DNA of 64,000 nucleotides, from positions 21,304 to 85,303 of the forward strand of contig JBKCGU010000042.1 in assembly GCA_046303055.1 (NCBI GenBank). Reading direction: 5' to 3'. This document shows, one piece after another, positions 1 through 64,000 of this stretch. The translations under genes and the position numbers were made by a program. The notes beneath the pieces were generated by a model. That model was not told where the DNA came from, did no database searches, and worked only from the letters and a program-made list of their open reading frames with translations. The stretch comes from Polaromonas sp. (lineage in GTDB: Bacteria > Pseudomonadota > Gammaproteobacteria > Burkholderiales > Burkholderiaceae_C). The stretch's first letter is position 1. Every line of letters begins with the position of its first letter.

Positions 1-1023
1 CTTCATCAAGCCGCCTTCGATACGCTTGGCAATTTCAATTTCGCCTTCGCGTGTCAGCAGCTCAACCGTGCCCATCTCGCGCATGTACATGCGCACCGGG
101 TCCGTCGTCCGTCCAAACTCGCTGTCGACCGTGGACAGCGCAGCTTCTGCGGCTTCTTCGGCTTCTTCTTCGGTCGAGCCAGCAGGCGCGTTGCTGGTGA
201 TCAGCAACGACTCTGCATCGGGCGTTTGCTCGTACACCGCCACGCCGAGGTCATTCAGCGTCAGGATCACAGCTTCGAGCGTTTCAGCATCGATCAGTTT
301 GTCCGGCAGGTGGTCAGAGATTTCGCCGTGAGTCAGGTAGCCACGTGTTTTGCCCAGTTTGATCAGCGCTTTCAGGCGCATGCGGCGTTTCAGAATGTCT
401 TCTTCGCTCAGGACAGTTTCGTCCAGGCCGAACTCTTTCATCAAGGCGCGTTCTTTGGCCTTGCTGATCTTCATCCGCAGGGGTTTGACTTTTTCGGTCG
501 CGTCGGCTGCCGGCGCTTCTTCAAATTCAGCCACAACGTCAGACAGGTCTTCGTCACCATCGCCTTTGGATTTGGGGCCGCGTTTGGCACCTGGTTTCTC
601 GCCTGGTTTGCCGGCGTCCACCGCTTTCGCCGGACGGCCGGGCTTCTTTTTCACAACAACTTCAGCGGTGGCGGCGACTGGTTTGGCCGCCAGAGGCTTG
701 GATTCAACAATTTTCTTGGTAGGCACTAGGGGAGCTTTCTTCGGGGGCGGAGCGGAAGGACTGGATTTGACGACTTTTGCGGCCGTTGCGGCTTTGGCGG
801 GCTTGACAGCTGTTTTGGCAATAACTTTAGAGCTTTTGGCTTTTTTTGTTTTATCAACCTTTGCAGGCTTTGCTACAGCCTTTGTCGCGGGCTTGGCTGC
901 GGGTTTCTTGACGGTTTTCGTCACTGTCTTTGCAACTGCCTTGACAACCGGTTTGGCAGCCGATTTGGCAGCCGGCTTTGTGGCTTGTTTTGCGACAGGT
1001 TTTTTGGATGTTTTCGAAGGCAT
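1..1023 (-). CDS. rpoD: RNA polymerase primary sigma factor RpoD, 5' part (runs off window start), with long Lys/Ala/Pro-rich N-terminal extension
   Basis: Manual translation from ATG at 1023 (GGAGA RBS upstream): MPSKTSKKPVAKQ...; region 1.1 (LIKLGKTRGYLTHGEISDHLP) and region 1.2 (TTDPVRMYMREMGTVELLTREGEIEIAKRIE); lies downstream of dnaG. Confidence 0.96.
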   Translation of the reverse strand, partial: MPSKTSKKPVAKQATKPAAKSAAKPVVKAVAKTVTKTVKKPAAKPATKAVAKPAKVDKTKKAKSSKVIAKTAVKPAKAATAAKVVKSSPSAPPPKKAPLVPTKKIVESKPLAAKPVAATAEVVVKKKPGRPAKAVDAGKPGEKPGAKRGPKSKGDGDEDLSDVVAEFEEAPAADATEKVKPLRMKISKAKERALMKEFGLDETVLSEEDILKRRMRLKALIKLGKTRGYLTHGEISDHLPDKLIDAETLEAVILTLNDLGVAVYEQTPDAESLLITSNAPAGSTEEEAEEAAEAALSTVDSEFGRTTDPVRMYMREMGTVELLTREGEIEIAKRIEGGLMK

Positions 1024-1346
1024 AGCGGGTCTCCGGTTGACAAAATGAATCCACAGAAGTAGTGACAAACAGCGTGCCAGTCAAAAGCCGACACGCACCA
1101 AACAGGCACGGTACAAAAACAGAACATGAATAAATGAAATGCGGGCCAAAAGGATATTTGGCCAACCGCAAACTGTAGGGGCGAACATTTGGTGTGCAGT
1201 CCTTGCGGAGCGGTGGCCAGCTCTTTTTTTGTAGAGCATTTCCGCTGTGCGGAAGGCCGATGCCGGAGGTGCTGCTGTCGCGTTTGCGGTCTCGAAAATC
1301 GGATTATACCCTATTGCCTATTTTTTAGGCTTGCCAAACTGACTTT

Positions 1347-3305
1347 TTAAGACTTGTTTTGCAGGCTGTTGGCGAGTTCTTTGTAGCGCTGCATGGCCAG
1401 CGGGTCAGTGGCAGCGCGTCCAGCGAGCTCCTGCATTTCCTGCTGCCGTTTGATTTTGACGAGCTGGTCGATGATGCTGCGCACCTCGCTGAAGTCGCCT
1501 TCAATGCCCTCTGGGATTTGTGAGATCTGGGCAATCGCATGGGCTTCGTGCGCATGGCCGCGCAAGCCCTCGCGCAGGGCCGCCCAAGGCTGGGGGCCGT
1601 GGTCATGGAGCTGGCTCTCAGCCCAGGCGAACAAGGGGCCATGCGGGGCAGGCAGGGCGCACAGCAGGTGGTGCTCGTCGCTATCAAGCAAGTCCCAGCT
1701 TTGCGGCTCGGTCAGCAAAAACCGCAACACGCGGTCTTCCCGGCTGGCAGGATGCAGGCGGCCTGCCAGCCGGCGAGTGGTTTTGACAGGGGGGGCAACG
1801 GGTGCCGAAAAATACGGCTCCGAGCTCGAGTAATCCACCTCGTCGCTGCCGGGGTAGCCTGCGTCATCAGGGTAGCCTGAAAACGCGTCTGCGCCGCTGC
1901 TTTGTGCCGGTTTTGGCGACAATATCGGGCTGCCAGCCAATAAATACTTGAGTGGGTAGCTACTCTTTTTATAGCTGCCAGCCTTGCTTGCAGGTTGCCA
2001 CAGCTCCAGCAAGTCGCGCCCATCAATCAGCACCTTGTCGGCAATCTCAGCCAGCAGTTGGCGCTTGAGCGCGCCGTCGGGCAGCAGTGTCCATAGCGGC
2101 CTGGCGTTACTGGCCATGTGGGCTCGGCCTTCGGCGGTGTCCAGGTCGCAATCTTCTGCGGCGGCTTGCAGCATGAACTTACTCAGGGGCAGCGCCTTAG
2201 TCACCATATCGGCAAAGCCGTCTTTGCCGTGCTGGCGGATGTAGCTGTCGGGGTCATGCTCGGCGGGCAGAAATAAAAACTTGACGGTACGCACATCAGT
2301 CGCAAAGGGCAGGGCAGCATCGAGCGCTTTACGCGCCGCGCGGCGACCTGCGCCGTCACCGTCAAAGCTGAACACGACCGATTCGGTAAAGCGAAACAGC
2401 TTTTGCACATGCTCTGCGGTGCAGGCCGTGCCCAGCGTCGCCACGGCGTTGGCAAAGCCCATTTGCGCCAGCGCCACCACGTCCATGTAACCTTCGGTCA
2501 CCAGTGCGTAGCCGTGCTCGCGCAAAGCGGTGCGTGCTTCAAACAGGCCGTATAGTTCGCGCCCTTTGCTAAAAACGGGTGTTTCGGGTGAATTCAAATA
2601 CTTGGGCTTTTCGTCAGACAGCACCCGCCCACCAAAGCCAATGCATTCGCCCTTGACGTTGCGGATGGGGAACATCACGCGGTCGCGAAAACGGTCATAC
2701 CGTTTGGCCTCACCAGCAGCATTTTCTTCGTTAGGCTCACCCGTGATGACCAAACCGCTTTCCACCAGCAGCGGGTCGCTGTAGTCAGGAAAGACGCTGG
2801 CCAGGCTGCGCCAGCCTTCTGGCGCATAGCCCAGGCCAAAGGTTTTGGCAATTTCGCCCGACAGGCCGCGGCCTTTGAAGTAGTCAATCGCCTTGGGTGA
2901 GTTGCGCAGGGCCTTGATGTAGGCCATGCCGGCTCTTTCAAGCACGCTGGTCAAGGTGGCCTGCTGCTCGCGCATTTGCGCGGCTTTGGCCCGGTCTTGG
3001 GGAGACACATCGTCTTCAGGCACCTGCAGGCCGTATTGCTGGGCCAGGTCCTTCACGGCTTCAATAAACGTCATGCCGCCGTGGTCCATCAAAAAGCCGA
3101 TGGCGTTGCCGTTTTTGCCGCAGCCAAAGCAGTGGTAAAACTGCTTTGCGGGGCTGACACTGAACGATGGCGACTTTTCGCCATGAAAAGGGCACAGGCC
3201 CATGAAGTTGGCGCCGCCCTTTTTCAGCTGAACATAGCGGCCCACAATGTCGACCACGTCGGCGCGTGCCAGTAGCTCTTGAATAAAGGATTGTGGAATC
3301 GCCAT
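1347..3305 (-). CDS. dnaG: DNA primase
   Basis: Zn finger CPFHGEKSPSF...CFGCG, FRDRVMFPI, KYLNSPET, TOPRIM motifs EGYMDV and FDGDGAG. Confidence 0.98.
   Translation of the reverse strand: MAIPQSFIQELLARADVVDIVGRYVQLKKGGANFMGLCPFHGEKSPSFSVSPAKQFYHCFGCGKNGNAIGFLMDHGGMTFIEAVKDLAQQYGLQVPEDDVSPQDRAKAAQMREQQATLTSVLERAGMAYIKALRNSPKAIDYFKGRGLSGEIAKTFGLGYAPEGWRSLASVFPDYSDPLLVESGLVITGEPNEENAAGEAKRYDRFRDRVMFPIRNVKGECIGFGGRVLSDEKPKYLNSPETPVFSKGRELYGLFEARTALREHGYALVTEGYMDVVALAQMGFANAVATLGTACTAEHVQKLFRFTESVVFSFDGDGAGRRAARKALDAALPFATDVRTVKFLFLPAEHDPDSYIRQHGKDGFADMVTKALPLSKFMLQAAAEDCDLDTAEGRAHMASNARPLWTLLPDGALKRQLLAEIADKVLIDGRDLLELWQPASKAGSYKKSSYPLKYLLAGSPILSPKPAQSSGADAFSGYPDDAGYPGSDEVDYSSSEPYFSAPVAPPVKTTRRLAGRLHPASREDRVLRFLLTEPQSWDLLDSDEHHLLCALPAPHGPLFAWAESQLHDHGPQPWAALREGLRGHAHEAHAIAQISQIPEGIEGDFSEVRSIIDQLVKIKRQQEMQELAGRAATDPLAMQRYKELANSLQNKS
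1922..1975 (+). repeat. 54-bp dispersed element (family A), inside dnaG linker
   Basis: atatcgggctgccagccaataaatacttgagtgggtagctactctttttatagc; read antisense as SYKKSSYPLKYLLAGSPI in DnaG. Confidence 0.75.
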
Positions 3306-3348
3306 AACGCTATTTTGACCTGTCAGGTAGCTTGTGGTTCAGGCGGAG

Positions 3349-3386
3349 AAAAACCCGAAAAAAACCGAAAAAACCCCAAAAAAAAA
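3349..3386. other. Four phased A-tracts (~10-bp period) upstream of dnaG
   Basis: A-runs start at 3349, 3358, 3368 and 3378 (5, 7, 6 and 9 A), separated by C-rich spacers. Confidence 0.7.
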
Positions 3387-3407
3387 CCCGCACATGGCGG
3401 GCTTTTC
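3378..3407 (-). terminator. Rho-independent terminator, possibly bidirectional
   Basis: Stem cccgc-acatg-gcggg (3387-3401) with A9 on the left and cttttc on the right; follows the small ORF at 3425-3490. Confidence 0.75.
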
Positions 3408-3424
3408 AAATCCATCGAAGCAAC

Positions 3425-3490
3425 TTATTTGGCGGGTGCTTTTTTCGATGCTTTTTTGCTTTTCTTTGGTTTTGCGGTAGCGTTGTTCAT
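3425..3490 (-). CDS. Putative 21-aa Lys/Ala-rich micro-protein MNNATAKPKKSKKASKKAPAK
   Basis: Manual translation; gtgagacacc (weak SD) before the ATG, TAA stop, terminator ~20 bp downstream; below the ORF-track cutoff. Confidence 0.5.
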   Translation of the reverse strand: MNNATAKPKKSKKASKKAPAK

Positions 3491-3662
3491 GGTGTCTCAC
3501 TTGAGTTAAGGGGGGCGAATGACAACAACCAGGGGCTGCTGCGGACTCTTGTTACGCTATGGAACTGCTTCCAAGCTTGGCAAGTAGATTTTAAACGGCA
3601 CATCGGTGCGCATGGTTGACATCATTTGCTGATTTTTGTTATTTACCAACCCTTGTTGATGA

Positions 3663-5120
3663 ATGAACGCTAAACCGTTAGAACCTGGCCGTTTCCCTTA
3701 TCGCAGGACGTACCACAACTGGGACTTTGTCCGGTTTCTGCTTTGCCGCCCGTTTTACATCATGTTGTTCTTTTTGGTGGTCGAGGCTGCCCTGGCCGCT
3801 GCCACGACCGCGCTCATCATCAAGGCCGGGCATGATGTGGCCGAGCAGGAGTTTTTGATTTCAGACTTTGTCTGGATGGTGTTGGCCCAGTCGGCATCGT
3901 ACGTGGTGGGCGCGACCAGCTGGGTGTTTGCCGAGCGGGCCGGCTTTGGCGCCTATGGCCGCTACATGTTGCGTTTTGCACGTGACAACCGCAGCCAGCC
4001 AGAGCTGATGGGCGACCAGGCCCAGCGCGAGCGCACAGAACCCTTTTTAACCAACGAAACGTTTCAGATATTTTTTGAACTGGTGTATGAGCTGGAAGCT
4101 GATTTAAAGCTCTTTTTTGGCCTGATTTTCAATGCCGCAGTCCTGGGTTTTGCGATTGATGCCGGGCTGCCAGGGGTGTACGCAGCCGTGTTCGTGTTGC
4201 TGCTGGGCCTGCAATACGTGGTGCGCCGGCCAGTGGCGGCTGCCTACCTGGCGCAGCAGGCCACCAGTAACCGCATGACGGCCCACACCTACACCGCCTG
4301 GGACAACATCACGGCCGGTAACCGCTACAACTACCGGCTGTGGCATGCGGGCTTCAAGCGGCGGCTGCGCGATGCGCTGGGCGCGCAAATCAAGGCGATT
4401 TTGGCGCGCGAGGGAATTGCCACGATCAGCGGCATTTTTGCGCTGGTGGTGATCTTCAGTTACCTGGCCTGGATAGCCGGGCGCAACGTTGCGGATACCG
4501 GCCTGCTGATTGCGCTGGCCGCCACGCTGCCCCGGCAGATTGATTTGTCATACAACGTTCACGGCCTGGCCAGCGGCTGGAACGACCTGCTGGCCGTGTG
4601 GACGCGCATGACAGGTGCTTGCGCTGCCATGCGGCCCGAGCCCGATGCCAACTTTGACCAGCGCATTCAGTTTGATGGCGTGGCTCTGTCTGATAGTCAG
4701 AATTCGCTGGTGTGCGACAGCGTTGACGACGCGCTGGCCCACATCCGCGCCCAGCCGCAGGGCCGCCTGCTGGTGCGCGGCAGCAATGGCTCGGGCAAGT
4801 CAACCCTGCTGGTGGCGCTCAAAGCGCAGCTGGGCTCGGCTGCCTACTATTGGCCAACCAGTGACAAATTGGCGTTTGCGTTTTTGGGCAATGGAGTTGT
4901 TGACGAAGACGGGGAGCCTGTTGCAAATGGCTTTTCATCCGGCGAGCGGCAGTTTAAAAGTCTGCAGGAAATCGTCAACCGCACCCATGCAGCGGTGTAT
5001 TTGCTCGACGAATGGGATGCCAACCTGGACGCCAAAAACCGCGCCAGCGCGGAAAGCCTGGTGGCCCAACTGGCCGCCCGCGCCGTGGTGGTTGAAATAT
5101 CGCACCGCGACCGGGTGTAA
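3663..5120 (+). CDS. ABC exporter-like protein, fused membrane domain plus compact ATPase domain
   Basis: Several hydrophobic helices in the N-terminal part; Walker A GSNGSGKST, signature-like FSSGE, Walker B YLLDE, D-loop ANLD, H-loop ISHR. Confidence 0.8.
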   Translation: MNAKPLEPGRFPYRRTYHNWDFVRFLLCRPFYIMLFFLVVEAALAAATTALIIKAGHDVAEQEFLISDFVWMVLAQSASYVVGATSWVFAERAGFGAYGRYMLRFARDNRSQPELMGDQAQRERTEPFLTNETFQIFFELVYELEADLKLFFGLIFNAAVLGFAIDAGLPGVYAAVFVLLLGLQYVVRRPVAAAYLAQQATSNRMTAHTYTAWDNITAGNRYNYRLWHAGFKRRLRDALGAQIKAILAREGIATISGIFALVVIFSYLAWIAGRNVADTGLLIALAATLPRQIDLSYNVHGLASGWNDLLAVWTRMTGACAAMRPEPDANFDQRIQFDGVALSDSQNSLVCDSVDDALAHIRAQPQGRLLVRGSNGSGKSTLLVALKAQLGSAAYYWPTSDKLAFAFLGNGVVDEDGEPVANGFSSGERQFKSLQEIVNRTHAAVYLLDEWDANLDAKNRASAESLVAQLAARAVVVEISHRDRV

Positions 5121-5150
5121 GCTGAACGGACACAAAACGAAAGAGACAAC

Positions 5151-6794
5151 ATGCCCCATATTTTTGACACTGACTTGCCCAAAACCGCCGCCAACTATGC
5201 GGCCCAGTCGCCGCTGGCGTTCATTGAACGAACGGCCGAGGTCTACCCCGACCGACTAGCGGTGGTACACGGCAACCTGCGTCAAACCTGGGTAGAGACG
5301 TTCACCCGCTGCCGTCAGCTGGCCAGCGCACTGCAAAAGCACGGCATAGGCAAGGGCGACACGGTGGCCGTGATGCTGCCCAACACGCCGCCCATGGTGG
5401 AGGCGCACTTTGGCATACCCGTGACAGGGGCGGTACTGAATGCGCTGAACACCCGGCTGGATACTGAAACGATCGCCTTCATGCTCGACCACGGCGAGGC
5501 CAAAGTGGTGATCGTCGACCCGGAATTTGCAGGCACCCTGCAAAAGGCCCTGGCGCTGCGCACGTCCAGCACGCCGCTACTTGTCATCAATGCTGAGGAC
5601 GCACTGTACACGGGCGACAGCCTTCGGATTGGGAGCATCAGCTACGACGAATTTTTGGCTACAGGCGATGCCAGCTATGCATGGAAGCTGCCCGACGATG
5701 AATGGGATGCGATAGCTTTGAACTACACCAGCGGCACCACCGGAAATCCCAAAGGCGTGGTGTACCACCACCGGGGCGCAGCGGCCAATGCCGTGTCAAA
5801 CATTCTGGAATGGGATATGCCCAAACACCCAGTGTACCTATGGACGCTGCCCATGTTTCATTGCAACGGCTGGTGCTTTCCGTGGACGGTGGCGGCGCGT
5901 GCAGGCGTGAACGTGTGCCTGCGCAAAGTGGCTGCGCCCGAGATTTTTGAGGCGATCAGTGCCCACGGCGTGACCCACTACTGTGCCGCGCCCATCGTGC
6001 ACGGCATGTTGGTCAATGCGCCTGATGCGCTCAAGCAGGGCTTGCCGCGCGGCGTCAAAGGCATGGTGGCAGGTGCAGCGCCGCCCGCGTCGATGATTGA
6101 AGGCATGGAAGCGCTGGGCTTTGACTTGACCCACGTTTACGGGCTGACCGAGGTCTACGGCCCGGCCACCGTCTGTGCCAAGCACGATGCCTGGGACGCG
6201 CTGGACATTGGCGAACGGGCCCGTCTGAACGCCCGGCAAGGCGTGCGCTACCACCTCGAGGCTGACGTACGCGTGCTCGACTCTGCCACCATGCTGCCGG
6301 TGCCGCAAGACGGCCACACCATGGGCGAGATCATGTTCAAGGGCAATATCGCGATGAAAGGCTATTTGAAAAACGCCAAAGCCACCGAAGAGGCGTTTGC
6401 AGGCGGCTGGTTTCACTCAGGCGATTTGGCCGTGTGCTACCCCGACGGCTACATGAAGATCAAAGACCGCAGCAAAGACATCATCATTTCGGGCGGTGAA
6501 AACATCAGCTCCATCGAGGTGGAAGACGTCCTGTACCGCCACCCCGACGTGCTGGCCGCCGCGGTGGTCGCCAAGCCAGACGAACGCTGGGGTGAAACGC
6601 CTTGCGCATTTGTAGAACTGAAGGCGGGCGCGACGACGCGGGCCGAAGACATCGTGGCGCATTGCAAAAAGCACCTGGCTGCTTTCAAAGTGCCGCGCGC
6701 GGTGGTGTTTGGGGAGTTGCCCAAAACGTCGACGGGCAAGGTTCAGAAGTTTGAGCTTCGCAAGTTGGCTGGGTCGGCAGCGGCTATTGGTTGA
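5151..6794 (+). CDS. Acyl-CoA synthetase (ANL superfamily, medium/long-chain or DmdB-like)
   Basis: [19 protein letters not shown]...KDRSKDIIISGGENISS, PKTSTGK. Confidence 0.93.
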   Translation: MPHIFDTDLPKTAANYAAQSPLAFIERTAEVYPDRLAVVHGNLRQTWVETFTRCRQLASALQKHGIGKGDTVAVMLPNTPPMVEAHFGIPVTGAVLNALNTRLDTETIAFMLDHGEAKVVIVDPEFAGTLQKALALRTSSTPLLVINAEDALYTGDSLRIGSISYDEFLATGDASYAWKLPDDEWDAIALNYTSGTTGNPKGVVYHHRGAAANAVSNILEWDMPKHPVYLWTLPMFHCNGWCFPWTVAARAGVNVCLRKVAAPEIFEAISAHGVTHYCAAPIVHGMLVNAPDALKQGLPRGVKGMVAGAAPPASMIEGMEALGFDLTHVYGLTEVYGPATVCAKHDAWDALDIGERARLNARQGVRYHLEADVRVLDSATMLPVPQDGHTMGEIMFKGNIAMKGYLKNAKATEEAFAGGWFHSGDLAVCYPDGYMKIKDRSKDIIISGGENISSIEVEDVLYRHPDVLAAAVVAKPDERWGETPCAFVELKAGATTRAEDIVAHCKKHLAAFKVPRAVVFGELPKTSTGKVQKFELRKLAGSAAAIG

Positions 6795-7364
6795 ACAGGG
6801 CGCGTGGCGTGGTTGCGGGGGTGAATCGCCCCGGGTTTCATGGAGGCCCGTTGGGTTAAGTCAGACCGACATGAGGGCCCGACAGCCAATGCGGTAGCCT
6901 CAAACTCCAGTCAGCGCTTGTCGGCTTGCTCAACTATCAGTTCAGCTTAGGACTCAACGGCGAAAGCTGTTTCTGGATGGTTTAAGTCTAACGAAAAGAA
7001 ATACCTAAAAACTGGCCCTTGTATCTCACAGGCGGAGGAAATTTTTCTCCGCGGTCTGGCAGGTCAACTCAGCACAGTAACCGTTGACGCTACGGTGCGC
7101 CAACATGAACCAATCGACTGTGCCAAGCGCCAGCAAGTATCTGGCGGCCGCATCCATCAACCAAAATGTGCCAGCCATGCCGGCGGGATATTGGGTGCAA
7201 TCAGCCGTCGGGCATTTGCGGTTGATCCTTTAGTCGTCCTGGGTACCCGTAGACTGGCCGAAGTGAAAGAGGGCGGGTTTGATTGTTTCTATGTCCTTGT
7301 GCATCTGGACACAGTATGTTTTCAGGCGACCAGAAAGGGCAACCGAAGTCCGGCCACCCCGACT

Positions 7365-7586
7365 TCAAACCCAACCCTGACGCCAGACGCCGTCATCTTG
7401 TAGTTCACGCCAAGCAATGACTTGGGTGGCTTTGGAGAACACGGCTTCAATTTCCACGCTTTCGATCGGTTCGGTTGGCAGGCCGGGTTGAATCACGCGG
7501 CTGACCAGGAAGTGCTTTTGTTTTGCATGGGGAGCTACCGCCGTCCATTTGCTTAACAACAGTTTTTTTGGATTCAGGGGATTCAT
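7365..7586 (-). CDS. Small Trp-rich conserved protein (TIGR02450-like)
   Basis: NPKKLLLSKWTAV...KHFLV and C-terminal WRELQD..VWRQGW pattern; 9 bp downstream of mltB. Confidence 0.8.
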   Translation of the reverse strand: MNPLNPKKLLLSKWTAVAPHAKQKHFLVSRVIQPGLPTEPIESVEIEAVFSKATQVIAWRELQDDGVWRQGWV

Positions 7587-7595
7587 GGGCCTGGG

Positions 7596-8723
7596 TCACT
7601 TGCTGTTTTTCAGTTCTCGCGCTACTGCTTGCCCCAACTCAATGACCGCCATAGCGTAGTAGCTGCTCCAGTTGTAGCGGGTGATGGCGTAAAAGTTTTC
7701 TGTGCCTGCCACGTACTGCGGCGTGTCGGGGCCATTGAGCAGTTCGATCAGGGCCAGTGGGCCTGAATGCGCCAGCGCCAGACCCTCCAGCACAGCGCCT
7801 TTGGCGGTGAAGCTGGCTACGCTGAAGGTGGGCAGAATGTCTGGGGCCATCAGGGCGTCCATGTCCAGGCGGGTTTTGTCGAAGGTAACGGGGTAGTGGG
7901 TGGGCATGCCAGGCTGCCAGTTGAAGGCCTTGAAGTAGCTGGCAACCGAGCCAATCGCATCGGCGGGGCTGTTCCAAAGGTCAATCGTGCCGTCGCCGTC
8001 AAAGTCCACCGCGTACTTGGCAACACTGGAAGGCATGAACTGCGGCATGCCCATGGCGCCTGCAAAGCTGCCGCGCGGCTCAAGTGGGTCTGCGCTACGA
8101 CGGCTCTGCAGGGTCAAAAATTGTTCGACTTCACCTTTGAAAAATTCGCTGCGCTCTTTGGCGCGCGGGTGACTCGATGGGAAGTCAAAGGCCAGTGTTG
8201 TCAGGGCGTCCAGCACTCGAAAGCTTCCGGTGTCGCGACCATAGATGGTTTCAACGCCGATGATGCCGACGATGATGTCGATGGGTACGCCGTATTCTTT
8301 TTCGGCGCGCTCCAGCGTGGCTTGGTTAGCCTGCCAAAACCTCACGCCCGCAGCAATGCGGACCGGGTCAATAAAACGGCTGCGGTAAACACGCCAGTTT
8401 TTGACAAAGGGTTTGGCAGCCGGTTGCATCAGTTTGACGACCGTGGCGCTGTAGCGCGATTGACCGATGGCGCTCTTTACCCAAGCAGGATCCAAGTCGC
8501 GCCGGGCGGCCAGGTCTTCGGCAAACTGCATGACCTCTGGCCGGCTAGCGTACGGCGAGCCAGCGCTGTTGACTTGTATGGCTGCCTGCCCGGAGCTTGA
8601 AATAGACCGCTTTGAGGGATGTTTTTTAGAGTTGTTCGGGCCTTTAGCCCATGTATTAGCAGCGCAAGCAGCTCCTAAAAAAAGAGCAACTGAAACGCTG
8701 ACGACTTGCCTTGAAAATTTCAT
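7596..8723 (-). CDS. mltB: Lytic murein transglycosylase B
   Basis: IIGVETIYGR, GSFAGAMGMPQFMPSS, DFDGDG EF-hand-like loop, AITRYNWSSYYAMAV. Confidence 0.95.
   Translation of the reverse strand: MKFSRQVVSVSVALFLGAACAANTWAKGPNNSKKHPSKRSISSSGQAAIQVNSAGSPYASRPEVMQFAEDLAARRDLDPAWVKSAIGQSRYSATVVKLMQPAAKPFVKNWRVYRSRFIDPVRIAAGVRFWQANQATLERAEKEYGVPIDIIVGIIGVETIYGRDTGSFRVLDALTTLAFDFPSSHPRAKERSEFFKGEVEQFLTLQSRRSADPLEPRGSFAGAMGMPQFMPSSVAKYAVDFDGDGTIDLWNSPADAIGSVASYFKAFNWQPGMPTHYPVTFDKTRLDMDALMAPDILPTFSVASFTAKGAVLEGLALAHSGPLALIELLNGPDTPQYVAGTENFYAITRYNWSSYYAMAVIELGQAVARELKNSK
8634..8687 (+). repeat. 54-bp element (family A) encoding part of the MltB signal peptide
   Basis: gttcgggcctttagcccatgtattagcagcgcaagcagctcctaaaaaaagagc; antisense reads ALFLGAACAANTWAKGPN. 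Confidence 0.75.
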
Positions 8724-8790
8724 TTGGCCATTTTACGCAGGCCATACCAGCGTCATGAACTGTTGCCTTGGCTGGTGGCGTCGTTTGCCT

Positions 8791-8892
8791 GACGGCGACG
8801 ATGCTGGCGATCCGCACGATGCATAGGTCTTGCCTGCTGAGGTGTTTAAAACCGATGTTTTTCAGCAGGTCAAGCCGGGACTGATGTTGCCA
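8791..8892 (-). pseudogene. Fragment of TgpA-like (DUF3488/transglutaminase) gene
   Basis: Manual translation WQHQSRLDLLKNIGFKHLSRQDLCIVRIASIVAV resembles the post-catalytic segment of TgpA-like proteins (from memory ...QSRQLDLLKNLGF...WQDL...). Confidence 0.6.
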
Positions 8893-8899
8893 AGTGCTT

Positions 8900-8929
8900 G
8901 GCCAGCAAAAAGGTCAGAAGGTAGCCCAG
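8900..8929 (-). pseudogene. Fragment of DUF58 gene
   Basis: LGYLLTFLLA matches the N-terminal TM motif of MoxR-associated DUF58 proteins (from memory NYQLNLGYLLTFLLAG); sits between the moxR and tgpA fragments in operon order. Confidence 0.55.
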
Positions 8930-8941
8930 ACGATACTCGCA

Positions 8942-9028
8942 TCAATATGCGCATAGGTAAGCGGGCTTGCCCGCAATGACCGTGTTAAGCTGATTCAACA
9001 GTGTGGTGACTTTTTCTTTGACTTGCAT
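8942..9028 (-). pseudogene. N-terminal remnant of MoxR-family AAA+ ATPase
   Basis: MQVKEKVTTLLNQLNTVIAGKP, then divergence and a stop; LNQLNTVI.GK is the typical MoxR start; divergent from the deacetylase gene. Confidence 0.7.
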
Positions 9029-9058
9029 TTCAATACGGTAACTCAGAATATTTACGCA

Positions 9059-10012
9059 ATGAACGCGACTGGTTATTTCACGCACCCCGACTGCCGAAAA
9101 CACGAGATGGGACACGGCCACCCCGAATGCCCGGAGCGGCTTGACGCGATTGACGACTGGCTTCTGGCCACCGGAGTCAAAGACGCGCTCGACTGCCGCC
9201 AAGCACCCGAGGCTCCCATCGCTGACATCGAGCTGGGCCATGACCGCATGATGGTGGCCGGTATTCGGGGCCTGGGCGCGCAATTGCTGGACGACATCAA
9301 TGCAGGCGGGCCACCCTACGCGTCGATCGACCCTGACACCACGATGAATGTCCATACGTGGAGCGCCGCTTTGCACGCAGCAGGCGCCACGCTGGCTGCT
9401 ACCGATGCAGTGATGGCAGGCGAGATGGAAAACGCTTTTTGCGCCGTGCGACCGCCCGGCCACCATGCCTGTCATGACAAAGCCATGGGTTTTTGTTTTT
9501 TCAACAACATTGCCATTGCCGCACGTTATGCGCTTGAGCGTCATGGCCTAAAGCGCGTTGCGGTGGTTGACTTTGACGTCCACCACGGCAATGGCACAGA
9601 AGACATTTTGACGGGTGACGACCGGGTGCTGATGGTTGGGTTTTTCCAGCACCCGTTTTACCCTTACAGCGGCACCGCCCATCCGGCCAGCAACATGCTG
9701 AACCTGCCCGTGCCCGCTTACACCAAAGGCATGGCGGTGCGCGAGATGATTGAGACCTACTGGATGCCGCGGCTGGACGCGTTTGAGCCTGACATGATAT
9801 TTATCAGCGCCGGGTTTGATGCCCATCGTGACGATGATTTGGGCCAGATGGGCCTGCTCGAGCAGGACTATGCGTGGATCACCCAGCGCATCAAGGACGT
9901 GGCCAAGCGACATTCACAGGGCCGAATTGTCTCAAGTCTGGAAGGCGGCTATCACCTGAACGCTTTGGCCCGCAGTGTCGAAGCGCACATCCGTGTGCTG
10001 GCAGATTTGTAG
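9059..10012 (+). CDS. Histone deacetylase-family amidohydrolase (Zn-dependent)
   Basis: HPECPERL, RPPGHHA, GFCFFNN, DFDVHHGNGT, SAGFDAH, LEGGY; start taken at MNATGYF. Confidence 0.95.
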   Translation: MNATGYFTHPDCRKHEMGHGHPECPERLDAIDDWLLATGVKDALDCRQAPEAPIADIELGHDRMMVAGIRGLGAQLLDDINAGGPPYASIDPDTTMNVHTWSAALHAAGATLAATDAVMAGEMENAFCAVRPPGHHACHDKAMGFCFFNNIAIAARYALERHGLKRVAVVDFDVHHGNGTEDILTGDDRVLMVGFFQHPFYPYSGTAHPASNMLNLPVPAYTKGMAVREMIETYWMPRLDAFEPDMIFISAGFDAHRDDDLGQMGLLEQDYAWITQRIKDVAKRHSQGRIVSSLEGGYHLNALARSVEAHIRVLADL

Positions 10013-10020
10013 ACTTGCCT

Positions 10021-10818
10021 ATGACCTCAACACCCACCGAACTCCCGCCACCCGTCATCCACACCCGGGACGCCCGGGGTGTGCACACGCTGGTACTGAA
10101 TCGCGCCGCCACTTTCAATGCCCTGAGCGGCGACATGCTGGCCGCGCTGCAAGCGGCGCTTGACTTTGTTACTGACGATGCCACGGCTCGATTGGTGGTC
10201 ATTGCCGCCGAAGGCAAGGCCTTTTGCGCTGGCCACAACCTCAAAGACATGCGCGCTCACCCCGAACTGGCGTACTACCAAAAATTGTTTGCCCAATGCA
10301 CGCGCATGATGCTGACGATTCAAAATTTGCCTGTGCCGGTCATTGCCAGGGTCCAGGGCCTGGCCACTGCCGCGGGCTGTCAATTGGTGGCCCAGTGCGA
10401 TTTGGCCGTGGCGGCCAGCAACGCCACTTTTGGCGTCAACGGGATTGACGTGGGCCTGTTTTGTGCCACACCCAGTGTGCCGCTGGTGCGCAACATACCC
10501 GCCAAGCAAGCCATGGAAATGCTGCTGACGGGCGAGTTCATCAGTGCAGATGAGGCGCGTGGTCGCGGCCTGATCAACCGGGTAGCGCCGCTTGACGCGC
10601 TTGATGCGGAGCTTGAAAAACTGGTGCTGTCCATCCTGGCCAAACCGCGTCAAGCCGTTGCCATGGGCAAAGCACTTTTTTACCAGCAGCGCGAAACCGG
10701 TATTGAGGCTGCTTATCAGCTGGCAGGCCAAACCATGGCCTGCAATATGAACCACCCGGTCGCCCAAGAAGGCGTGCAGGCGTTCATCGACAAGAGGAAG
10801 CCGCAATGGGCAATGTGA
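10021..10818 (+). CDS. Enoyl-CoA hydratase/isomerase family protein
   Basis: AFCAGHNLK, PVIARVQGLATAAGCQLV crotonase motifs; start at MTSTP. Confidence 0.92.
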   Translation: MTSTPTELPPPVIHTRDARGVHTLVLNRAATFNALSGDMLAALQAALDFVTDDATARLVVIAAEGKAFCAGHNLKDMRAHPELAYYQKLFAQCTRMMLTIQNLPVPVIARVQGLATAAGCQLVAQCDLAVAASNATFGVNGIDVGLFCATPSVPLVRNIPAKQAMEMLLTGEFISADEARGRGLINRVAPLDALDAELEKLVLSILAKPRQAVAMGKALFYQQRETGIEAAYQLAGQTMACNMNHPVAQEGVQAFIDKRKPQWAM

Positions 10819-12182
10819 GTTTTTTAAGCTTGTTGAGCCTGAGCACGATTTTCCCGCCGGGCTTGTTTTCGGGATCGGCAGCTTACCCCAGGCAGCGGAT
10901 TGATAGCTTTGACCAATGGCTGTCTGCCATCACGCAGCCCACAGCGCTGGTGGAGCTGGCCGTGTTGTTGGCCTGCGCACTGCTGGCCTGGGCGGTGGTG
11001 CGGCTGGTTCGCCAGATCAGCCGCAATACCGATGTCACGTCAATTCTGTTTGGCAAACGCAACATCGACGGGGTGCTGTTTCCCTTGCTGCTGTTGCTGG
11101 CGGCGTACACCTTCAGCGTTCTGTTGGCCCGGCTGTTTCCGCTGGCGGTCTTCAAAGTCGCGATTCCGGTGTTGCTGTCGCTGGCAGTTATCCGCCTGGG
11201 CGCGAAGGTGCTGCAAGCCGCTTTCAGCAATGCCCCGTGGGTGCGCGCGCTGGAGCGCTCAATCTCCTGGCTGGCCTGGCTCGCCATGTTGCTGTGGGTC
11301 AGTGGTTTGCTGCCGGTGGTTTTGGAGGAACTCGATGCCATTCACTGGAAAATGGGCGGCAGCACACTCTCAGTGCGTACTTTGCTGGAAGGGTTTTTGA
11401 CAGCCAGCGTGGTGATTTTGATCACGCTGTGGTTGTCGTCGAGCATCGAATCCAAACTGCTGCGCAAAGCCACTGGCAATGAGTTGTCGCTGCGTAAGGC
11501 TGCCAGCAACGTCATCCGTGTGGTGCTGTTGTTTGTCGGCCTCATGGTCGCCTTGTCGGCGGTTGGTATTGACTTGACGGCGCTGTCGGTGCTGGGCGGT
11601 GCGATCGGCGTGGGTGTGGGCTTTGGCCTGCAAAAGCTGGCCGCCAACTACGTCAGCGGTTTTGTCATGCTGGCTGAGCGCAGCGTGCGCATTGGCGACA
11701 ACGTGCGGGTTGACGGTTTTGAAGGGCTCATTACCGACATCCGGGCGCGTTACACCGTGGTGCGCGCACTGTCGGGGCGTGAATCTATCGTGCCTAATGA
11801 AATGTTTATCATCAACCGGATTGAAAACCTCTCCCTGGCTGATTTGCGGGTGCTGCAGTCGACTGTGGTGTCGGTTGGATATGACAGCGATGTCGATCTG
11901 GTCATGCGACTGCTGGCCGATGCAGCGCTGTTGCAGGAGCGCGTTTTGAAAGACCCAGGGCCTGCGGTAAACCTGACCAACTTTGGCCCTGATGGCCTTG
12001 AATTCACCCTCAATTACTGGATAGATGACCCCGAAAACGGTCAGCAAAATTTGCGTTCGCTGGTCAACCTCGCGGCTTTGGCGGCACTGCGTGCCCACGG
12101 CATTGAAATTCCCCTCCCGCAGCGGGTGTTGCACACGAGAATCGATGCCAAAACGGAGCCCAGTAATGGCTCAAACGCCTGA
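10806..12182 (+). CDS. MscS-family mechanosensitive channel (start uncertain)
   Basis: Multiple TM helices, GAIGVGVGFGLQ..AANYVSG, GDNV, ESIVPNE, VSVGYDSD. Confidence 0.9.
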   Translation: MGNVSFLSLLSLSTIFPPGLFSGSAAYPRQRIDSFDQWLSAITQPTALVELAVLLACALLAWAVVRLVRQISRNTDVTSILFGKRNIDGVLFPLLLLLAAYTFSVLLARLFPLAVFKVAIPVLLSLAVIRLGAKVLQAAFSNAPWVRALERSISWLAWLAMLLWVSGLLPVVLEELDAIHWKMGGSTLSVRTLLEGFLTASVVILITLWLSSSIESKLLRKATGNELSLRKAASNVIRVVLLFVGLMVALSAVGIDLTALSVLGGAIGVGVGFGLQKLAANYVSGFVMLAERSVRIGDNVRVDGFEGLITDIRARYTVVRALSGRESIVPNEMFIINRIENLSLADLRVLQSTVVSVGYDSDVDLVMRLLADAALLQERVLKDPGPAVNLTNFGPDGLEFTLNYWIDDPENGQQNLRSLVNLAALAALRAHGIEIPLPQRVLHTRIDAKTEPSNGSNA

Positions 12183-12192
12183 AGCGATTCAA

Positions 12193-12212
12193 AAAAGAAC
12201 GACCGTTCTTTT
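12193..12212. promoter_or_regulatory. Palindromic operator, FadP/TetR-like, upstream of etfBA
   Basis: AAAAGAACGACCGTTCTTTT, near-perfect palindrome ~115 bp upstream of etfB; same motif at 45020. Confidence 0.7.
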
Positions 12213-12326
12213 TTCTGTAAACTAGAGGCCATTCAAGCCAGTTGTAAACCATGCGTAACCCACAGACGCATAAAATGCAGGGTTTACCTTTACGTCAACG
12301 TCAATTAACCATCCTGGAGCCGCGCA

Positions 12327-13076
12327 ATGAAGGTTTTGGTACCCGTCAAAAGAGTCGTCGATTACAACGTCAAAGTTCGCGTTAAGTCCGACGGCACAGG
12401 CGTTGATATCGCCAACGTCAAAATGAGCATGAACCCCTTTGACGAGATCGCCATTGAAGAAGCCACGCGGCTGAAGGAAAAAGGTGTTGTCACTGAAGTC
12501 GTTGCTGTCAGCTGTGGTGTGTTGCAGTGTCAGGAAACCCTGCGCACGGCCATGGCCATTGGCGCAGACCGCGCCATTTTGGTGGAAACTGCTGAAGAAC
12601 TGCAGCCGTTGGCTGTGGCCAAGCTGCTCAAGGCACTGGTTGACAAAGAACAACCACAACTCGTCATTCTGGGCAAGCAAGCCATTGATGACGACTGTAA
12701 CCAGACCGGCCAGATGCTGGCTGCCTTGCTGGGCTGGCCCCAAGCGACGTTTGCCTCCAAAGTTGAAGTTGCTGATGGCGTTGCCAAGGTCACCCGTGAG
12801 GTTGATGGTGGTCTGGAAACCCTGTCCCTCACCCTGCCTGCCATCATCACGACTGACTTGCGCCTGAACGAGCCGCGTTATGTCACCCTGCCCAACATCA
12901 TGAAGGCCAAGAAGAAGCAGCTGGATAACTTCAAGCCTGAAGACCTGGGTGTCGATGTCAAACCGCGCATCAAGACCCTCAAGGTCAGCGAGCCGCCCAA
13001 GCGCAGCGCGGGTATCAAGGTGGCCGATGTGGCCGCGCTGGTTGACAAGCTCAAAAACGAAGCCAAAGTGATTTAA
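12327..13076 (+). CDS. etfB: Electron transfer flavoprotein beta subunit
   Basis: [41 protein letters not shown]. Confidence 0.98.
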
Positions 13077-13086
13077 GGACGCTACC

Positions 13087-14019
13087 ATGACCTCTTTAGT
13101 AATTGCCGAACATGACAACGCCAGCATCAAGCCGGCCACCCTGAACACCGTCACAGCCGCTGCCCAGTGCGGTGGTGAGGTTCATATTCTGGTTGCTGGC
13201 AAGGGCGCTGAAGGCGCCGCAAAAGCCGCTTCAGCGATTGCCGGCGTCGCCAAAGTCATTCATGTCGAGGGTGATCATTTTGCCCACGGCCTGGCCGAAA
13301 ACATGGCGGCGCAAATTCTGTCGATCGCTTCAGGGTACTCACACATTCTTTTTCCGGCCACTGCCTCGGGCAAGAACATTGCACCGCGTGTTGCCGCAGC
13401 GCTCGATGTGGGCCAGATTTCTGACATCACCAAAGTTGATGCCCCTGACACCTTTGAGCGTCCCATTTACGCTGGCAACGCGATTGCCACCGTGCAAAGC
13501 ATGGACGCTACCAAAGTCATCACCGTGCGCACCACCGGTTTTGACCCCATTGCCAGCTCGGGCGGCAGCGCCGCCATTGAAGTGCTCGCGGGTGTGGCCG
13601 ATAGCGGTAAAACGGCATTTTTGGGCTCAGAAATTGCCAAAAACGACCGCCCTGAACTGACAGCAGCCAAGATCATTGTCTCCGGTGGTCGTGCTTTAGG
13701 TTCTGCGGAAAAATTCAACGATGTCATGACACCGCTGGCGGACAAGCTGGGCGCCGCACTTGGCGCATCGCGCGCCGCGGTCGATGCGGGCTACGCCCCG
13801 AACGACTGGCAAGTTGGCCAGACCGGCAAGATCGTGGCGCCTCAACTGTACATCGCCGCAGGTATATCGGGCGCCATCCAGCATCTGGCTGGCATGAAAG
13901 ACAGCAAGGTTATCGTCGCCATCAACAAAGACCCCGAAGCACCGATTTTCAGCGTGGCTGACTATGGACTCGAGGCTGATCTGTTTGCCGCTGTTCCTGA
14001 GCTGACGGCAGCACTTTAA
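13087..14019 (+). CDS. etfA: Electron transfer flavoprotein alpha subunit
   Basis: [40 protein letters not shown]. Confidence 0.98.
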
Positions 14020-14081
14020 CCGCTTGACGAGCCCGCCGCAGCACATCGCCGCGGCTTGAAACACGACGACAGAAACATCAC

Positions 14082-15914
14082 ATGACCTACAAAGCCCCTC
14101 TCAAAGACATGTTGTTCAACATCCGGCACATCGCTGATATTGAGCAGGTCGCCAAAATTCCCGGTTTTGCGGATGCGGGCTTTGAAACGGCACAGGCGGT
14201 GCTTGAAGAATGTGCCAAATTCAATGAAGGTGTGCTGGCCCCCCTGAACTGGGCGGGCGACATCAATCCGTCAAGCTTCAAAGACGGTGTGGTCACCACC
14301 ACGCCCGGCTTCAAGGAAGCGTTCAAGCAATACGCTGAAGGCGGCTGGCAGGCGCTACAGCACCCGCCTGAATACGGCGGCCAGGGCCTGCCGAAAACCA
14401 TTGGTGCGGCCTGCGGCGAAATGCTGAACTCGGCCAACATGAGCTTTGCCCTGTGCCCGCTGCTGAGTGACGGCGCGATTGAGGCGCTGCTGACGGCCGG
14501 CAGTGATGAACTCAAAGCGACCTACCTTGAGAAACTGGTGATTGGCGAATGGACCGGCACGATGAACCTGACCGAGCCGCAAGCAGGCTCAGACCTGGCC
14601 GCCGTTCGCTCACGCGCCGAGCCGCAAGCCGATGGCACCTACAAGGTGTTTGGCACCAAGATTTACATCACCTACGGTGAGCACGACATGGCCGACAACA
14701 TCGTGCACCTGGTGCTGGCGCGTGTGACGGGTGCCCCTGAAGGCGTGAAGGGCATCAGCCTGTTTGTGGTGCCGAAATTCATGGTTGGCAAAGATGGTGC
14801 TTTAGGCGCGCGCAACGACGTGCATTGCGTCAGCATTGAGCACAAAATGGGCATCAAAGCCTCACCGACTGCCGTGCTGCAGTATGGCGACAACGGCGGG
14901 GCTGTGGGTTACATCGTCGGGCAAGAAAATCGCGGCCTCGAATACATGTTTATCATGATGAATTCGGCCCGCTATGCCGTCGGTGTGCAGGGTATCGCGA
15001 TTGCCGAGCGCGCCTACCAAAAAGCGGTCAGCTTTGCCAAAGATCGCGTGCAAAGTCGCCCGGTCGATGGTTCGATCAAGGCCAGCGCGCCCATCATTTA
15101 CCACCCTGACGTCAAGCGCATGCTGATGACCATGCGCGCCTACACCGAAGGTTGCCGCGCCATGGCCAGCGGCGCAGCGGCTGCGTATGACGCAAGTCAC
15201 CACCATCCCGATGCGGATGTGCGCAAGCAGAACCTGGCGTTTTATGAGTTCATGGTGCCCTTGGTCAAAGGCTACAGCACCGAAATGAGTCTGGAAGTCA
15301 CCTCTTTGGGCGTGCAAGTTCACGGCGGCATGGGCTTTATTGAAGAAACGGGCGCTGCGCAGTACTACCGGGACGCCAAAATTCTGACGATTTACGAGGG
15401 CACAACAGCCATTCAGGCCAACGACCTGATTGGCCGAAAAACAATGCGCGACGGCGGTCAGACTGCCAAGGCGATTGCGGCGCAAATTGAAGTGACGGAA
15501 GGCGAGTTGCTCAAACGAGGCAACGCCGATGCGCTGGCTCAATTACCAGGCAGCGCTGACGCGCTTGCTGTGGCCAAGCGCCTGAAAGCCGCGCGTTTGG
15601 CGCTAGTCGATGTGATTGAGTTTGTGGTCGATTTCGGCAAGAACAGCCCCAGTGCGGTCTTTTCAGGCAGCGTGCCCTACCTGATGTTGGCAGGCAACGT
15701 GGTGGCAGGCTGGCAAATGGCCCGTGCATTGCTGGCAGCCCAGGAGCAACTCGATAAATCGCAAGAGGGGGGCGTCGACGTTGGCTTCATGAAAGCCAAG
15801 ATCACCACGGCGCGGTTTTATGCCGACCACCTGCTGACCAAAGTGCCCGGCATGCGCGACAGCATTGTTGAGGGTGCAGACTGCGTTACCGCGCTGGCGC
15901 TTGAAGCATTTTGA
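14082..15914 (+). CDS. Acyl-CoA dehydrogenase (long ~600-aa type, DmdC-like)
   Basis: GTMNLTEPQAGSDL, KIYIT.GEHD, IEHKMGI.ASPT, QVHGGMGFIEE, IYEGTT.IQA. Confidence 0.94.
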   Translation: MTYKAPLKDMLFNIRHIADIEQVAKIPGFADAGFETAQAVLEECAKFNEGVLAPLNWAGDINPSSFKDGVVTTTPGFKEAFKQYAEGGWQALQHPPEYGGQGLPKTIGAACGEMLNSANMSFALCPLLSDGAIEALLTAGSDELKATYLEKLVIGEWTGTMNLTEPQAGSDLAAVRSRAEPQADGTYKVFGTKIYITYGEHDMADNIVHLVLARVTGAPEGVKGISLFVVPKFMVGKDGALGARNDVHCVSIEHKMGIKASPTAVLQYGDNGGAVGYIVGQENRGLEYMFIMMNSARYAVGVQGIAIAERAYQKAVSFAKDRVQSRPVDGSIKASAPIIYHPDVKRMLMTMRAYTEGCRAMASGAAAAYDASHHHPDADVRKQNLAFYEFMVPLVKGYSTEMSLEVTSLGVQVHGGMGFIEETGAAQYYRDAKILTIYEGTTAIQANDLIGRKTMRDGGQTAKAIAAQIEVTEGELLKRGNADALAQLPGSADALAVAKRLKAARLALVDVIEFVVDFGKNSPSAVFSGSVPYLMLAGNVVAGWQMARALLAAQEQLDKSQEGGVDVGFMKAKITTARFYADHLLTKVPGMRDSIVEGADCVTALALEAF

Positions 15915-15926
15915 ATATTTTTCAGA

Positions 15927-15980
15927 ACTATCTTTTCGATAGCTGTTCGCCCTTATATTCATTGGGTTAAAAGCCTATTT
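15927..15980 (-). repeat. 54-bp element (family A), intergenic
   Basis: Reverse complement aaataggcttttaacccaatgaatataagggcgaacagctatcgaaaagatagt. Confidence 0.8.
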
Positions 15981-16015
15981 AACATCCTAGAACAGCCTTT
16001 TTTTGAGTCAAATGT

Positions 16016-16966
16016 ATGTCCAAACTGCCAGCTCCTCTCAATAACCTGCCGCTGCCCATCATTGGCTCGCCGCTGTTCATCATCAGCAACCCCAAGCTGG
16101 TGATTGCCCAGTGCATTGCCGGTGTGGTCGGCTCCATGCCTGCGCTGAACGCCCGGCCTGCCGAGCAGCTCGAAGAATGGCTGATCGAGATCTCTGAGGC
16201 CTTGGCGGCCTACAACAGCGCCAACCCAGACAAGCCCGCCGCACCGTTTGCCATCAACCAGATCGTGCACAAGTCAAACGACCGGCTGGAACACGACATG
16301 GCGATGTGCGTCAAATACAAAGTGCCCATCATCATCACCAGCCTGGGGGCGCGTGAAGAGATCAACGCGGCCGCCCACAGCTACGGCGGGGTGGTGCTGC
16401 ACGACATCATCAACAACAAACATGCCCACAAAGCCATTGAAAAGGGCGCTGACGGTCTGATTGCCGTCGCCGCCGGGGCCGGTGGTCATGCGGGCGTCAA
16501 AAGTCCATTTGCCCTGATTCAGGAAATCCGTCAATGGTTTGATGGCCCGATCGCGCTGTCAGGCGCTATTTCAACTGGCGGCGCAGTGCTCGCCGCCCAG
16601 GCCATGGGGGCCGACTTCGGCTACATTGGATCGGCTTTTATTGCAACCACGGAAGCGCGCGCTTCTGACGCTTACAAACAAGCCATTGTGGACAGCAACT
16701 CAGACGACATCATCTACAGCAACCTTTTCACAGGCGTCCACGGCAACTATCTGGCGCCGTCAATTCGCGCGGCCGGCATGGACCCCGACAACCTGCCTGT
16801 CAGCGACCCCAGCAAAATGAACTTTGGCGGCGACAAGTCCAAGGCATGGAAAGACATCTGGGGCTGCGGCCAGGGCATTGGCGTCATTGACAAGGTGCAA
16901 AGCACGGCTGACTTCGTGGCGCAGCTGCGGCGTGAATACGAGTCAGCCAAAGCGCGATTGATGTAG
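16016..16966 (+). CDS. Nitronate monooxygenase-family (FabK/NMO-like) FMN protein
   Basis: AAGAGGHAG, ALSGAISTG, AMGADFGYIGSAFIAT.EA, WGCGQG. Confidence 0.9.
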   Translation: MSKLPAPLNNLPLPIIGSPLFIISNPKLVIAQCIAGVVGSMPALNARPAEQLEEWLIEISEALAAYNSANPDKPAAPFAINQIVHKSNDRLEHDMAMCVKYKVPIIITSLGAREEINAAAHSYGGVVLHDIINNKHAHKAIEKGADGLIAVAAGAGGHAGVKSPFALIQEIRQWFDGPIALSGAISTGGAVLAAQAMGADFGYIGSAFIATTEARASDAYKQAIVDSNSDDIIYSNLFTGVHGNYLAPSIRAAGMDPDNLPVSDPSKMNFGGDKSKAWKDIWGCGQGIGVIDKVQSTADFVAQLRREYESAKARLM

Positions 16967-17033
16967 CCTGGCTTATTTCTCGAGGACTGTTCATTCAGTC
17001 GGACCCGCCTGAAGCGAAATGAAGAGGATGCCC

Positions 17034-17534
17034 ATGCTGATGAATGTTTTAGACCATAAGCGCCGCGTTTTGGCACTGGTTTGTGCCGCTTGCATCGCCA
17101 TGTTGGCTTTTGGTTTGTACCTGCAGCACGTGGTGGGGCTGGAGCCTTGTCCGATGTGCATCGTGCAGCGTTATGCGCTGGTGCTGGTGGCTATCGTTGC
17201 CGGTATAACGGCTTTTGCCACGCGCAAAAGCCTGCTTGTCACCGGCTCTGGCTTGATGGCCGTGCTGTCTGGACTAGGCGCTTTTGTCGCAGCCCGACAA
17301 AGCTTTTTGCAGTGGTACCCGCCTGAAATTGCCAGTTGCGGTCGTGACCTCTACGGCATCATTGAAACCTTTCCCCTCAAACGTGCTATCCCAATGATTT
17401 TCAAGGGCAGCGGCGATTGCACCAAGATAGACTGGACGTTTTTGGGCTTGTCGATTGCCAACTGGTCCTTTGTGTGTTTTGTGCTGATTGCCGTGCTGGC
17501 GATCGCCCTTGTTTTCAGGCTGTTGAAAAAGTAA
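17034..17534 (+). CDS. dsbB: Disulfide bond formation protein B
   Basis: LEPCPMCIVQR CxxC motif, four TM segments, second Cys pair ASCG...GDC; start chosen after the GAGGA RBS. Confidence 0.93.
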   Translation: MLMNVLDHKRRVLALVCAACIAMLAFGLYLQHVVGLEPCPMCIVQRYALVLVAIVAGITAFATRKSLLVTGSGLMAVLSGLGAFVAARQSFLQWYPPEIASCGRDLYGIIETFPLKRAIPMIFKGSGDCTKIDWTFLGLSIANWSFVCFVLIAVLAIALVFRLLKK

Positions 17535-17587
17535 GTTATGGTCCGTTTTGGCCCGCGCGGCCTCGGGTAACATTGACACCAGTGATT

Positions 17588-17636
17588 TTTTAGGCCGCTT
17601 GCCTTGCAAGCAATAAAAGCCAAAAGAATCAAGAGC
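17588..17636 (+). repeat. Degenerate copy of family A element, upstream of smc
   Basis: tttaggccgcttgcc...aatcaagagc; the ends resemble the element but it is ~5 bp short. Confidence 0.4.
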
Positions 17637-17661
17637 TTACAAAACAAATACGGGTTGTCTT

Positions 17662-20600
17662 TTGCGTCTTAATTCCATCAAGCTTTCCGGTTTCAAGTCG
17701 TTTGCCGAGCCGACAAATTTTGTGCTGCCTGGGCAACTGGTGGGCGTGGTGGGGCCCAACGGTTGCGGCAAGTCCAACATCATGGATGCAGTGCGCTGGG
17801 TGCTGGGGGAAAGCAAGGCGTCCGAGCTGCGCGGCGAGTCGATGCAGGACGTTATTTTTAACGGCACCACCACCCGCAAGGCCGCCAGCCGCTCCAGCGT
17901 CGAGCTGGTGTTTGACAACGCCGACCACCGTGCAGGTGGCCAGTGGGGCCAGTTTGTCGAAATTGCTGTCAAGCGCGTTCTGACCCGCGACGGCACCTCC
18001 AGCTACTACATCAACAATCAGCCAGTGCGACGCCGCGATGTGCAGGATGTATTTTTGGGCACCGGGCTGGGGCCAAGGGCTTACGCCATCATCGGCCAAG
18101 GCACGATCAGCCGCATCATTGAGTCCAAGCCTGAAGAGCTGCGCTTGTTTCTCGAAGAAGCTGCTGGGGTGTCCAAATACAAGGAACGCCGCCGCGAGAC
18201 GGCCAATCGCCTGTCAGACACGCGTGAAAATCTGACGCGGGTTGAGGACATCTTGCGTGAACTGAATGCCAACCTGGAGCGGCTTGAAAAGCAGGCCGAG
18301 GTGGCCAAGCGTTACAACGCCTTGCAGGCTGATGGAACGCTCAAGCAGCAGCAACTGTGGTTTTTGAAGCGGCTTGATGCGCAGGCCGATCAGGCCAAAA
18401 TCAAGGAGGGCGCTGAAAAAGCTGTCAACGAACTTGAAAGTCGCCTTGCTGATTTGCGGCATATTGAAGCCGACCTGGAGACCATTCGTCAGGCGCATTA
18501 CGCAGCCGGTGACCACGTCAACCAGGCGCAGGGCAAGCTCTATGAGGCCAGCAGTGAGGTGGGCCGGCTTGAGGCAGAAATCCGCTTTGTGGTTGACGGC
18601 CGGGTGCGAGCGGAGCAGCGCCTGGCCCAGCTCAAAGAGCAAACCGACCAGTGGGCCACCCGCAAGGACGATGCGGCGGTTGAAGCTGAAAACCTGACCG
18701 CGCTGGCCATTGAGGGCGACGAAAAAGCCGAACTGCTGGCCGCACAAAGCGAAGAGCAGCAGGCCCAGCTGCCAGCGCTTGAAGAAGCCCTGCGCAGCGC
18801 ACAAGCCAAAGCCAATGAGCAACGCGCTGGCGTGGCTCAGGTGCAGCAGCACATTCAGGTGCTGGCCGCTGACCAGCGCAACATCAGCGAGCAGTCACGT
18901 GCGCTGAGCCTTCGGCTTGAAAAGCTGACCAGTGACCGCAATGCATTGAATGCGCCTGATGAAGCGCGTCTGGACAACTTAAGCAGCCAGTTTGAAGCCG
19001 CGCAAGTGTCACAACTTGAAGCCGCAGCCCGCCTGCATGAACTGACCAACAGCGTGCCTCAGCTTGACGAAGATCGCCGTGCCAAACAAGTGGCGGTCAA
19101 CACTGAGTCGGCCAAACGCGCTGATCTGTCGGCCAAGCTTGATGCCCTGAAGGCGCTGCAAGAAAGAGTTAAAACCGATGGCAAGCTCAAACCCTGGCTG
19201 GCCAAACACGGGCTGGACGGCTTGCAAGGCTTGTGGAGTCGTATCCACATTGAGCCAGGTTGGGAAAATGCACTGGAAGCCGCGCTGCGAGAGCGGCTGG
19301 GTGCCCTTGAGGTCAGCAGGCTCGACATGGTGCGCGGCTTTGCAGGCACGCCAGGTCAGGACGCGCCACCCGCCAAGCTGTCGTTTTATTCGGCCCCCGT
19401 TGGCGCTGCTCCTGCCAGATCGACCAACCTTAGCCTCAAGCCGTTGGCGGAATTGCTGCGCTTACATGATGGGGGCCAATCGGCGCTGCTGGGCGATTGG
19501 CTGCATGGCAGCTATACGGCGGCCAGCCTGGACGACGCACTGGCAGCGCGCGACAAGCTACAGGCCGGCGAAGCGATTTATATCAAGAGCGGTCACACGG
19601 TCACCCTGCACAGTGTCAGTTTTTACGCCCAGGACTCTGAGCAAGCCGGTCTGCTGGGCCGTGCGCAGGAGATTGAAAACCTTGATAAACAGCTCAAAGC
19701 ACAGGTTCTCATCAGCGACGAGGCACGCAGTGCCTCAATGCGCGCTGAGTCTGTGTACCAGGACGCCGCCCAGCGCTTGGCCACGGCCCGCCGTGAGGCC
19801 GCGGAAAGCCAAAGCCGCGCTCACGAGTTGCAGGTCGAACTGCTGCGCTTGAGCCAACTGGCTGAACAAACCCGTGCACGCAGCGAACAGATTCAGCTCG
19901 ACATGAGCGAGATTGAGGCCCAGCTGGGTGAGCTTGAAGAACGCAAGCTTGCCGCTGAAGGCCGCTTTGAAGAGCTCGACATGCAGCTGGCTGACAGCCA
20001 GGAGCGGCATGCGCAGTTGGATGACCGCGTGATTGAGGTCGAACGCAAACTCAATGAGTCACGCGAACAGCAGCGCGCGCTGGAGCGGCAAAGCCAGGAA
20101 GCGCAGTTTGCGCTGCGAGCCTTGGCGGCCCGGCGCGAAGAGCTGACACGGTCCATCCACATCGCGGCGCAGCAGGCCAACACCATCGCGCAGGAAATAG
20201 CGCGCGCGCAAGAAGAACTTTCGCGCCTGACAGACGCCGCTGCACAAGCCGGACTACAGGCCGCACTGAGCGTGAAACTTGAGCGCGAGGCCGACCTGGG
20301 TGCCAAGCGCAGCCAATACGACGACCTGACGAGCAAGCTGCGCGCCAGCGACGAGCGCCGCTTGGCACTGGAGCGCGATCTAGACCCGCTGCGCCAGCGC
20401 ATCACCGAGTTTCAATTGAAAGAGCAGGCCGCGCGGCTGGGCTTTGAGCAATACGAGCAGTTACTGAGCGACGCCCAGGCCGACCTGGCTGCACTGGCGT
20501 CGTCTATTGAACAGGGCGGTGTGCGTATCGCAGGCCTGCAGGGCGAGATTGACCGCATCAACCGCGAGATTGCATCGCTCGGCGCGGTCAACCTGGCTGC

Positions 20601-21195
20601 ACTGGACGAGTTGGCCACCGCCAGCGAACGCAAACAGTTTCTTGACGCGCAATCGGCGGACTTGAACGAGGCCATGACAACGCTCGAAGACGCGATCAGA
20701 AAAATTGATGCCGAAACCCGCGACTTGCTGGGCAGCACCTTTGACAAGGTCAATGAGCAGTTTGGGCGGATGTTCCCCGAGCTGTTTGGCGGCGGCAACG
20801 CACAGTTGAAAATGACAGGCGAAGAAATACTCGACTCCGGTGTGCAGGTGATTGCCCAGCCACCCGGCAAGAAAAACCAGAGCATTGCCCTGCTGTCCGG
20901 TGGCGAAAAAGCATTGACGGCGATCGCACTCGTTTTCGCCATTTTTCAGTTGAACCCGGCGCCGTTTTGCCTGCTGGACGAGGTCGATGCGCCGCTGGAC
21001 GACGCCAACACAGAGCGCTATGCCAAATTGGTCACATCAATGAGCAAGGAAACCCAGTTTCTCTTCATCAGTCACAACAAGATTGCCATGGAAATGGCAG
21101 AGCAATTGATTGGCGTGACCATGCAGGAGCAGGGTGTGTCGCGCATTGTGGCGGTCGATATGGAAGCCGCGCTTGGCTTTGCAGAAGCGGCATGA
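17662..21195 (+). CDS. smc: Chromosome segregation protein SMC
   Basis: GPNGCGKSN Walker A, long coiled coils with hinge, LSGGE signature, LLDEVDAPLD. Confidence 0.98.
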   Translation: MRLNSIKLSGFKSFAEPTNFVLPGQLVGVVGPNGCGKSNIMDAVRWVLGESKASELRGESMQDVIFNGTTTRKAASRSSVELVFDNADHRAGGQWGQFVEIAVKRVLTRDGTSSYYINNQPVRRRDVQDVFLGTGLGPRAYAIIGQGTISRIIESKPEELRLFLEEAAGVSKYKERRRETANRLSDTRENLTRVEDILRELNANLERLEKQAEVAKRYNALQADGTLKQQQLWFLKRLDAQADQAKIKEGAEKAVNELESRLADLRHIEADLETIRQAHYAAGDHVNQAQGKLYEASSEVGRLEAEIRFVVDGRVRAEQRLAQLKEQTDQWATRKDDAAVEAENLTALAIEGDEKAELLAAQSEEQQAQLPALEEALRSAQAKANEQRAGVAQVQQHIQVLAADQRNISEQSRALSLRLEKLTSDRNALNAPDEARLDNLSSQFEAAQVSQLEAAARLHELTNSVPQLDEDRRAKQVAVNTESAKRADLSAKLDALKALQERVKTDGKLKPWLAKHGLDGLQGLWSRIHIEPGWENALEAALRERLGALEVSRLDMVRGFAGTPGQDAPPAKLSFYSAPVGAAPARSTNLSLKPLAELLRLHDGGQSALLGDWLHGSYTAASLDDALAARDKLQAGEAIYIKSGHTVTLHSVSFYAQDSEQAGLLGRAQEIENLDKQLKAQVLISDEARSASMRAESVYQDAAQRLATARREAAESQSRAHELQVELLRLSQLAEQTRARSEQIQLDMSEIEAQLGELEERKLAAEGRFEELDMQLADSQERHAQLDDRVIEVERKLNESREQQRALERQSQEAQFALRALAARREELTRSIHIAAQQANTIAQEIARAQEELSRLTDAAAQAGLQAALSVKLEREADLGAKRSQYDDLTSKLRASDERRLALERDLDPLRQRITEFQLKEQAARLGFEQYEQLLSDAQADLAALASSIEQGGVRIAGLQGEIDRINREIASLGAVNLAALDELATASERKQFLDAQSADLNEAMTTLEDAIRKIDAETRDLLGSTFDKVNEQFGRMFPELFGGGNAQLKMTGEEILDSGVQVIAQPPGKKNQSIALLSGGEKALTAIALVFAIFQLNPAPFCLLDEVDAPLDDANTERYAKLVTSMSKETQFLFISHNKIAMEMAEQLIGVTMQEQGVSRIVAVDMEAALGFAEAA

Positions 21196-21208
21196 AAGCG
21201 ACAAGGCC

Positions 21209-24905
<3,697 letters not shown>

Positions 24906-24992
24906 ACCTAGAAAAAGCAGTTGGATGCGCCCGAGTGTTCATGCGGTCTGTGAGATGTTTACGAGCGGTCAACTGCTTTTTTTAGGTTTAAA

Positions 24993-25139
24993 TCAGTGGC
25001 GTGACAGCAGGGAACCGAAGCCTTGAATCTTGTCGTGAATGCCCACCGCACGCAGTGCATGCCAGTAAGTCGCGGTGTTGATGGCAATCACCGGTTTGCC
25101 TAAAAACAATGCAGCCGCCGCTGCAAAACCATCCGACTT
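24993..25139 (-). pseudogene. C-terminal remnant of Asp/Glu racemase-superfamily gene (arylmalonate decarboxylase/maleate isomerase-like)
   Basis: Manual translation AAAAALFLGKPVIAINTATYWHALRAVGIHDKIQGFGSLLSRH*; no start codon, in-frame stop just upstream. Confidence 0.75.
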
Positions 25140-25152
25140 TTATCGCCTTATA

Positions 25153-27780
25153 TCAGGCGTTCAGGGCTTCCAGCAGCTCGGTCTCAATCGCAATCTGGGC
25201 CTTGTTTTGCTGAAGTTCCGGACCGTCGATCAAAAATGTGTCTTCGACCCGCTCACCCAGCGTGGTCACCTTGGCCAATTGCAGGTTGATGTTGTGCTTG
25301 GCCAGCACCCGCGCAATCAGGTACAGCAGACCCACGCGGTCGCTGGCCGACACACTGAGCAGCCAGCGTTGGGCCTTTTCGTCAGGCTTGAGGTCGACCC
25401 ACGGCGCGACAGGAAAGCTCTTGACGCGGCGTGAAACTCGCCTGGTGCCGAAGGCGGCAGGAGATGGCAGCGGACCACGCTCTTCAATGGTGCGGTTCAG
25501 CTCGGCTTCGACCATGGCGGCCAGCTCACGAAAGTGGTCAGCTGCGTCTGACGGGTCGGCAAGCTCATGACTGCTGACCTGAAACGTGTCCAGCGCGTAG
25601 CCGTTTTTGGCAGTGTGAACACGCGCATCAAGAATACTGAAGCCGGCCTGGTCAAAGTAGCCACAAATGCGCGCAAACAAATCCGGCACATCGGGGGTGT
25701 AAACCAGCACCTGCATGCCTTCTCCCGCAGACGACCGGCGGGCGCGCACAATCGCCTTGGCCTTGCCCACGTGGCGCGACAACTGCCGCGCATGCCAGGC
25801 AATGTCGCTGGCGTCATGGCGCATGAAGTAGCTCACGTCCAGGGTGTCCCACAGCGCTTTGTGGCCTTCAAAAGGCTCGGCGTGCAGTGCCAGCGTGGTC
25901 AGTGCCTCGCGCTTGCGGGCTTCAATTTCTGCATCGGCATCCGGTGCGCGGCCGCCAAGAACGCGCAAGGTATAGCGGTACAGATCTTCCAGCAGCTTGC
26001 CTTTCCAGGCATTCCACACCTTGGGGCTGGTGCCTCGTATGTCGGCCACCGTCAGCAGGTACAGCGCCGTCAGGTAGCGCTCGTTACCCACTCGACGGGC
26101 AAAGGCCGTGATGACTTCCGGGTCGCTCAAATCTTCTTTTTGCGCGATGCGGCTCATGCACAAGTGCTCGCGTACCAAAAACTCGGCCAGCTGGGCGTCC
26201 TCGGTATCGACACCGTGCTGCCTGCAAAACACGCGCACGTCTTTGCAGCCCAGCTCCGAATGGTCGCCGCCGCGGCCCTTGGCAATGTCGTGAAACAGGG
26301 CGGCGATGTACAGCACCCAGGGCTTGTCCCAGCCTGCCGCCAGCTGGGAGCACATCGGGTATTCGTGCGAATGCTCGGCCATGAAAAAGCGCCGCACATT
26401 ACGAAGCACCATCAGAATGTGCTGGTCTACGGTGTAGACATGAAACAGGTCATGCTGCATCTGCCCGACGATTTTGCGGAACACCCAGAGATAGCGACCC
26501 AGCACCGATGTCTGGTTCATCAGCCGCAGCGCATGGGTGATGCCCTCGGGCTGCTGCAAGATGTTCAGGAACGTCTGGCGATTGACGGGGTCGCTGCGGA
26601 AATGTGCCGTCATGACACTGCGTGCGTTGTACAGCGCACGCAGCGTCCGGGCAGACAAGCCTTTGATGCCGACGGTGGATTCATAGAGTAAAAATGTCTC
26701 CAAAATCGCATGCGGCTGGTTCACATACAGGTCGTCGCTGGCCACCTCCAGCATGCCGGCTTTGTCTAAAAAACGCGCGTTGATGGTGCGCAGCGTATGC
26801 TTGGCAGGGTTCAGGCGCTCCTCAATGTTGAGCAGCAGAATCTTGTTCAGTTGCGCCACCGCTTTGGCTGCCCAGTAGTAGCGCCGCATCAGGGCCTCGC
26901 TGTCGCGGCGCAGCAGTCTGCCGTTGGCGTCGAGTTTGCTGGCGTAGTTAAACGATTCCGCCACCACGGTTTGCAGGTCAAACACCAGACGATCTTCCCG
27001 CCGGCCCGCCAGCAGATGAAGGCGCGCGCGAATCAGGCACAACAAGGCTTCATTGGCCTTGAGCTGCTTGACTTCAAACGGAGTTACCAGGCCATTTTTG
27101 GCCAGCTCGTCCCAGGTTCGGCCCAGGCCCGCGACATGCGCCACCCACAAAATAATTTGCAAATCCCGCAAGCCGCCCGGCGACTCCTTGCAATTGGGCT
27201 CCAGAGAGTACGGGGTGTTCTCAAATTTATTGTGGCGCTGGCGCAGCTCCAGCGTTTTGGCCACAAAAAAGGCTTTTGGGTCCAGCCCAGCAGTCAGTTG
27301 CGTTTTGAGCCTCTCGACGTTTGTTTGGTGGCCGGTGATCCTGCGCGCTTCCACAAGAGACGTTTGTACTGTCACGTCTTTGGCGGCCTCGCTAACGCAT
27401 TCAGCCACGGTGCGCACGCTGGAGCCAATTTCAAGTCCTGTGTCCCAGCAGTTGCTGATGAATTGCTCGATTTTTGCCTTCAGGGCCGGGTTGTCATCAA
27501 CCGCGCTGTCGTCTGCCAGCAGCAGCAGCACATCGACATCAGAAAAAGGGAAAAGCTCGCCCCGGCCATAGCCACCGGTTGCCACCAGGCTTGCGTCTGG
27601 CGGCATATCGGCCAGCAGCCACAGGGTTTGCAGGGTTTGGTCGGTGTGTTTGGCCAGTTTTTGGAGCCGGGCATGAATGCCGCGGGTCGACGCCCCGCTG
27701 GCACCCAAAGATTCAAACAGTGCGGCTTTGCCTGCACGGTACTGCTCACGCGCCACAGCGAGTTGGGCAAGCTGCGACAT
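25153..27780 (-). CDS. glnD: [Protein-PII] uridylyltransferase/uridylyl-removing enzyme
   Basis: [26 protein letters not shown] domain (HVYTVDQH...FHDIAKG), two ACT domains; follows map. Confidence 0.97.
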
Positions 27781-27793
27781 CTCATGCCTTGGC

Positions 27794-28630
27794 TCAGGCA
27801 AGCACAGCTTCTTGCGTGCGGGATGGCGCGACAAAAGCAGGCAGCGCTGGGTAGCCTGCTGACAGCGTCAGCACCTCATAACCTGTCTCGGTGACCAGAA
27901 CCGTGTGCTCCCACTGCGCCGACAGCGAATGGTCACGGGTGACAATCGACCAGCCGTCTTTTTCCGGGCCGTCCTTGATATCGCGCTTGCCGGCGTTGAT
28001 CATCGGCTCAATCGTGAAAATCATGCCGGGCTTGAGCTCCTCCAGCGTGTCTGGCTTGCCGTAGTGCAGCACCTGGGGGTCTTCATGAAACTTCCGGCCA
28101 ATACCGTGGCCGCAAAACTCGCGCACGATGGAGAAGCCCTGTCGTTCGGCAAACTGCTGGATAGCAAAGCCAATGTCACCGAGCCGGATGCCGGGTTTGA
28201 CGCGCATGATGCCTTGCCACATGGCCTCGTAAGTGATGGTGCACAGGCGCTTGGCGGCAATCGAGCAATCGCCTACCAAAAACATGCGGCTGGTGTCGCC
28301 ATGCCAGCCGTCTTTGATCACTGTCACATCCACATTCACAATATCGCCTTTTTTGAGCGGCTTGTCATTGGGTATGCCGTGGCAAACCTGGTGGTTGACG
28401 GACGTGCAAAGTGACTTGGGGTAGGCCGCATAGCCCTGCGGCTGGTAGCCCAGCGTGGCCGGTATGGTGTGTTGCACCTGCGTCATGTAGTCGTGCGCCA
28501 GGCGGTCAATTTCATTGGTGGTCAGGCCGGGCTTGATGAAGGGCGTCAAGTAGTCGAGCACTTCAGAAGCCAGTTTGCCAGCCACCCGCATGCCTTCAAT
28601 GCCCGCTGCGTCTTTGTAGGTAATGGTCAT
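27794..28630 (-). CDS. map: Methionine aminopeptidase type I
   Basis: [45 protein letters not shown]. Confidence 0.98.
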
Positions 28631-28725
28631 GGTGGGATTATCCCACCGTCAAAGCCGCCCTGTACGGCATGGGTGCAAGGTTAAAATCAAGCTCTGCCCG
28701 CCAACAATCACCAGGCCACCACACC

Positions 28726-31700
28726 TTGACACTGCACTTGACTACTTTTGAGGGCGACAGCTCTACAAACGCTCCGATTTCCGCTCTCAGCGACTTTCGC
28801 GCCCTTCAGCTTTTACCCCAGCTGCAGGCTATTGATCACAAGATCGTGGGCATCAATGCCCGTTTTGTTCACTGGGTCGCCACCGAACAGCCCCCCAGTC
28901 CAGAAGAAAAAAGTCGCTTGGCTGCCTTGCTCAGCTATGGCGAGCCGTGCAAGGCGTTGGACGGTAAAAAGCTGGATGAGGCCGTGTTCATCGTCTCCCC
29001 CCGTTTGGGCACCGTGTCGCCCTGGGCCTCCAAAGCGACCGACATTGCACGCAACTGCGGTTTGGCGGTCAAACGTATTGAACGCATCACCGAATACCGC
29101 GTCGTGTTGAAGTCCGGCCTTTTTGGCAAAGCCGCCTTGACGAGCGAACAGCACCAGCAAGTGGCCGCGTTGCTGCACGACCGTATGACGGAGAGCGTGA
29201 TGACTGACCGCGCCCAGGCGGCGGCGCTGTTCACTGAGTTACAAGCCGCGCCTATGGCCAGCATCGACGTGCTGACCGGCGGTAAATCAGCACTAGAGAG
29301 GGCCAATACCGAGTTTGGCCTGGCGTTGGCGGTAGATGAAATTGATTACCTGGTCCATGCCTTCATCCAGCTCAAGCGCAACCCGACCGATGTTGAACTG
29401 ATGATGTTTGCCCAGGCCAATAGCGAACATTGCCGCCACAAAATTTTCAACGCCGACTTTACGATTGACGGTGTCGCGCAAGGCATCAGCCTGTTTGGCA
29501 TGATTCGCAACACCGAAAAGCGGCACCCGCAACACACGGTCGTGGCTTACTCGGACAACGCCTCCATCATGGAAGGCTCAAGAAGGCAGATTTTTACCGC
29601 AAAATCGCCAGTTTCAGGTGCCAAATCGGCCTCTAGCCCAAGCAATACCTGGGCGAGTAGCTCCCAAATCTATAGCGCGGCAAATGACGTGTTGACCCAC
29701 GTCCTGATGAAGGTCGAAACCCACAACCACCCGACAGCCATCTCGCCTTTCCCCGGTGCGTCCACTGGCGCAGGCGGCGAGATACGCGACGAAGGCGCCA
29801 CCGGCCGCGGCTCCAAACCCAAGGCGGGTTTGACCGGATTTACCGTCTCAAAGTTGTTTGGCAGCGACTACGGCAAGCCCGACCATATCGCCAGCCCGCT
29901 GCAAATCATGACCCAAGGCCCGCTCGGCGGGGCGGCTTTCAACAACGAATTTGGCCGCCCCAACCTGAACGGCTACTTTCGCGAATACGAACAAACTGCC
30001 CAAGGTCAGCGCTGGGGCTACCACAAGCCGATCATGATTGCGGGCGGTGTCGGCACGATTGACGCCGGCTTGACGAAGAAAATCCTGTTTCCGGCAGGTA
30101 CCTTGCTGATTCAGCTCGGCGGGCCGGGCATGCGGATTGGCATGGGCGGCAGCGCGGCCAGCTCGATGGCCACCGGAACCAATGCCGCGCAACTCGACTT
30201 TGACTCGGTGCAGCGCGGCAACCCCGAGATCGAGCGGCGTGCACAAGAGGTGATCAACCAGTGTGCACAGCAGGGTGCGGCCAACCCAATTCTGGCGATT
30301 CACGACGTCGGCGCGGGCGGCTTGTCCAACGCCTTTCCTGAATTGACGAACGATGCCGGGCGGGGCGCAAGGTTTGATTTGCGTGCCGTGCCGCTGGAAG
30401 AAAGCGGGCTGTCACCCAAAGAAATCTGGTCTAACGAAAGCCAGGAGCGCTATGTGATGGCGATTGCGCCTGAGTCCTTGCCGCAGTTCAAAGCATTTTG
30501 TGAGCGTGAGCGTTGCCCGTTTGCAGTGATTGGCGTGGCGACTGAGGAACGAAACCTGGTAGTCACCGACGGACAAGAATCTTCTCTTGACCAGCCGGGG
30601 CCGCGGAACCGGCTTAGCCGGGCCGCAGGCGCAGCGGCCCCCCCGGGGGGCAGCGAACCACACGAAGTGACAAGCGTGGGGGTACCAGTCAATATGCCAA
30701 TGGACGTACTGCTCGGCAAGCCGCCCAAAATGCACCGCGACGTCCGAACCGTCAAGCACAGCCTCAAACCCATCGACCTGGCCGGCATCGACCTGCAAAA
30801 AAGCGCGATCAACGTGCTCAGCCACCCCACAGTCGCGTCCAAACGCTTTTTAATCACCATCGGCGACCGCACGGTGGGTGGCCTCACGCACCGCGACCAG
30901 ATGGTGGGCCCGTGGCAAGTGCCGGTGGCCGACTGCGCCGTGACGCTGGCCGACTACCAGGGCTTTGCAGGCGAGGCCATGGCCATGGGCGAGCGCACGC
31001 CGCTGGCAGTCGTCAACGCTGCTGCGTCAGGCCGCATGGCTGTGGCCGAAGCCATCACCAACCTGCTGGCCGCGCCTATAGAGCTGCCACGCGTCAAGCT
31101 GTCGGCCAACTGGATGGCCGCTTGCGGCGAGCCTGGTCAGGACGCGGCGCTGTTTGAAACCGTCAAAGCCGTGGGTATGGAGCTGTGCCCCGCACTCGGC
31201 GTGTCAATTCCGGTCGGCAAGGATTCGCTGTCGATGCGCACCACCTGGAGGGATGGCACTGACAGCAAAAAAGTCACATCGCCCGTGTCATTGATCGTCA
31301 GCGCTTTCGCATCCCTGGCCGACGTACGCGGCACACTGACCCCGCAGCTGAACCGGGACGAGGCTGACACGACCCTGATTCTGATCGACCTGGGCAAAGG
31401 CCAGCACCGCATGGGCGGCAGTATTTTGGCGCAAACCCTCAACTGTGAAGACGGCCATGTGCCCGACCTCGACAACGCAAAAGACCTGATCAATCTCGTC
31501 AATGCCATCAACGCGCTGCGGGCCAAAAACCAGATCATGGCCTACCACGACCGTAGCGACGGCGGCCTGTTTGCCTGCATCTGTGAGATGGCCTTTGCTG
31601 GCAACGTTGGCGTGGCGTTGAACATCGACATGCTGCTGGTAGAAGGCGACGGCATCACCGACAGCCGCATGGAAGTGGGCGACAGCAAAAACTGGGCAAG

Positions 31701-32889
31701 TCAGGTCAGTGTGCGGCGCGACGAGCTGACGCTCAAGGCACTGTTCAACGAAGAGCTGGGCGCGGTGATCCAGGTCAACACGGCTGTCCGCAACGAGGTC
31801 ATGCAAACCTTGCGCGAGCACGGCTTGAGTAAATTCAGCCACTTCATCGGCAAAACCCGGCCCGAACACTCGCAGCTCACTGTCGGCAAAGGCGAAGTCC
31901 AAGTCTGGCGCGACACCAAAGCGGTCTTCAAAGCCAAACTGCAAGACCTGCATCAGGTGTGGGACGCTGTGAGCTGGCGCATTTGCCAGCAGCGCGACAA
32001 CCCGGCAGGTGCAGACGCAGAACACGCGGCAGTCGGTGACGTGGCCAACCCCGGCTTGCACGTCAAGTTGACATTTGATGCAGGCCAGTTAGCAGCCCCC
32101 GCACTGCTGCTGTCCAGGCCCAAAGTCGCGATCCTGCGCGAGCAAGGCGTCAACTCCCATATCGAGATGGCCTACGCCTTTACCCAGGCAGGGTTTGAGG
32201 CCTACGACGTTCACATGACCGACCTGCAAACGGGTCGGGCCCAACTGGCCGACTTCAAAGGCGTGGTCGCTTGTGGCGGATTCAGCTATGGCGACACGCT
32301 GGGCGCAGGCATCGGCTGGGCCCGGTCTATCACCTTCAACCCGGCCTTGGCCGATCAGTTCAAGGCGTTTTTTGCTGAAACAGATACTTTCGGCCTGGGC
32401 GTTTGTAACGGCAGCCAAATGTTTGCCGAACTGGCCAACATCATCCCCGGCGCGCAGGCATGGCCCCGATTCACCACCAACCGCAGCGAGCGCTTTGAAG
32501 CCCGCCTGAGCCAGGTTGAAGTGCTGGACTCGCCCAGCCTGTTCTTCAAAGGCATGGCCGGCAGTCGCTTGCCCATCGCCGTAGCCCACGGTGAAGGCTT
32601 CGCCAACTTTGACCCCGCACTCGGTGGGCGCGGCAACGCATCTCAGGCCATAAGCGCCATGCGCTTTACCGATGCAACTGGAACGGCAACCGAGAGTTAC
32701 CCAGCCAACCCCAACGGCAGCCCAGGCGGCTTGACAGCAGTCACCACGGCAGACGGCCGCTTCACAGCCATGATGCCGCACCCGGAGCGCGTGTTTCGCA
32801 ACATCCAGATGAGCTGGACACCGCTGGATGCAGCAGCCCACAGCCCGTGGATGCAGTTGTGGCACAACGCGCGGCGTTGGGTGGGGTAG
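28726..32889 (+). CDS. purL: Phosphoribosylformylglycinamidine synthase (large type), with two repeat-derived segments
   Basis: [56 protein letters not shown]; TTG start at 28726 preferred. Confidence 0.97.
29623..29676 (+). repeat. 54-bp element (family A), in-frame in purL
   Basis: aaatcggcctctagcccaagcaatacctgggcgagtagctcccaaatctatagc = [18 protein letters not shown]. Confidence 0.85.
30598..30683 (-). repeat. ~86-bp GC-rich palindromic element (family B), in-frame in purL
   Basis: Reverse complement is 68/86 identical, ungapped (hand count), to the copy at 51479-51564. Confidence 0.85.
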
Positions 32890-33257
32890 GGTGTGGCGCG
32901 GGTCAAAACCAGCCACCGTTTTCATCCGTTTTCCGTTATCTCAACCAGGCGTCAGTGGGTGACTGGCGATCTTTGCTGATGCCGATACGCTGGTCAATGT
33001 TGACGTGGTGCGTTGACCAGCCCCGCCCTGAAGCGGCAAGGCCAATTTGTGATTTTGAAGCAAACGGTCACGACGTCGGCCAGAAAACTGCGCACCTACT
33101 CGACCAGGGAGACCGTCAACATGTTGGCGAGCATGGGGCGGCGCGCAACCATGGCGTTAAAGCAGCGCCAGGGCGTGGCGTTTTGGTATGCAGAGCGCCG
33201 GACTGACCCACGCCATGACCTGTGAAGCCCTTGTCAATTGCTATTGCTATTGCGATT

Positions 33258-33311
33258 GCTATTACTTCAGGAGCTTATAGCCCAAGCGTTCATTGGCTTG
33301 CAGGCTGATTT
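33258..33311 (-). repeat. 54-bp element (family A), intergenic
   Basis: Reverse complement aaatcagcctgcaagccaatgaacgcttgggctataagctcctgaagtaatagc. Confidence 0.85.
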
Positions 33312-33367
33312 GACGAATGAGAAATACAAAAAACCGAGTTTTGTAGCGTAATAACCGTCAAACCTTT

Positions 33368-34249
33368 TCAAGGCCCAGCTTGCGGCGCAACCATCGCCCC
33401 CTCAATTCCGTGCCTGCTCAGTGCCGCAGCCACAAAGCCGCTGGCCTTCATCTCTTCAACAAACGCTGTCACGTAACGCGCGCCAGCCTCGCGGCCTTTG
33501 GGCACACCTAAGGCCTGCTGGATCACCATGAAGCGCCCGTCCAGCAGGCGCAAGCCGGGCAGGCGATTCGCATCCAACTGCAGTTGCTGCTTGACGCCGG
33601 CGGCGACCTCTAAACCTTGGGCCAGAAAGTAGTCCACCACATCGGGGGAGGTGGGGGCACGCAGCAAGGATGCGGTCTTGATTTCCCGGCTCAGGTACAG
33701 GTCGTAGGCGCTGCCATTGCCGACGGCGATGCGGTTGCCCGGGCGGTCAACCTCGGCGTTGGTTTTGATGGGCGAGTCTTGGCGCACCAGGTAGGCGCCT
33801 TCAATGATGACGTAAGGCGGCGTTTGCAGCATGTCTGCGCCGCGCACCGGGTCAATGGCGACAAAGGCGATGTCGGCCTGTGCCGTTTTGATGGCGTCGA
33901 CCGCTTTGCCAGCCGCGTCAAAAAGCACCAGTTCAACCGGCACGCCCAAGCGCTTGCCCAGCTCTCGCGCCAGGTCCACCGACACGCCGCGCGGCTGGCC
34001 AGCGCCGTCTTTGCTGGCCAGTATGGGGTTGCCAAAATTGATCGCGGCGCGCAACTTGCCTGTGGGGGCAAGCTCTGCGGTGGGTGCTGGGGGCGTGGGT
34101 GCTGGGGGCGTGGGTGTAGATGTGGGCGATGTGGGCGATGTGGGCGATGTGGGCATGGCGCAGGCCGTCAGCAGGCTGGCCAGTGCGAATAAAAAACCAA
34201 ACCGTGAAGGGCCAGCAAGCGTTACGGGATGGTTTGGCCAAATGCTCAC
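33368..34249 (-). CDS. Orphan ABC substrate-binding lipoprotein (family 3-like)
   Basis: Lipobox-like LTAC, Pro/Thr linker, LAPTGKLRAAINFGNP, DIAFVAIDPVR; no adjacent permease. Confidence 0.85.
   Translation of the reverse strand: MSIWPNHPVTLAGPSRFGFLFALASLLTACAMPTSPTSPTSPTSTPTPPAPTPPAPTAELAPTGKLRAAINFGNPILASKDGAGQPRGVSVDLARELGKRLGVPVELVLFDAAGKAVDAIKTAQADIAFVAIDPVRGADMLQTPPYVIIEGAYLVRQDSPIKTNAEVDRPGNRIAVGNGSAYDLYLSREIKTASLLRAPTSPDVVDYFLAQGLEVAAGVKQQLQLDANRLPGLRLLDGRFMVIQQALGVPKGREAGARYVTAFVEEMKASGFVAAALSRHGIEGAMVAPQAGP
34081..34154. repeat. Coding tandem repeats (15 bp x2 and 9 bp x3.8) in the lipoprotein linker
   Basis: tgggtgctgggggcg twice; tgtgggcga three times plus a partial copy; encodes PTSPTSPTS...TPPAPTPPAP. 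Confidence 0.85.
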
Positions 34250-35028
34250 TCAACCTTGGCTTTGTCCCTCAGGCCTTGCTGGTAGGCGCCCAGGCGCTGC
34301 TGTTCGATCTGCTGCGCAATTTGCGGCTTGAGTTCGTCAAACGAGGGCAGTTGGGCGGTGCGGATGTCGTCAACGCGGATGATGTGAAAGCCGAACTGGG
34401 TCTTGACGGGCGCGTCCGTCATCTGGCCTTTGTTGAGTTTCAGCATGGCTTCGGTGAACTCGGCCACGTAGCTGCTGGGGTTGGCCCAATCCAGGTCGCC
34501 ACCGTTGGCTCCTGAGCCAGAGTCTTTCGACTGTTTTTTGGCGAGGTCTTCAAACTTGCCGCCCTTTTTGAGGCTGGCAATGATGGCTTTGGCCTCGGCT
34601 TCTTTTTCAACCAGAATGTGCCGTGCCTTGTATTCCTTGCCACCGTTGGCTGCTGAAAACTTGTCGTACTCGCCTTTCAGCTCTGCGTCGGTCACCGCGT
34701 TTTTCTTTTTGAAGTCTTCAACCAGCGCGGTGATGAGAATGCTTTGGCGCGCAATTTCCATTTGGCTTTTGAACTCGTCGCTGCCGCCAAGACCGAGTTT
34801 TTCAGCTTCCTGGGCAAAAATTTCCCGAACAATCACCGCCTCTCGCATTTGCGCCTGTACGTCGGGCGTGACCGGACGGCCCGACTTGGCCACTTGTTGG
34901 GCCAGAGCATCCAGGCGAGCTTTTGGCACCGCCTTGCCGTTGATGATGGCAATGTTTTGCGCCAAAGCGCTTTGCGCGGTGACGGCCATCAGTGCGGCAG
35001 CGCAGACAAGTAAGAGTTGCTTTTTCAT
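34246..35028 (-). CDS. Parvulin-type periplasmic peptidyl-prolyl isomerase (PpiC/SurA-like)
   Basis: Signal peptide MKKQLLL..., EYKARHILV, SKD.GSG.NGGDLDW, TQFGFHII. Confidence 0.93.
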   Translation of the reverse strand: MKKQLLLVCAAALMAVTAQSALAQNIAIINGKAVPKARLDALAQQVAKSGRPVTPDVQAQMREAVIVREIFAQEAEKLGLGGSDEFKSQMEIARQSILITALVEDFKKKNAVTDAELKGEYDKFSAANGGKEYKARHILVEKEAEAKAIIASLKKGGKFEDLAKKQSKDSGSGANGGDLDWANPSSYVAEFTEAMLKLNKGQMTDAPVKTQFGFHIIRVDDIRTAQLPSFDELKPQIAQQIEQQRLGAYQQGLRDKAKVE

Positions 35029-35068
35029 GAAAGTCCTGTGGAAAGTAAGAGTAAGTTTTTGGGGAAGG

Positions 35069-35350
35069 TTATTCGAGGATGTCGATGGCCAGGGCGTGCA
35101 GGCCCTGGTCGATAAAAATTTGCACTGCATCATACACAAGCCGATGCTTGGCCACACGGGTCTTGCCTGCAAACGCCGGGCTGGCAATGCGCACCCGAAA
35201 GTGCGTGCCAAAACCTTCGGCATTGGCCCCCACGTGCCCGGCGTGATCCGCGCTTTCGTCAATCACCTGAAGCTGTGTGGGCTGCAGCTTTGCGATGAGT
35301 TGTTGCTCAATGGCCGCGCTGTGCACGGGCGGTGTTGCAGGGGCGCTCAC
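35069..35350 (-). CDS. bolA: BolA family protein
   Basis: [32 protein letters not shown]. Confidence 0.93.
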
Positions 35351-35892
35351 GAGCTGATCTTTTCATCATCTGATTGCAGGTATTTGGCGATGTACAGGCC
35401 TTGCCCGACCAGAAACACCAGCGGCAGGGCATAACCCCACAGCTTGAAGTTGACCCACTGCTCGGTGGTGTAAAACAAGGCCACATAGGCGTTGAGTGCG
35501 GCCATGAAAAAGCTGTAGATGACCCAAATGGTGGTCAGGTTGCGCCAGATCGGGTCCGGCATTTTGAGTTGTGAGCCCAACATCATTTTGAGGAAGTTTT
35601 TCTTCAAAACCCACAAGCCGAAAGCCAGAGCCAGGCCGGTAAACGCATATAAAACGGTGGGTTTGATTTTGACGAAGCGCTCATCATGAAAGCCTAGCGT
35701 CAGCGCACCAAAGCCCAGCACCAGCGCCAGCGTCACCTTGTGCATGGTTTGCAAATGGCCGTCGAGCTTGTACAAGATGGCCATCTGCACGCTGGTCGCC
35801 ACCATGATGACGCCGGTGGCGACGTAGATGTCATACATCTTGAACGCGCCGAAAAACAGCAGGATGGGGAGAAAATCGAGGAGTTGCTTCAT
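35347..35892 (-). CDS. yciB: Inner membrane septation protein A (YciB/IspZ)
   Basis: [27 protein letters not shown]. Confidence 0.93.
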
Positions 35893-35924
35893 GAAAGTGA
35901 TTATCGTGCCAGCTGAAAACGCGC

Positions 35925-36018
35925 AGCGACGGGCCGCCCCGAGCAAGTGACGGCCCCAAGACTCAAGGAAAGGGGCAGCGAAGTGCCGCAGGCTCGCGAA
36001 GCGACAAGTGTGGGGGTC
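35925..36018 (-). repeat. GC-rich palindromic element (family B variant) between msrB and yciB
   Basis: Reverse complement starts gacccccacacttgtcgcttcgcg...cgctgcccc, as in the other family B copies; overlaps the msrB stop codon. Confidence 0.7.
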
Positions 36019-36430
36019 ATTTAGTGGGCTTGAAGTCCAGTGATGCCGAATTCATGCAGTAGCGAAGCCCCGTCGGTGACGGCCCGTCGTTGAACACGTG
36101 GCCCAAATGCGCGCCACAGGTGGTGCAAACCGTCTCTGTGCGGCGCATGCCGTACTTCATGTCGACATGCTCGGTAATCGCCGTTTCATTGGCGGCCTGT
36201 GAAAAGCTGGGCCAGCCGCAACCCGCGTCGAACTTTGTTTCAGAGTCAAACAGCTTTTCACCGCAGCACATGCAGTGGTAAGCACCGTTGGCCCAGACAG
36301 TTTCGTATTTGCCCGAGAAAGCGCGCTCGGTGCCGGCATGGCGGGTGACTTCAAAAGCAACAGCTTCTGCGCCTTTTTCTTTGAGCAGGGCTTTCCACTC
36401 AGCATCGGTTTTCTGGATTTTGGGGGTCAT
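36017..36430 (-). CDS. msrB: Peptide-methionine (R)-S-oxide reductase
   Basis: GTERAFSG, CxxC pairs, [27 protein letters not shown]. Confidence 0.97.
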
Positions 36431-36449
36431 TCGTTGCTTTCTAAAAAGA

Positions 36450-37922
36450 TCAGGAGCTGCAGCTGATTTCAATGCCGCTGGCCCACTCTGGCGGAAAGCC
36501 AGCCAGCGCATCATGGTCAGCATGCTCATCAAATGGGGCTTGCAAGGTGTCTAACAAGGTGTGGATCTTTGAGTAGTCTTTGAGTTTCGCGGCGCGGATG
36601 GCTTCTTCGCCCAAATGGTTGCGCAACACGTATTTCGGGTTGCTTTTGAGCATCAAAATAGCTCTTGAATTGGCCTCCAGGCCAATAGATTCATGGGTTA
36701 ACAGCTCTGAATAGTGTAGCGCCCAGGCATTGAAGGATTCCCGGTCAAAAAACAAATCACGCAGTCGCTCATGCCCGCTTTGCGGGGTAAACGCACACAG
36801 TCGCCGCCAGAAAATGGTGTAGTCCACTTTGTTGTCGGCCAGCAGCTTGAAGGTGCTTTCAATCAGCGCGTTGGTGTCGGGTGTCGCCTGGATCAAGCCC
36901 AGTTTGGCGAGCATGTTGCCGCCCAGTGCAGCGGGGAAGATGGCTTTGTACGGCTCGAGCGCTGCCAGCGCCAGGTCTTGCTCGCCGATCAGCGGCAGCA
37001 GGGCTTGGCCCAAGCAAAACAAATTCCAGTAGCCGATGTTTGGCTGCTTGTTGTAGGCATAGCGGCCATGGGTGTCCGAATGGTTACAGATGTGAGTTGG
37101 GTCAAAAGCGTCCAGAAACTGGAACGGGCCGTAATCAATCGTCAACCCCAAAATACTCATGTTGTCGGTGTTCATCACGCCGTGGCAAAAGCCGACCGAT
37201 TGCCACGCCGCCATCAGGTGAGCGGTGCGTTCGCTCACGGCTTCAAGCAGCGCGGCGTAGGGGTTGGCCGCATCACGGCAGGCCGGGTAAAAGCTGTCGA
37301 TGACAAAGTCAGCCAGGGCTTTGAGCTCGACATGCCTATCGTTGTAGCTGAAGTGCTCAAAATGGCCAAAGCGGATAAAACTGGGCGCCGTGCGGGTGAC
37401 GACGGCGGCGGTTTCAATGTCTTCGCGCAACACTTTGGCGTCCGAGCCAGTCAGGCACAGCGCTCTGGTGGTCGGTATGCCCAGGCCGTGCATGGCTTCA
37501 GAGCATAAATATTCACGGATGGACGAACGCAGCACGGCCCGGCCATCGCCCATGCGGGAGTAGGGCGTTTTGCCAGCGCCTTTAAGCTGAACCTCCCGAC
37601 CGCCCGAAGGCGTGTCAAGTTCACCCAGCAAAATGGCCCTGCCATCGCCGAGCTGCCCCGCCCATTGGCCAAACTGGTGGCCGCTGTACACGCTGGCCAG
37701 CGGTTCGCTACCGCTCAGAACGCTGTTGCCGACCAAGGCATGCAATGCCTCATGCGATTCAAACCAGTCTGCTTCGAGGCCCAGTTCCCGCGCAACTGCC
37801 TGGTTGCGGCTGATCCAGTAGGGTGCAGGCAGCGCCTGGGGCCGCAAGCGGGTTGAAAAGTTCTCACCCAATCGGGCAAAGCGGTTGTTCCAGGCTAATG
37901 GTTGCGAGAGATCAGTCGTCAT
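36450..37922 (-). CDS. selO: Protein adenylyltransferase SelO (YdiU)
   Basis: [52 protein letters not shown]-terminal ISCSS. Confidence 0.96.
36667..36720 (+). repeat. 54-bp element (family A) inside selO
   Basis: gaattggcctccaggccaatagattcatgggttaacagctctgaatagtgtagc; antisense reads [18 protein letters not shown]. Confidence 0.8.
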
Positions 37923-38040
37923 GCCCAAATTGTCTCCCAAGCGCCATGGTGTGCTGGGTTCAGGGGGAATTCCCCATGCACGGGTCTGGCGGGTACGGCA
38001 TGATAGGGACTTGTTTTTGATGACCACTGGAGATGTTGAA

Positions 38041-39666
38041 ATGCTAGGTTTAATGCAAAGTCAGCCGATGCTGATTTCAGGTTTGATCGAATTTGCCGAA
38101 CGACACCACGGTGACGCAGAAATTGTGTCGCGCCGGGTGGAAGGTGATATTCACCGCTACACCTACAAGGACTCGGCCAAACGCGCCCGGCAGGTGGCAG
38201 GCGCGCTGGATGGACTGCAGCTGGCGTTCGGCGACCGTGTCGCCACGTTGGCGTGGAACGGCTACCGGCACTTTGAGCTGTACTACGGCGTTAGCGGCTC
38301 GGGTCGGGTGCTGCACACGATCAACCCGCGACTGCACCCAGACCAGATCGCCTGGATAGCCAATCATGCTGAAGACCAGGTGCTGTGTTTTGACCTCAGC
38401 TTTTTGCCGCTGGTGCAAGCGGTGCATGCCAGGGCTGGCACCATCAAGCACTACATTGCGATGTGCGACGACGACAAGCTGCCCAAAGATTCAGGCGTGC
38501 CGAATCTCATCAGCTACGAGGCCTGGATCGCAGCGCAGTCCGGCGCTTATCAATGGCCCAGTTTTGATGAAAACACAGCATCAAGCATGTGCTACACCAG
38601 CGGCACCACGGGCAACCCCAAAGCCGCGCTGTACAGCCACCGCTCCAGCACGCTGCACGCTTACGCGGCTGCGCTGCCGGACGTGATGAGTCTGTCGGCC
38701 CGCGACGCCGTGCTGCCTGTGGTGCCAATGTTTCACGTCAATGCCTGGGGCATTCCGTACTCGGCTGCTTTGACGGGGGCCAAGCTGGTGTTTCCCGGCC
38801 CGGCGATGGACGGCAAATCGATTTACGAACTGCTGGAAGCTGAAAAAGTCACCTATGCCGCGGGCGTGCCCACGGTGTGGCAGATGCTGCTGGCGCACAT
38901 GGCTGCCAACGGTTTGAAGTTTTCACACCTCAAGCGCACGGTGATTGGCGGCTCGGCCTGCCCGCCGGCCATGATCAAGGCCTTTAACGATGACTATGGC
39001 GTGGAGGTGCTGCACGCCTGGGGCATGACTGAAATGAGCCCCCTGGGCACGCTGTGCACGCTGAAAAACAAACACGATGCCTTGAGTACTGACGAAAAAA
39101 TGAAGATTCGCCTCAAGCAGGGACGGGCCATTTACGGCGTTGACATGAAAATTGTCGACGAGGCTGGCAAAGAACTGCCGTGGGACGGCAAAACCTACGG
39201 TGACTTGCTGGTCAAGGGGCCGTGGATTGTTCGCCAATACTACAAGGGCGAGGGCGGTGACCCGTTAATCGATGGCTGGTTTCCCACAGGCGATGTTGGC
39301 ACGATTGACGCAGACGGTTACCTGCAAATTACCGACCGCAGCAAGGACGTGATCAAGTCTGGTGGTGAATGGATCAGCTCAATTGACATCGAAAACATTG
39401 CTGTGGCGCACCCAGCGGTGGCGATGGCCGCCTGCATTGGCGTGGCGCACCCCAAGTGGGACGAGCGGCCGATTGTGGCGGTGGTCAAAAAGCCGGGCAT
39501 GGATGTCACGGCTGCTGAGCTGATCAAGTTTTATGAAGGCAAGACAGCGAAGTGGCAAATACCTGATGACGTCGTTTTTGTCGATGCCATTCCTTTAGGC
39601 GCTACGGGAAAGATGCTGAAGACCAGGCTGCGTGAAACTTTGAAAGATTACAAGCTTCCGGGCTGA
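38041..39666 (+). CDS. Acyl-CoA ligase (FadD/DmdB-like, 3-methylthiopropionate-CoA ligase family)
   Basis: [27 protein letters not shown]...[16 protein letters not shown]. Confidence 0.93.
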
Positions 39667-39800
39667 TTTTTGCAGGTGTCGCGTCGGCGATAGCGGCGCG
39701 CTTTTTGCGGCTTTCCTGAGGGCATTCCCTAGCCGCAGACGATAGAAATACTTGTACGCTCAAACTTGTACGCGTTGTTTTAACTAACGGAGACCAAACC

Positions 39801-41033
39801 ATGAAGTATTCCTTGAAAGTTGTAGTTGCCAGTGTGGCGGTTCTTTGTTCTGCTGCCGTGTTCGCGCAAAAAGGCGAGACGGTCAAAATGGTCAGGATCG
39901 ATCCGCTCACCGGCTTACTCGGCCCAGTCGGCGTGAGCCAGCTCAAAGGCTATCAGTTCTTTGCTGAAAAGTTCAGCGGCGCTGGCAACCCCGCTGGCGT
40001 GAAGTTTGAAGTCACTGGCATAGACAACAAACTGAGCCCGACAGAAAGTTTGACCGCACTCAAAGCGGCCATTGATCAAGGCGTCAGGTACATCATTCAA
40101 GGCAACGGATCTTCGGTAGCACTGGCGTTGTCCGATGCTGTTTCCAAGCACAACGAACGCAATCCAGGCAAGGAAGTTATTTTTCTTAACGACTCAGCGG
40201 TCGACCCGGACCTGACCAACAGCAAGTGCAGCTATTGGCATTTCCGGTTTGATGCGGACACCTCCATGAAGATGGAAGCCATGTCCAGCTTTATGGTGGA
40301 TCAAAAAGACGTCAAGAAAATCTATATCTTGGGCCAGAATTATTCGCACGGCGTGCAGGTTGCCAAGTTCGCCAAGGAAACGCTGGCTCGCAAGCGACCT
40401 GATATTCAGATCGTCGGCGAAGATTTGCATCCACTGGCACAAACGCGAGATTTTGCGCCCTACATCGCCAAGATCAAGGCTGCAGGCGCTGACGCCGTGA
40501 TCACTGGCAACTGGGGTTCCGATTTGTCCCTGTTGATCAAGGCTGCCAACGAGAATGGTTACACCGGCAAGTTTTTTACTTACTATGCTGGTGTCACGGG
40601 TACGCCGTCTGCTTTGGGCACCAATGGTGCCGGGCGGGTTTACCAGGTGTCTTACAACCACTACAACATGGGTGGGCAAATGGATAAGTGGATGAAAGAG
40701 TTCAACACCAAATACAACGACGACTTTTACACCGGATCGACCGTTCGTATTTTTGAAGTGCTGGGCGCCGCCATGGCCAAAGCCAAATCGACCGATCCAG
40801 TCAAGGTGGCTGCTGCTATGGAAGGCATCAAGGTCAAGAGCTTCAACGGAGAAGTCGAAATGCGCAAGACTGATCACCAGTTGCAACAGCCTCTGTACAT
40901 CACGGTTTGGCAGAAAGCCGACGCCAAGTTTCCCTACAGTCCTGAAAAAACCGGTATGACGCTGGCGCCGGTCAAGGACTATCCCAACTATGTGTCCAGC
41001 ACGCCAACCAGCTGCCAAATGAAGCGCCCGTAG
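39801..41033 (+). CDS. Liv-type (HAAT) ABC transporter substrate-binding protein
   Basis: Signal peptide, PBP1 fold motifs (DFAPYIAKIK..GAD.VITGNWG.DL); leads a livHMGF-like operon. Confidence 0.9.
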   Translation: MKYSLKVVVASVAVLCSAAVFAQKGETVKMVRIDPLTGLLGPVGVSQLKGYQFFAEKFSGAGNPAGVKFEVTGIDNKLSPTESLTALKAAIDQGVRYIIQGNGSSVALALSDAVSKHNERNPGKEVIFLNDSAVDPDLTNSKCSYWHFRFDADTSMKMEAMSSFMVDQKDVKKIYILGQNYSHGVQVAKFAKETLARKRPDIQIVGEDLHPLAQTRDFAPYIAKIKAAGADAVITGNWGSDLSLLIKAANENGYTGKFFTYYAGVTGTPSALGTNGAGRVYQVSYNHYNMGGQMDKWMKEFNTKYNDDFYTGSTVRIFEVLGAAMAKAKSTDPVKVAAAMEGIKVKSFNGEVEMRKTDHQLQQPLYITVWQKADAKFPYSPEKTGMTLAPVKDYPNYVSSTPTSCQMKRP

Positions 41034-41051
41034 TTAACGACGACGCCCAAG

Positions 41052-41084
41052 AGCCCGAGCCGGTTTGCCGTGTCGGGCTTTTTT
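41052..41084 (+). terminator. Intrinsic terminator/attenuator between SBP and permease genes
   Basis: agcccga...tcgggct stem followed by a T-run. Confidence 0.75.
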
Positions 41085-41122
41085 ATTGAACATGTCAGCG
41101 CACATAGAAAAGGTTAACTGCG

Positions 41123-42157
41123 ATGGAGTTTTTCATCATTTCCATGCTCAATGGTTTGAGTTATGGTTTGCTCCTCTTCATGCTGAGTTCAGGGCTGACC
41201 CTGATTTTCAGCATGATGGGTGTGCTTAACTTTGCGCATGCTTCTTTTTACATGCTGGGCGCTTATGTGGGCTACACCCTCGCACGTTTTACTGGTTTTT
41301 GGCCTGCGCTTGTCTTGGCGCCTATCGTTGTGGGTGGGCTTGGGGCCTTGTTCGAGCGTCTGTGCCTGCGTAAAGTGCACAAATTTGGACATGTGCCCGA
41401 ACTACTGATCACGTTTGGTCTGTCTTACGTCATCGTCGAATTGGTACAACTGATTTGGGGTCGTACGGCGCTGGACTTCAAGCCGCCGGAATTGTTAAGA
41501 GGGCCTGCTTTCACCCTCATTAATCATTCGCTCGAAGGCATCAGCCTTCACTTTGGTGCCGTGCCTGCGGCCATGTGCAGTGCAGCTGATTCAGCGGTTC
41601 GCGTGGTGTGCTCACCCTTCCCCGCGACGCGCGGTTTCATGATGTTGGTGGCGCTGGTCATGCTGGGAGCTGTGTGGGTATTGCTAACACGGACAAGAGT
41701 TGGGCTGGTGATTCAGGCGGCTTTGACGCACCCAACGACTGTCGAGGCCTTGGGCCATAACGTTCCCCGCGTTTTCATGCTGGTGTTTGGTGCTGGATCA
41801 GCGCTTGCGGGACTTGCTGGGGTCATTGGCGGTAGTACGTTTTTAACTGAGCCGGCAATGGCTGCGACGGTTGGTTCCGTCATCTTTGTCGTCGTCGTGG
41901 TGGGCGGTATGGGCTCTTTGTCCGGCGCTTTTGTCGCTTCTATCTTGATCGGCACTATTCAGACCTTTGCTGTTGCGTTTGATTATTCTCTTGCCACGCT
42001 GGCCCAGCAAATGGGCCTGCAGTTAGGGGATGCCTTGCGAAACAATACGCTGATCAAGCTGACGCTGGCGCAGGTCGCGCCGATCCTGCCGTACCTGTTT
42101 CTGGTACTTATTTTGATATTCCGTCCTAAAGGCTTGCTTGGCAAGCGAGAGGACTAA
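41123..42157 (+). CDS. livH: Liv-type ABC permease (LivH-like)
   Basis: GLTLIFSMMGVLNFAHAS, VVVVGGMGSLSGA. Confidence 0.88.
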   Translation: MEFFIISMLNGLSYGLLLFMLSSGLTLIFSMMGVLNFAHASFYMLGAYVGYTLARFTGFWPALVLAPIVVGGLGALFERLCLRKVHKFGHVPELLITFGLSYVIVELVQLIWGRTALDFKPPELLRGPAFTLINHSLEGISLHFGAVPAAMCSAADSAVRVVCSPFPATRGFMMLVALVMLGAVWVLLTRTRVGLVIQAALTHPTTVEALGHNVPRVFMLVFGAGSALAGLAGVIGGSTFLTEPAMAATVGSVIFVVVVVGGMGSLSGAFVASILIGTIQTFAVAFDYSLATLAQQMGLQLGDALRNNTLIKLTLAQVAPILPYLFLVLILIFRPKGLLGKRED

Positions 42158-42160
42158 AGC

Positions 42161-43453
42161 ATGAGTAAAAGTCATTACGAATTTGAGCCGATTAACGTCG
42201 GGCGCTGGCTGGTCTGGAGTTTGTTTGCGCTCCTGTTGGCGCTGGCCCCTTTGGTGTTTAACAGTGGACTGTCAATCACTGTTCTTTCGCAAATGGGCAT
42301 CGCCATCATCGCGTGCCTGTCTTACAACATGCTGCTGGGGCAGGGCGGCATGTTGAGCTTTGGTCATGCGGTGTATACAGGTCTTGGTTCGTTTGTAGCC
42401 ATTCATGCGCTGAACAGCGTGACTGGTGGCTCGCTCCCCATTCCGATGGCAGCGGTGCCATTGATTGGCGGCCTGGCTGGGATGGGTTTTGCGGTCCTGT
42501 TTGGATACGTCACAACACGCAAGTCGGGCACTACTTTTGCCATGATTACTCTGGGCCTGGGTGAACTTGTTTTTTCCATGTCGTTGATGGTTCCAGAGTT
42601 TTTTGGGGGCGAGGGGGGGGTGTCGGGTAATCGCATGGTTAAAAATGGCTTTTTGGGTATTACCTTTGGGCCGCCTATCCAGGTTTATTACCTGATCGCG
42701 ATCTACACATTTTTCGCTGTGGCCGCCATGTTCGCTTTCACGCGAACGCCACTTGGCCGCATGCTCAATGCGGTTCGTGACAATCCTGAACGTGTTGAGT
42801 TCGTCGGTTACAACACGCAGCGCGTTCGATACACGGCTTTTATCCTCGCCGGGTTTTTTGCCGGTGTTTCCGGCGGGCTAGGCGCACTGAACTTTGAGAT
42901 TGTGAACTTCGAAGTCTTGGGTGCTGCAAGGTCTGGCGCCTATCTGTTGTTTACTTTCCTTGGCGGTGCAACCTTCTTTTTTGGCCCCATTATTGGTGCT
43001 GTCATGATGGTGCTGGCCTTTGTACTGTTCAGTGAATTCACCCGGGCTTGGTTGCTGTACCTCGGCCTGATCTTCCTTTTCACGGTGATGTATGCGCCAG
43101 GCGGTATCGCGAGTTTGATCATGATGAATCTGCGCGTTGCAGCCTTCGGTCGCTTGCGGGAGCTGTGGGTCAGTTACCTGGGGCTTGCGATGACCGGGCT
43201 GGTCGGATTGCTCGGAGCAGCTGCCATGATTGAAATGGTTTACCACCTGCAGCTCAATGCCACCCTCGGGTCGGAGCTTAAGTTTTTGGGAATCGCGTTG
43301 AACCCAGCTGGCCTGAACAGCTGGTTTGGTTCGGCGTTTGTATTTTTCACAGGACTTGGCCTGTTCGAAGTTGTCAGGCGGCAGTTTTTGCGTGAATGGA
43401 GCGAGATTCAGGAATACATCGAGAAAGAAACCAAGCGGAGGGACGCGTTATGA
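42161..43453 (+). CDS. livM: Liv-type ABC permease (LivM-like)
   Basis: GQGGMLSFGHA, FAMITLGLGELV, GGEGG, AVRDNPER. Confidence 0.88.
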   Translation: MSKSHYEFEPINVGRWLVWSLFALLLALAPLVFNSGLSITVLSQMGIAIIACLSYNMLLGQGGMLSFGHAVYTGLGSFVAIHALNSVTGGSLPIPMAAVPLIGGLAGMGFAVLFGYVTTRKSGTTFAMITLGLGELVFSMSLMVPEFFGGEGGVSGNRMVKNGFLGITFGPPIQVYYLIAIYTFFAVAAMFAFTRTPLGRMLNAVRDNPERVEFVGYNTQRVRYTAFILAGFFAGVSGGLGALNFEIVNFEVLGAARSGAYLLFTFLGGATFFFGPIIGAVMMVLAFVLFSEFTRAWLLYLGLIFLFTVMYAPGGIASLIMMNLRVAAFGRLRELWVSYLGLAMTGLVGLLGAAAMIEMVYHLQLNATLGSELKFLGIALNPAGLNSWFGSAFVFFTGLGLFEVVRRQFLREWSEIQEYIEKETKRRDAL

Positions 43454-44250
43454 ACGCCAGCCGTTCTTCCGGGTCCAACCCTGCCATTGCCCTCGAACTG
43501 AAAGATTTGCGCAAAAGTTTCGGCAAAACCGAAATCATTCGCGGGATCAATCTGGCCGTCACTGCTGGCGAGCGGGTTGCCATCATCGGGCCCAACGGCG
43601 CGGGCAAGTCGACACTTTTCAATCTGATCAGTGGGCGCTTTGAGCCCAGCAGCGGTGACGTGCTGCTCAATGGCCAAAGCATCAATGGAAAAAAGCCTTA
43701 CGAGATCAACCGGTTGGGTTTGTCGCGCAGCTTTCAGATTACCAATATCTTCCCGAAGCTCAGCGTGTTTGAAAACCTCCGCTGCAGCGTTCTCTGGAGT
43801 CTTGGCTACAAGTACACGTTTTTTAAATTTCTCGCCGGCCTTGACGATGCCAATGACCGGGCGGAGGAATTGATGGAGATGATCAAGCTCGACAAGAAGC
43901 GCGACGTGCTGGGCATGAACCTGACCTATGCCGAGCAACGCGCGCTTGAAATTGGTATCACCATCGCGGGCGGCGCTGGTGTGATTCTGCTGGACGAACC
44001 GACCGCTGGCATGAGCCGGTCTGAAACGACGCGCTTCATCAAGTTGATCAAGGACGTCACGGTTGGCAAGACGCTTCTCACGGTGGAGCACGATATGGGT
44101 GTGGTTTTCGGTCTGGCTGACAAAATTGCCGTCGTGGTCTATGGGGAAGTCATCGCTTTTGACGTGCCTGAGGCAGTCCGCGCTGACCCACGTGTTCAAG
44201 AGGCTTATCTGGGCTCATCGGTCGCCGACCAGCAAACGGGAGGGCACTGA
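43450..44250 (+). CDS. livG: Liv-type ABC ATP-binding protein (LivG-like)
   Basis: GPNGAGKST, LLDEPTAG, VEHDM, VQEAYLG. Confidence 0.92.
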   Translation: MNASRSSGSNPAIALELKDLRKSFGKTEIIRGINLAVTAGERVAIIGPNGAGKSTLFNLISGRFEPSSGDVLLNGQSINGKKPYEINRLGLSRSFQITNIFPKLSVFENLRCSVLWSLGYKYTFFKFLAGLDDANDRAEELMEMIKLDKKRDVLGMNLTYAEQRALEIGITIAGGAGVILLDEPTAGMSRSETTRFIKLIKDVTVGKTLLTVEHDMGVVFGLADKIAVVVYGEVIAFDVPEAVRADPRVQEAYLGSSVADQQTGGH

Positions 44251-44252
44251 TC

Positions 44253-44948
44253 GTGTTATCTGTCAACAACCTCCACGCCTTCTACGGCAAAAGCCATGTG
44301 CTGCACGGCGTGTCATTTGACGTGCAACCCGGCGAGATTGTGGCGCTGCTGGGCCGCAATGGCTCTGGTCGCTCGACCACCGCCAAGGCCATCATGGGTC
44401 TGGTCGATTGCCAGGGGTCAATCAGCTGGAGGAATGCTGAAATTACAGGTAAAGAGGCCTACAAAATCGCGCATCTGGGCATTGGTTATGTGCCTGAGAA
44501 TCGGGATATTTTCCCCAAGCTCACCGTGCATCAAAACCTGATGCTGGGGCAAAAAGGTTCTGGCAAGGGTTCACGCTGGTCGTTTGATGACATGTACAGC
44601 ATGTTTCCCAGATTGCTGGAGCGCCAGCACACAGAGGCGGGCGTGCTCTCGGGCGGCGAGCAGCAAATGCTGACGCTGTGCCGCACCCTGATGGGCGACC
44701 CTGACCTGATCATCATTGACGAGCCCACCGAAGGTTTGGCCCCCAAGATCGTCGAGCTGGTTGGTCAATATCTGCAAACGCTGAAGGCCAAGGGCATATC
44801 GGTGCTGCTGATTGAGCAAAAACTGACGATTGCCATGGCCATATCTGATCGCGCACTGGTCATGGGTCATGGAAGCATTGTTTTTCAGGGAACACCCGAC
44901 AGCCTGCGGGCGGATGCCTACATTCGCAAAGAGTGGCTTGAGGTCTAA
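44253..44948 (+). CDS. livF: Liv-type ABC ATP-binding protein (LivF-like)
   Basis: GRNGSGRST, LSGGEQQM, IDEPTEGLAP; GTG start. Confidence 0.92.
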   Translation: MLSVNNLHAFYGKSHVLHGVSFDVQPGEIVALLGRNGSGRSTTAKAIMGLVDCQGSISWRNAEITGKEAYKIAHLGIGYVPENRDIFPKLTVHQNLMLGQKGSGKGSRWSFDDMYSMFPRLLERQHTEAGVLSGGEQQMLTLCRTLMGDPDLIIIDEPTEGLAPKIVELVGQYLQTLKAKGISVLLIEQKLTIAMAISDRALVMGHGSIVFQGTPDSLRADAYIRKEWLEV

Positions 44949-45019
44949 AAGTCCATCACTCATGTCTCAATCGGGACAAAGCAGGCCTGTAAAGCCTTGC
45001 CAAGCCGTCCTACAATGCA

Positions 45020-45039
45020 AAAAGAACGGTCGTACTATT
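45020..45039. promoter_or_regulatory. Palindromic operator, FadP/TetR-like, upstream of the beta-oxidation operon
   Basis: AAAAGAACGGTCGTACTATT; 17/20 identical to the (reverse-complemented) site at 12193. Confidence 0.7.
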
Positions 45040-45135
45040 TTATGGTTCGCCAGATCGTTTCTGGCAGGCTCGCGAAAATCGGGCAACACAGAAAGCCGTC
45101 GTACTATTTTATGGTTCGCCAGATCGTTTCTGGCA
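45029..45135 (+). repeat. Perfect 38-bp direct repeat x2 with a 31-bp unique spacer
   Basis: gtcgtactattttatggttcgccagatcgtttctggca at 45029-45066 and 45098-45135; internal hairpin gccaga-tcgtt-tctggc. Confidence 0.9.
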
Positions 45136-45181
45136 CCCCAGCATTTCAACACCAGCTTCATACCAGGAAAGAAACCTCTCC

Positions 45182-47281
45182 ATGACAACGCTCTACGAAG
45201 TTCACGGCACGGTTGCCGTGATTACCTTGAACAACCCTCCTGTCAATGGTCTGGGTTACGCCACACGCGCGTCGATCACCGACAACCTGCAAAAAGCCAA
45301 CAGCGATGCTGCGATCAAATCGATTGTGATCACGGGCGCTGGCAGCGCGTTTTCAGGTGGTGCAGACATCAAGGAATTTGGCAGCCCGAAAGCCTTGGCG
45401 GAACCGAATCTGCTCAGCGTGATTCTGGCGATTGAAAATTCTGCCAAGCCAGTGGTGGCGGCAGTTCATTCGGTCTGCATGGGCGGCGGGCTTGAGCTGG
45501 CGCTGGGTTGTCACTACCGCATCGCCGCGCCCGGTTGCAGTGTGGCCCTGCCGGAAGTCAAGCTGGGCCTGCTGCCCGGTGCTGGCGGCACGCAGCGTCT
45601 GCCGCGCGCCTTGGGCGTGGAGCCTGCACTGAACATGATTGTCAGCGGTGAACCCGTCAAAAGCGAGTTACTGGCGCAAATCCCCGGCCAGAGTCTGTTC
45701 AATAAAATGGCGGCATCCGTCCAGTCACTGACCGCAGAATCGCTGGCCTACGCTGAGTCGATTGCCGACGTGCGACCACTGCCGCTGGTACGCCTGTTGC
45801 CCTGCAAACACAAAAACGGCGACGCTTACTTTCAGTTTGCCCGCAATATGGTCGGCGGCATGTCCAAAGGTTACCCCGCGCCGCTCAAATGCGTGGACGC
45901 TGTGGAGGCGGCCACCAAGCGCAAGTTTGACGACGGCATGGCGTACGAAAGAGAGCTGTTCATCAACCTGATGTGGAGCCCTGAAGGCCGGGCATTGCGC
46001 CACATTTTCATCGCGGAACGCGCCGCCTCGAAGATCCCGGACGTGCCGGCTGACACGCCCAAGCGCAACATCACATCGATTGCGGTGATCGGTGCAGGCA
46101 CCATGGGTGGCGGTATTTCGATGAACTTTCTGAATGCCGGTATTCCCGTCAAAATGCTCGAAATGAAACAGGACGCGCTCGACCGTGGCATCGCCACGAT
46201 TCGCAAAAACTATGAAGCGCAGGTTAAAAAAGGCAAACTCAAGCAGGAAAAATACGAAGAGCGCATGAGCATGCTCAGCACCACGCTCAGCTATGACGAC
46301 CTGAAAGACGCGGACATGGTGATTGAAGCGGTGTTTGAAGAGATGGGTGTGAAGGAAAAGGTTTTCAAAGAACTCGACCGGGTGATGAAGCCCGGTGCGA
46401 TTCTCGCGTCCAACACCTCGACGCTGGACATGAACAAGATTGCGGCTTTCACCAAGCGGCCGCAAGACGTGATCGGTACGCACTTTTTCAGCCCCGCCAA
46501 CATCATGAAGCTGCTCGAGGTTGTGCGCGGTGAAAAAACTGGTAAGGACGTGCTGGCCACCGTGATGGCACTGGGCAAAAAAATCAAGAAGACTTCAGTC
46601 GTGTCTGGCGTGTGTGATGGCTTTATCGGCAACCGCATGATTGAGCAATACGGACGCCAGGGCGGTTTCTTGTTGGACGAAGGCTGCACGCCCGCACAGG
46701 TTGACAAAGCCATTGAAAAGTTCGGCTTTGCCATGGGCCCGTTCCGCATGGGTGACCTGGCTGGCAACGATATTGGCTTTGCCATCCGCAAGCGCCGCTA
46801 CCTTGAAAAGCCAGACATGAAATACAGCAAAACCGCTGACCTGCTGTGCGAGAAAGGCCGCTTCGGGCAAAAAACGGGGGCCGGCTGGTACGACTATGTG
46901 CCAGGCAAACGCGATGCGATTGCGAATGCAGAAGTCGTCAGGATGATTGAAGAGCATCGCCGTTCACTAGGCATCACCCCGCGCAAAATTTCTGACGAAG
47001 AGATCGTGCAGCGTCTGGTGTACTCGCTGGTCAATGAGGCCGCGCACATTTTGGAAGAGGGTATTGCCTCCAAAGCCAGCGACATCGACATGGTCTACCT
47101 GATGGGTTACGGCTTTCCGATCTATCGCGGTGGTCCGATGAACTACGCCAACGAAGTCGGTTTGTTCAATGTGGTTCAAGCCATGAACCGCTTTGCGCAA
47201 AATCCACTGGACGATGCCAAGTTCTGGCAGCCTGCGCCTTTGCTGGCTCGGCTGGTCGCTGAAGGCAAAACTTTCAGCTAA
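45182..47281 (+). CDS. Multifunctional enoyl-CoA hydratase/3-hydroxyacyl-CoA dehydrogenase (FadB/FadJ-type)
   Basis: FSGGADI, MGGGLELAL, PEVKLGLLPGAGGTQR, GAGTMG, IEAVFE, HFFSPA, GFIGNR. Confidence 0.95.
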   Translation: MTTLYEVHGTVAVITLNNPPVNGLGYATRASITDNLQKANSDAAIKSIVITGAGSAFSGGADIKEFGSPKALAEPNLLSVILAIENSAKPVVAAVHSVCMGGGLELALGCHYRIAAPGCSVALPEVKLGLLPGAGGTQRLPRALGVEPALNMIVSGEPVKSELLAQIPGQSLFNKMAASVQSLTAESLAYAESIADVRPLPLVRLLPCKHKNGDAYFQFARNMVGGMSKGYPAPLKCVDAVEAATKRKFDDGMAYERELFINLMWSPEGRALRHIFIAERAASKIPDVPADTPKRNITSIAVIGAGTMGGGISMNFLNAGIPVKMLEMKQDALDRGIATIRKNYEAQVKKGKLKQEKYEERMSMLSTTLSYDDLKDADMVIEAVFEEMGVKEKVFKELDRVMKPGAILASNTSTLDMNKIAAFTKRPQDVIGTHFFSPANIMKLLEVVRGEKTGKDVLATVMALGKKIKKTSVVSGVCDGFIGNRMIEQYGRQGGFLLDEGCTPAQVDKAIEKFGFAMGPFRMGDLAGNDIGFAIRKRRYLEKPDMKYSKTADLLCEKGRFGQKTGAGWYDYVPGKRDAIANAEVVRMIEEHRRSLGITPRKISDEEIVQRLVYSLVNEAAHILEEGIASKASDIDMVYLMGYGFPIYRGGPMNYANEVGLFNVVQAMNRFAQNPLDDAKFWQPAPLLARLVAEGKTFS

Positions 47282-47308
47282 CAGTTGCATTTTTTTTAGG
47301 ACCCCATC

Positions 47309-48484
47309 ATGACTTCAGCCGTAATTGTTTCTACCGCACGTACTCCTTTGGCCAAAAGCTGGAAGGGCTCTTTCAACATGACCCACGGCGCAACTCTCGG
47401 CGGTCACGCCGTAGAGCACGCCATCAAGCGCGCAGGCATTGATGCCGCTGAGGTCGATGACGTCATCATGGGCTGCGCCAACCCTGAAGGCGCAACTGGT
47501 GCCAACATTGCGCGCCAGATCGCCTTGCGCGCAGGCTGCCCGGTCAATGTGTCGGGCATGACGGTGAACCGCTTTTGCTCGTCAGGTCTGCAAACGATTG
47601 CACTGGCCGCACAGCGCGTGATTGCTGGCGAAGCCGATATTTATGTGGCGGGGGGAGTTGAAAGCATTTCATGCGTGCAGCAGGAGATGAACACCCACAT
47701 GCTGGCTGACTTGTGGCTGGCCAAAAACAAGCCAGAGATTTACTGGAACATGCTGCAAACCGCAGAGCAGGTTGCCAAGCGCTACAACATCGGCCGTGAC
47801 CGCATGGACGAGTACGGTGCCATGAGCCAGCAAAAGGCCACGGCTGCGCTGGCGGCAGGGCTGTATGAAGCTGAAATCGCACCGATCACTGTCACTGCGG
47901 GCGTGGCCGACAAAGTCATGGGCCTGACGACCAAGCAGGTCACCGTCAGCAACGACGAAGGCATTCGTGCAGGCACGACCAAAGAAGGTATCAGCGGTAT
48001 CAAACCAGCTATTCCAGGCGGCGTGATTGCGGCGGGTAATGCCAGCCAGTTTTCCGATGGTGGCGGTGCTGTTGTAGTAATGAACGAGACTGTTGCCGAG
48101 CGCAAAGGCCTGAAGCCCCTGGGCCGCTTTTTGGGCTTTGCGGTGGCAGGCTGCGAGCCTGACGAAATGGGCATTGGCCCGGTATTCGCCATCCCCAAAG
48201 TGCTCGCCAAGCTGGGCTTGAAGATCAGCGATATTGACCTGTGGGAACTCAATGAAGCTTTCGCGGTGCAGGTGCTGTATTGCGCCGACAAGCTGGGCAT
48301 ACCGATGGACAAGCTCAATGTCAATGGCGGCGCTATCGCCGTGGGCCATCCCTACGGCGTGACGGGCCAGCGCCTGACAGGCCACGCGCTGATTGAAGGC
48401 AAACGCCGCAGCGCCAAGCGGGTTTGCGTGACGATGTGTATTGGTGGCGGCATGGGCGCGGCAGGTATTTTTGAGGTGCTATAA
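47309..48484 (+). CDS. Acetyl-CoA C-acyltransferase (thiolase)
   Basis: [38 protein letters not shown]. Confidence 0.96.
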
Positions 48485-48591
48485 GCTGGCACTGATGCAC
48501 CAGGATGACGACCCAGGGGGCGAGCCTGCAACCATCTTGCAGACCGACCCTTTTTAACTCCTGGCCTGACAACTTGGCTTGCGCTTGACCC

Positions 48592-50424
48592 ATGAACCTG
48601 CGATCAACCCTTGATTTTCTGCTGTACGACTGGCTGCAGGCCGAGTCTTTAAACCAGCGCGCACGTTTTTCTGACCACTCGCGGGAAACCTTTGATGCCG
48701 TTTTTGACACCTGCGAACGAATTGCGCGTGAAAAATACGCACCGTTCAACCGCCTGGTAGACACCCAGGAGCCGCACTTTGACGGGGAAAAAGTCATCTT
48801 GCCGCAGGCCACGCATGATGCGCAAAAGGCTTATGCCGAATCGGGCTTGCTCAGTGCCGCGCAAGACTACGATATGGGCGGCATGCAGCTGCCCTACACG
48901 GTGGAGGCGGCGGCCAATGCCTTTTTTGCAATGGCATCGGTCAGCATTGGCTCTGGCATGCTGACCACGGGCAATGCCAATTTGCTGATGGTGCACGGTA
49001 ACGAGTTGCAAAAAGAAGTCTTTGCCAAAAACGAATTTTCAGGACGCTTTTCAGGCACCATGTGTTTGAGCGAGCCGCAGGCGGGCTCGTCACTGAGCGA
49101 TGTCACCACGCGTGCTGTGCCAGATGGCGCTGACTTTGAGGCCGAGCCGCTGGGGGCGCGCTACCGCCTCAAGGGCAACAAGATGTGGATCTCGTCAGGC
49201 GAACACGAGTTGACCGACAACATCATTCATTTGGTGTTGGCCAAAATTCCTGGGCTTGACGGCAAATTGATTGCCGGCACGCGCGGCATTTCGCTGTTTA
49301 TCGTGCCCAAAAAACTGGTGAATACAAAAGGTGAGCTGACAGGCGTGCGCAACGACGTGGCCTTGGCGGGCCTGAATCACAAACTGGGCTGGCGCGGCAC
49401 CACCAACACGCTGCTGAATTTCGGCGAAGGCAAGTATCCGGTGGATGGCCAGGCGGGTGCTGTGGGTTATCTGGTCGGCAAGCCGCATGAGGGTTTGCGC
49501 TGCATGTTCCACATGATGAATGAAGCGCGCATTGGCGTGGGGATGGCGGCCACCATGCTGGGTATGGCGGGTTACCACGCCAGTCTTGATTACGCCAAGA
49601 ATCGCCCGCAGGGCAGGCCGATGGGGCCGAGCGGCAAAGATGCATCAGCGCCGCAAATCCGCATCATTGAACACGCTGACGTCAGGCGCATGCTGCTGGC
49701 GCAAAAGTCATATTGCGAAGGCGCTTTGGCGCTGGAGCTGTATTGCGCCCGGCTGGTCGATGAACAGCATACGGCTGAAGACCAGGCTGCTGACGACGCT
49801 CGAATGCTGCTGGAGGTGCTGACGCCGATTGCCAAAAGCTGGCCCAGTGAGTGGTGCCTGGAGGCCAACTCACTGGCGATTCAGGTGCACGGTGGTTACG
49901 GCTACACCCGCGACTTCCCCGTCGAGCAGTACTGGCGTGACAACCGGCTGAACATGATTCACGAAGGCACGCACGGTATTCAAGCCATGGACTTGCTCGG
50001 TCGCAAGGTGCTGATGGAAGGGGGCAGGGGGCTGGCGCTGCTGGCGGCGCGCATTGAGGCCACGATGGACAAAGCAGCCTCGTTTGCAGAACTCAAAATC
50101 CATGCCGACGCACTTGGCAAAGCCTGGCAAGCCGTGACCAGCGCCACCCAAGCGGCCTGGGCCACAGGCAATCCGCAAGACGCGCTGGCCAATGCCGTGC
50201 CCTACATGCAGGCCTTCGGCCACACCGTTCTGGGCTGGATCTGGCTGGATGTTGCCTGCGCATCGCTTGACCAATCTGCTACACATTCAATAGCTTCTCG
50301 TGCAGGAATTCAGGGCGCTTGCGCCTATTTTTACGCCTACGAGCTACCTAAGATAACAGCCTGGCTCGCGGTGGTTGAAAGCCGAAACCTGCTGTGTGCC
50401 AACTTGCCGGAGGAGGCGTTTTAA
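48592..50424 (+). CDS. Acyl-CoA dehydrogenase (long type)
   Basis: TMCLSEPQAGSSL, KMWISSGEH, QVHGGYGY, IHEGTHGIQ. Confidence 0.94.
   Translation: MNLRSTLDFLLYDWLQAESLNQRARFSDHSRETFDAVFDTCERIAREKYAPFNRLVDTQEPHFDGEKVILPQATHDAQKAYAESGLLSAAQDYDMGGMQLPYTVEAAANAFFAMASVSIGSGMLTTGNANLLMVHGNELQKEVFAKNEFSGRFSGTMCLSEPQAGSSLSDVTTRAVPDGADFEAEPLGARYRLKGNKMWISSGEHELTDNIIHLVLAKIPGLDGKLIAGTRGISLFIVPKKLVNTKGELTGVRNDVALAGLNHKLGWRGTTNTLLNFGEGKYPVDGQAGAVGYLVGKPHEGLRCMFHMMNEARIGVGMAATMLGMAGYHASLDYAKNRPQGRPMGPSGKDASAPQIRIIEHADVRRMLLAQKSYCEGALALELYCARLVDEQHTAEDQAADDARMLLEVLTPIAKSWPSEWCLEANSLAIQVHGGYGYTRDFPVEQYWRDNRLNMIHEGTHGIQAMDLLGRKVLMEGGRGLALLAARIEATMDKAASFAELKIHADALGKAWQAVTSATQAAWATGNPQDALANAVPYMQAFGHTVLGWIWLDVACASLDQSATHSIASRAGIQGACAYFYAYELPKITAWLAVVESRNLLCANLPEEAF
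50278..50331 (-). repeat. 54-bp element (family A) inside the acyl-CoA dehydrogenase C-terminus
   Basis: gctacacattcaatagcttctcgtgcaggaattcagggcgcttgcgcctatttt = ATHSIASRAGIQGACAYF; both ends match intergenic copies. Confidence 0.6.
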
Positions 50425-50654
50425 TGGGCTTTTACAAACCAGGTGCCAACCACACCACTGACCCGAAAACGCTGCGGCTGCACAAAATCATCTGGTCGCT
50501 GATTTTTGGCGGCCTGCTGACCGTGATCCTTGGCATTTTTGTCGGCAAAGCCGACGATGCGACCGGCTGGATCATGGTGGTTGCCGGTGGCGTGATGACA
50601 GCCATCGGTGCCGTTCTGATTTATGTGCGCTCGACCATGACATCCGAGCCTTGA
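50424..50654 (+). CDS. Small two-TM membrane protein of unknown function
   Basis: MGFYKPG...; two hydrophobic helices; TAATG overlap with the upstream gene. Confidence 0.75.
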   Translation: MGFYKPGANHTTDPKTLRLHKIIWSLIFGGLLTVILGIFVGKADDATGWIMVVAGGVMTAIGAVLIYVRSTMTSEP

Positions 50655-50675
50655 TTTCAACTTGAAGGAGACAAC

Positions 50676-51470
50676 ATGACACCTAGAACGATTCAAAAGC
50701 TGTTTGACCTCACAGGCAAAACAGCCCTGGTGACCGGCGGGTCGCGCGGCCTGGGCTTGCAAATGGCCCATGCGCTGGGTGAGGCCGGGGCAAAAGTCAT
50801 GCTCAGTTCGCGCAAGGCCGACGACCTGATGCAAGCGGTTGCCGGACTGAAAGCAGCCGGCATTGCCGCCGACTGGATGGCCGCCGACTGCGCCCAAGAG
50901 GCGGATATTCGCATGCTGGCAGATGGTGCCATCAAGCGCATGGGGCAGGTGGACATTCTGGTCAATAACGCAGGTGCTGCCTGGGGTGCGCCAGCTGAAG
51001 ACTATCCGGTTCAGGCGTGGGACAAGGTGATGAACCTGAACATTCGGGGCTACTTTATTTTGTCGCAGCACATTGCCAAGCATTCGATGATTCCCAGACA
51101 GTCTGGACGCATCATCAACATCGCGTCGATTGCCGGTTTGGGCGGCAACCCCAGCGGCATGCAAACCATTGCCTACAACACGTCCAAAGGCGCGGCGATC
51201 AACTTCACCAGGGCACTGGCAGGCGAGTGGGGCGTTCACGGCATTACCGTCAACGCCATTTGCCCTGGGTTTTTTCCGAGCAAGATGACCATGGGCACAC
51301 TCAAGGCACTTGGCGAGGAGGCTCTGGCTTCGCATGCCCCCCTGAAGCGGCTGGGTGACGACGAAGACCTGAAGGGACTGTGCGTGTTGTATGCCTCAGA
51401 TGCCGGCAAGCACATCACCGGTCAGTATCTCGCTGTCGATGGTGGTGTTTCAATCATTCAGGGAGGCTAG
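50676..51470 (+). CDS. SDR family oxidoreductase (gluconate 5-dehydrogenase/DHRS4-like)
   Basis: TGGSRGLG, NNAG, YNTSK, NAICPG. Confidence 0.93.
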   Translation: MTPRTIQKLFDLTGKTALVTGGSRGLGLQMAHALGEAGAKVMLSSRKADDLMQAVAGLKAAGIAADWMAADCAQEADIRMLADGAIKRMGQVDILVNNAGAAWGAPAEDYPVQAWDKVMNLNIRGYFILSQHIAKHSMIPRQSGRIINIASIAGLGGNPSGMQTIAYNTSKGAAINFTRALAGEWGVHGITVNAICPGFFPSKMTMGTLKALGEEALASHAPLKRLGDDEDLKGLCVLYASDAGKHITGQYLAVDGGVSIIQGG

Positions 51471-51478
51471 AGATGTTG

Positions 51479-51564
51479 ACCCCACGGTCGCTCACTTCGT
51501 GTCGTTCTCTGCCCTGCGGCAGCGCCGCTGCGCCTGCTGCCCGGCAAAGCCGGCTCTGCGGCCC
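51479..51564 (+). repeat. ~86-bp GC-rich palindromic element (family B), intergenic
   Basis: accccacggtcgctcacttcgtgtcg...gccggctctgcggccc; 68/86 identical to the purL copy. Confidence 0.85.
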
Positions 51565-51609
51565 CTGCTTGAAAAGAGATTTCTCGCATGCCCACTTGGA
51601 ACTTGCATC

Positions 51610-52062
51610 ATGAGTTTTGGCGTCGAAATCCCTTTCGTCACGCACCTTGGTTTTGCGCTGGAAAAGTTCGAAGACGGCGAATCTGCCATTGGCTACAGTC
51701 CCAAGGCTGAGCATCTGAATTCGTTCGCCGTGACCCACGGCGGTGCCGTCATGACGCTGATGGACGTGACGATGGCCTGCGCTGCGCGCAGCGTTCAAGC
51801 CGACATGGGGGTCGTCACCATCGAGATGAAAACCAGCTTCATGCGGCCAGCGCCCGGTGATGGCAGTCGGCTCACGGCAAAAGGCCGGCTGATGCATCGC
51901 ACGGCGACATTGGCGTTTACCGAGGCGACGCTGTTTGATGCGCAGACAAACGCCTGCGCGCACGCGACGGGGACTTTCAAATACGTCAAACGCCTGGTCA
52001 CGGGGCCAAAAAGTGTTCATGCGCCCCTTGGCTTGCCCCACACCGTCATTTCGACTGACTGA
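51610..52062 (+). CDS. PaaI-family hotdog thioesterase
   Basis: N.F.VTHGGAVMTLMD.TM, TIEMKTSFMRP. Confidence 0.92.
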   Translation: MSFGVEIPFVTHLGFALEKFEDGESAIGYSPKAEHLNSFAVTHGGAVMTLMDVTMACAARSVQADMGVVTIEMKTSFMRPAPGDGSRLTAKGRLMHRTATLAFTEATLFDAQTNACAHATGTFKYVKRLVTGPKSVHAPLGLPHTVISTD

Positions 52063-52111
52063 AACTGACAGTCAGTAACTTTGCCGTCTTTTTTGGGTCT
52101 TTCTACCTTTT

Positions 52112-52165
52112 AAATCGGCCTCCAAGCCAATGTATGTATACACAATGCGCTATCAAATTTGAAGC
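52112..52165 (+). repeat. 54-bp element (family A), intergenic
   Basis: aaatcggcctccaagccaatgtatgtatacacaatgcgctatcaaatttgaagc. Confidence 0.85.
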
Positions 52166-52217
52166 GATTTGACAACAATGTCTCAGCTTTTTTCAATCTC
52201 GAAGAACGGAACACACC

Positions 52218-53234
52218 ATGCCAGTCAACCAGCAAATACTTTTAGACAACCGTCCCACGGGCGAGGCGCTTGTCAGCAACTTCAAGCTGGTGACAGCCGA
52301 TACGCCGGCCTTGAAAGACGGCCAGGTGCTGGTGCGCCATCACTTTTTAAGCCTCGACCCTTACATGCGCGGTCGCATGAACGAGGCCAAAGGCTACACC
52401 GCACCCCAGGCGCTCGGCGAGGTGATGATTGGCGGCACGGTCGGTGAGGTGGTGGAAAGCCGAAGCGCCAAGTTTGCCGTGGGTGACACCGTGGTGGGCA
52501 TGGGCGGCTGGCAGCAGTTCAGCGTGGTGGACGCCGAGCAGCTGGGCGCGCTGCGCAAGGTAGACACCCGCCACGTGCCGTTGTCGCATTACCTCGGCGC
52601 GGTGGGCATGCCGGGCGTCACGGCCTATTACGGACTGGTCAAAATCATGGAGGCCAAAGCCGGTCAGACCGTGGTTGTCAGTGCTGCGACCGGTGCTGTG
52701 GGTAGTGCGTTTGCAGCCCTGGCCAAAGCCCGTGGATGCCGGGCGGTGGGCATTGCCGGCGGGCCAGACAAATGCAAATATGCGGTCGAAGAGCTCGGCT
52801 TTGATGCCTGTGTTGATTACAAGACCCATCAGGATGCCGGTTCATTGTCAAAAGCCATCAAGGCCCATTGTCCTAACGGCATTGATGGCTATTTTGAAAA
52901 CGTGGGCGGCATGGTGCTGGATGCGGTGCTGCCGCTGATGAACGCCTTTGGCCGTATTGCCCTGTGCGGCATGATTGCTGGCTATGACGGCAAACCGGTT
53001 CCGATGAGTTACCCGGCCTTGATTTTGATGAGCCGCTTGCGGGTTCAGGGCTTCATCGTGAGCGAACATATGGATGTCTGGCCGGAGGCTCTCAAAGAGC
53101 TGGGCATGCTGGTGGCCACTGGCAAACTCAAACCCCGCGAAACCGTGGCGCAGGGGCTGCAGGCCGCCCCAGAAGCTTTTTTGGGTTTGCTCAAGGGTAA
53201 AAACTTTGGCAAGCAGATTGTCAAACTGACCTAG
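52218..53234 (+). CDS. NADP-dependent MDR oxidoreductase (CurA/prostaglandin reductase-like)
   Basis: LSLDPYMRGRM, GMPGVTAYYG, SAATGAVGS, YFENVGG, GKNFGKQ. Confidence 0.93.
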   Translation: MPVNQQILLDNRPTGEALVSNFKLVTADTPALKDGQVLVRHHFLSLDPYMRGRMNEAKGYTAPQALGEVMIGGTVGEVVESRSAKFAVGDTVVGMGGWQQFSVVDAEQLGALRKVDTRHVPLSHYLGAVGMPGVTAYYGLVKIMEAKAGQTVVVSAATGAVGSAFAALAKARGCRAVGIAGGPDKCKYAVEELGFDACVDYKTHQDAGSLSKAIKAHCPNGIDGYFENVGGMVLDAVLPLMNAFGRIALCGMIAGYDGKPVPMSYPALILMSRLRVQGFIVSEHMDVWPEALKELGMLVATGKLKPRETVAQGLQAAPEAFLGLLKGKNFGKQIVKLT

Positions 53235-53263
53235 TGGTTCAGTCACCTTCAAGGCGTTTGACC

Positions 53264-54199
53264 ATGGCTGACCTGATTCTTCATCACTACCCGACTTCAC
53301 CGTTCGCTGAAAAAATCCGTCTGGTGTTGGGTTACAAAAAACTCGCCTGGAAATCGGTGATCATCCCGATGATCATGCCCAAACCGGATGTGGTGGCTTT
53401 AACGGGCGGCTACCGCAAAACACCCCTGCTGCAAATAGGCGCTGACATTTACTGCGACACCGCATTGATCTGCGATGTGCTGGAGCACCTGCAGCCAGAA
53501 CCGAGCCTGTACCCCGAGCCCAGTAAAGGCATGGGCCGTACGCTGGCCCAGTGGGCCGACACCACCCTGTTCTGGACGGCCATGGCCTATAACTTTCAGC
53601 CACCGGGCGTTGCCCAGGTGTTTGCCCATGCACCGCCGGAGGCAGCCAAAGCCTTCGCCGACGACCGCCAGGCGATGCGCCAAGGCTTGCCGCGCATGCC
53701 TGCGGCGGATGCGACAGCCGCCTACAAATCGTACCTGCGCCGCCTGTCTGACATGCTGGACGACTGGCCGTTTTTACTGGGTTCATTGCCCAGCATTGCA
53801 GACTTTGCCGCCTACCACCCGCTGTGGTTTACCAGAACGCACACGCCGGCGATGGCGGGCATTTTGAATGCCACCCCGGCCGTGCTGACCTGGATGGACC
53901 GGATGGCCGACATGGGGCACGGCAACTTTGAAAAGTTCAGTGCCACGGATGCCGTGGCGGTGGCTGCTGCGGCTACACCAGCGCCTTTGCGTGATGGTGT
54001 TTTTCAAGACGAGCACGGTATTTCCTTGGGCAGTCAGGTGACGATCAACAGCGACAACTTTGGGTTGGAGCCGACCCAGGGCGAGCTGATAGCCGCCACC
54101 AGAATGCACTACACGCTGCGCCGCACTGACCCGCGCGCGGGCACCGTGCATGTGCACTTCCCCCGGATTGGTTACATTCTTAAGAAAGCGCAATCATGA
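53264..54199 (+). CDS. Glutathione S-transferase family protein
   Basis: HHYPTSPFAEKIR, GGYRKTP.LQIGADIYCDT, SIADF. Confidence 0.92.
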   Translation: MADLILHHYPTSPFAEKIRLVLGYKKLAWKSVIIPMIMPKPDVVALTGGYRKTPLLQIGADIYCDTALICDVLEHLQPEPSLYPEPSKGMGRTLAQWADTTLFWTAMAYNFQPPGVAQVFAHAPPEAAKAFADDRQAMRQGLPRMPAADATAAYKSYLRRLSDMLDDWPFLLGSLPSIADFAAYHPLWFTRTHTPAMAGILNATPAVLTWMDRMADMGHGNFEKFSATDAVAVAAAATPAPLRDGVFQDEHGISLGSQVTINSDNFGLEPTQGELIAATRMHYTLRRTDPRAGTVHVHFPRIGYILKKAQS

Positions 54200-55101
54200 T
54201 CACAGACTTCAAAGGAAAAACGGCCGTCCTGACGGGTGCGGGCTCAGGCTTTGGCCTGGAATGTGCTCGCATAGGTGCCAGGCTGGGCATGAACCTGGTG
54301 CTGGTGGATGTTCAGCAAGACGCACTCGACGCTGCCACGCAGGAAATGCAGGCGGCTGGGGCACAGGTACTGGCCTTCAAAATCGACGTGTCCAGCGCCA
54401 GCGACATGCAAGCGCTGGGCGCTGCGGTGCTGGCGCGCTTTGGCGCGCCGCATCTGGTGTTTAACAACGCCGGCGTTGGCTCGGGCGGTCTGATTTGGGA
54501 GAACTCTGTCAAAGACTGGGAATGGGTGCTGGGCGTCAATGTGATGGGCGTGGCGCACGGCGTGCGGGTCTTCACCCCCATGATGCTGGCGGCGGCCGGA
54601 CAAGACCCGGCCTGGCAGGGTCACATCGTCAACACCGCCAGCATGGCCGGGCTACTTAATGCGCCCAACATGGGCGTGTACAACGTCAGCAAGCATGCGG
54701 TGGTGTCGCTGTCGGAGACTTTGTATCAGGACCTGTCACTGGTCACCGACCAGATCAGTGCCTCGGTGCTGTGTCCGTTTTTTGTGGCCACCGGCATCAG
54801 CCAGAGCCATCGCAATCGCCCGTCAGACTTGCGCGCCAGCAAACCCACCCAAAGCCAGCTTATCGGCCAGGCCATGAGCGAAAAAGCAGTGAGCTCAGGC
54901 AAGGTCAGCGCGGCAGACGTGGCGCAACTGGTGTTTGATGGAGTAGCCAGCAATCAGTTCTACATTTACAGCCACCCCAAAGCCATCAAGTCGGTGCAGA
55001 CGCGGCTGGAAGACATTGTGCAAAGCCGCAATCCGACCGACCCCTTCGAAGGCAAGCCGGAGCTGGGGCAGCAATTGAAGACCGCGCTCAGGGCGGTCTG
55101 A
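54196..55101 (+). CDS. SDR family oxidoreductase
   Basis: TGAGSGFG, NNAGVG, YNVSK, SVLCP. Confidence 0.92.
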   Translation: MITDFKGKTAVLTGAGSGFGLECARIGARLGMNLVLVDVQQDALDAATQEMQAAGAQVLAFKIDVSSASDMQALGAAVLARFGAPHLVFNNAGVGSGGLIWENSVKDWEWVLGVNVMGVAHGVRVFTPMMLAAAGQDPAWQGHIVNTASMAGLLNAPNMGVYNVSKHAVVSLSETLYQDLSLVTDQISASVLCPFFVATGISQSHRNRPSDLRASKPTQSQLIGQAMSEKAVSSGKVSAADVAQLVFDGVASNQFYIYSHPKAIKSVQTRLEDIVQSRNPTDPFEGKPELGQQLKTALRAV

Positions 55102-55104
55102 CGT

Positions 55105-55797
55105 TCAAACCGGTAGCTTGTCAAAAACGTCGTAGCAGGTTTTCAGCCAGGTTTTCACGCGCTGACGCTCCAGCATACCCAGCGCGTCACTGCTGTCCTT
55201 GTCATGGATGGCTTTCCAGAAGCTGGTGTTGTTCTGGTCGATCTTGCGCATGCAGGCGTCGTGCAGCCGCGGCAGCTCGATGACGTAAGCGCCATGGTCC
55301 TGCGCTTTTTGCAGCGCATACGAGTCGCGCAACAACACAAAGTCAGACCCGCGCCCGTGGTTTTGCACCACCACATAGTTGGGGCCCTGCCCATAGGTGT
55401 CCACCAGTCGCCCCAGCAAATCAACCGCGTCCCGGCCATCGTCCATCACATGCCACAGGTTGACCGTCACGCCCATCTCGGCAAAGAGTTCCATCAGGCT
55501 GGCGTCCTTGATCCATGTGGCCAGCGGGGCAGAGGTTTGCGCGGCCAGGTCGACAATCACGCTTTGCTGCGGATTGTCCTCAAACGCCGCCGCAATCAGG
55601 TCCAAGCCTTCATACCTGTCAACCACCACGGGCGACGCATAGTTGGCATAAAACCGGTTAAACGAATGGTGTGAGCGGTCGGTGTCAAAGCCGGTAAACG
55701 CTGTACCTTTGTCAATGAAGTATTGCGCGAGGGCGCGCGCCGTGACGGACTTGCCCACGCCGCCTTTTTCGCCGCCTATGAAATTGATCGATGCCAT
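55105..55797 (-). CDS. Orphan ParA/MinD-class P-loop ATPase (MobD-like)
   Basis: Deviant Walker A GGEKGGVGKS at the N-terminus, GFDTD, VIVDLAA; start MASINFIGG. Confidence 0.75.
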   Translation of the reverse strand: MASINFIGGEKGGVGKSVTARALAQYFIDKGTAFTGFDTDRSHHSFNRFYANYASPVVVDRYEGLDLIAAAFEDNPQQSVIVDLAAQTSAPLATWIKDASLMELFAEMGVTVNLWHVMDDGRDAVDLLGRLVDTYGQGPNYVVVQNHGRGSDFVLLRDSYALQKAQDHGAYVIELPRLHDACMRKIDQNNTSFWKAIHDKDSSDALGMLERQRVKTWLKTCYDVFDKLPV

Positions 55798-55993
55798 GGT
55801 GTTCCTCAGGTGTTGGCTTGATTTTAGTTGTTCATGCAGGCCACACCATCGTTGGTGCTGAAGTGACAAACCTCAACATGCAAGCAACAGATCAACCAAA
55901 CCTGTCGATGACCGCCTAGCAAGCACCAGGCGGGGATTTAAGGCGCGGGATATGCGCGTTGGCAGTTGCCAGTGACCAATCGACAAGAGGGCT

Positions 55994-57130
55994 CTACATC
56001 GATCGCTCCAGGATTTGTGTGTAGTCCGCGGTGGTGGCCAGACGTGGATTTGTTTTGTGACAATGGTCCAGCAGCGCGCCGTGGATGATTTTTTCAAAAG
56101 CATTTGCCGAAACATTCATGTGGGAAAGTCCTGAGGGCAGTTCCAGGCGCTTGTTCATGTCGCGCAGCGCACTGGCAATATCGCTACCAGCGGCCAAACC
56201 CATCGCTCGGGCCATACGGTCCAGGCGCTTGTCCCTTAGCATCGATTCAGCGCTGGCGTTGAACTCCACTACAGCGGGCAAAAACATGGCGTTCAGGGTG
56301 CCATGATGCAGCCGTGGATCCACACCGCCCAGGCTGTGGCTGAGCGAATGCACGCAGCCCAAGCCTTTTTGGAACGCCATGGCCCCCTGCATGGATGCAC
56401 TCATCAGGTTGAACCTTGCTTCCCGGTCGCTGCCGTCCCGGGTTGCGCGCTCAATATGGGCCCAGCCACGCTCCAGACCGTCCAGTGCAATGCCGTCTGC
56501 GGGCGGGTTAAAGGCCGCTGACATGAACGTCTCCATGCAGTGCGCGATCGCGTCCATGCCGGTGGCCGCCGTCAGCTTTGCAGGCAGGCCTAGCGTGAGT
56601 TCAGGGTCACAAATGGCCGCTTTGGGTACGATGTGCCACGAATGAAAGCCGAGCTTGCGGTGGTCATCCACGATGATGATGGCGCCCCTTGCGACTTCGC
56701 TGCCCGTGCCGCTGGTGGTGGGTACGGCGATCAGCGGGGCTGCACGGTCAGTGATTTTGGCTGAGCCACCTTCAATCGTCGCGTAGCTTGTCAGGGCTTC
56801 GTCATGGGTCGCCGCAATAGCGACGCCCTTGGCGCAGTCAATCGCAGAACCACCCCCGACAGCAATCAAGCCGTCGCAGCCACGGGCCTTGTACAAGGCA
56901 GCTGCTGCGAGCACGGCAGCTTCGGTTGGGTTGGACGGCGTCTGGTCAAACACGGCAACGGTCATGCCGGGCAACATGTCCAGTGCTTTTTGCAATATGC
57001 CTGCCGCCTTCACCCCCGCATCCGTGACCACCAGTGGGCGCGTGATGCCCACGCGGTCGCATTCCTGCCTGAGCAGTTTGATGGCGCCAAAATCAAACTG
57101 GACCTGTGTCACGTAGTAAATAAAAGCCAT
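55994..57130 (-). CDS. Iron-containing alcohol dehydrogenase
   Basis: GGGSAIDCAK, PTTSGTGSE, GMDAIAHC.E, HSLSH, HGTLN. Confidence 0.94.
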   Translation of the reverse strand: MAFIYYVTQVQFDFGAIKLLRQECDRVGITRPLVVTDAGVKAAGILQKALDMLPGMTVAVFDQTPSNPTEAAVLAAAALYKARGCDGLIAVGGGSAIDCAKGVAIAATHDEALTSYATIEGGSAKITDRAAPLIAVPTTSGTGSEVARGAIIIVDDHRKLGFHSWHIVPKAAICDPELTLGLPAKLTAATGMDAIAHCMETFMSAAFNPPADGIALDGLERGWAHIERATRDGSDREARFNLMSASMQGAMAFQKGLGCVHSLSHSLGGVDPRLHHGTLNAMFLPAVVEFNASAESMLRDKRLDRMARAMGLAAGSDIASALRDMNKRLELPSGLSHMNVSANAFEKIIHGALLDHCHKTNPRLATTADYTQILERSM

Positions 57131-57214
57131 AAATCTGTTGCCCCAATTGAGATGAACAAAGCTCGCAGCTTGTACCATGTCTGCTCATCACAGACGACGA
57201 AATGGCAAGCACCT

Positions 57215-58075
57215 ATGAAAAGAAACGATTTCCGGTTTTCCTACCCTTTACGGGTGCGTTGGGCAGAAGTAGACATGCAAAAAATTGTCTTCAACGCCCA
57301 CTACCTGATGTATTTTGACACCGCCATTGCCGAATACTGGCGTGCTCTGGCACTACCCTACGAAGAAGCCATGCACCAGATGGGCGGCGACTTGTATGTG
57401 AAGAAAGCCAGTTTGCAATATGAAGGCTCTGCCCGGTTTGATGACCAGCTCAACATCAGCCTGAAATGTGTGCGAATTGGCCGCTCATCGATTGAGTTTG
57501 CGGGGGCTGTTTTCAGGGCTGACACTTTGCTGGTCAAGGGTGAGTTGATTTATGTTTTCGCTGATCCCCTGACCCAGGTTTCCCAACCCGTGCCAGATGT
57601 CTTGCGCGATTTGCTGACGGGCTACGAGGCGGGGCACAAGAGTTACACCGTCACAGAAGGCACATGGGCAGAATTGGGGGGCGGTGCGACGCAGCTTCGC
57701 GTGGAGGTTTTTGTGCAAGAGCAGGGCGTGCCCATCGAGATGGAGTGCGACGCAGCTGACTCGGATGCCACTCATGCGGTGGCCCGCAACCACCTTGGCC
57801 AGGTGCTGGCCACCGGCAGGCTGCTGACGCCTGCACCGGGTATTGGCAAAATTGGCCGGATGGCGGTCAAGCGCGTGATGCGCGGCTCTGGACTTGGCCG
57901 CATCATGCTGGACACACTCTCGGCTAGCGCCGCCCGTCGAGGCGACCAGGAAATTGTGCTGCACGCCCAGCGCAGCGCTGAAGGCTTTTATCAGCGTGCA
58001 GGCTTCGTTTGCCGGGGCGACCCCTTTGAAGAAGCAGGCATCCCACACATCGAGATGTTCAGGCAACTCAAATGA
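57215..58075 (+). CDS. YbgC/FadM-type acyl-CoA thioesterase fused to a GNAT acetyltransferase
   Basis: N-terminal VRWAEVDMQKIVFNAHYLMYFD; C-terminal RVEVFVQEQG, IGRMAV, LHAQ, FEEAGIPHIEM. Confidence 0.88.
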   Translation: MKRNDFRFSYPLRVRWAEVDMQKIVFNAHYLMYFDTAIAEYWRALALPYEEAMHQMGGDLYVKKASLQYEGSARFDDQLNISLKCVRIGRSSIEFAGAVFRADTLLVKGELIYVFADPLTQVSQPVPDVLRDLLTGYEAGHKSYTVTEGTWAELGGGATQLRVEVFVQEQGVPIEMECDAADSDATHAVARNHLGQVLATGRLLTPAPGIGKIGRMAVKRVMRGSGLGRIMLDTLSASAARRGDQEIVLHAQRSAEGFYQRAGFVCRGDPFEEAGIPHIEMFRQLK

Positions 58076-58240
58076 GTTTTTTGTTCGTCCTGAACAAGCC
58101 AAAATCACGACCCGCAGAGATCCAGATGCCTTTTCATGGCCAAGAAAGAGCGTTTCTCCAATAAGCACAGCGGCACCCTGCAGTAGGCCAGTTGAGCCAG
58201 CAAATCCCGCTACAGCTCCAGGCGCAGCTTTGACAGCCTG

Positions 58241-59215
58241 CTAAATATCGTCCAGTAGTGGGTAGGGCAGTGGCATCACAGTCAACGCCACGCCTTGTGT
58301 ACTACCCAAAGCCAGCTGACCATCTCCCACGGCGGATGTTCGCATCGACACGATGGCATCAAAACCACCTGACGGGTTGGCAGCGCTTGCCGCCACCAGG
58401 CCGCAGGGCTGTTCGGCATCAGATGAATGAAACACCTCTTGCCCCACAGACGGCTGGCCCATGCCATTGAGCGTGCCATGCACCAGGTAGGCACGGCGTT
58501 TTAAGGTGCCCCTGAACTGGCTGCGCGCCACCACTTCTTGGCCCGGGTAGCAGCCTTTTTTAAAGCTCACACCGCCCACCGACTCGTAGTTCAGCATCTG
58601 GGGCACAAAGGCTTCAAACAGGGCCTGCGTGACCATAGCAATGCCAGATTGCACTTCCAGCCACTGCCAGACGCTCAGGGCAAGTCGCTGGCCCGCCGGC
58701 GCCTGCGCACCCGCCGGAGCACAGCATAAAACCCGCCCAACACCGGCGCCAGGATACAAAAACACGGCATGTTGACCGTCAACATCGCGCTTTGACCAAT
58801 GAGTACCTGAGCGATTAGCTCATGAATCAATAGCGTCTGCCACATCGCCCACCAGGCCAAAAAGTACAAAATCGCTGCTGGCATCGCTCAGCTTGACCTT
58901 GGCGCGCATCACAAACATGCTCAGACGTTTGAGCGTCTGGGTCAGGATGTCCGCACTGCACACCAGCAAAAACTCTTCCTCGTCTCCGTCATTTTTGCGT
59001 TTGAACAGCACAAAGCTGGCCTGCATGCGCCCTTTGGCATTACAAAAGGCTGCCAAACGGGCGGTGGCCAGTCCCATATTCAGCACATCTTGCGTCAGTT
59101 GGCCTTGTAAAAATGCGGCGGCATCCGGGCCTACAGCACGTATCACGCCCAAATGATTCAGCTCTGCAATGCCTGAAATCGTTTGCGCGGGTGGGGTGGG
59201 GGCAGTTATCGTCAT
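58241..59215 (-). pseudogene. ygfZ: Folate-binding Fe-S/tRNA-modification protein YgfZ, interrupted by an in-frame TGA (58820-58822)
   Basis: LQGQLTQD, CNAKGRM and KKGCYPGQEVVAR motifs; the two track ORFs share one frame, separated by a single TGA. Confidence 0.85.
58781..58834 (+). repeat. 54-bp element (family A) inside ygfZ, carries the stop codon
   Basis: aacatcgcgctttgaccaatgagtacctgagcgattagctcatgaatcaatagc; antisense reads AIDS*ANRSGTHWSKRDV. Confidence 0.75.
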
Positions 59216-59274
59216 GGGCTGAATTATCATGGCTGTCAATGTGAAGTGAACTAGTTGATAGAGGTAACCGAGTC

Positions 59275-60282
59275 GTGGTGCGTGCTTTTACAAGATTGCT
59301 GATGGTTGCCGTGCTGCTGACCGGTATGGCGTTGGCTGCTGGCGGCTGGTGGCTGCACAGCCCCATGACACTGAATTTGCTGGCGGGCAGCCCGGTGCTT
59401 GATCTGGAGATAGAACCCGGCACGCGTCCCGCGCAGGTTGCCCAAGCGGTGGTGACCAGCGGTGCGCAGACGCCTGTGCAACTGCTGCAATTGTGGTTTC
59501 GCGTCTCGGGCCAGGCCCGGCAAATCAAGGCGGGCAGCTACGAAATCACACCCGGCATGACGCCGCGCAAGCTGCTGGCCATGCTGGTACGCGGCGATCA
59601 AACCCTCAAAAGCATCACCCTGGTGGAAGGCTGGAACTTCCGGCAAGTACGCGAAGCGCTACAAAAAGCAGAGCTGCTCGCCCAAGATTCTATTGGCCTG
59701 CAGCCCGAAATGATCATGGAAAAGCTGGGCAGGCCAGGCGTTCACCCCGAGGGACGCTTCTTTCCTGACACCTACACCTATGCCAAAGGCTCAAGCGATC
59801 TGGCCATCCTCAAGCGCGCCGCCAAGGCCATGGACAAACGACTGGAAGCCGCCTGGGCCTTGCGCCGGCTGGACACGCCCTTGACATCACCCGAACAAGC
59901 CTTGACCTTGGCAAGCATTGTTGAAAAAGAAACCGGCAAACCTTCAGACCGGGGGCAAATTGCCGGCGTTTTTGCCAATCGGCTGCGAATTGGCATGCTG
60001 TTGCAAACCGACCCAACGGTGATTTACGGGATGGGTGACAAGTTTGACGGCAACATCAGAAAGCGGGATTTGCAAACCGACACACCCTACAACACCTACA
60101 CCCGCGCTGGCCTGCCGCCCACGCCCATCGCCATGCCTGGCAAGGCCGCCCTGCTGGCTGCGGTGCAGCCGGCAGCGACCAAGGCGCTGTATTTTGTGGC
60201 GCGCGGGGACGGCAGCAGCCAGTTCAGCGCCACGCTTGACGAGCACAACCGTGCCGTCAACAAATACATTCGGGGCCAGTAA
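59275..60282 (+). CDS. mltG: Endolytic transglycosylase MltG
   Basis: EGRFFPDTY, LASIVEKET, LQTDPTVIYG, YNTY...GLPPTPIA. Confidence 0.97.
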   Translation: MVRAFTRLLMVAVLLTGMALAAGGWWLHSPMTLNLLAGSPVLDLEIEPGTRPAQVAQAVVTSGAQTPVQLLQLWFRVSGQARQIKAGSYEITPGMTPRKLLAMLVRGDQTLKSITLVEGWNFRQVREALQKAELLAQDSIGLQPEMIMEKLGRPGVHPEGRFFPDTYTYAKGSSDLAILKRAAKAMDKRLEAAWALRRLDTPLTSPEQALTLASIVEKETGKPSDRGQIAGVFANRLRIGMLLQTDPTVIYGMGDKFDGNIRKRDLQTDTPYNTYTRAGLPPTPIAMPGKAALLAAVQPAATKALYFVARGDGSSQFSATLDEHNRAVNKYIRGQ

Positions 60283-60930
60283 ATGAGCCACTCAACTGTC
60301 TTTTCAGGTCTTTTCATCAGCTTTGAGGGGATCGACGGCGCGGGCAAGTCCACCCACATCAGCGGCCTGGCAGACGCTTTTAAAGCCGCTGGCCGCAGCG
60401 TGACACTCACCCGCGAACCGGGCGGTACACCGCTGGCCGAAAAGCTGCGGGCCATGGTGCTCAACGACCCGATGGATTGCCTGACGGAATCGCTTTTGAT
60501 ATTCGCCGCCCGGCGCGACCATCTGGCCCATGTCATCCGGCCCGCATTGCGCAGGGGAGAGGTGGTCCTGTGTGACCGTTTTACCGATGCCACCTTTGCC
60601 TATCAGGGCGGTGGGCGCGGTTTTGACCTGCATGTTCTGAAAACGCTTGAAGCATGGGTTCAATCCACAGAAGGTCAGGCTTTGCTGCAGCCTGATCTGA
60701 CGGTCTGGTTTGACCTGGACCCGCTCAAGGCAGCTGAACGTCTGGCAGGAGCCCGCATTCCCGACAAGTTTGAAGCCCAGCCGGTCGAATTCTTCCGCCG
60801 TGTCGCGCAAGGCTATGCCGACAGGCAGCAGGTCGAACCCCACCGTTTTGCCCGGATTGACGCCGCTCAGAGCCGTGAAACGGTCTGGCAAGATATTTTC
60901 ACGATTTTCAAAACCCGAGCCTGGCTATGA
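60283..60930 (+). CDS. tmk: Thymidylate kinase
   Basis: [31 protein letters not shown]. Confidence 0.97.
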
Positions 60931-61988
60931 ACAACGGTAACGGCGTTTTGGCCCCCTGGCTGCAAACCCAGCTGGAAAGCCTGCTCAATCAGCGCGGCCA
61001 CGCCTGGCTGCTGGCGGGCCCCTCAGGTTTGGGGCAGTTTGACCTGGCTCTCGCGTTAGCACGCGCCTGGCTGTGTGAAACCCCCACGCCGCAAGGCGCT
61101 TGCCGCTCATGCGGCAGTTGCCACGCCGTCGATGTGCATACCCATGCCGATCTGGCGGTGCTGATGCCCGAGCTGCTGTCTCTGGAGCTCGGCTGGCCCC
61201 TGGATAAAAAGACGCAGGACGAGCTGGACAGCAAAAAACGCAAACCCAGTAAAGAAATCAAGGTCGATGCCGCACGTGAAGTCGTGTCTTTCACCCAGTT
61301 CACCCGCTCACGTGGCTCGACCAAAGTGGTGCTTGTCTTTCCGGCCGAGCGCATGAACGGCATCACGGCCAACACGCTGCTCAAAACGCTGGAAGAGCCA
61401 CCCGGCGCGGTCAAATTCATTCTGGCCACCGAGGCAGCGCACCACTTGCTACCCACCGTCCGCAGCCGTTGCCTGAGCCACACCATGGCTTGGCCGGGCT
61501 TTGACGAGGCACTGGCGTGGCTGCTGGCAAGCCACGACCAGGGGCAGGGCGCTGACAAAAAACCAAGCAAACCGCTGTCGTCCGCTGATTTGAAAACGCT
61601 GCTCACCGCCGCCGGTGGCCGCCCGGCCGATGCACTGGCCTGGATACAAAGTGGTCAGGCAGCAGCGCTTGCACAAAGCTGGCAAGCACTGCCCAAAGCC
61701 ATGGCCAAGGGTGACGTGACCGCTATCAGCAACCTGTTGCCATCACAGGCCGTCGACGCCCTGCAAAAGCTTTGCCATGATGTGTGGTCTGTCCGGGTTG
61801 GCGCTTCTCCCCGGTTTTTCAGCCTGGCTGACCTCCCATCATCGCCCGCCAAAGCGGGCACCTTAGGCCTGGCGGCCTGGGCTAGAGAACTGGCCAGCAC
61901 GGCGCGCTCTGTTGAACATCCCTATAACCCCGGTTTGATGCTGGAGTCCCTGACTAGCCGGGCCAAGATTGGGCTGAACTCAAAATAG
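60927..61988 (+). CDS. holB: DNA polymerase III delta' subunit
   Basis: [16 protein letters not shown] Zn module, [20 protein letters not shown]. Confidence 0.95.
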
Positions 61989-62034
61989 GCGATTTCACTA
62001 CACGCCCAGATGGCCAAACCGATAAACTAGCCCC

Positions 62035-62445
62035 ATGAGCGCCAACCCACCCGCCAGCACGCCCCAAGCCAACGCACCTTCAAGCGCAACTTCCGGCGCT
62101 TCAACTGCCCGGCCCAGCGTCGTCCAATTAGCCATCAAGGAAAAAGCGGCGCTGTATGCCGCCTATGTTTCGTTGTTCAAGGAAGGTGGCGTGTTTTTCC
62201 CTACCGCGCGTGAGTACGAGCTTGGTGCTGACGTTTACTTGCTGTTAACGCTGCCCGATGACGCGCAGCGTTATCCGGTGGCGGGCAAGGTCGCCTGGGT
62301 TACACCGGCCGAAGCCTCAGGCAACCGCACGCAGGGCATCGGGGTGCGGTTCCCGAATGACGAGAAATCGCGCCTGCTGAAACTCAAAATAGAAGGCATT
62401 CTGGGCGCGCATCTGGCATCAGAACGGCCAACCCAGACCATTTAA
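62035..62445 (+). CDS. pilZ: PilZ domain type IV pilus protein
   Basis: ALYAAY...GGVFFPT, GKVAWVTP, GIGVRF, ERPTQTI; holB-pilZ-tatD synteny. Confidence 0.92.
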   Translation: MSANPPASTPQANAPSSATSGASTARPSVVQLAIKEKAALYAAYVSLFKEGGVFFPTAREYELGADVYLLLTLPDDAQRYPVAGKVAWVTPAEASGNRTQGIGVRFPNDEKSRLLKLKIEGILGAHLASERPTQTI

Positions 62446-62448
62446 ACT

Positions 62449-62502
62449 GCTACTTATTTAATAGCTATCAGCGCATATTATTATTGGCTTATAGCCATAT
62501 TT
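62449..62502 (-). repeat. 54-bp element (family A), intergenic
   Basis: Reverse complement aaatatggctataagccaataataatatgcgctgatagctattaaataagtagc. Confidence 0.85.
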
Positions 62503-62537
62503 GATGCCTTGAAAAGCCACCTTTAAGCATTTGCTGC

Positions 62538-63335
62538 ATGTTCACAGACTCCCATTGCCACTTAAGCTTTCCCGAACTCAAGGCTGATCTCCCGCAGATC
62601 CGCCAGGCCATGGCTGATGCGCAGGTTGAACGCGCGCTGTGCATTTGCACCACGCTGGAAGAATTTGAAGATGTTCACCAACTGGCCGTGACGTACAGCA
62701 ACTTCTGGTCTACCGTCGGCGTGCATCCCGACAACGAAGGCGTGACAGAGCCGACCGTGGATGACCTGGTGGGACGTTCAAAGCAGCCCAAAGTGGTCGG
62801 CATTGGCGAAACAGGCCTGGACTATTTTCGTCTGGGCGATCGTTCTGTAGCAGACATGGAATGGCAGCGTGATCGTTTTCGGGTGCATATCAGGGCCGCG
62901 CAGCAAGTGGACATGCCGCTCATCATCCACACACGAAATGCGTCTTTGGATACGCTGGCCATTTTGAAGGAGGAGGGCGAGGGCACCCAAGGCGCAGCGG
63001 GCGGCGTTTTCCATTGTTTTACAGAAAGCAAGGTGGTCGCCAAAGCCGCTCTCGACATGGGTTTTTACATCTCGTTTTCGGGCATTTTGACCTTTAAGAC
63101 CGCCGCTGACCTGCGCGAAGTCGCCCAATTTGTGCCGCTGGACCGCATCTTGATCGAAACCGACAGTCCTTACCTTGCGCCTGTACCGTATCGCGGCAAA
63201 ACCAACAACCCATCGTACGTCCCCTACGTTGCCAAATTGATTGCCGAGCTGAAAGGCGAAAAACTGGAAACCATTGCCCAAGCCACCAGCCACAATTTTG
63301 AGCAGCTCTTTGAGGGTGTGACTGCCAAGGTGTGA
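62538..63335 (+). CDS. TatD-family nuclease (YcfH)
   Basis: DSHCHL, GVHP, IGETGLD, IIHTR, FHCF, ETDSPYL. Confidence 0.95.
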   Translation: MFTDSHCHLSFPELKADLPQIRQAMADAQVERALCICTTLEEFEDVHQLAVTYSNFWSTVGVHPDNEGVTEPTVDDLVGRSKQPKVVGIGETGLDYFRLGDRSVADMEWQRDRFRVHIRAAQQVDMPLIIHTRNASLDTLAILKEEGEGTQGAAGGVFHCFTESKVVAKAALDMGFYISFSGILTFKTAADLREVAQFVPLDRILIETDSPYLAPVPYRGKTNNPSYVPYVAKLIAELKGEKLETIAQATSHNFEQLFEGVTAKV

Positions 63336-63336
63336 G

Positions 63337-64000
63337 ATGAAAAAATACCCAATAAATTACATTAAGAAAGCTGCATATCTTGTTGTTTTTACTGGATTTA
63401 GCCTGTCTTATGCTGGCTCTTATGACGATTTCTTCAAGGCCTTGCAGGCAGACGATGTAGCCACCGTCAGCAGCTTGCTGGCGCGTGGTTTCGATGCCAA
63501 CACGCTCGACCCTCAAGGCCAGCACGGTCTGCTGGTTGCCATCAAGGAGCCGTCGCCCAAGGCGGCCACAGTGCTGCTAAATGCTCCGAAGATTAACTTG
63601 AACACTCTGAATGTGCTGGGTGAAAGCCCTTTGATGCTGGCCGCACTCAAAGGCCAGTTCGACCTGGCAGCCCAAATGGTCAAAAAAGGCGCCGACGTTA
63701 ACAAGCCCGGCTGGACACCGCTGCATTACGCTGCTAGCAACGGTCATGTGTCCGTCATCAAGCTCCTGCTCGAGAACCACGCCTACATTGACGCCGAGTC
63801 ACCAAACGGCACCACGCCACTCATGATGGCCAGCATGTATGGCAGCCCCGAGGCCGTCACGCTGCTGCTCGACGAAGGCGCCGACTTGAGCCTTAAGAAC
63901 CAGCAAGGCATGACGGCCCTTGACTTTGCTGCTCGGGGCAAACGGCCAGACGCTGTTGAGCTGCTCACCAACGCCCAACGGATCAAGTACTCGACCGGCA
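63337..64000 (+). CDS. Secreted ankyrin-repeat protein (runs off window end)
   Basis: Manual translation MKKYPINY...SYAGSYDDFF; repeats GESPLMLAA, GWTPLHYAA, GTTPLMMAS, GMTALDFA. Confidence 0.9.
   Translation, partial: MKKYPINYIKKAAYLVVFTGFSLSYAGSYDDFFKALQADDVATVSSLLARGFDANTLDPQGQHGLLVAIKEPSPKAATVLLNAPKINLNTLNVLGESPLMLAALKGQFDLAAQMVKKGADVNKPGWTPLHYAASNGHVSVIKLLLENHAYIDAESPNGTTPLMMASMYGSPEAVTLLLDEGADLSLKNQQGMTALDFAARGKRPDAVELLTNAQRIKYSTG

Follow-up and report, generated by a model that had tools for sequence, protein, structure and literature searches.

The DNA uptake signal sequences of Pasteurellaceae (USS) and Neisseriaceae (DUS) are family-restricted and over-represented, and are found in both orientations, between genes as well as inside them, where the copies fall in several frames and in the less constrained segments of the proteins. 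They hold an exact core of 9–12 bp and reach a density of approximately one per kb. HIP1 of cyanobacteria (GCGATCGC), an 8-bp perfect palindrome that occurs about once per kb, is largely located in genes, where it evolves in place; its conservation at orthologous positions exceeds the neutral expectation. Rickettsia palindromic elements (RPEs) are palindromic insertions of 100–150 bp that add residues to the proteins that receive them. REPs lie outside genes and form imperfect palindromes whose head, GTAG, is conserved; they flank the Y1 transposase gene that mobilises them.

The stretch of DNA analysed here (64 kb, hereafter the window) comes from a freshwater Polaromonas-like bacterium and holds a 54-bp motif in twelve gapless copies, seven on the plus strand and five on the minus strand, about half of the motif copies being located inside essential genes (Table 1). 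An earlier note on this DNA had listed eleven of them, all of which were found again at the same coordinates, and had missed the twelfth, on the minus strand in mltG. A profile built from those eleven copies scores the twelve at 30–44 bits and the runner-up match at 8 bits. With an iterated model, the copies in the window reach at least 16.4 bits, compared to a noise of at most 8.4 bits, and nothing rises above that noise near 17588 and 63355, where degenerate copies had been proposed. All twelve copies are recovered by leave-one-out (E from 2.5e-11 to 1.7e-3 for the 64-kb window), the one in mltB being the weakest, and the right-half pattern GCTMYNNWWNNNRTAGC lies well above shuffle level, with 11 matches, at eight known copies, compared to 0.07 expected. 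The motif is defined by its primary sequence, with approximately 48 bits over 54 bp, sharp ends (AAAT...TAGC), and blocks at fixed spacing: AAAT-GCCT-AGCCC-(variable centre)-TGCGC-A-AGCTAY-AAW-RTAGC. The fixed length reported before is exact, every copy aligning to the model without gaps. Neither Rfam nor the literature searched yielded a match to it.

Table 1. Copies of the 54-bp motif in the window, with profile scores and leave-one-out E values.
Copy	Position	Strand	Score	Leave-one-out E
dnaG	1922..1975	+	34.8 bits (nhmmer)	8.9e-7
mltB 5' end (SLT_2 family)	8634..8687	+	30.2 bits	1.7e-3
Intergenic	15927..15980	-	32.3 bits	1.9e-6
ligA	23109..23162	+	32.3 bits	8.6e-6
purL	29623..29676	+	44.0 bits, highest of all copies	
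Intergenic	33258..33311	-	40.5 bits	5.3e-9
selO	36667..36720	+	37.3 bits	
Acyl-CoA dehydrogenase (Pfam)	50278..50331	-	30.6 bits	5.1e-5
Intergenic	52112..52165	+	31.3 bits	1e-3
ygfZ	58781..58834	+	32.5 bits; 16.4 bits with iterated model	
mltG (YceG family)	59658..59711	-	37.2 bits	1.1e-8
Intergenic	62449..62502	-	30.1 bits	7.4e-6

The earlier estimate of one per 5–6 kb holds: the window averages one copy per 5.3 kb, and an extended sequence of 82 kb contains 14 copies. Six of these 14 copies are intergenic, compared to 11% expected (p = 0.002), and they are spaced more regularly than chance predicts (CV 0.61, P = 0.038), which is weak evidence with 14 points. Their pairwise identity ranges from 43 to 74% (median 57%), with no indels, and since copies in one genome are no closer than this, no recent transposition burst has taken place. 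Judging by the copies compared, each genome has its own dialect of the motif: CCAAT at positions 16–20 is present in 10 of 14 copies here and in 3 of 38 elsewhere (Fisher p = 1.4e-5), whereas GTGGA-like centres are found in 0 of 14 and 15 of 38, respectively. Among 80 Burkholderiales genome loci, and likewise among plasmids, matches are limited to Comamonadaceae, and their density peaks in the closest relatives, with a GC content of 53–59%. The motif is carried by a Rhodoferax plasmid and by phage contigs of matching GC, including sequences for large phage polyvalent proteins; several of these contigs have a near-identical motif centre in common. In an accessory plasmid of 32 kb, where toxin-antitoxin and IS genes abound, 7–10 copies are located in intergenic DNA. 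In agreement with the earlier note, no mobilising enzyme was seen among the genes checked, all of which are housekeeping.

Among the intergenic copies, the one at 15927 lies between an acyl-CoA dehydrogenase gene (ending at 15914) and a nitronate monooxygenase-like gene (starting at 16016; Pfam NMO), and the one at 52112 between ORFs that end at 52062 and start at 52218. The copy at 33258 is flanked by the convergent purL and a solute-binding protein gene, and one metatranscriptome contig (run X5), representing RNA or carried-over DNA, spans 33116–33376. The copy at 62449, between a pilZ-domain gene (ending at 62445) and tatD (starting at 62538), is matched by hits at the corresponding offset from mltG in loci L128 and L131, and close to that position in L147. 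The window also contains a distinct repeat family, GC-rich and REP-like (30583–30670 and 51492–51579).

The coding copies use five of the six reading frames, as had been claimed for a smaller set: +1 (purL), +2 (ligA), −1 (mltB, acyl-CoA dehydrogenase, and ygfZ), −2 (selO and mltG), and −3 (dnaG). Open frames per copy are no commoner than in shuffles (2.48 vs. 2.56). The copy in ligA, read in the sense direction as 18 residues, aligns without gaps to LigA from E. coli (2owo) and to 19 Burkholderiales orthologues. Its residues G-F-P-V...L...A-E-L-I-A are conserved, rare codons such as TTA and ATA make the motif, and the site retains GCTCCTGAATTAATAGC in Polaromonas-like relatives but reads GCGGCGGAGCTCATCGCC in high-GC relatives. 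The copy in mltG, read antisense as ALQKAELLAQDSIGLQPEM, aligns without gaps to the solved MltG (8yq7), and its segment exhibits no indels across 26 orthologues. Judged from these alignments, the ligA copy is native LigA sequence with no insert, and the mltG copy is native MltG sequence. By PWM score, the orthologous 54-mers of mltG form three bands (+26 to +46; −18 to −35; roughly −36 to −73). Three of the four outgroups lie at background, roughly −40 to −73, with a window mean of −68; this gradation may correspond to a gain in place or to the erosion of an ancestral motif.

In dnaG (minus strand), the motif is read antisense as SYKKSSYPLKYLLAGSPI, in the linker past the DnaB-binding domain, and the segment is present without gaps in all 11 DnaG homologues (80–95% identity), with YK(K/N)(S/N)SY conserved. 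In selO (minus strand), it is read antisense as 19 residues, in a segment that differs in length by one residue from SelO of P. syringae (6eac) and by 0–5 codons among orthologues. This copy is orthologous in loci L002, L039, and L005, with the rare Leu codon CTA supplying TAGC, and in the window 15 extra nt lie directly outside its left end. In ygfZ (GCV_T fold, minus strand), where the motif is read antisense as AIDS(G)ANRSGTHWSKRDV, the segment comprises 32 residues in nearly all of approximately 70 orthologues, motif or not, and GCTAT-N8-ATAGCT is kept at the DNA level in many Comamonadaceae. The A at 58822 in the window creates an in-frame TGA in this copy; the position is C in the public source contig and in DNA run X1, and the gene is intact because C gives GGA. 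In the acyl-CoA dehydrogenase (610 residues, with an Acyl-CoA_dh_C domain), the motif is read antisense as ATHSIASRAGIQGACAYF, and no indel is found in the 11 of 11 aligned homologues, which at 88–95% identity are too close to show its origin. The copy in mltB, taken as coding in the earlier note, is so only if translation starts at the ATG at 8723, in which case it encodes a signal peptide and a lipobox-like stretch, ALFLGAACAANTWAKGPN; with the publicly called start at 8531, it lies approximately 100 nt upstream and is noncoding. Pfam SLT_2 covers residues 61–365 of the 375-residue ORF, and the public gene call has 311 residues.

Synonymous-codon identity is higher in the motif than the gene mean in ligA (0.69 vs. 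0.57), purL (0.72 vs. 0.60), and selO (0.78 vs. 0.65), values in the top 2–7% of sliding windows, and relatives carry the motif at the coding sites through rare AT-rich codons. By this measure, the motif is under constraint at the DNA level. The proposal that the element colonises core genes by insertion does not agree with five of the six informative coding copies (mltG, ligA, ygfZ, selO, and dnaG), where the difference in length is at most a few codons; it survives for purL, the only coding sites that appear to behave as sequence gains.

The purL copy of the window is read in the sense direction as 18 residues in a variable surface loop and corresponds to 18 gap positions in the comparison with PurL from Salmonella (1t3t). 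It is immediately preceded by 21 extra nt (29602–29622) that partially repeat the left end, and the last 10 of them are identical to the flank of a non-orthologous copy in locus L001, which hints at copy-and-paste. Other genera besides Polaromonas and Acidovorax also carry the motif at this site in their DNA, and from Polaromonas to Acidovorax it is recognisable at the DNA level even though the protein loop there can vary freely; motif-less relatives are 4–8 residues shorter than motif-bearing ones. The orthologous purL copies in L041 and L010, compared to that of the window, follow the dialect of their own genome. In the PurL linker, the motif has been gained independently in five lineages, with +21 to +54 nt, and its ends are partly made of native codons, although the gain of 54 nt in L022 resembles a clean addition of the whole unit. 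Other in-frame repeat inserts are tolerated in purL and an acyl-CoA dehydrogenase in the same clade.

That the copies resemble one another by chance, or reflect only the base composition of AT-rich patches in a genome of 58% GC, is practically out of the question: all that speaks for it is how modestly the weakest copies (8634, 52112, and 58781) score, and it is refuted by the leave-one-out recovery, the bimodal distribution of the scores, and the pattern counts. In addition, a 36-bit pattern matched only known copies in 1.77 Mb (the window and 80 genome loci). It is very improbable that the motif is a structured element, either of the REP/RAYT type or a small RNA, with a hairpin of ssDNA or RNA being what is recognised. 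Good hairpins do exist in L098 at 2196 and in L125 at 14641, with central stems of 8–10 bp in the same register; pairing is possible for G14-C32, C15-G31, and C17-G29; and one intergenic copy lies within an RNA contig. However, folding energies are no better than those of shuffles in nine of ten copies (z-scores of +1.0 to −2.3, mostly near 0), no pair covaries in 38–48 independent copies (p = 0.77 for the central stem), C16 is opposite C30 in 31 of 48 copies, and some copies are oriented with transcription and others against it. The folding and covariation results, together with that from Rfam, largely refute this explanation. From the "hairpin plus palindrome" layout described before, the conserved sequence blocks are retained, but neither a folding signal nor covariation accompanies them, and the comparison with RPEs and REP/RAYT systems fails structurally because no palindrome is conserved.

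Two other explanations rely on copying. The motif could be a non-autonomous mobile element, similar to MITEs or RPEs, with a 54-bp unit inserted by an enzyme encoded elsewhere; its 18-codon length would let copies in tolerant parts of genes survive and be translated, and present-day copies would be old insertions. The sharp ends, fixed length, and information content are in line with this unlikely scenario, as are the 54-nt addition in L022 and the five independent gains in the PurL linker, the gap positions relative to Salmonella, the presence of copies on the accessory plasmid and within genes for large polyvalent proteins of phages, the subfamilies with a common centre, and the tolerance of the clade to other in-frame repeats. 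Contrary to it, most informative coding copies are within a few codons of their orthologues, those in mltG and ligA being collinear residue by residue; terminal inverted repeats and target-site duplications are absent from 38 independent copies; copies of this genome are at most 74% identical; the net gains in the PurL linker vary; open frames stay at shuffle level; and no transposase is present in the 82 kb. Furthermore, old orthologous copies keep their rare codons and follow the dialect of their genome, as inert insertions would not. Alternatively, and quite improbably, a dispersed repeat would be spread and homogenised by templated overwriting, where abundant ssDNA or cDNA, or ectopic short-patch gene conversion, rewrites copies and partly similar native sequences, adding bases or replacing an equal length. 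This would account for both equal-length replacements and variable-length gains, for dialects common to orthologous and non-orthologous copies, for the left extension in purL matching the L001 flank, and for the high information retained without recent bursts. Nevertheless, in ligA and mltG the motif is mixed with native residues at the scale of single codons rather than forming contiguous tracts, the identity of approximately 57% between copies is far under the usual need of homologous recombination, and no reverse transcriptase or retron-like gene is found in the window. We know of no precedent for such an overwriting system.

The explanation favoured here, with about even confidence, is that the 54-bp sequence is no transposon but a DNA recognition motif specific to the Comamonadaceae lineage (Polaromonas, Rhodoferax, and relatives); between the two earlier suggestions, a protein-binding DNA motif fits better than a mobile repeat. 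To the observed family, with its boundaries, copies in native coding sequence, positional conservation, dialects, and taxonomic range, it adds a protein that would read the motif, and the role of that protein. A directional genome-wide pressure would keep approximately one copy per 5–6 kb, with copies arising and persisting mainly in place. Intergenic copies would evolve freely, and those in genes would be formed by synonymous and conservative substitutions, plus short indels in tolerant loops or linkers. Five reading frames would be used, and protein length usually left unchanged, because in-gene copies would form mainly by substitution in place. The likeliest pressure would be a putative sequence-specific protein that preferentially handles motif-bearing DNA, the specificity of which would co-evolve with its sites and give rise to the genome dialects; maintenance could be due to selection or molecular drive. 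Of the known precedents, the molecular drive that underlies DNA uptake signal sequences fits best; the same sequence pattern would result if the copies were selected as binding sites of a nucleoid-organising or recombination protein. On the other hand, high information and sharp ends would be equally expected from the descent of a copied unit, the plasmid copies and the shared phage centre are easier to obtain by copying than by independent point mutation, and some gains (the 54 nt in L022 and the 18 gap positions in purL) look like whole-unit additions. Moreover, the ~48 bits over 54 bp far exceed what any known uptake signal or ordinary binding site requires.

Like USS and DUS, the motif is family-restricted, highly over-represented, and present in both orientations, between genes and inside them, in several frames and less constrained protein segments. 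It also seems to form in place without changes in protein length, dictating codon and residue choices, and exhibits positions conserved in orthologues, dialects that differ between lineages, fairly regular spacing, and an alternation of GC-rich with AT-rich blocks. Unlike them, it extends over 54 bp instead of a 9–12 bp core, its copies are loose rather than exact, it is less dense, some copies have added as much as 54 nt to their site, and an accessory plasmid and phage contigs are rich in it. The literature searched held nothing relevant on competence or uptake bias in these bacteria. With HIP1, the motif shares hyper-abundance, location in genes, in-place evolution, orthologous conservation, and a reader that is only putative, but it is long, asymmetric, and degenerate. 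The purL loop and linker copies resemble RPEs as in-frame translated short repeats at conserved orthologous sites in tolerant surface regions; however, the motif holds no conserved palindrome, the majority of testable coding copies lengthen the protein little or not at all, and there is neither sequence similarity nor taxonomic overlap. REP/BIME and REPIN-RAYT systems are similarly frequent (hundreds of copies, ~1 per several kb) and likewise scattered over the genome in either orientation, with protein binding possible, whereas half of the motif copies are coding, the hairpin is not conserved, and no RAYT gene is found among the genes checked in the 82 kb. The motif thus looks like a new long genomic recognition signal rather than an ordinary mobile repeat.

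All eleven 54-mers listed in the earlier note lie where it had placed them and align without gaps. A profile built from them finds 12 matches in the window at 30-44 bits, with the next match at 8 bits, and the count of 11 has to be raised to 12 by a minus-strand copy in mltG, which a repeat search also paired with the selO copy. Leave-one-out profiles recover 12/12 copies (E 2.5e-11 to 1.7e-3), and a model iterated on related loci scores the 12 copies at 16.4 bits or more and everything else in the window at 8.4 bits or less; under this model, the degenerate copies previously reported near 17588 and 63355 do not rise above noise. The right-half pattern alone yields 11 matches, against 0.07 expected, all of them inside known copies, while a 36-bit pattern matches only known copies in the 1.77 Mb formed by the window and the 80 genome loci. 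No solo half-sites were found in the window. With 12 copies against approximately none expected, seven on the plus and five on the minus strand, the motif is over-represented, and the existence of a 54-bp motif family is confirmed, with corrections to its first description.

Positions in the window of the motif copies (start positions, except for the mltG copy) and of the other features discussed
Feature	Position	Strand	Gene or setting
Motif copy	1922		dnaG
Motif copy	8634		mltB
Motif copy	15927		intergenic
Motif copy	23109		ligA
Motif copy	29623		purL
Motif copy	33258		intergenic
Motif copy	36667		selO
Motif copy	50278		acyl-CoA dehydrogenase gene
Motif copy	52112		intergenic
Motif copy	58781		ygfZ
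Motif copy	59658-59711	minus	mltG
Motif copy	62449		intergenic
mltB, start ambiguous	7596-8723		375-aa ORF
Acyl-CoA dehydrogenase gene	48592-50424
GC-rich repeat, ~90-100 nt	30583-30670		within purL
GC-rich repeat, ~90-100 nt, inverted	51492-51579
Long terminator-like inverted repeat	24911-24992		downstream of the peptide deformylase gene
49-nt direct repeat, two units	45018-45066 and 45087-45135		just upstream of a 699-aa ORF starting at 45182
PYLIS_2 match (Rfam)	28558-28662	minus	just upstream of purL

The logo of 38 non-orthologous copies holds approximately 48 bits per motif, distributed over conserved blocks at positions 1-4 (AAAT), 7-10 (GCCT), 13-17 (AGCCC), 28-32 (TGCGC), 34 (A), 37-42 (AGCTAY), 45-47 (AAW), and 50-54 (RTAGC). 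Information drops sharply at either end of the motif, and the 10-nt flanks of these copies show only a weak common bias on the left (TTyAnGnnyC) and no direct repeat indicative of target-site duplication. Terminal inverted repeats are also missing, the left end AAATCGGCC being unrelated to the reverse complement of the right end, GCTATTAAT, and there is no inverted symmetry in the logo of these independent copies. The layout of a hairpin followed by a palindrome, proposed from the sequence alone, finds no support as a structure. The RNA folding of 10 copies gives z-scores near 0, no better than shuffles; neither all-against-all pairing nor the mutual-information matrix reveals nested covarying pairs; and a scan of the whole window with Rfam 15 (E <= 1) places no match on any copy. 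A central stem (positions 13-33 to 20-26), prompted by two copies with a perfect stem, was rejected (p = 0.77), and the folding and covariation tests together largely exclude a structured RNA or a REP-type element. Adenine-specific variability, like that of DGRs, does not fit the logo on inspection, as many adenines are invariant, and an unusual freedom from stop codons was rejected as well (2.48 open frames per copy vs 2.56 in shuffles). The sole Rfam match in the window, to PYLIS_2, is sub-threshold (26.3 bits vs a gathering score of 36; E = 0.05) and most likely due to chance.

The gene names originally assigned to the copies are borne out, as is their use of several reading frames: eight copies overlap ORFs, in 5/6 frames, and seven or eight of the 12 are coding. 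The copy in mltB counts as coding only under translation from the upstream ATG, in which case it encodes the signal-peptide-like N-terminus of the 375-aa ORF; under the public gene call (311 aa), the protein starts downstream of the copy, has no signal peptide, and its SLT_2 match is four residues shorter. The ygfZ copy contains an in-frame TGA in the window, with A at 58822, whereas both the source contig (ENA ERZ19569098 scaffold_27, via L211) and a DNA run (X1) read C at this position, and the gene is therefore intact. Splicing or bypass of coding copies, for which this TGA had been the apparent support, was thus discarded, since it proved to be a single-base difference between the window and the contig and reads. 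The coverage of the metatranscriptome runs is so sparse that it reaches no coding copy, and they show no skip of 54 nt.

The first account described the coding copies as colonising core genes, and the key comparison, that with orthologues, speaks against this view for most of them: no indel is seen in mltG, ligA, or ygfZ, and the difference in selO and dnaG is a few codons at most. In mltG, the 54-mer is native coding sequence: 26 orthologues across the Burkholderiales are collinear without indels, the alignment to a solved MltG is gapless, and the peptide AL.KAE.L.PD..GL.PE.IMEKLG is conserved with or without the DNA motif. The weight-matrix scores (PWM) of the orthologous 54-mers are graded: motif-bearing genomes reach +26 to +46, close relatives that lack the motif -18 to -35 (near the 99.9th percentile of background), and outgroups about -36 to -73, with a background mean of -68. 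A distant MltG orthologue at position 1206 of locus L169 (68% identical) holds a copy with a PWM of +45.6, which occupies the same codons but is in the other sequence variant, or dialect, of the motif (AGCCCTCGTGTATCGGGCACGAGCTGCTC). Either the copy has long been retained while its dialect changed, or it formed independently at this site.

Similarly, ligA aligns without gaps to E. coli and 19 orthologues, and its residues A-P-E-L-I-A are spelled GCTCCTGAATTAATAGC in Polaromonas-like genomes vs GCGGCGGAGCTCATCGCC in high-GC relatives. The corresponding segment of YgfZ has 32 residues in nearly all of ~70 orthologues, and GCTAT-N8-ATAGCT is kept in the DNA while the peptide varies (AIESIA, AIKKLA, AINTVA, and others). 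SelO differs by one residue in length from a Pseudomonas protein, and the TAGC of the motif is supplied by the rare Leu codon CTA. The dnaG segment is present and ungapped in homologues of 80% identity and above. As to the copy in the acyl-CoA dehydrogenase gene, paralogues are too distant and close homologues too similar to inform on its origin.

An in-frame gain of peptide is seen for purL and not for mltG, ligA, ygfZ, selO, or dnaG, and purL alone behaves in this way. Its loop copy corresponds to 18 gap positions relative to Salmonella, with motif-less relatives 4-8 residues shorter at this site than motif-bearing ones. In the interdomain linker, five lineages have independently gained copies, with net gains of +21, +33, +39, +39, and +54 nt and motif ends built in part from native codons. 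The purL loop copy is recognisable in nucleotides from Polaromonas to Acidovorax, despite a freely variable peptide, and within the motif, synonymous-codon identity ranks among the highest 2-7% of windows for ligA, purL, and selO. Both are signs of a pressure that still acts on the DNA sequence.

The 14 copies of this genome, that is, the 12 in the window and two in flanking sequence, are only 43-74% identical in pairwise comparisons, so that no burst has occurred recently, yet all of them are free of indels. Dialects differ between genomes: CCAAT at positions 16-20 is present in 10/14 copies here vs 3/38 elsewhere (p = 1.4e-5). The centre CGTGGAAT.TGCGCAAGCAGCTA, characteristic of Rhodoferax as well as of several metagenomic genomes and of phage contigs, is absent here. 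Orthologous purL copies carry the dialect of their own genome. A DnaA-box-like centre occurs in one dialect only, with 6/8 positions matching.

The DNA belongs to a 91-kb contig of a freshwater metagenome and comes from a Polaromonas-like member of the Comamonadaceae, whose PurL is 80-81% identical to that of Polaromonas and whose acyl-CoA dehydrogenase is ~90% identical to proteins named Polaromonas. Over 82 kb of this genome, intergenic copies are in excess (6/14 vs 11% expected, p = 0.002), and the spacing of copies between -3477 (in the flanking sequence L207) and 66330 (in the flanking sequence L210) is somewhat even, with a CV of 0.61 vs 0.94 for random placement (P = 0.038, with only 14 points). 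Seven consecutive copies (-3477, 1922, 8634, 15927, 23109, 29623, and 36667) lie 5.4-7.3 kb apart, so that the placement is suggestive of regularity.

Among 80 Burkholderiales genome loci, the motif is found in Comamonadaceae only. In 80 metagenomic loci collected via MltG, most of the closest relatives (GC 53-59%) have 1.5-5.7 copies per 10 kb, in comparison with 0-0.7 per 10 kb for the majority of relatives whose GC content is 64-70%. All plasmid matches are also from Comamonadaceae, including a 32-kb Rhodoferax antarcticus plasmid with 7-10 copies, mostly intergenic, and a transposon-rich region of the OS-4 plasmid, where a single copy in 50 kb offers little basis for spacing statistics. 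Copies are also present on eleven IMG/VR contigs (GC 53-66%), for the most part within very large ORFs and in sense frame +2; three of the five ORFs tested have Pfam matches, namely to polyvalent protein (LPD38, ART-PolyVal, LPD1), InPase, and AAA_25.

Other repeats are present in the region. A second, GC-rich family has two copies in the window, the arms of which are 83% complementary over 88 nt, and is multi-copy, given an assembly depth 20-30 times baseline. The copy within purL forms an in-frame insert of 36 aa, also found in the related locus L006 and partly in L041 and L064. Homologues of the acyl-CoA dehydrogenase that are 86-91% identical bear other in-frame inserts: exactly +18 aa in two of them (P0095 and P0103; SPHPNPFPQAGEGEKRSV), a type of peptide encoded by GC-rich REP-like hairpins, and about +26 to +28 aa in three others (P0012, P0117, and P0088; KAPTLRADASFLPPEGARFALGRPGG). 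In this clade, conserved enzymes generally seem to accommodate inserts derived from repeats. The terminator-like inverted repeat (AACCTAGAAAAAGCAGTTG...CAACTGCTTTTTTTAGGTT) shows raised depth and several alternative joins in metagenome contigs and thus probably represents a further dispersed repeat. The two units of the tandem-like direct repeat are 90% identical, with a spacing of 69 nt.

Compared with described repeats, the motif appears to lie outside the MITE, RPE (Rickettsia palindromic element), and REP families. Unlike MITEs, it has neither terminal inverted repeats nor target-site duplications, no two copies in this genome exceed 74% identity, as near-identical young copies would, and instead of insertions facing empty orthologous sites, only the purL sites show gains, which vary from 21 to 54 nt. 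No cognate transposase is encoded in the 82 kb examined, where all other genes checked are housekeeping genes, in agreement with the earlier note on the absence of a mobilising enzyme, and neither the window nor the 18 kb of sequence extending it revealed a RAYT (Y1 transposase) gene. RPEs form a stable palindromic hairpin, whereas the fold z-scores of the motif are ~0 without covariation; REP/REPIN sequences are extragenic imperfect palindromes with a conserved tetranucleotide head, whereas 7-8/12 copies of the motif are coding and lack a conserved stem. A simple mobile insert is an inadequate explanation, in view of the high-scoring native coding copies, the graded scores of orthologous sites, the tracking of dialects at old sites, and the variable net gains, together with the lack of young copies, inverted repeats, duplications, and, in the 82 kb examined, an enzyme. 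Of the two readings initially offered, a protein-binding motif fits these data better and a mobile repeat less well. Nevertheless, some evidence points to real copying events, namely a clean +54 gain in the related locus L022, the copies on plasmids and phages, and a 21-nt left extension in purL, the last 10 nt of which match the flank of another copy. For this reason, both a mobile element and a process of templated overwriting are retained as less likely rivals.

The pattern agrees with that of DNA uptake signals (USS/DUS) and of words of the HIP1 type (the cyanobacterial iterated palindrome). Driven by selection or molecular drive, such motifs build up at existing sites, in either orientation and in several frames; they shape the proteome, form family-specific dialects, and are fairly evenly spaced. 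Like uptake signals, the motif is strongly over-represented in both orientations in a single bacterial family (Comamonadaceae loci and plasmids), and most of its testable in-gene copies arise in place, in several frames and without indels. The two differ widely in that USS/DUS have an exact core of 9-12 bp at ~1 per kb, whereas the motif is a degenerate sequence of 54 bp and ~48 bits found once per 5-6 kb. By this analogy, it seems to work most like a genome-wide motif of the uptake-signal type, in logic and not in form. A literature search returned no described equivalent and nothing on uptake signals in Comamonadaceae, and the motif appears to be an undescribed, family-wide feature. To our knowledge, every genome-wide motif so far described as evolving in place is a short word (USS, DUS, HIP1, Chi).

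It is possible, although on balance somewhat doubtful, that the motif represents an undescribed class of signal: an asymmetric 54-bp, ~48-bit sequence written family-wide into chromosomes, plasmids, and phages every ~5-6 kb, which remodels essential genes in place, in their codons and even in their residues, and whose dialects co-evolve with a putative reader. If this reader were a machine for DNA uptake or self-recognition, the known uptake-signal systems would number three, with this one as the first whose signal is long and composite; if it instead wrote the sequence, for example by templated rewriting, sequences would be spreading by a new mechanism.

Through the motif, genes acquire local AT-rich patches of rare codons and unrelated proteins acquire convergent peptides, which could pass for insertions, horizontal transfer, or homology in annotation and phylogenetics. 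Its profile serves as a sharp taxonomic marker and might also help to assign phage and plasmid contigs to Comamonadaceae hosts. If the reading as a signal is true, the DNA ligase, primase, MltG, and PurL of common freshwater and soil bacteria would bear a second layer of DNA information that limits codon choice and even amino-acid sequence. This composite example would also widen the class of motifs that evolve in place and point to a putative DNA-reading protein, which may control how Comamonadaceae take up DNA, tell self from non-self, or organise their chromosomes, and thereby gene flow in environmental communities.
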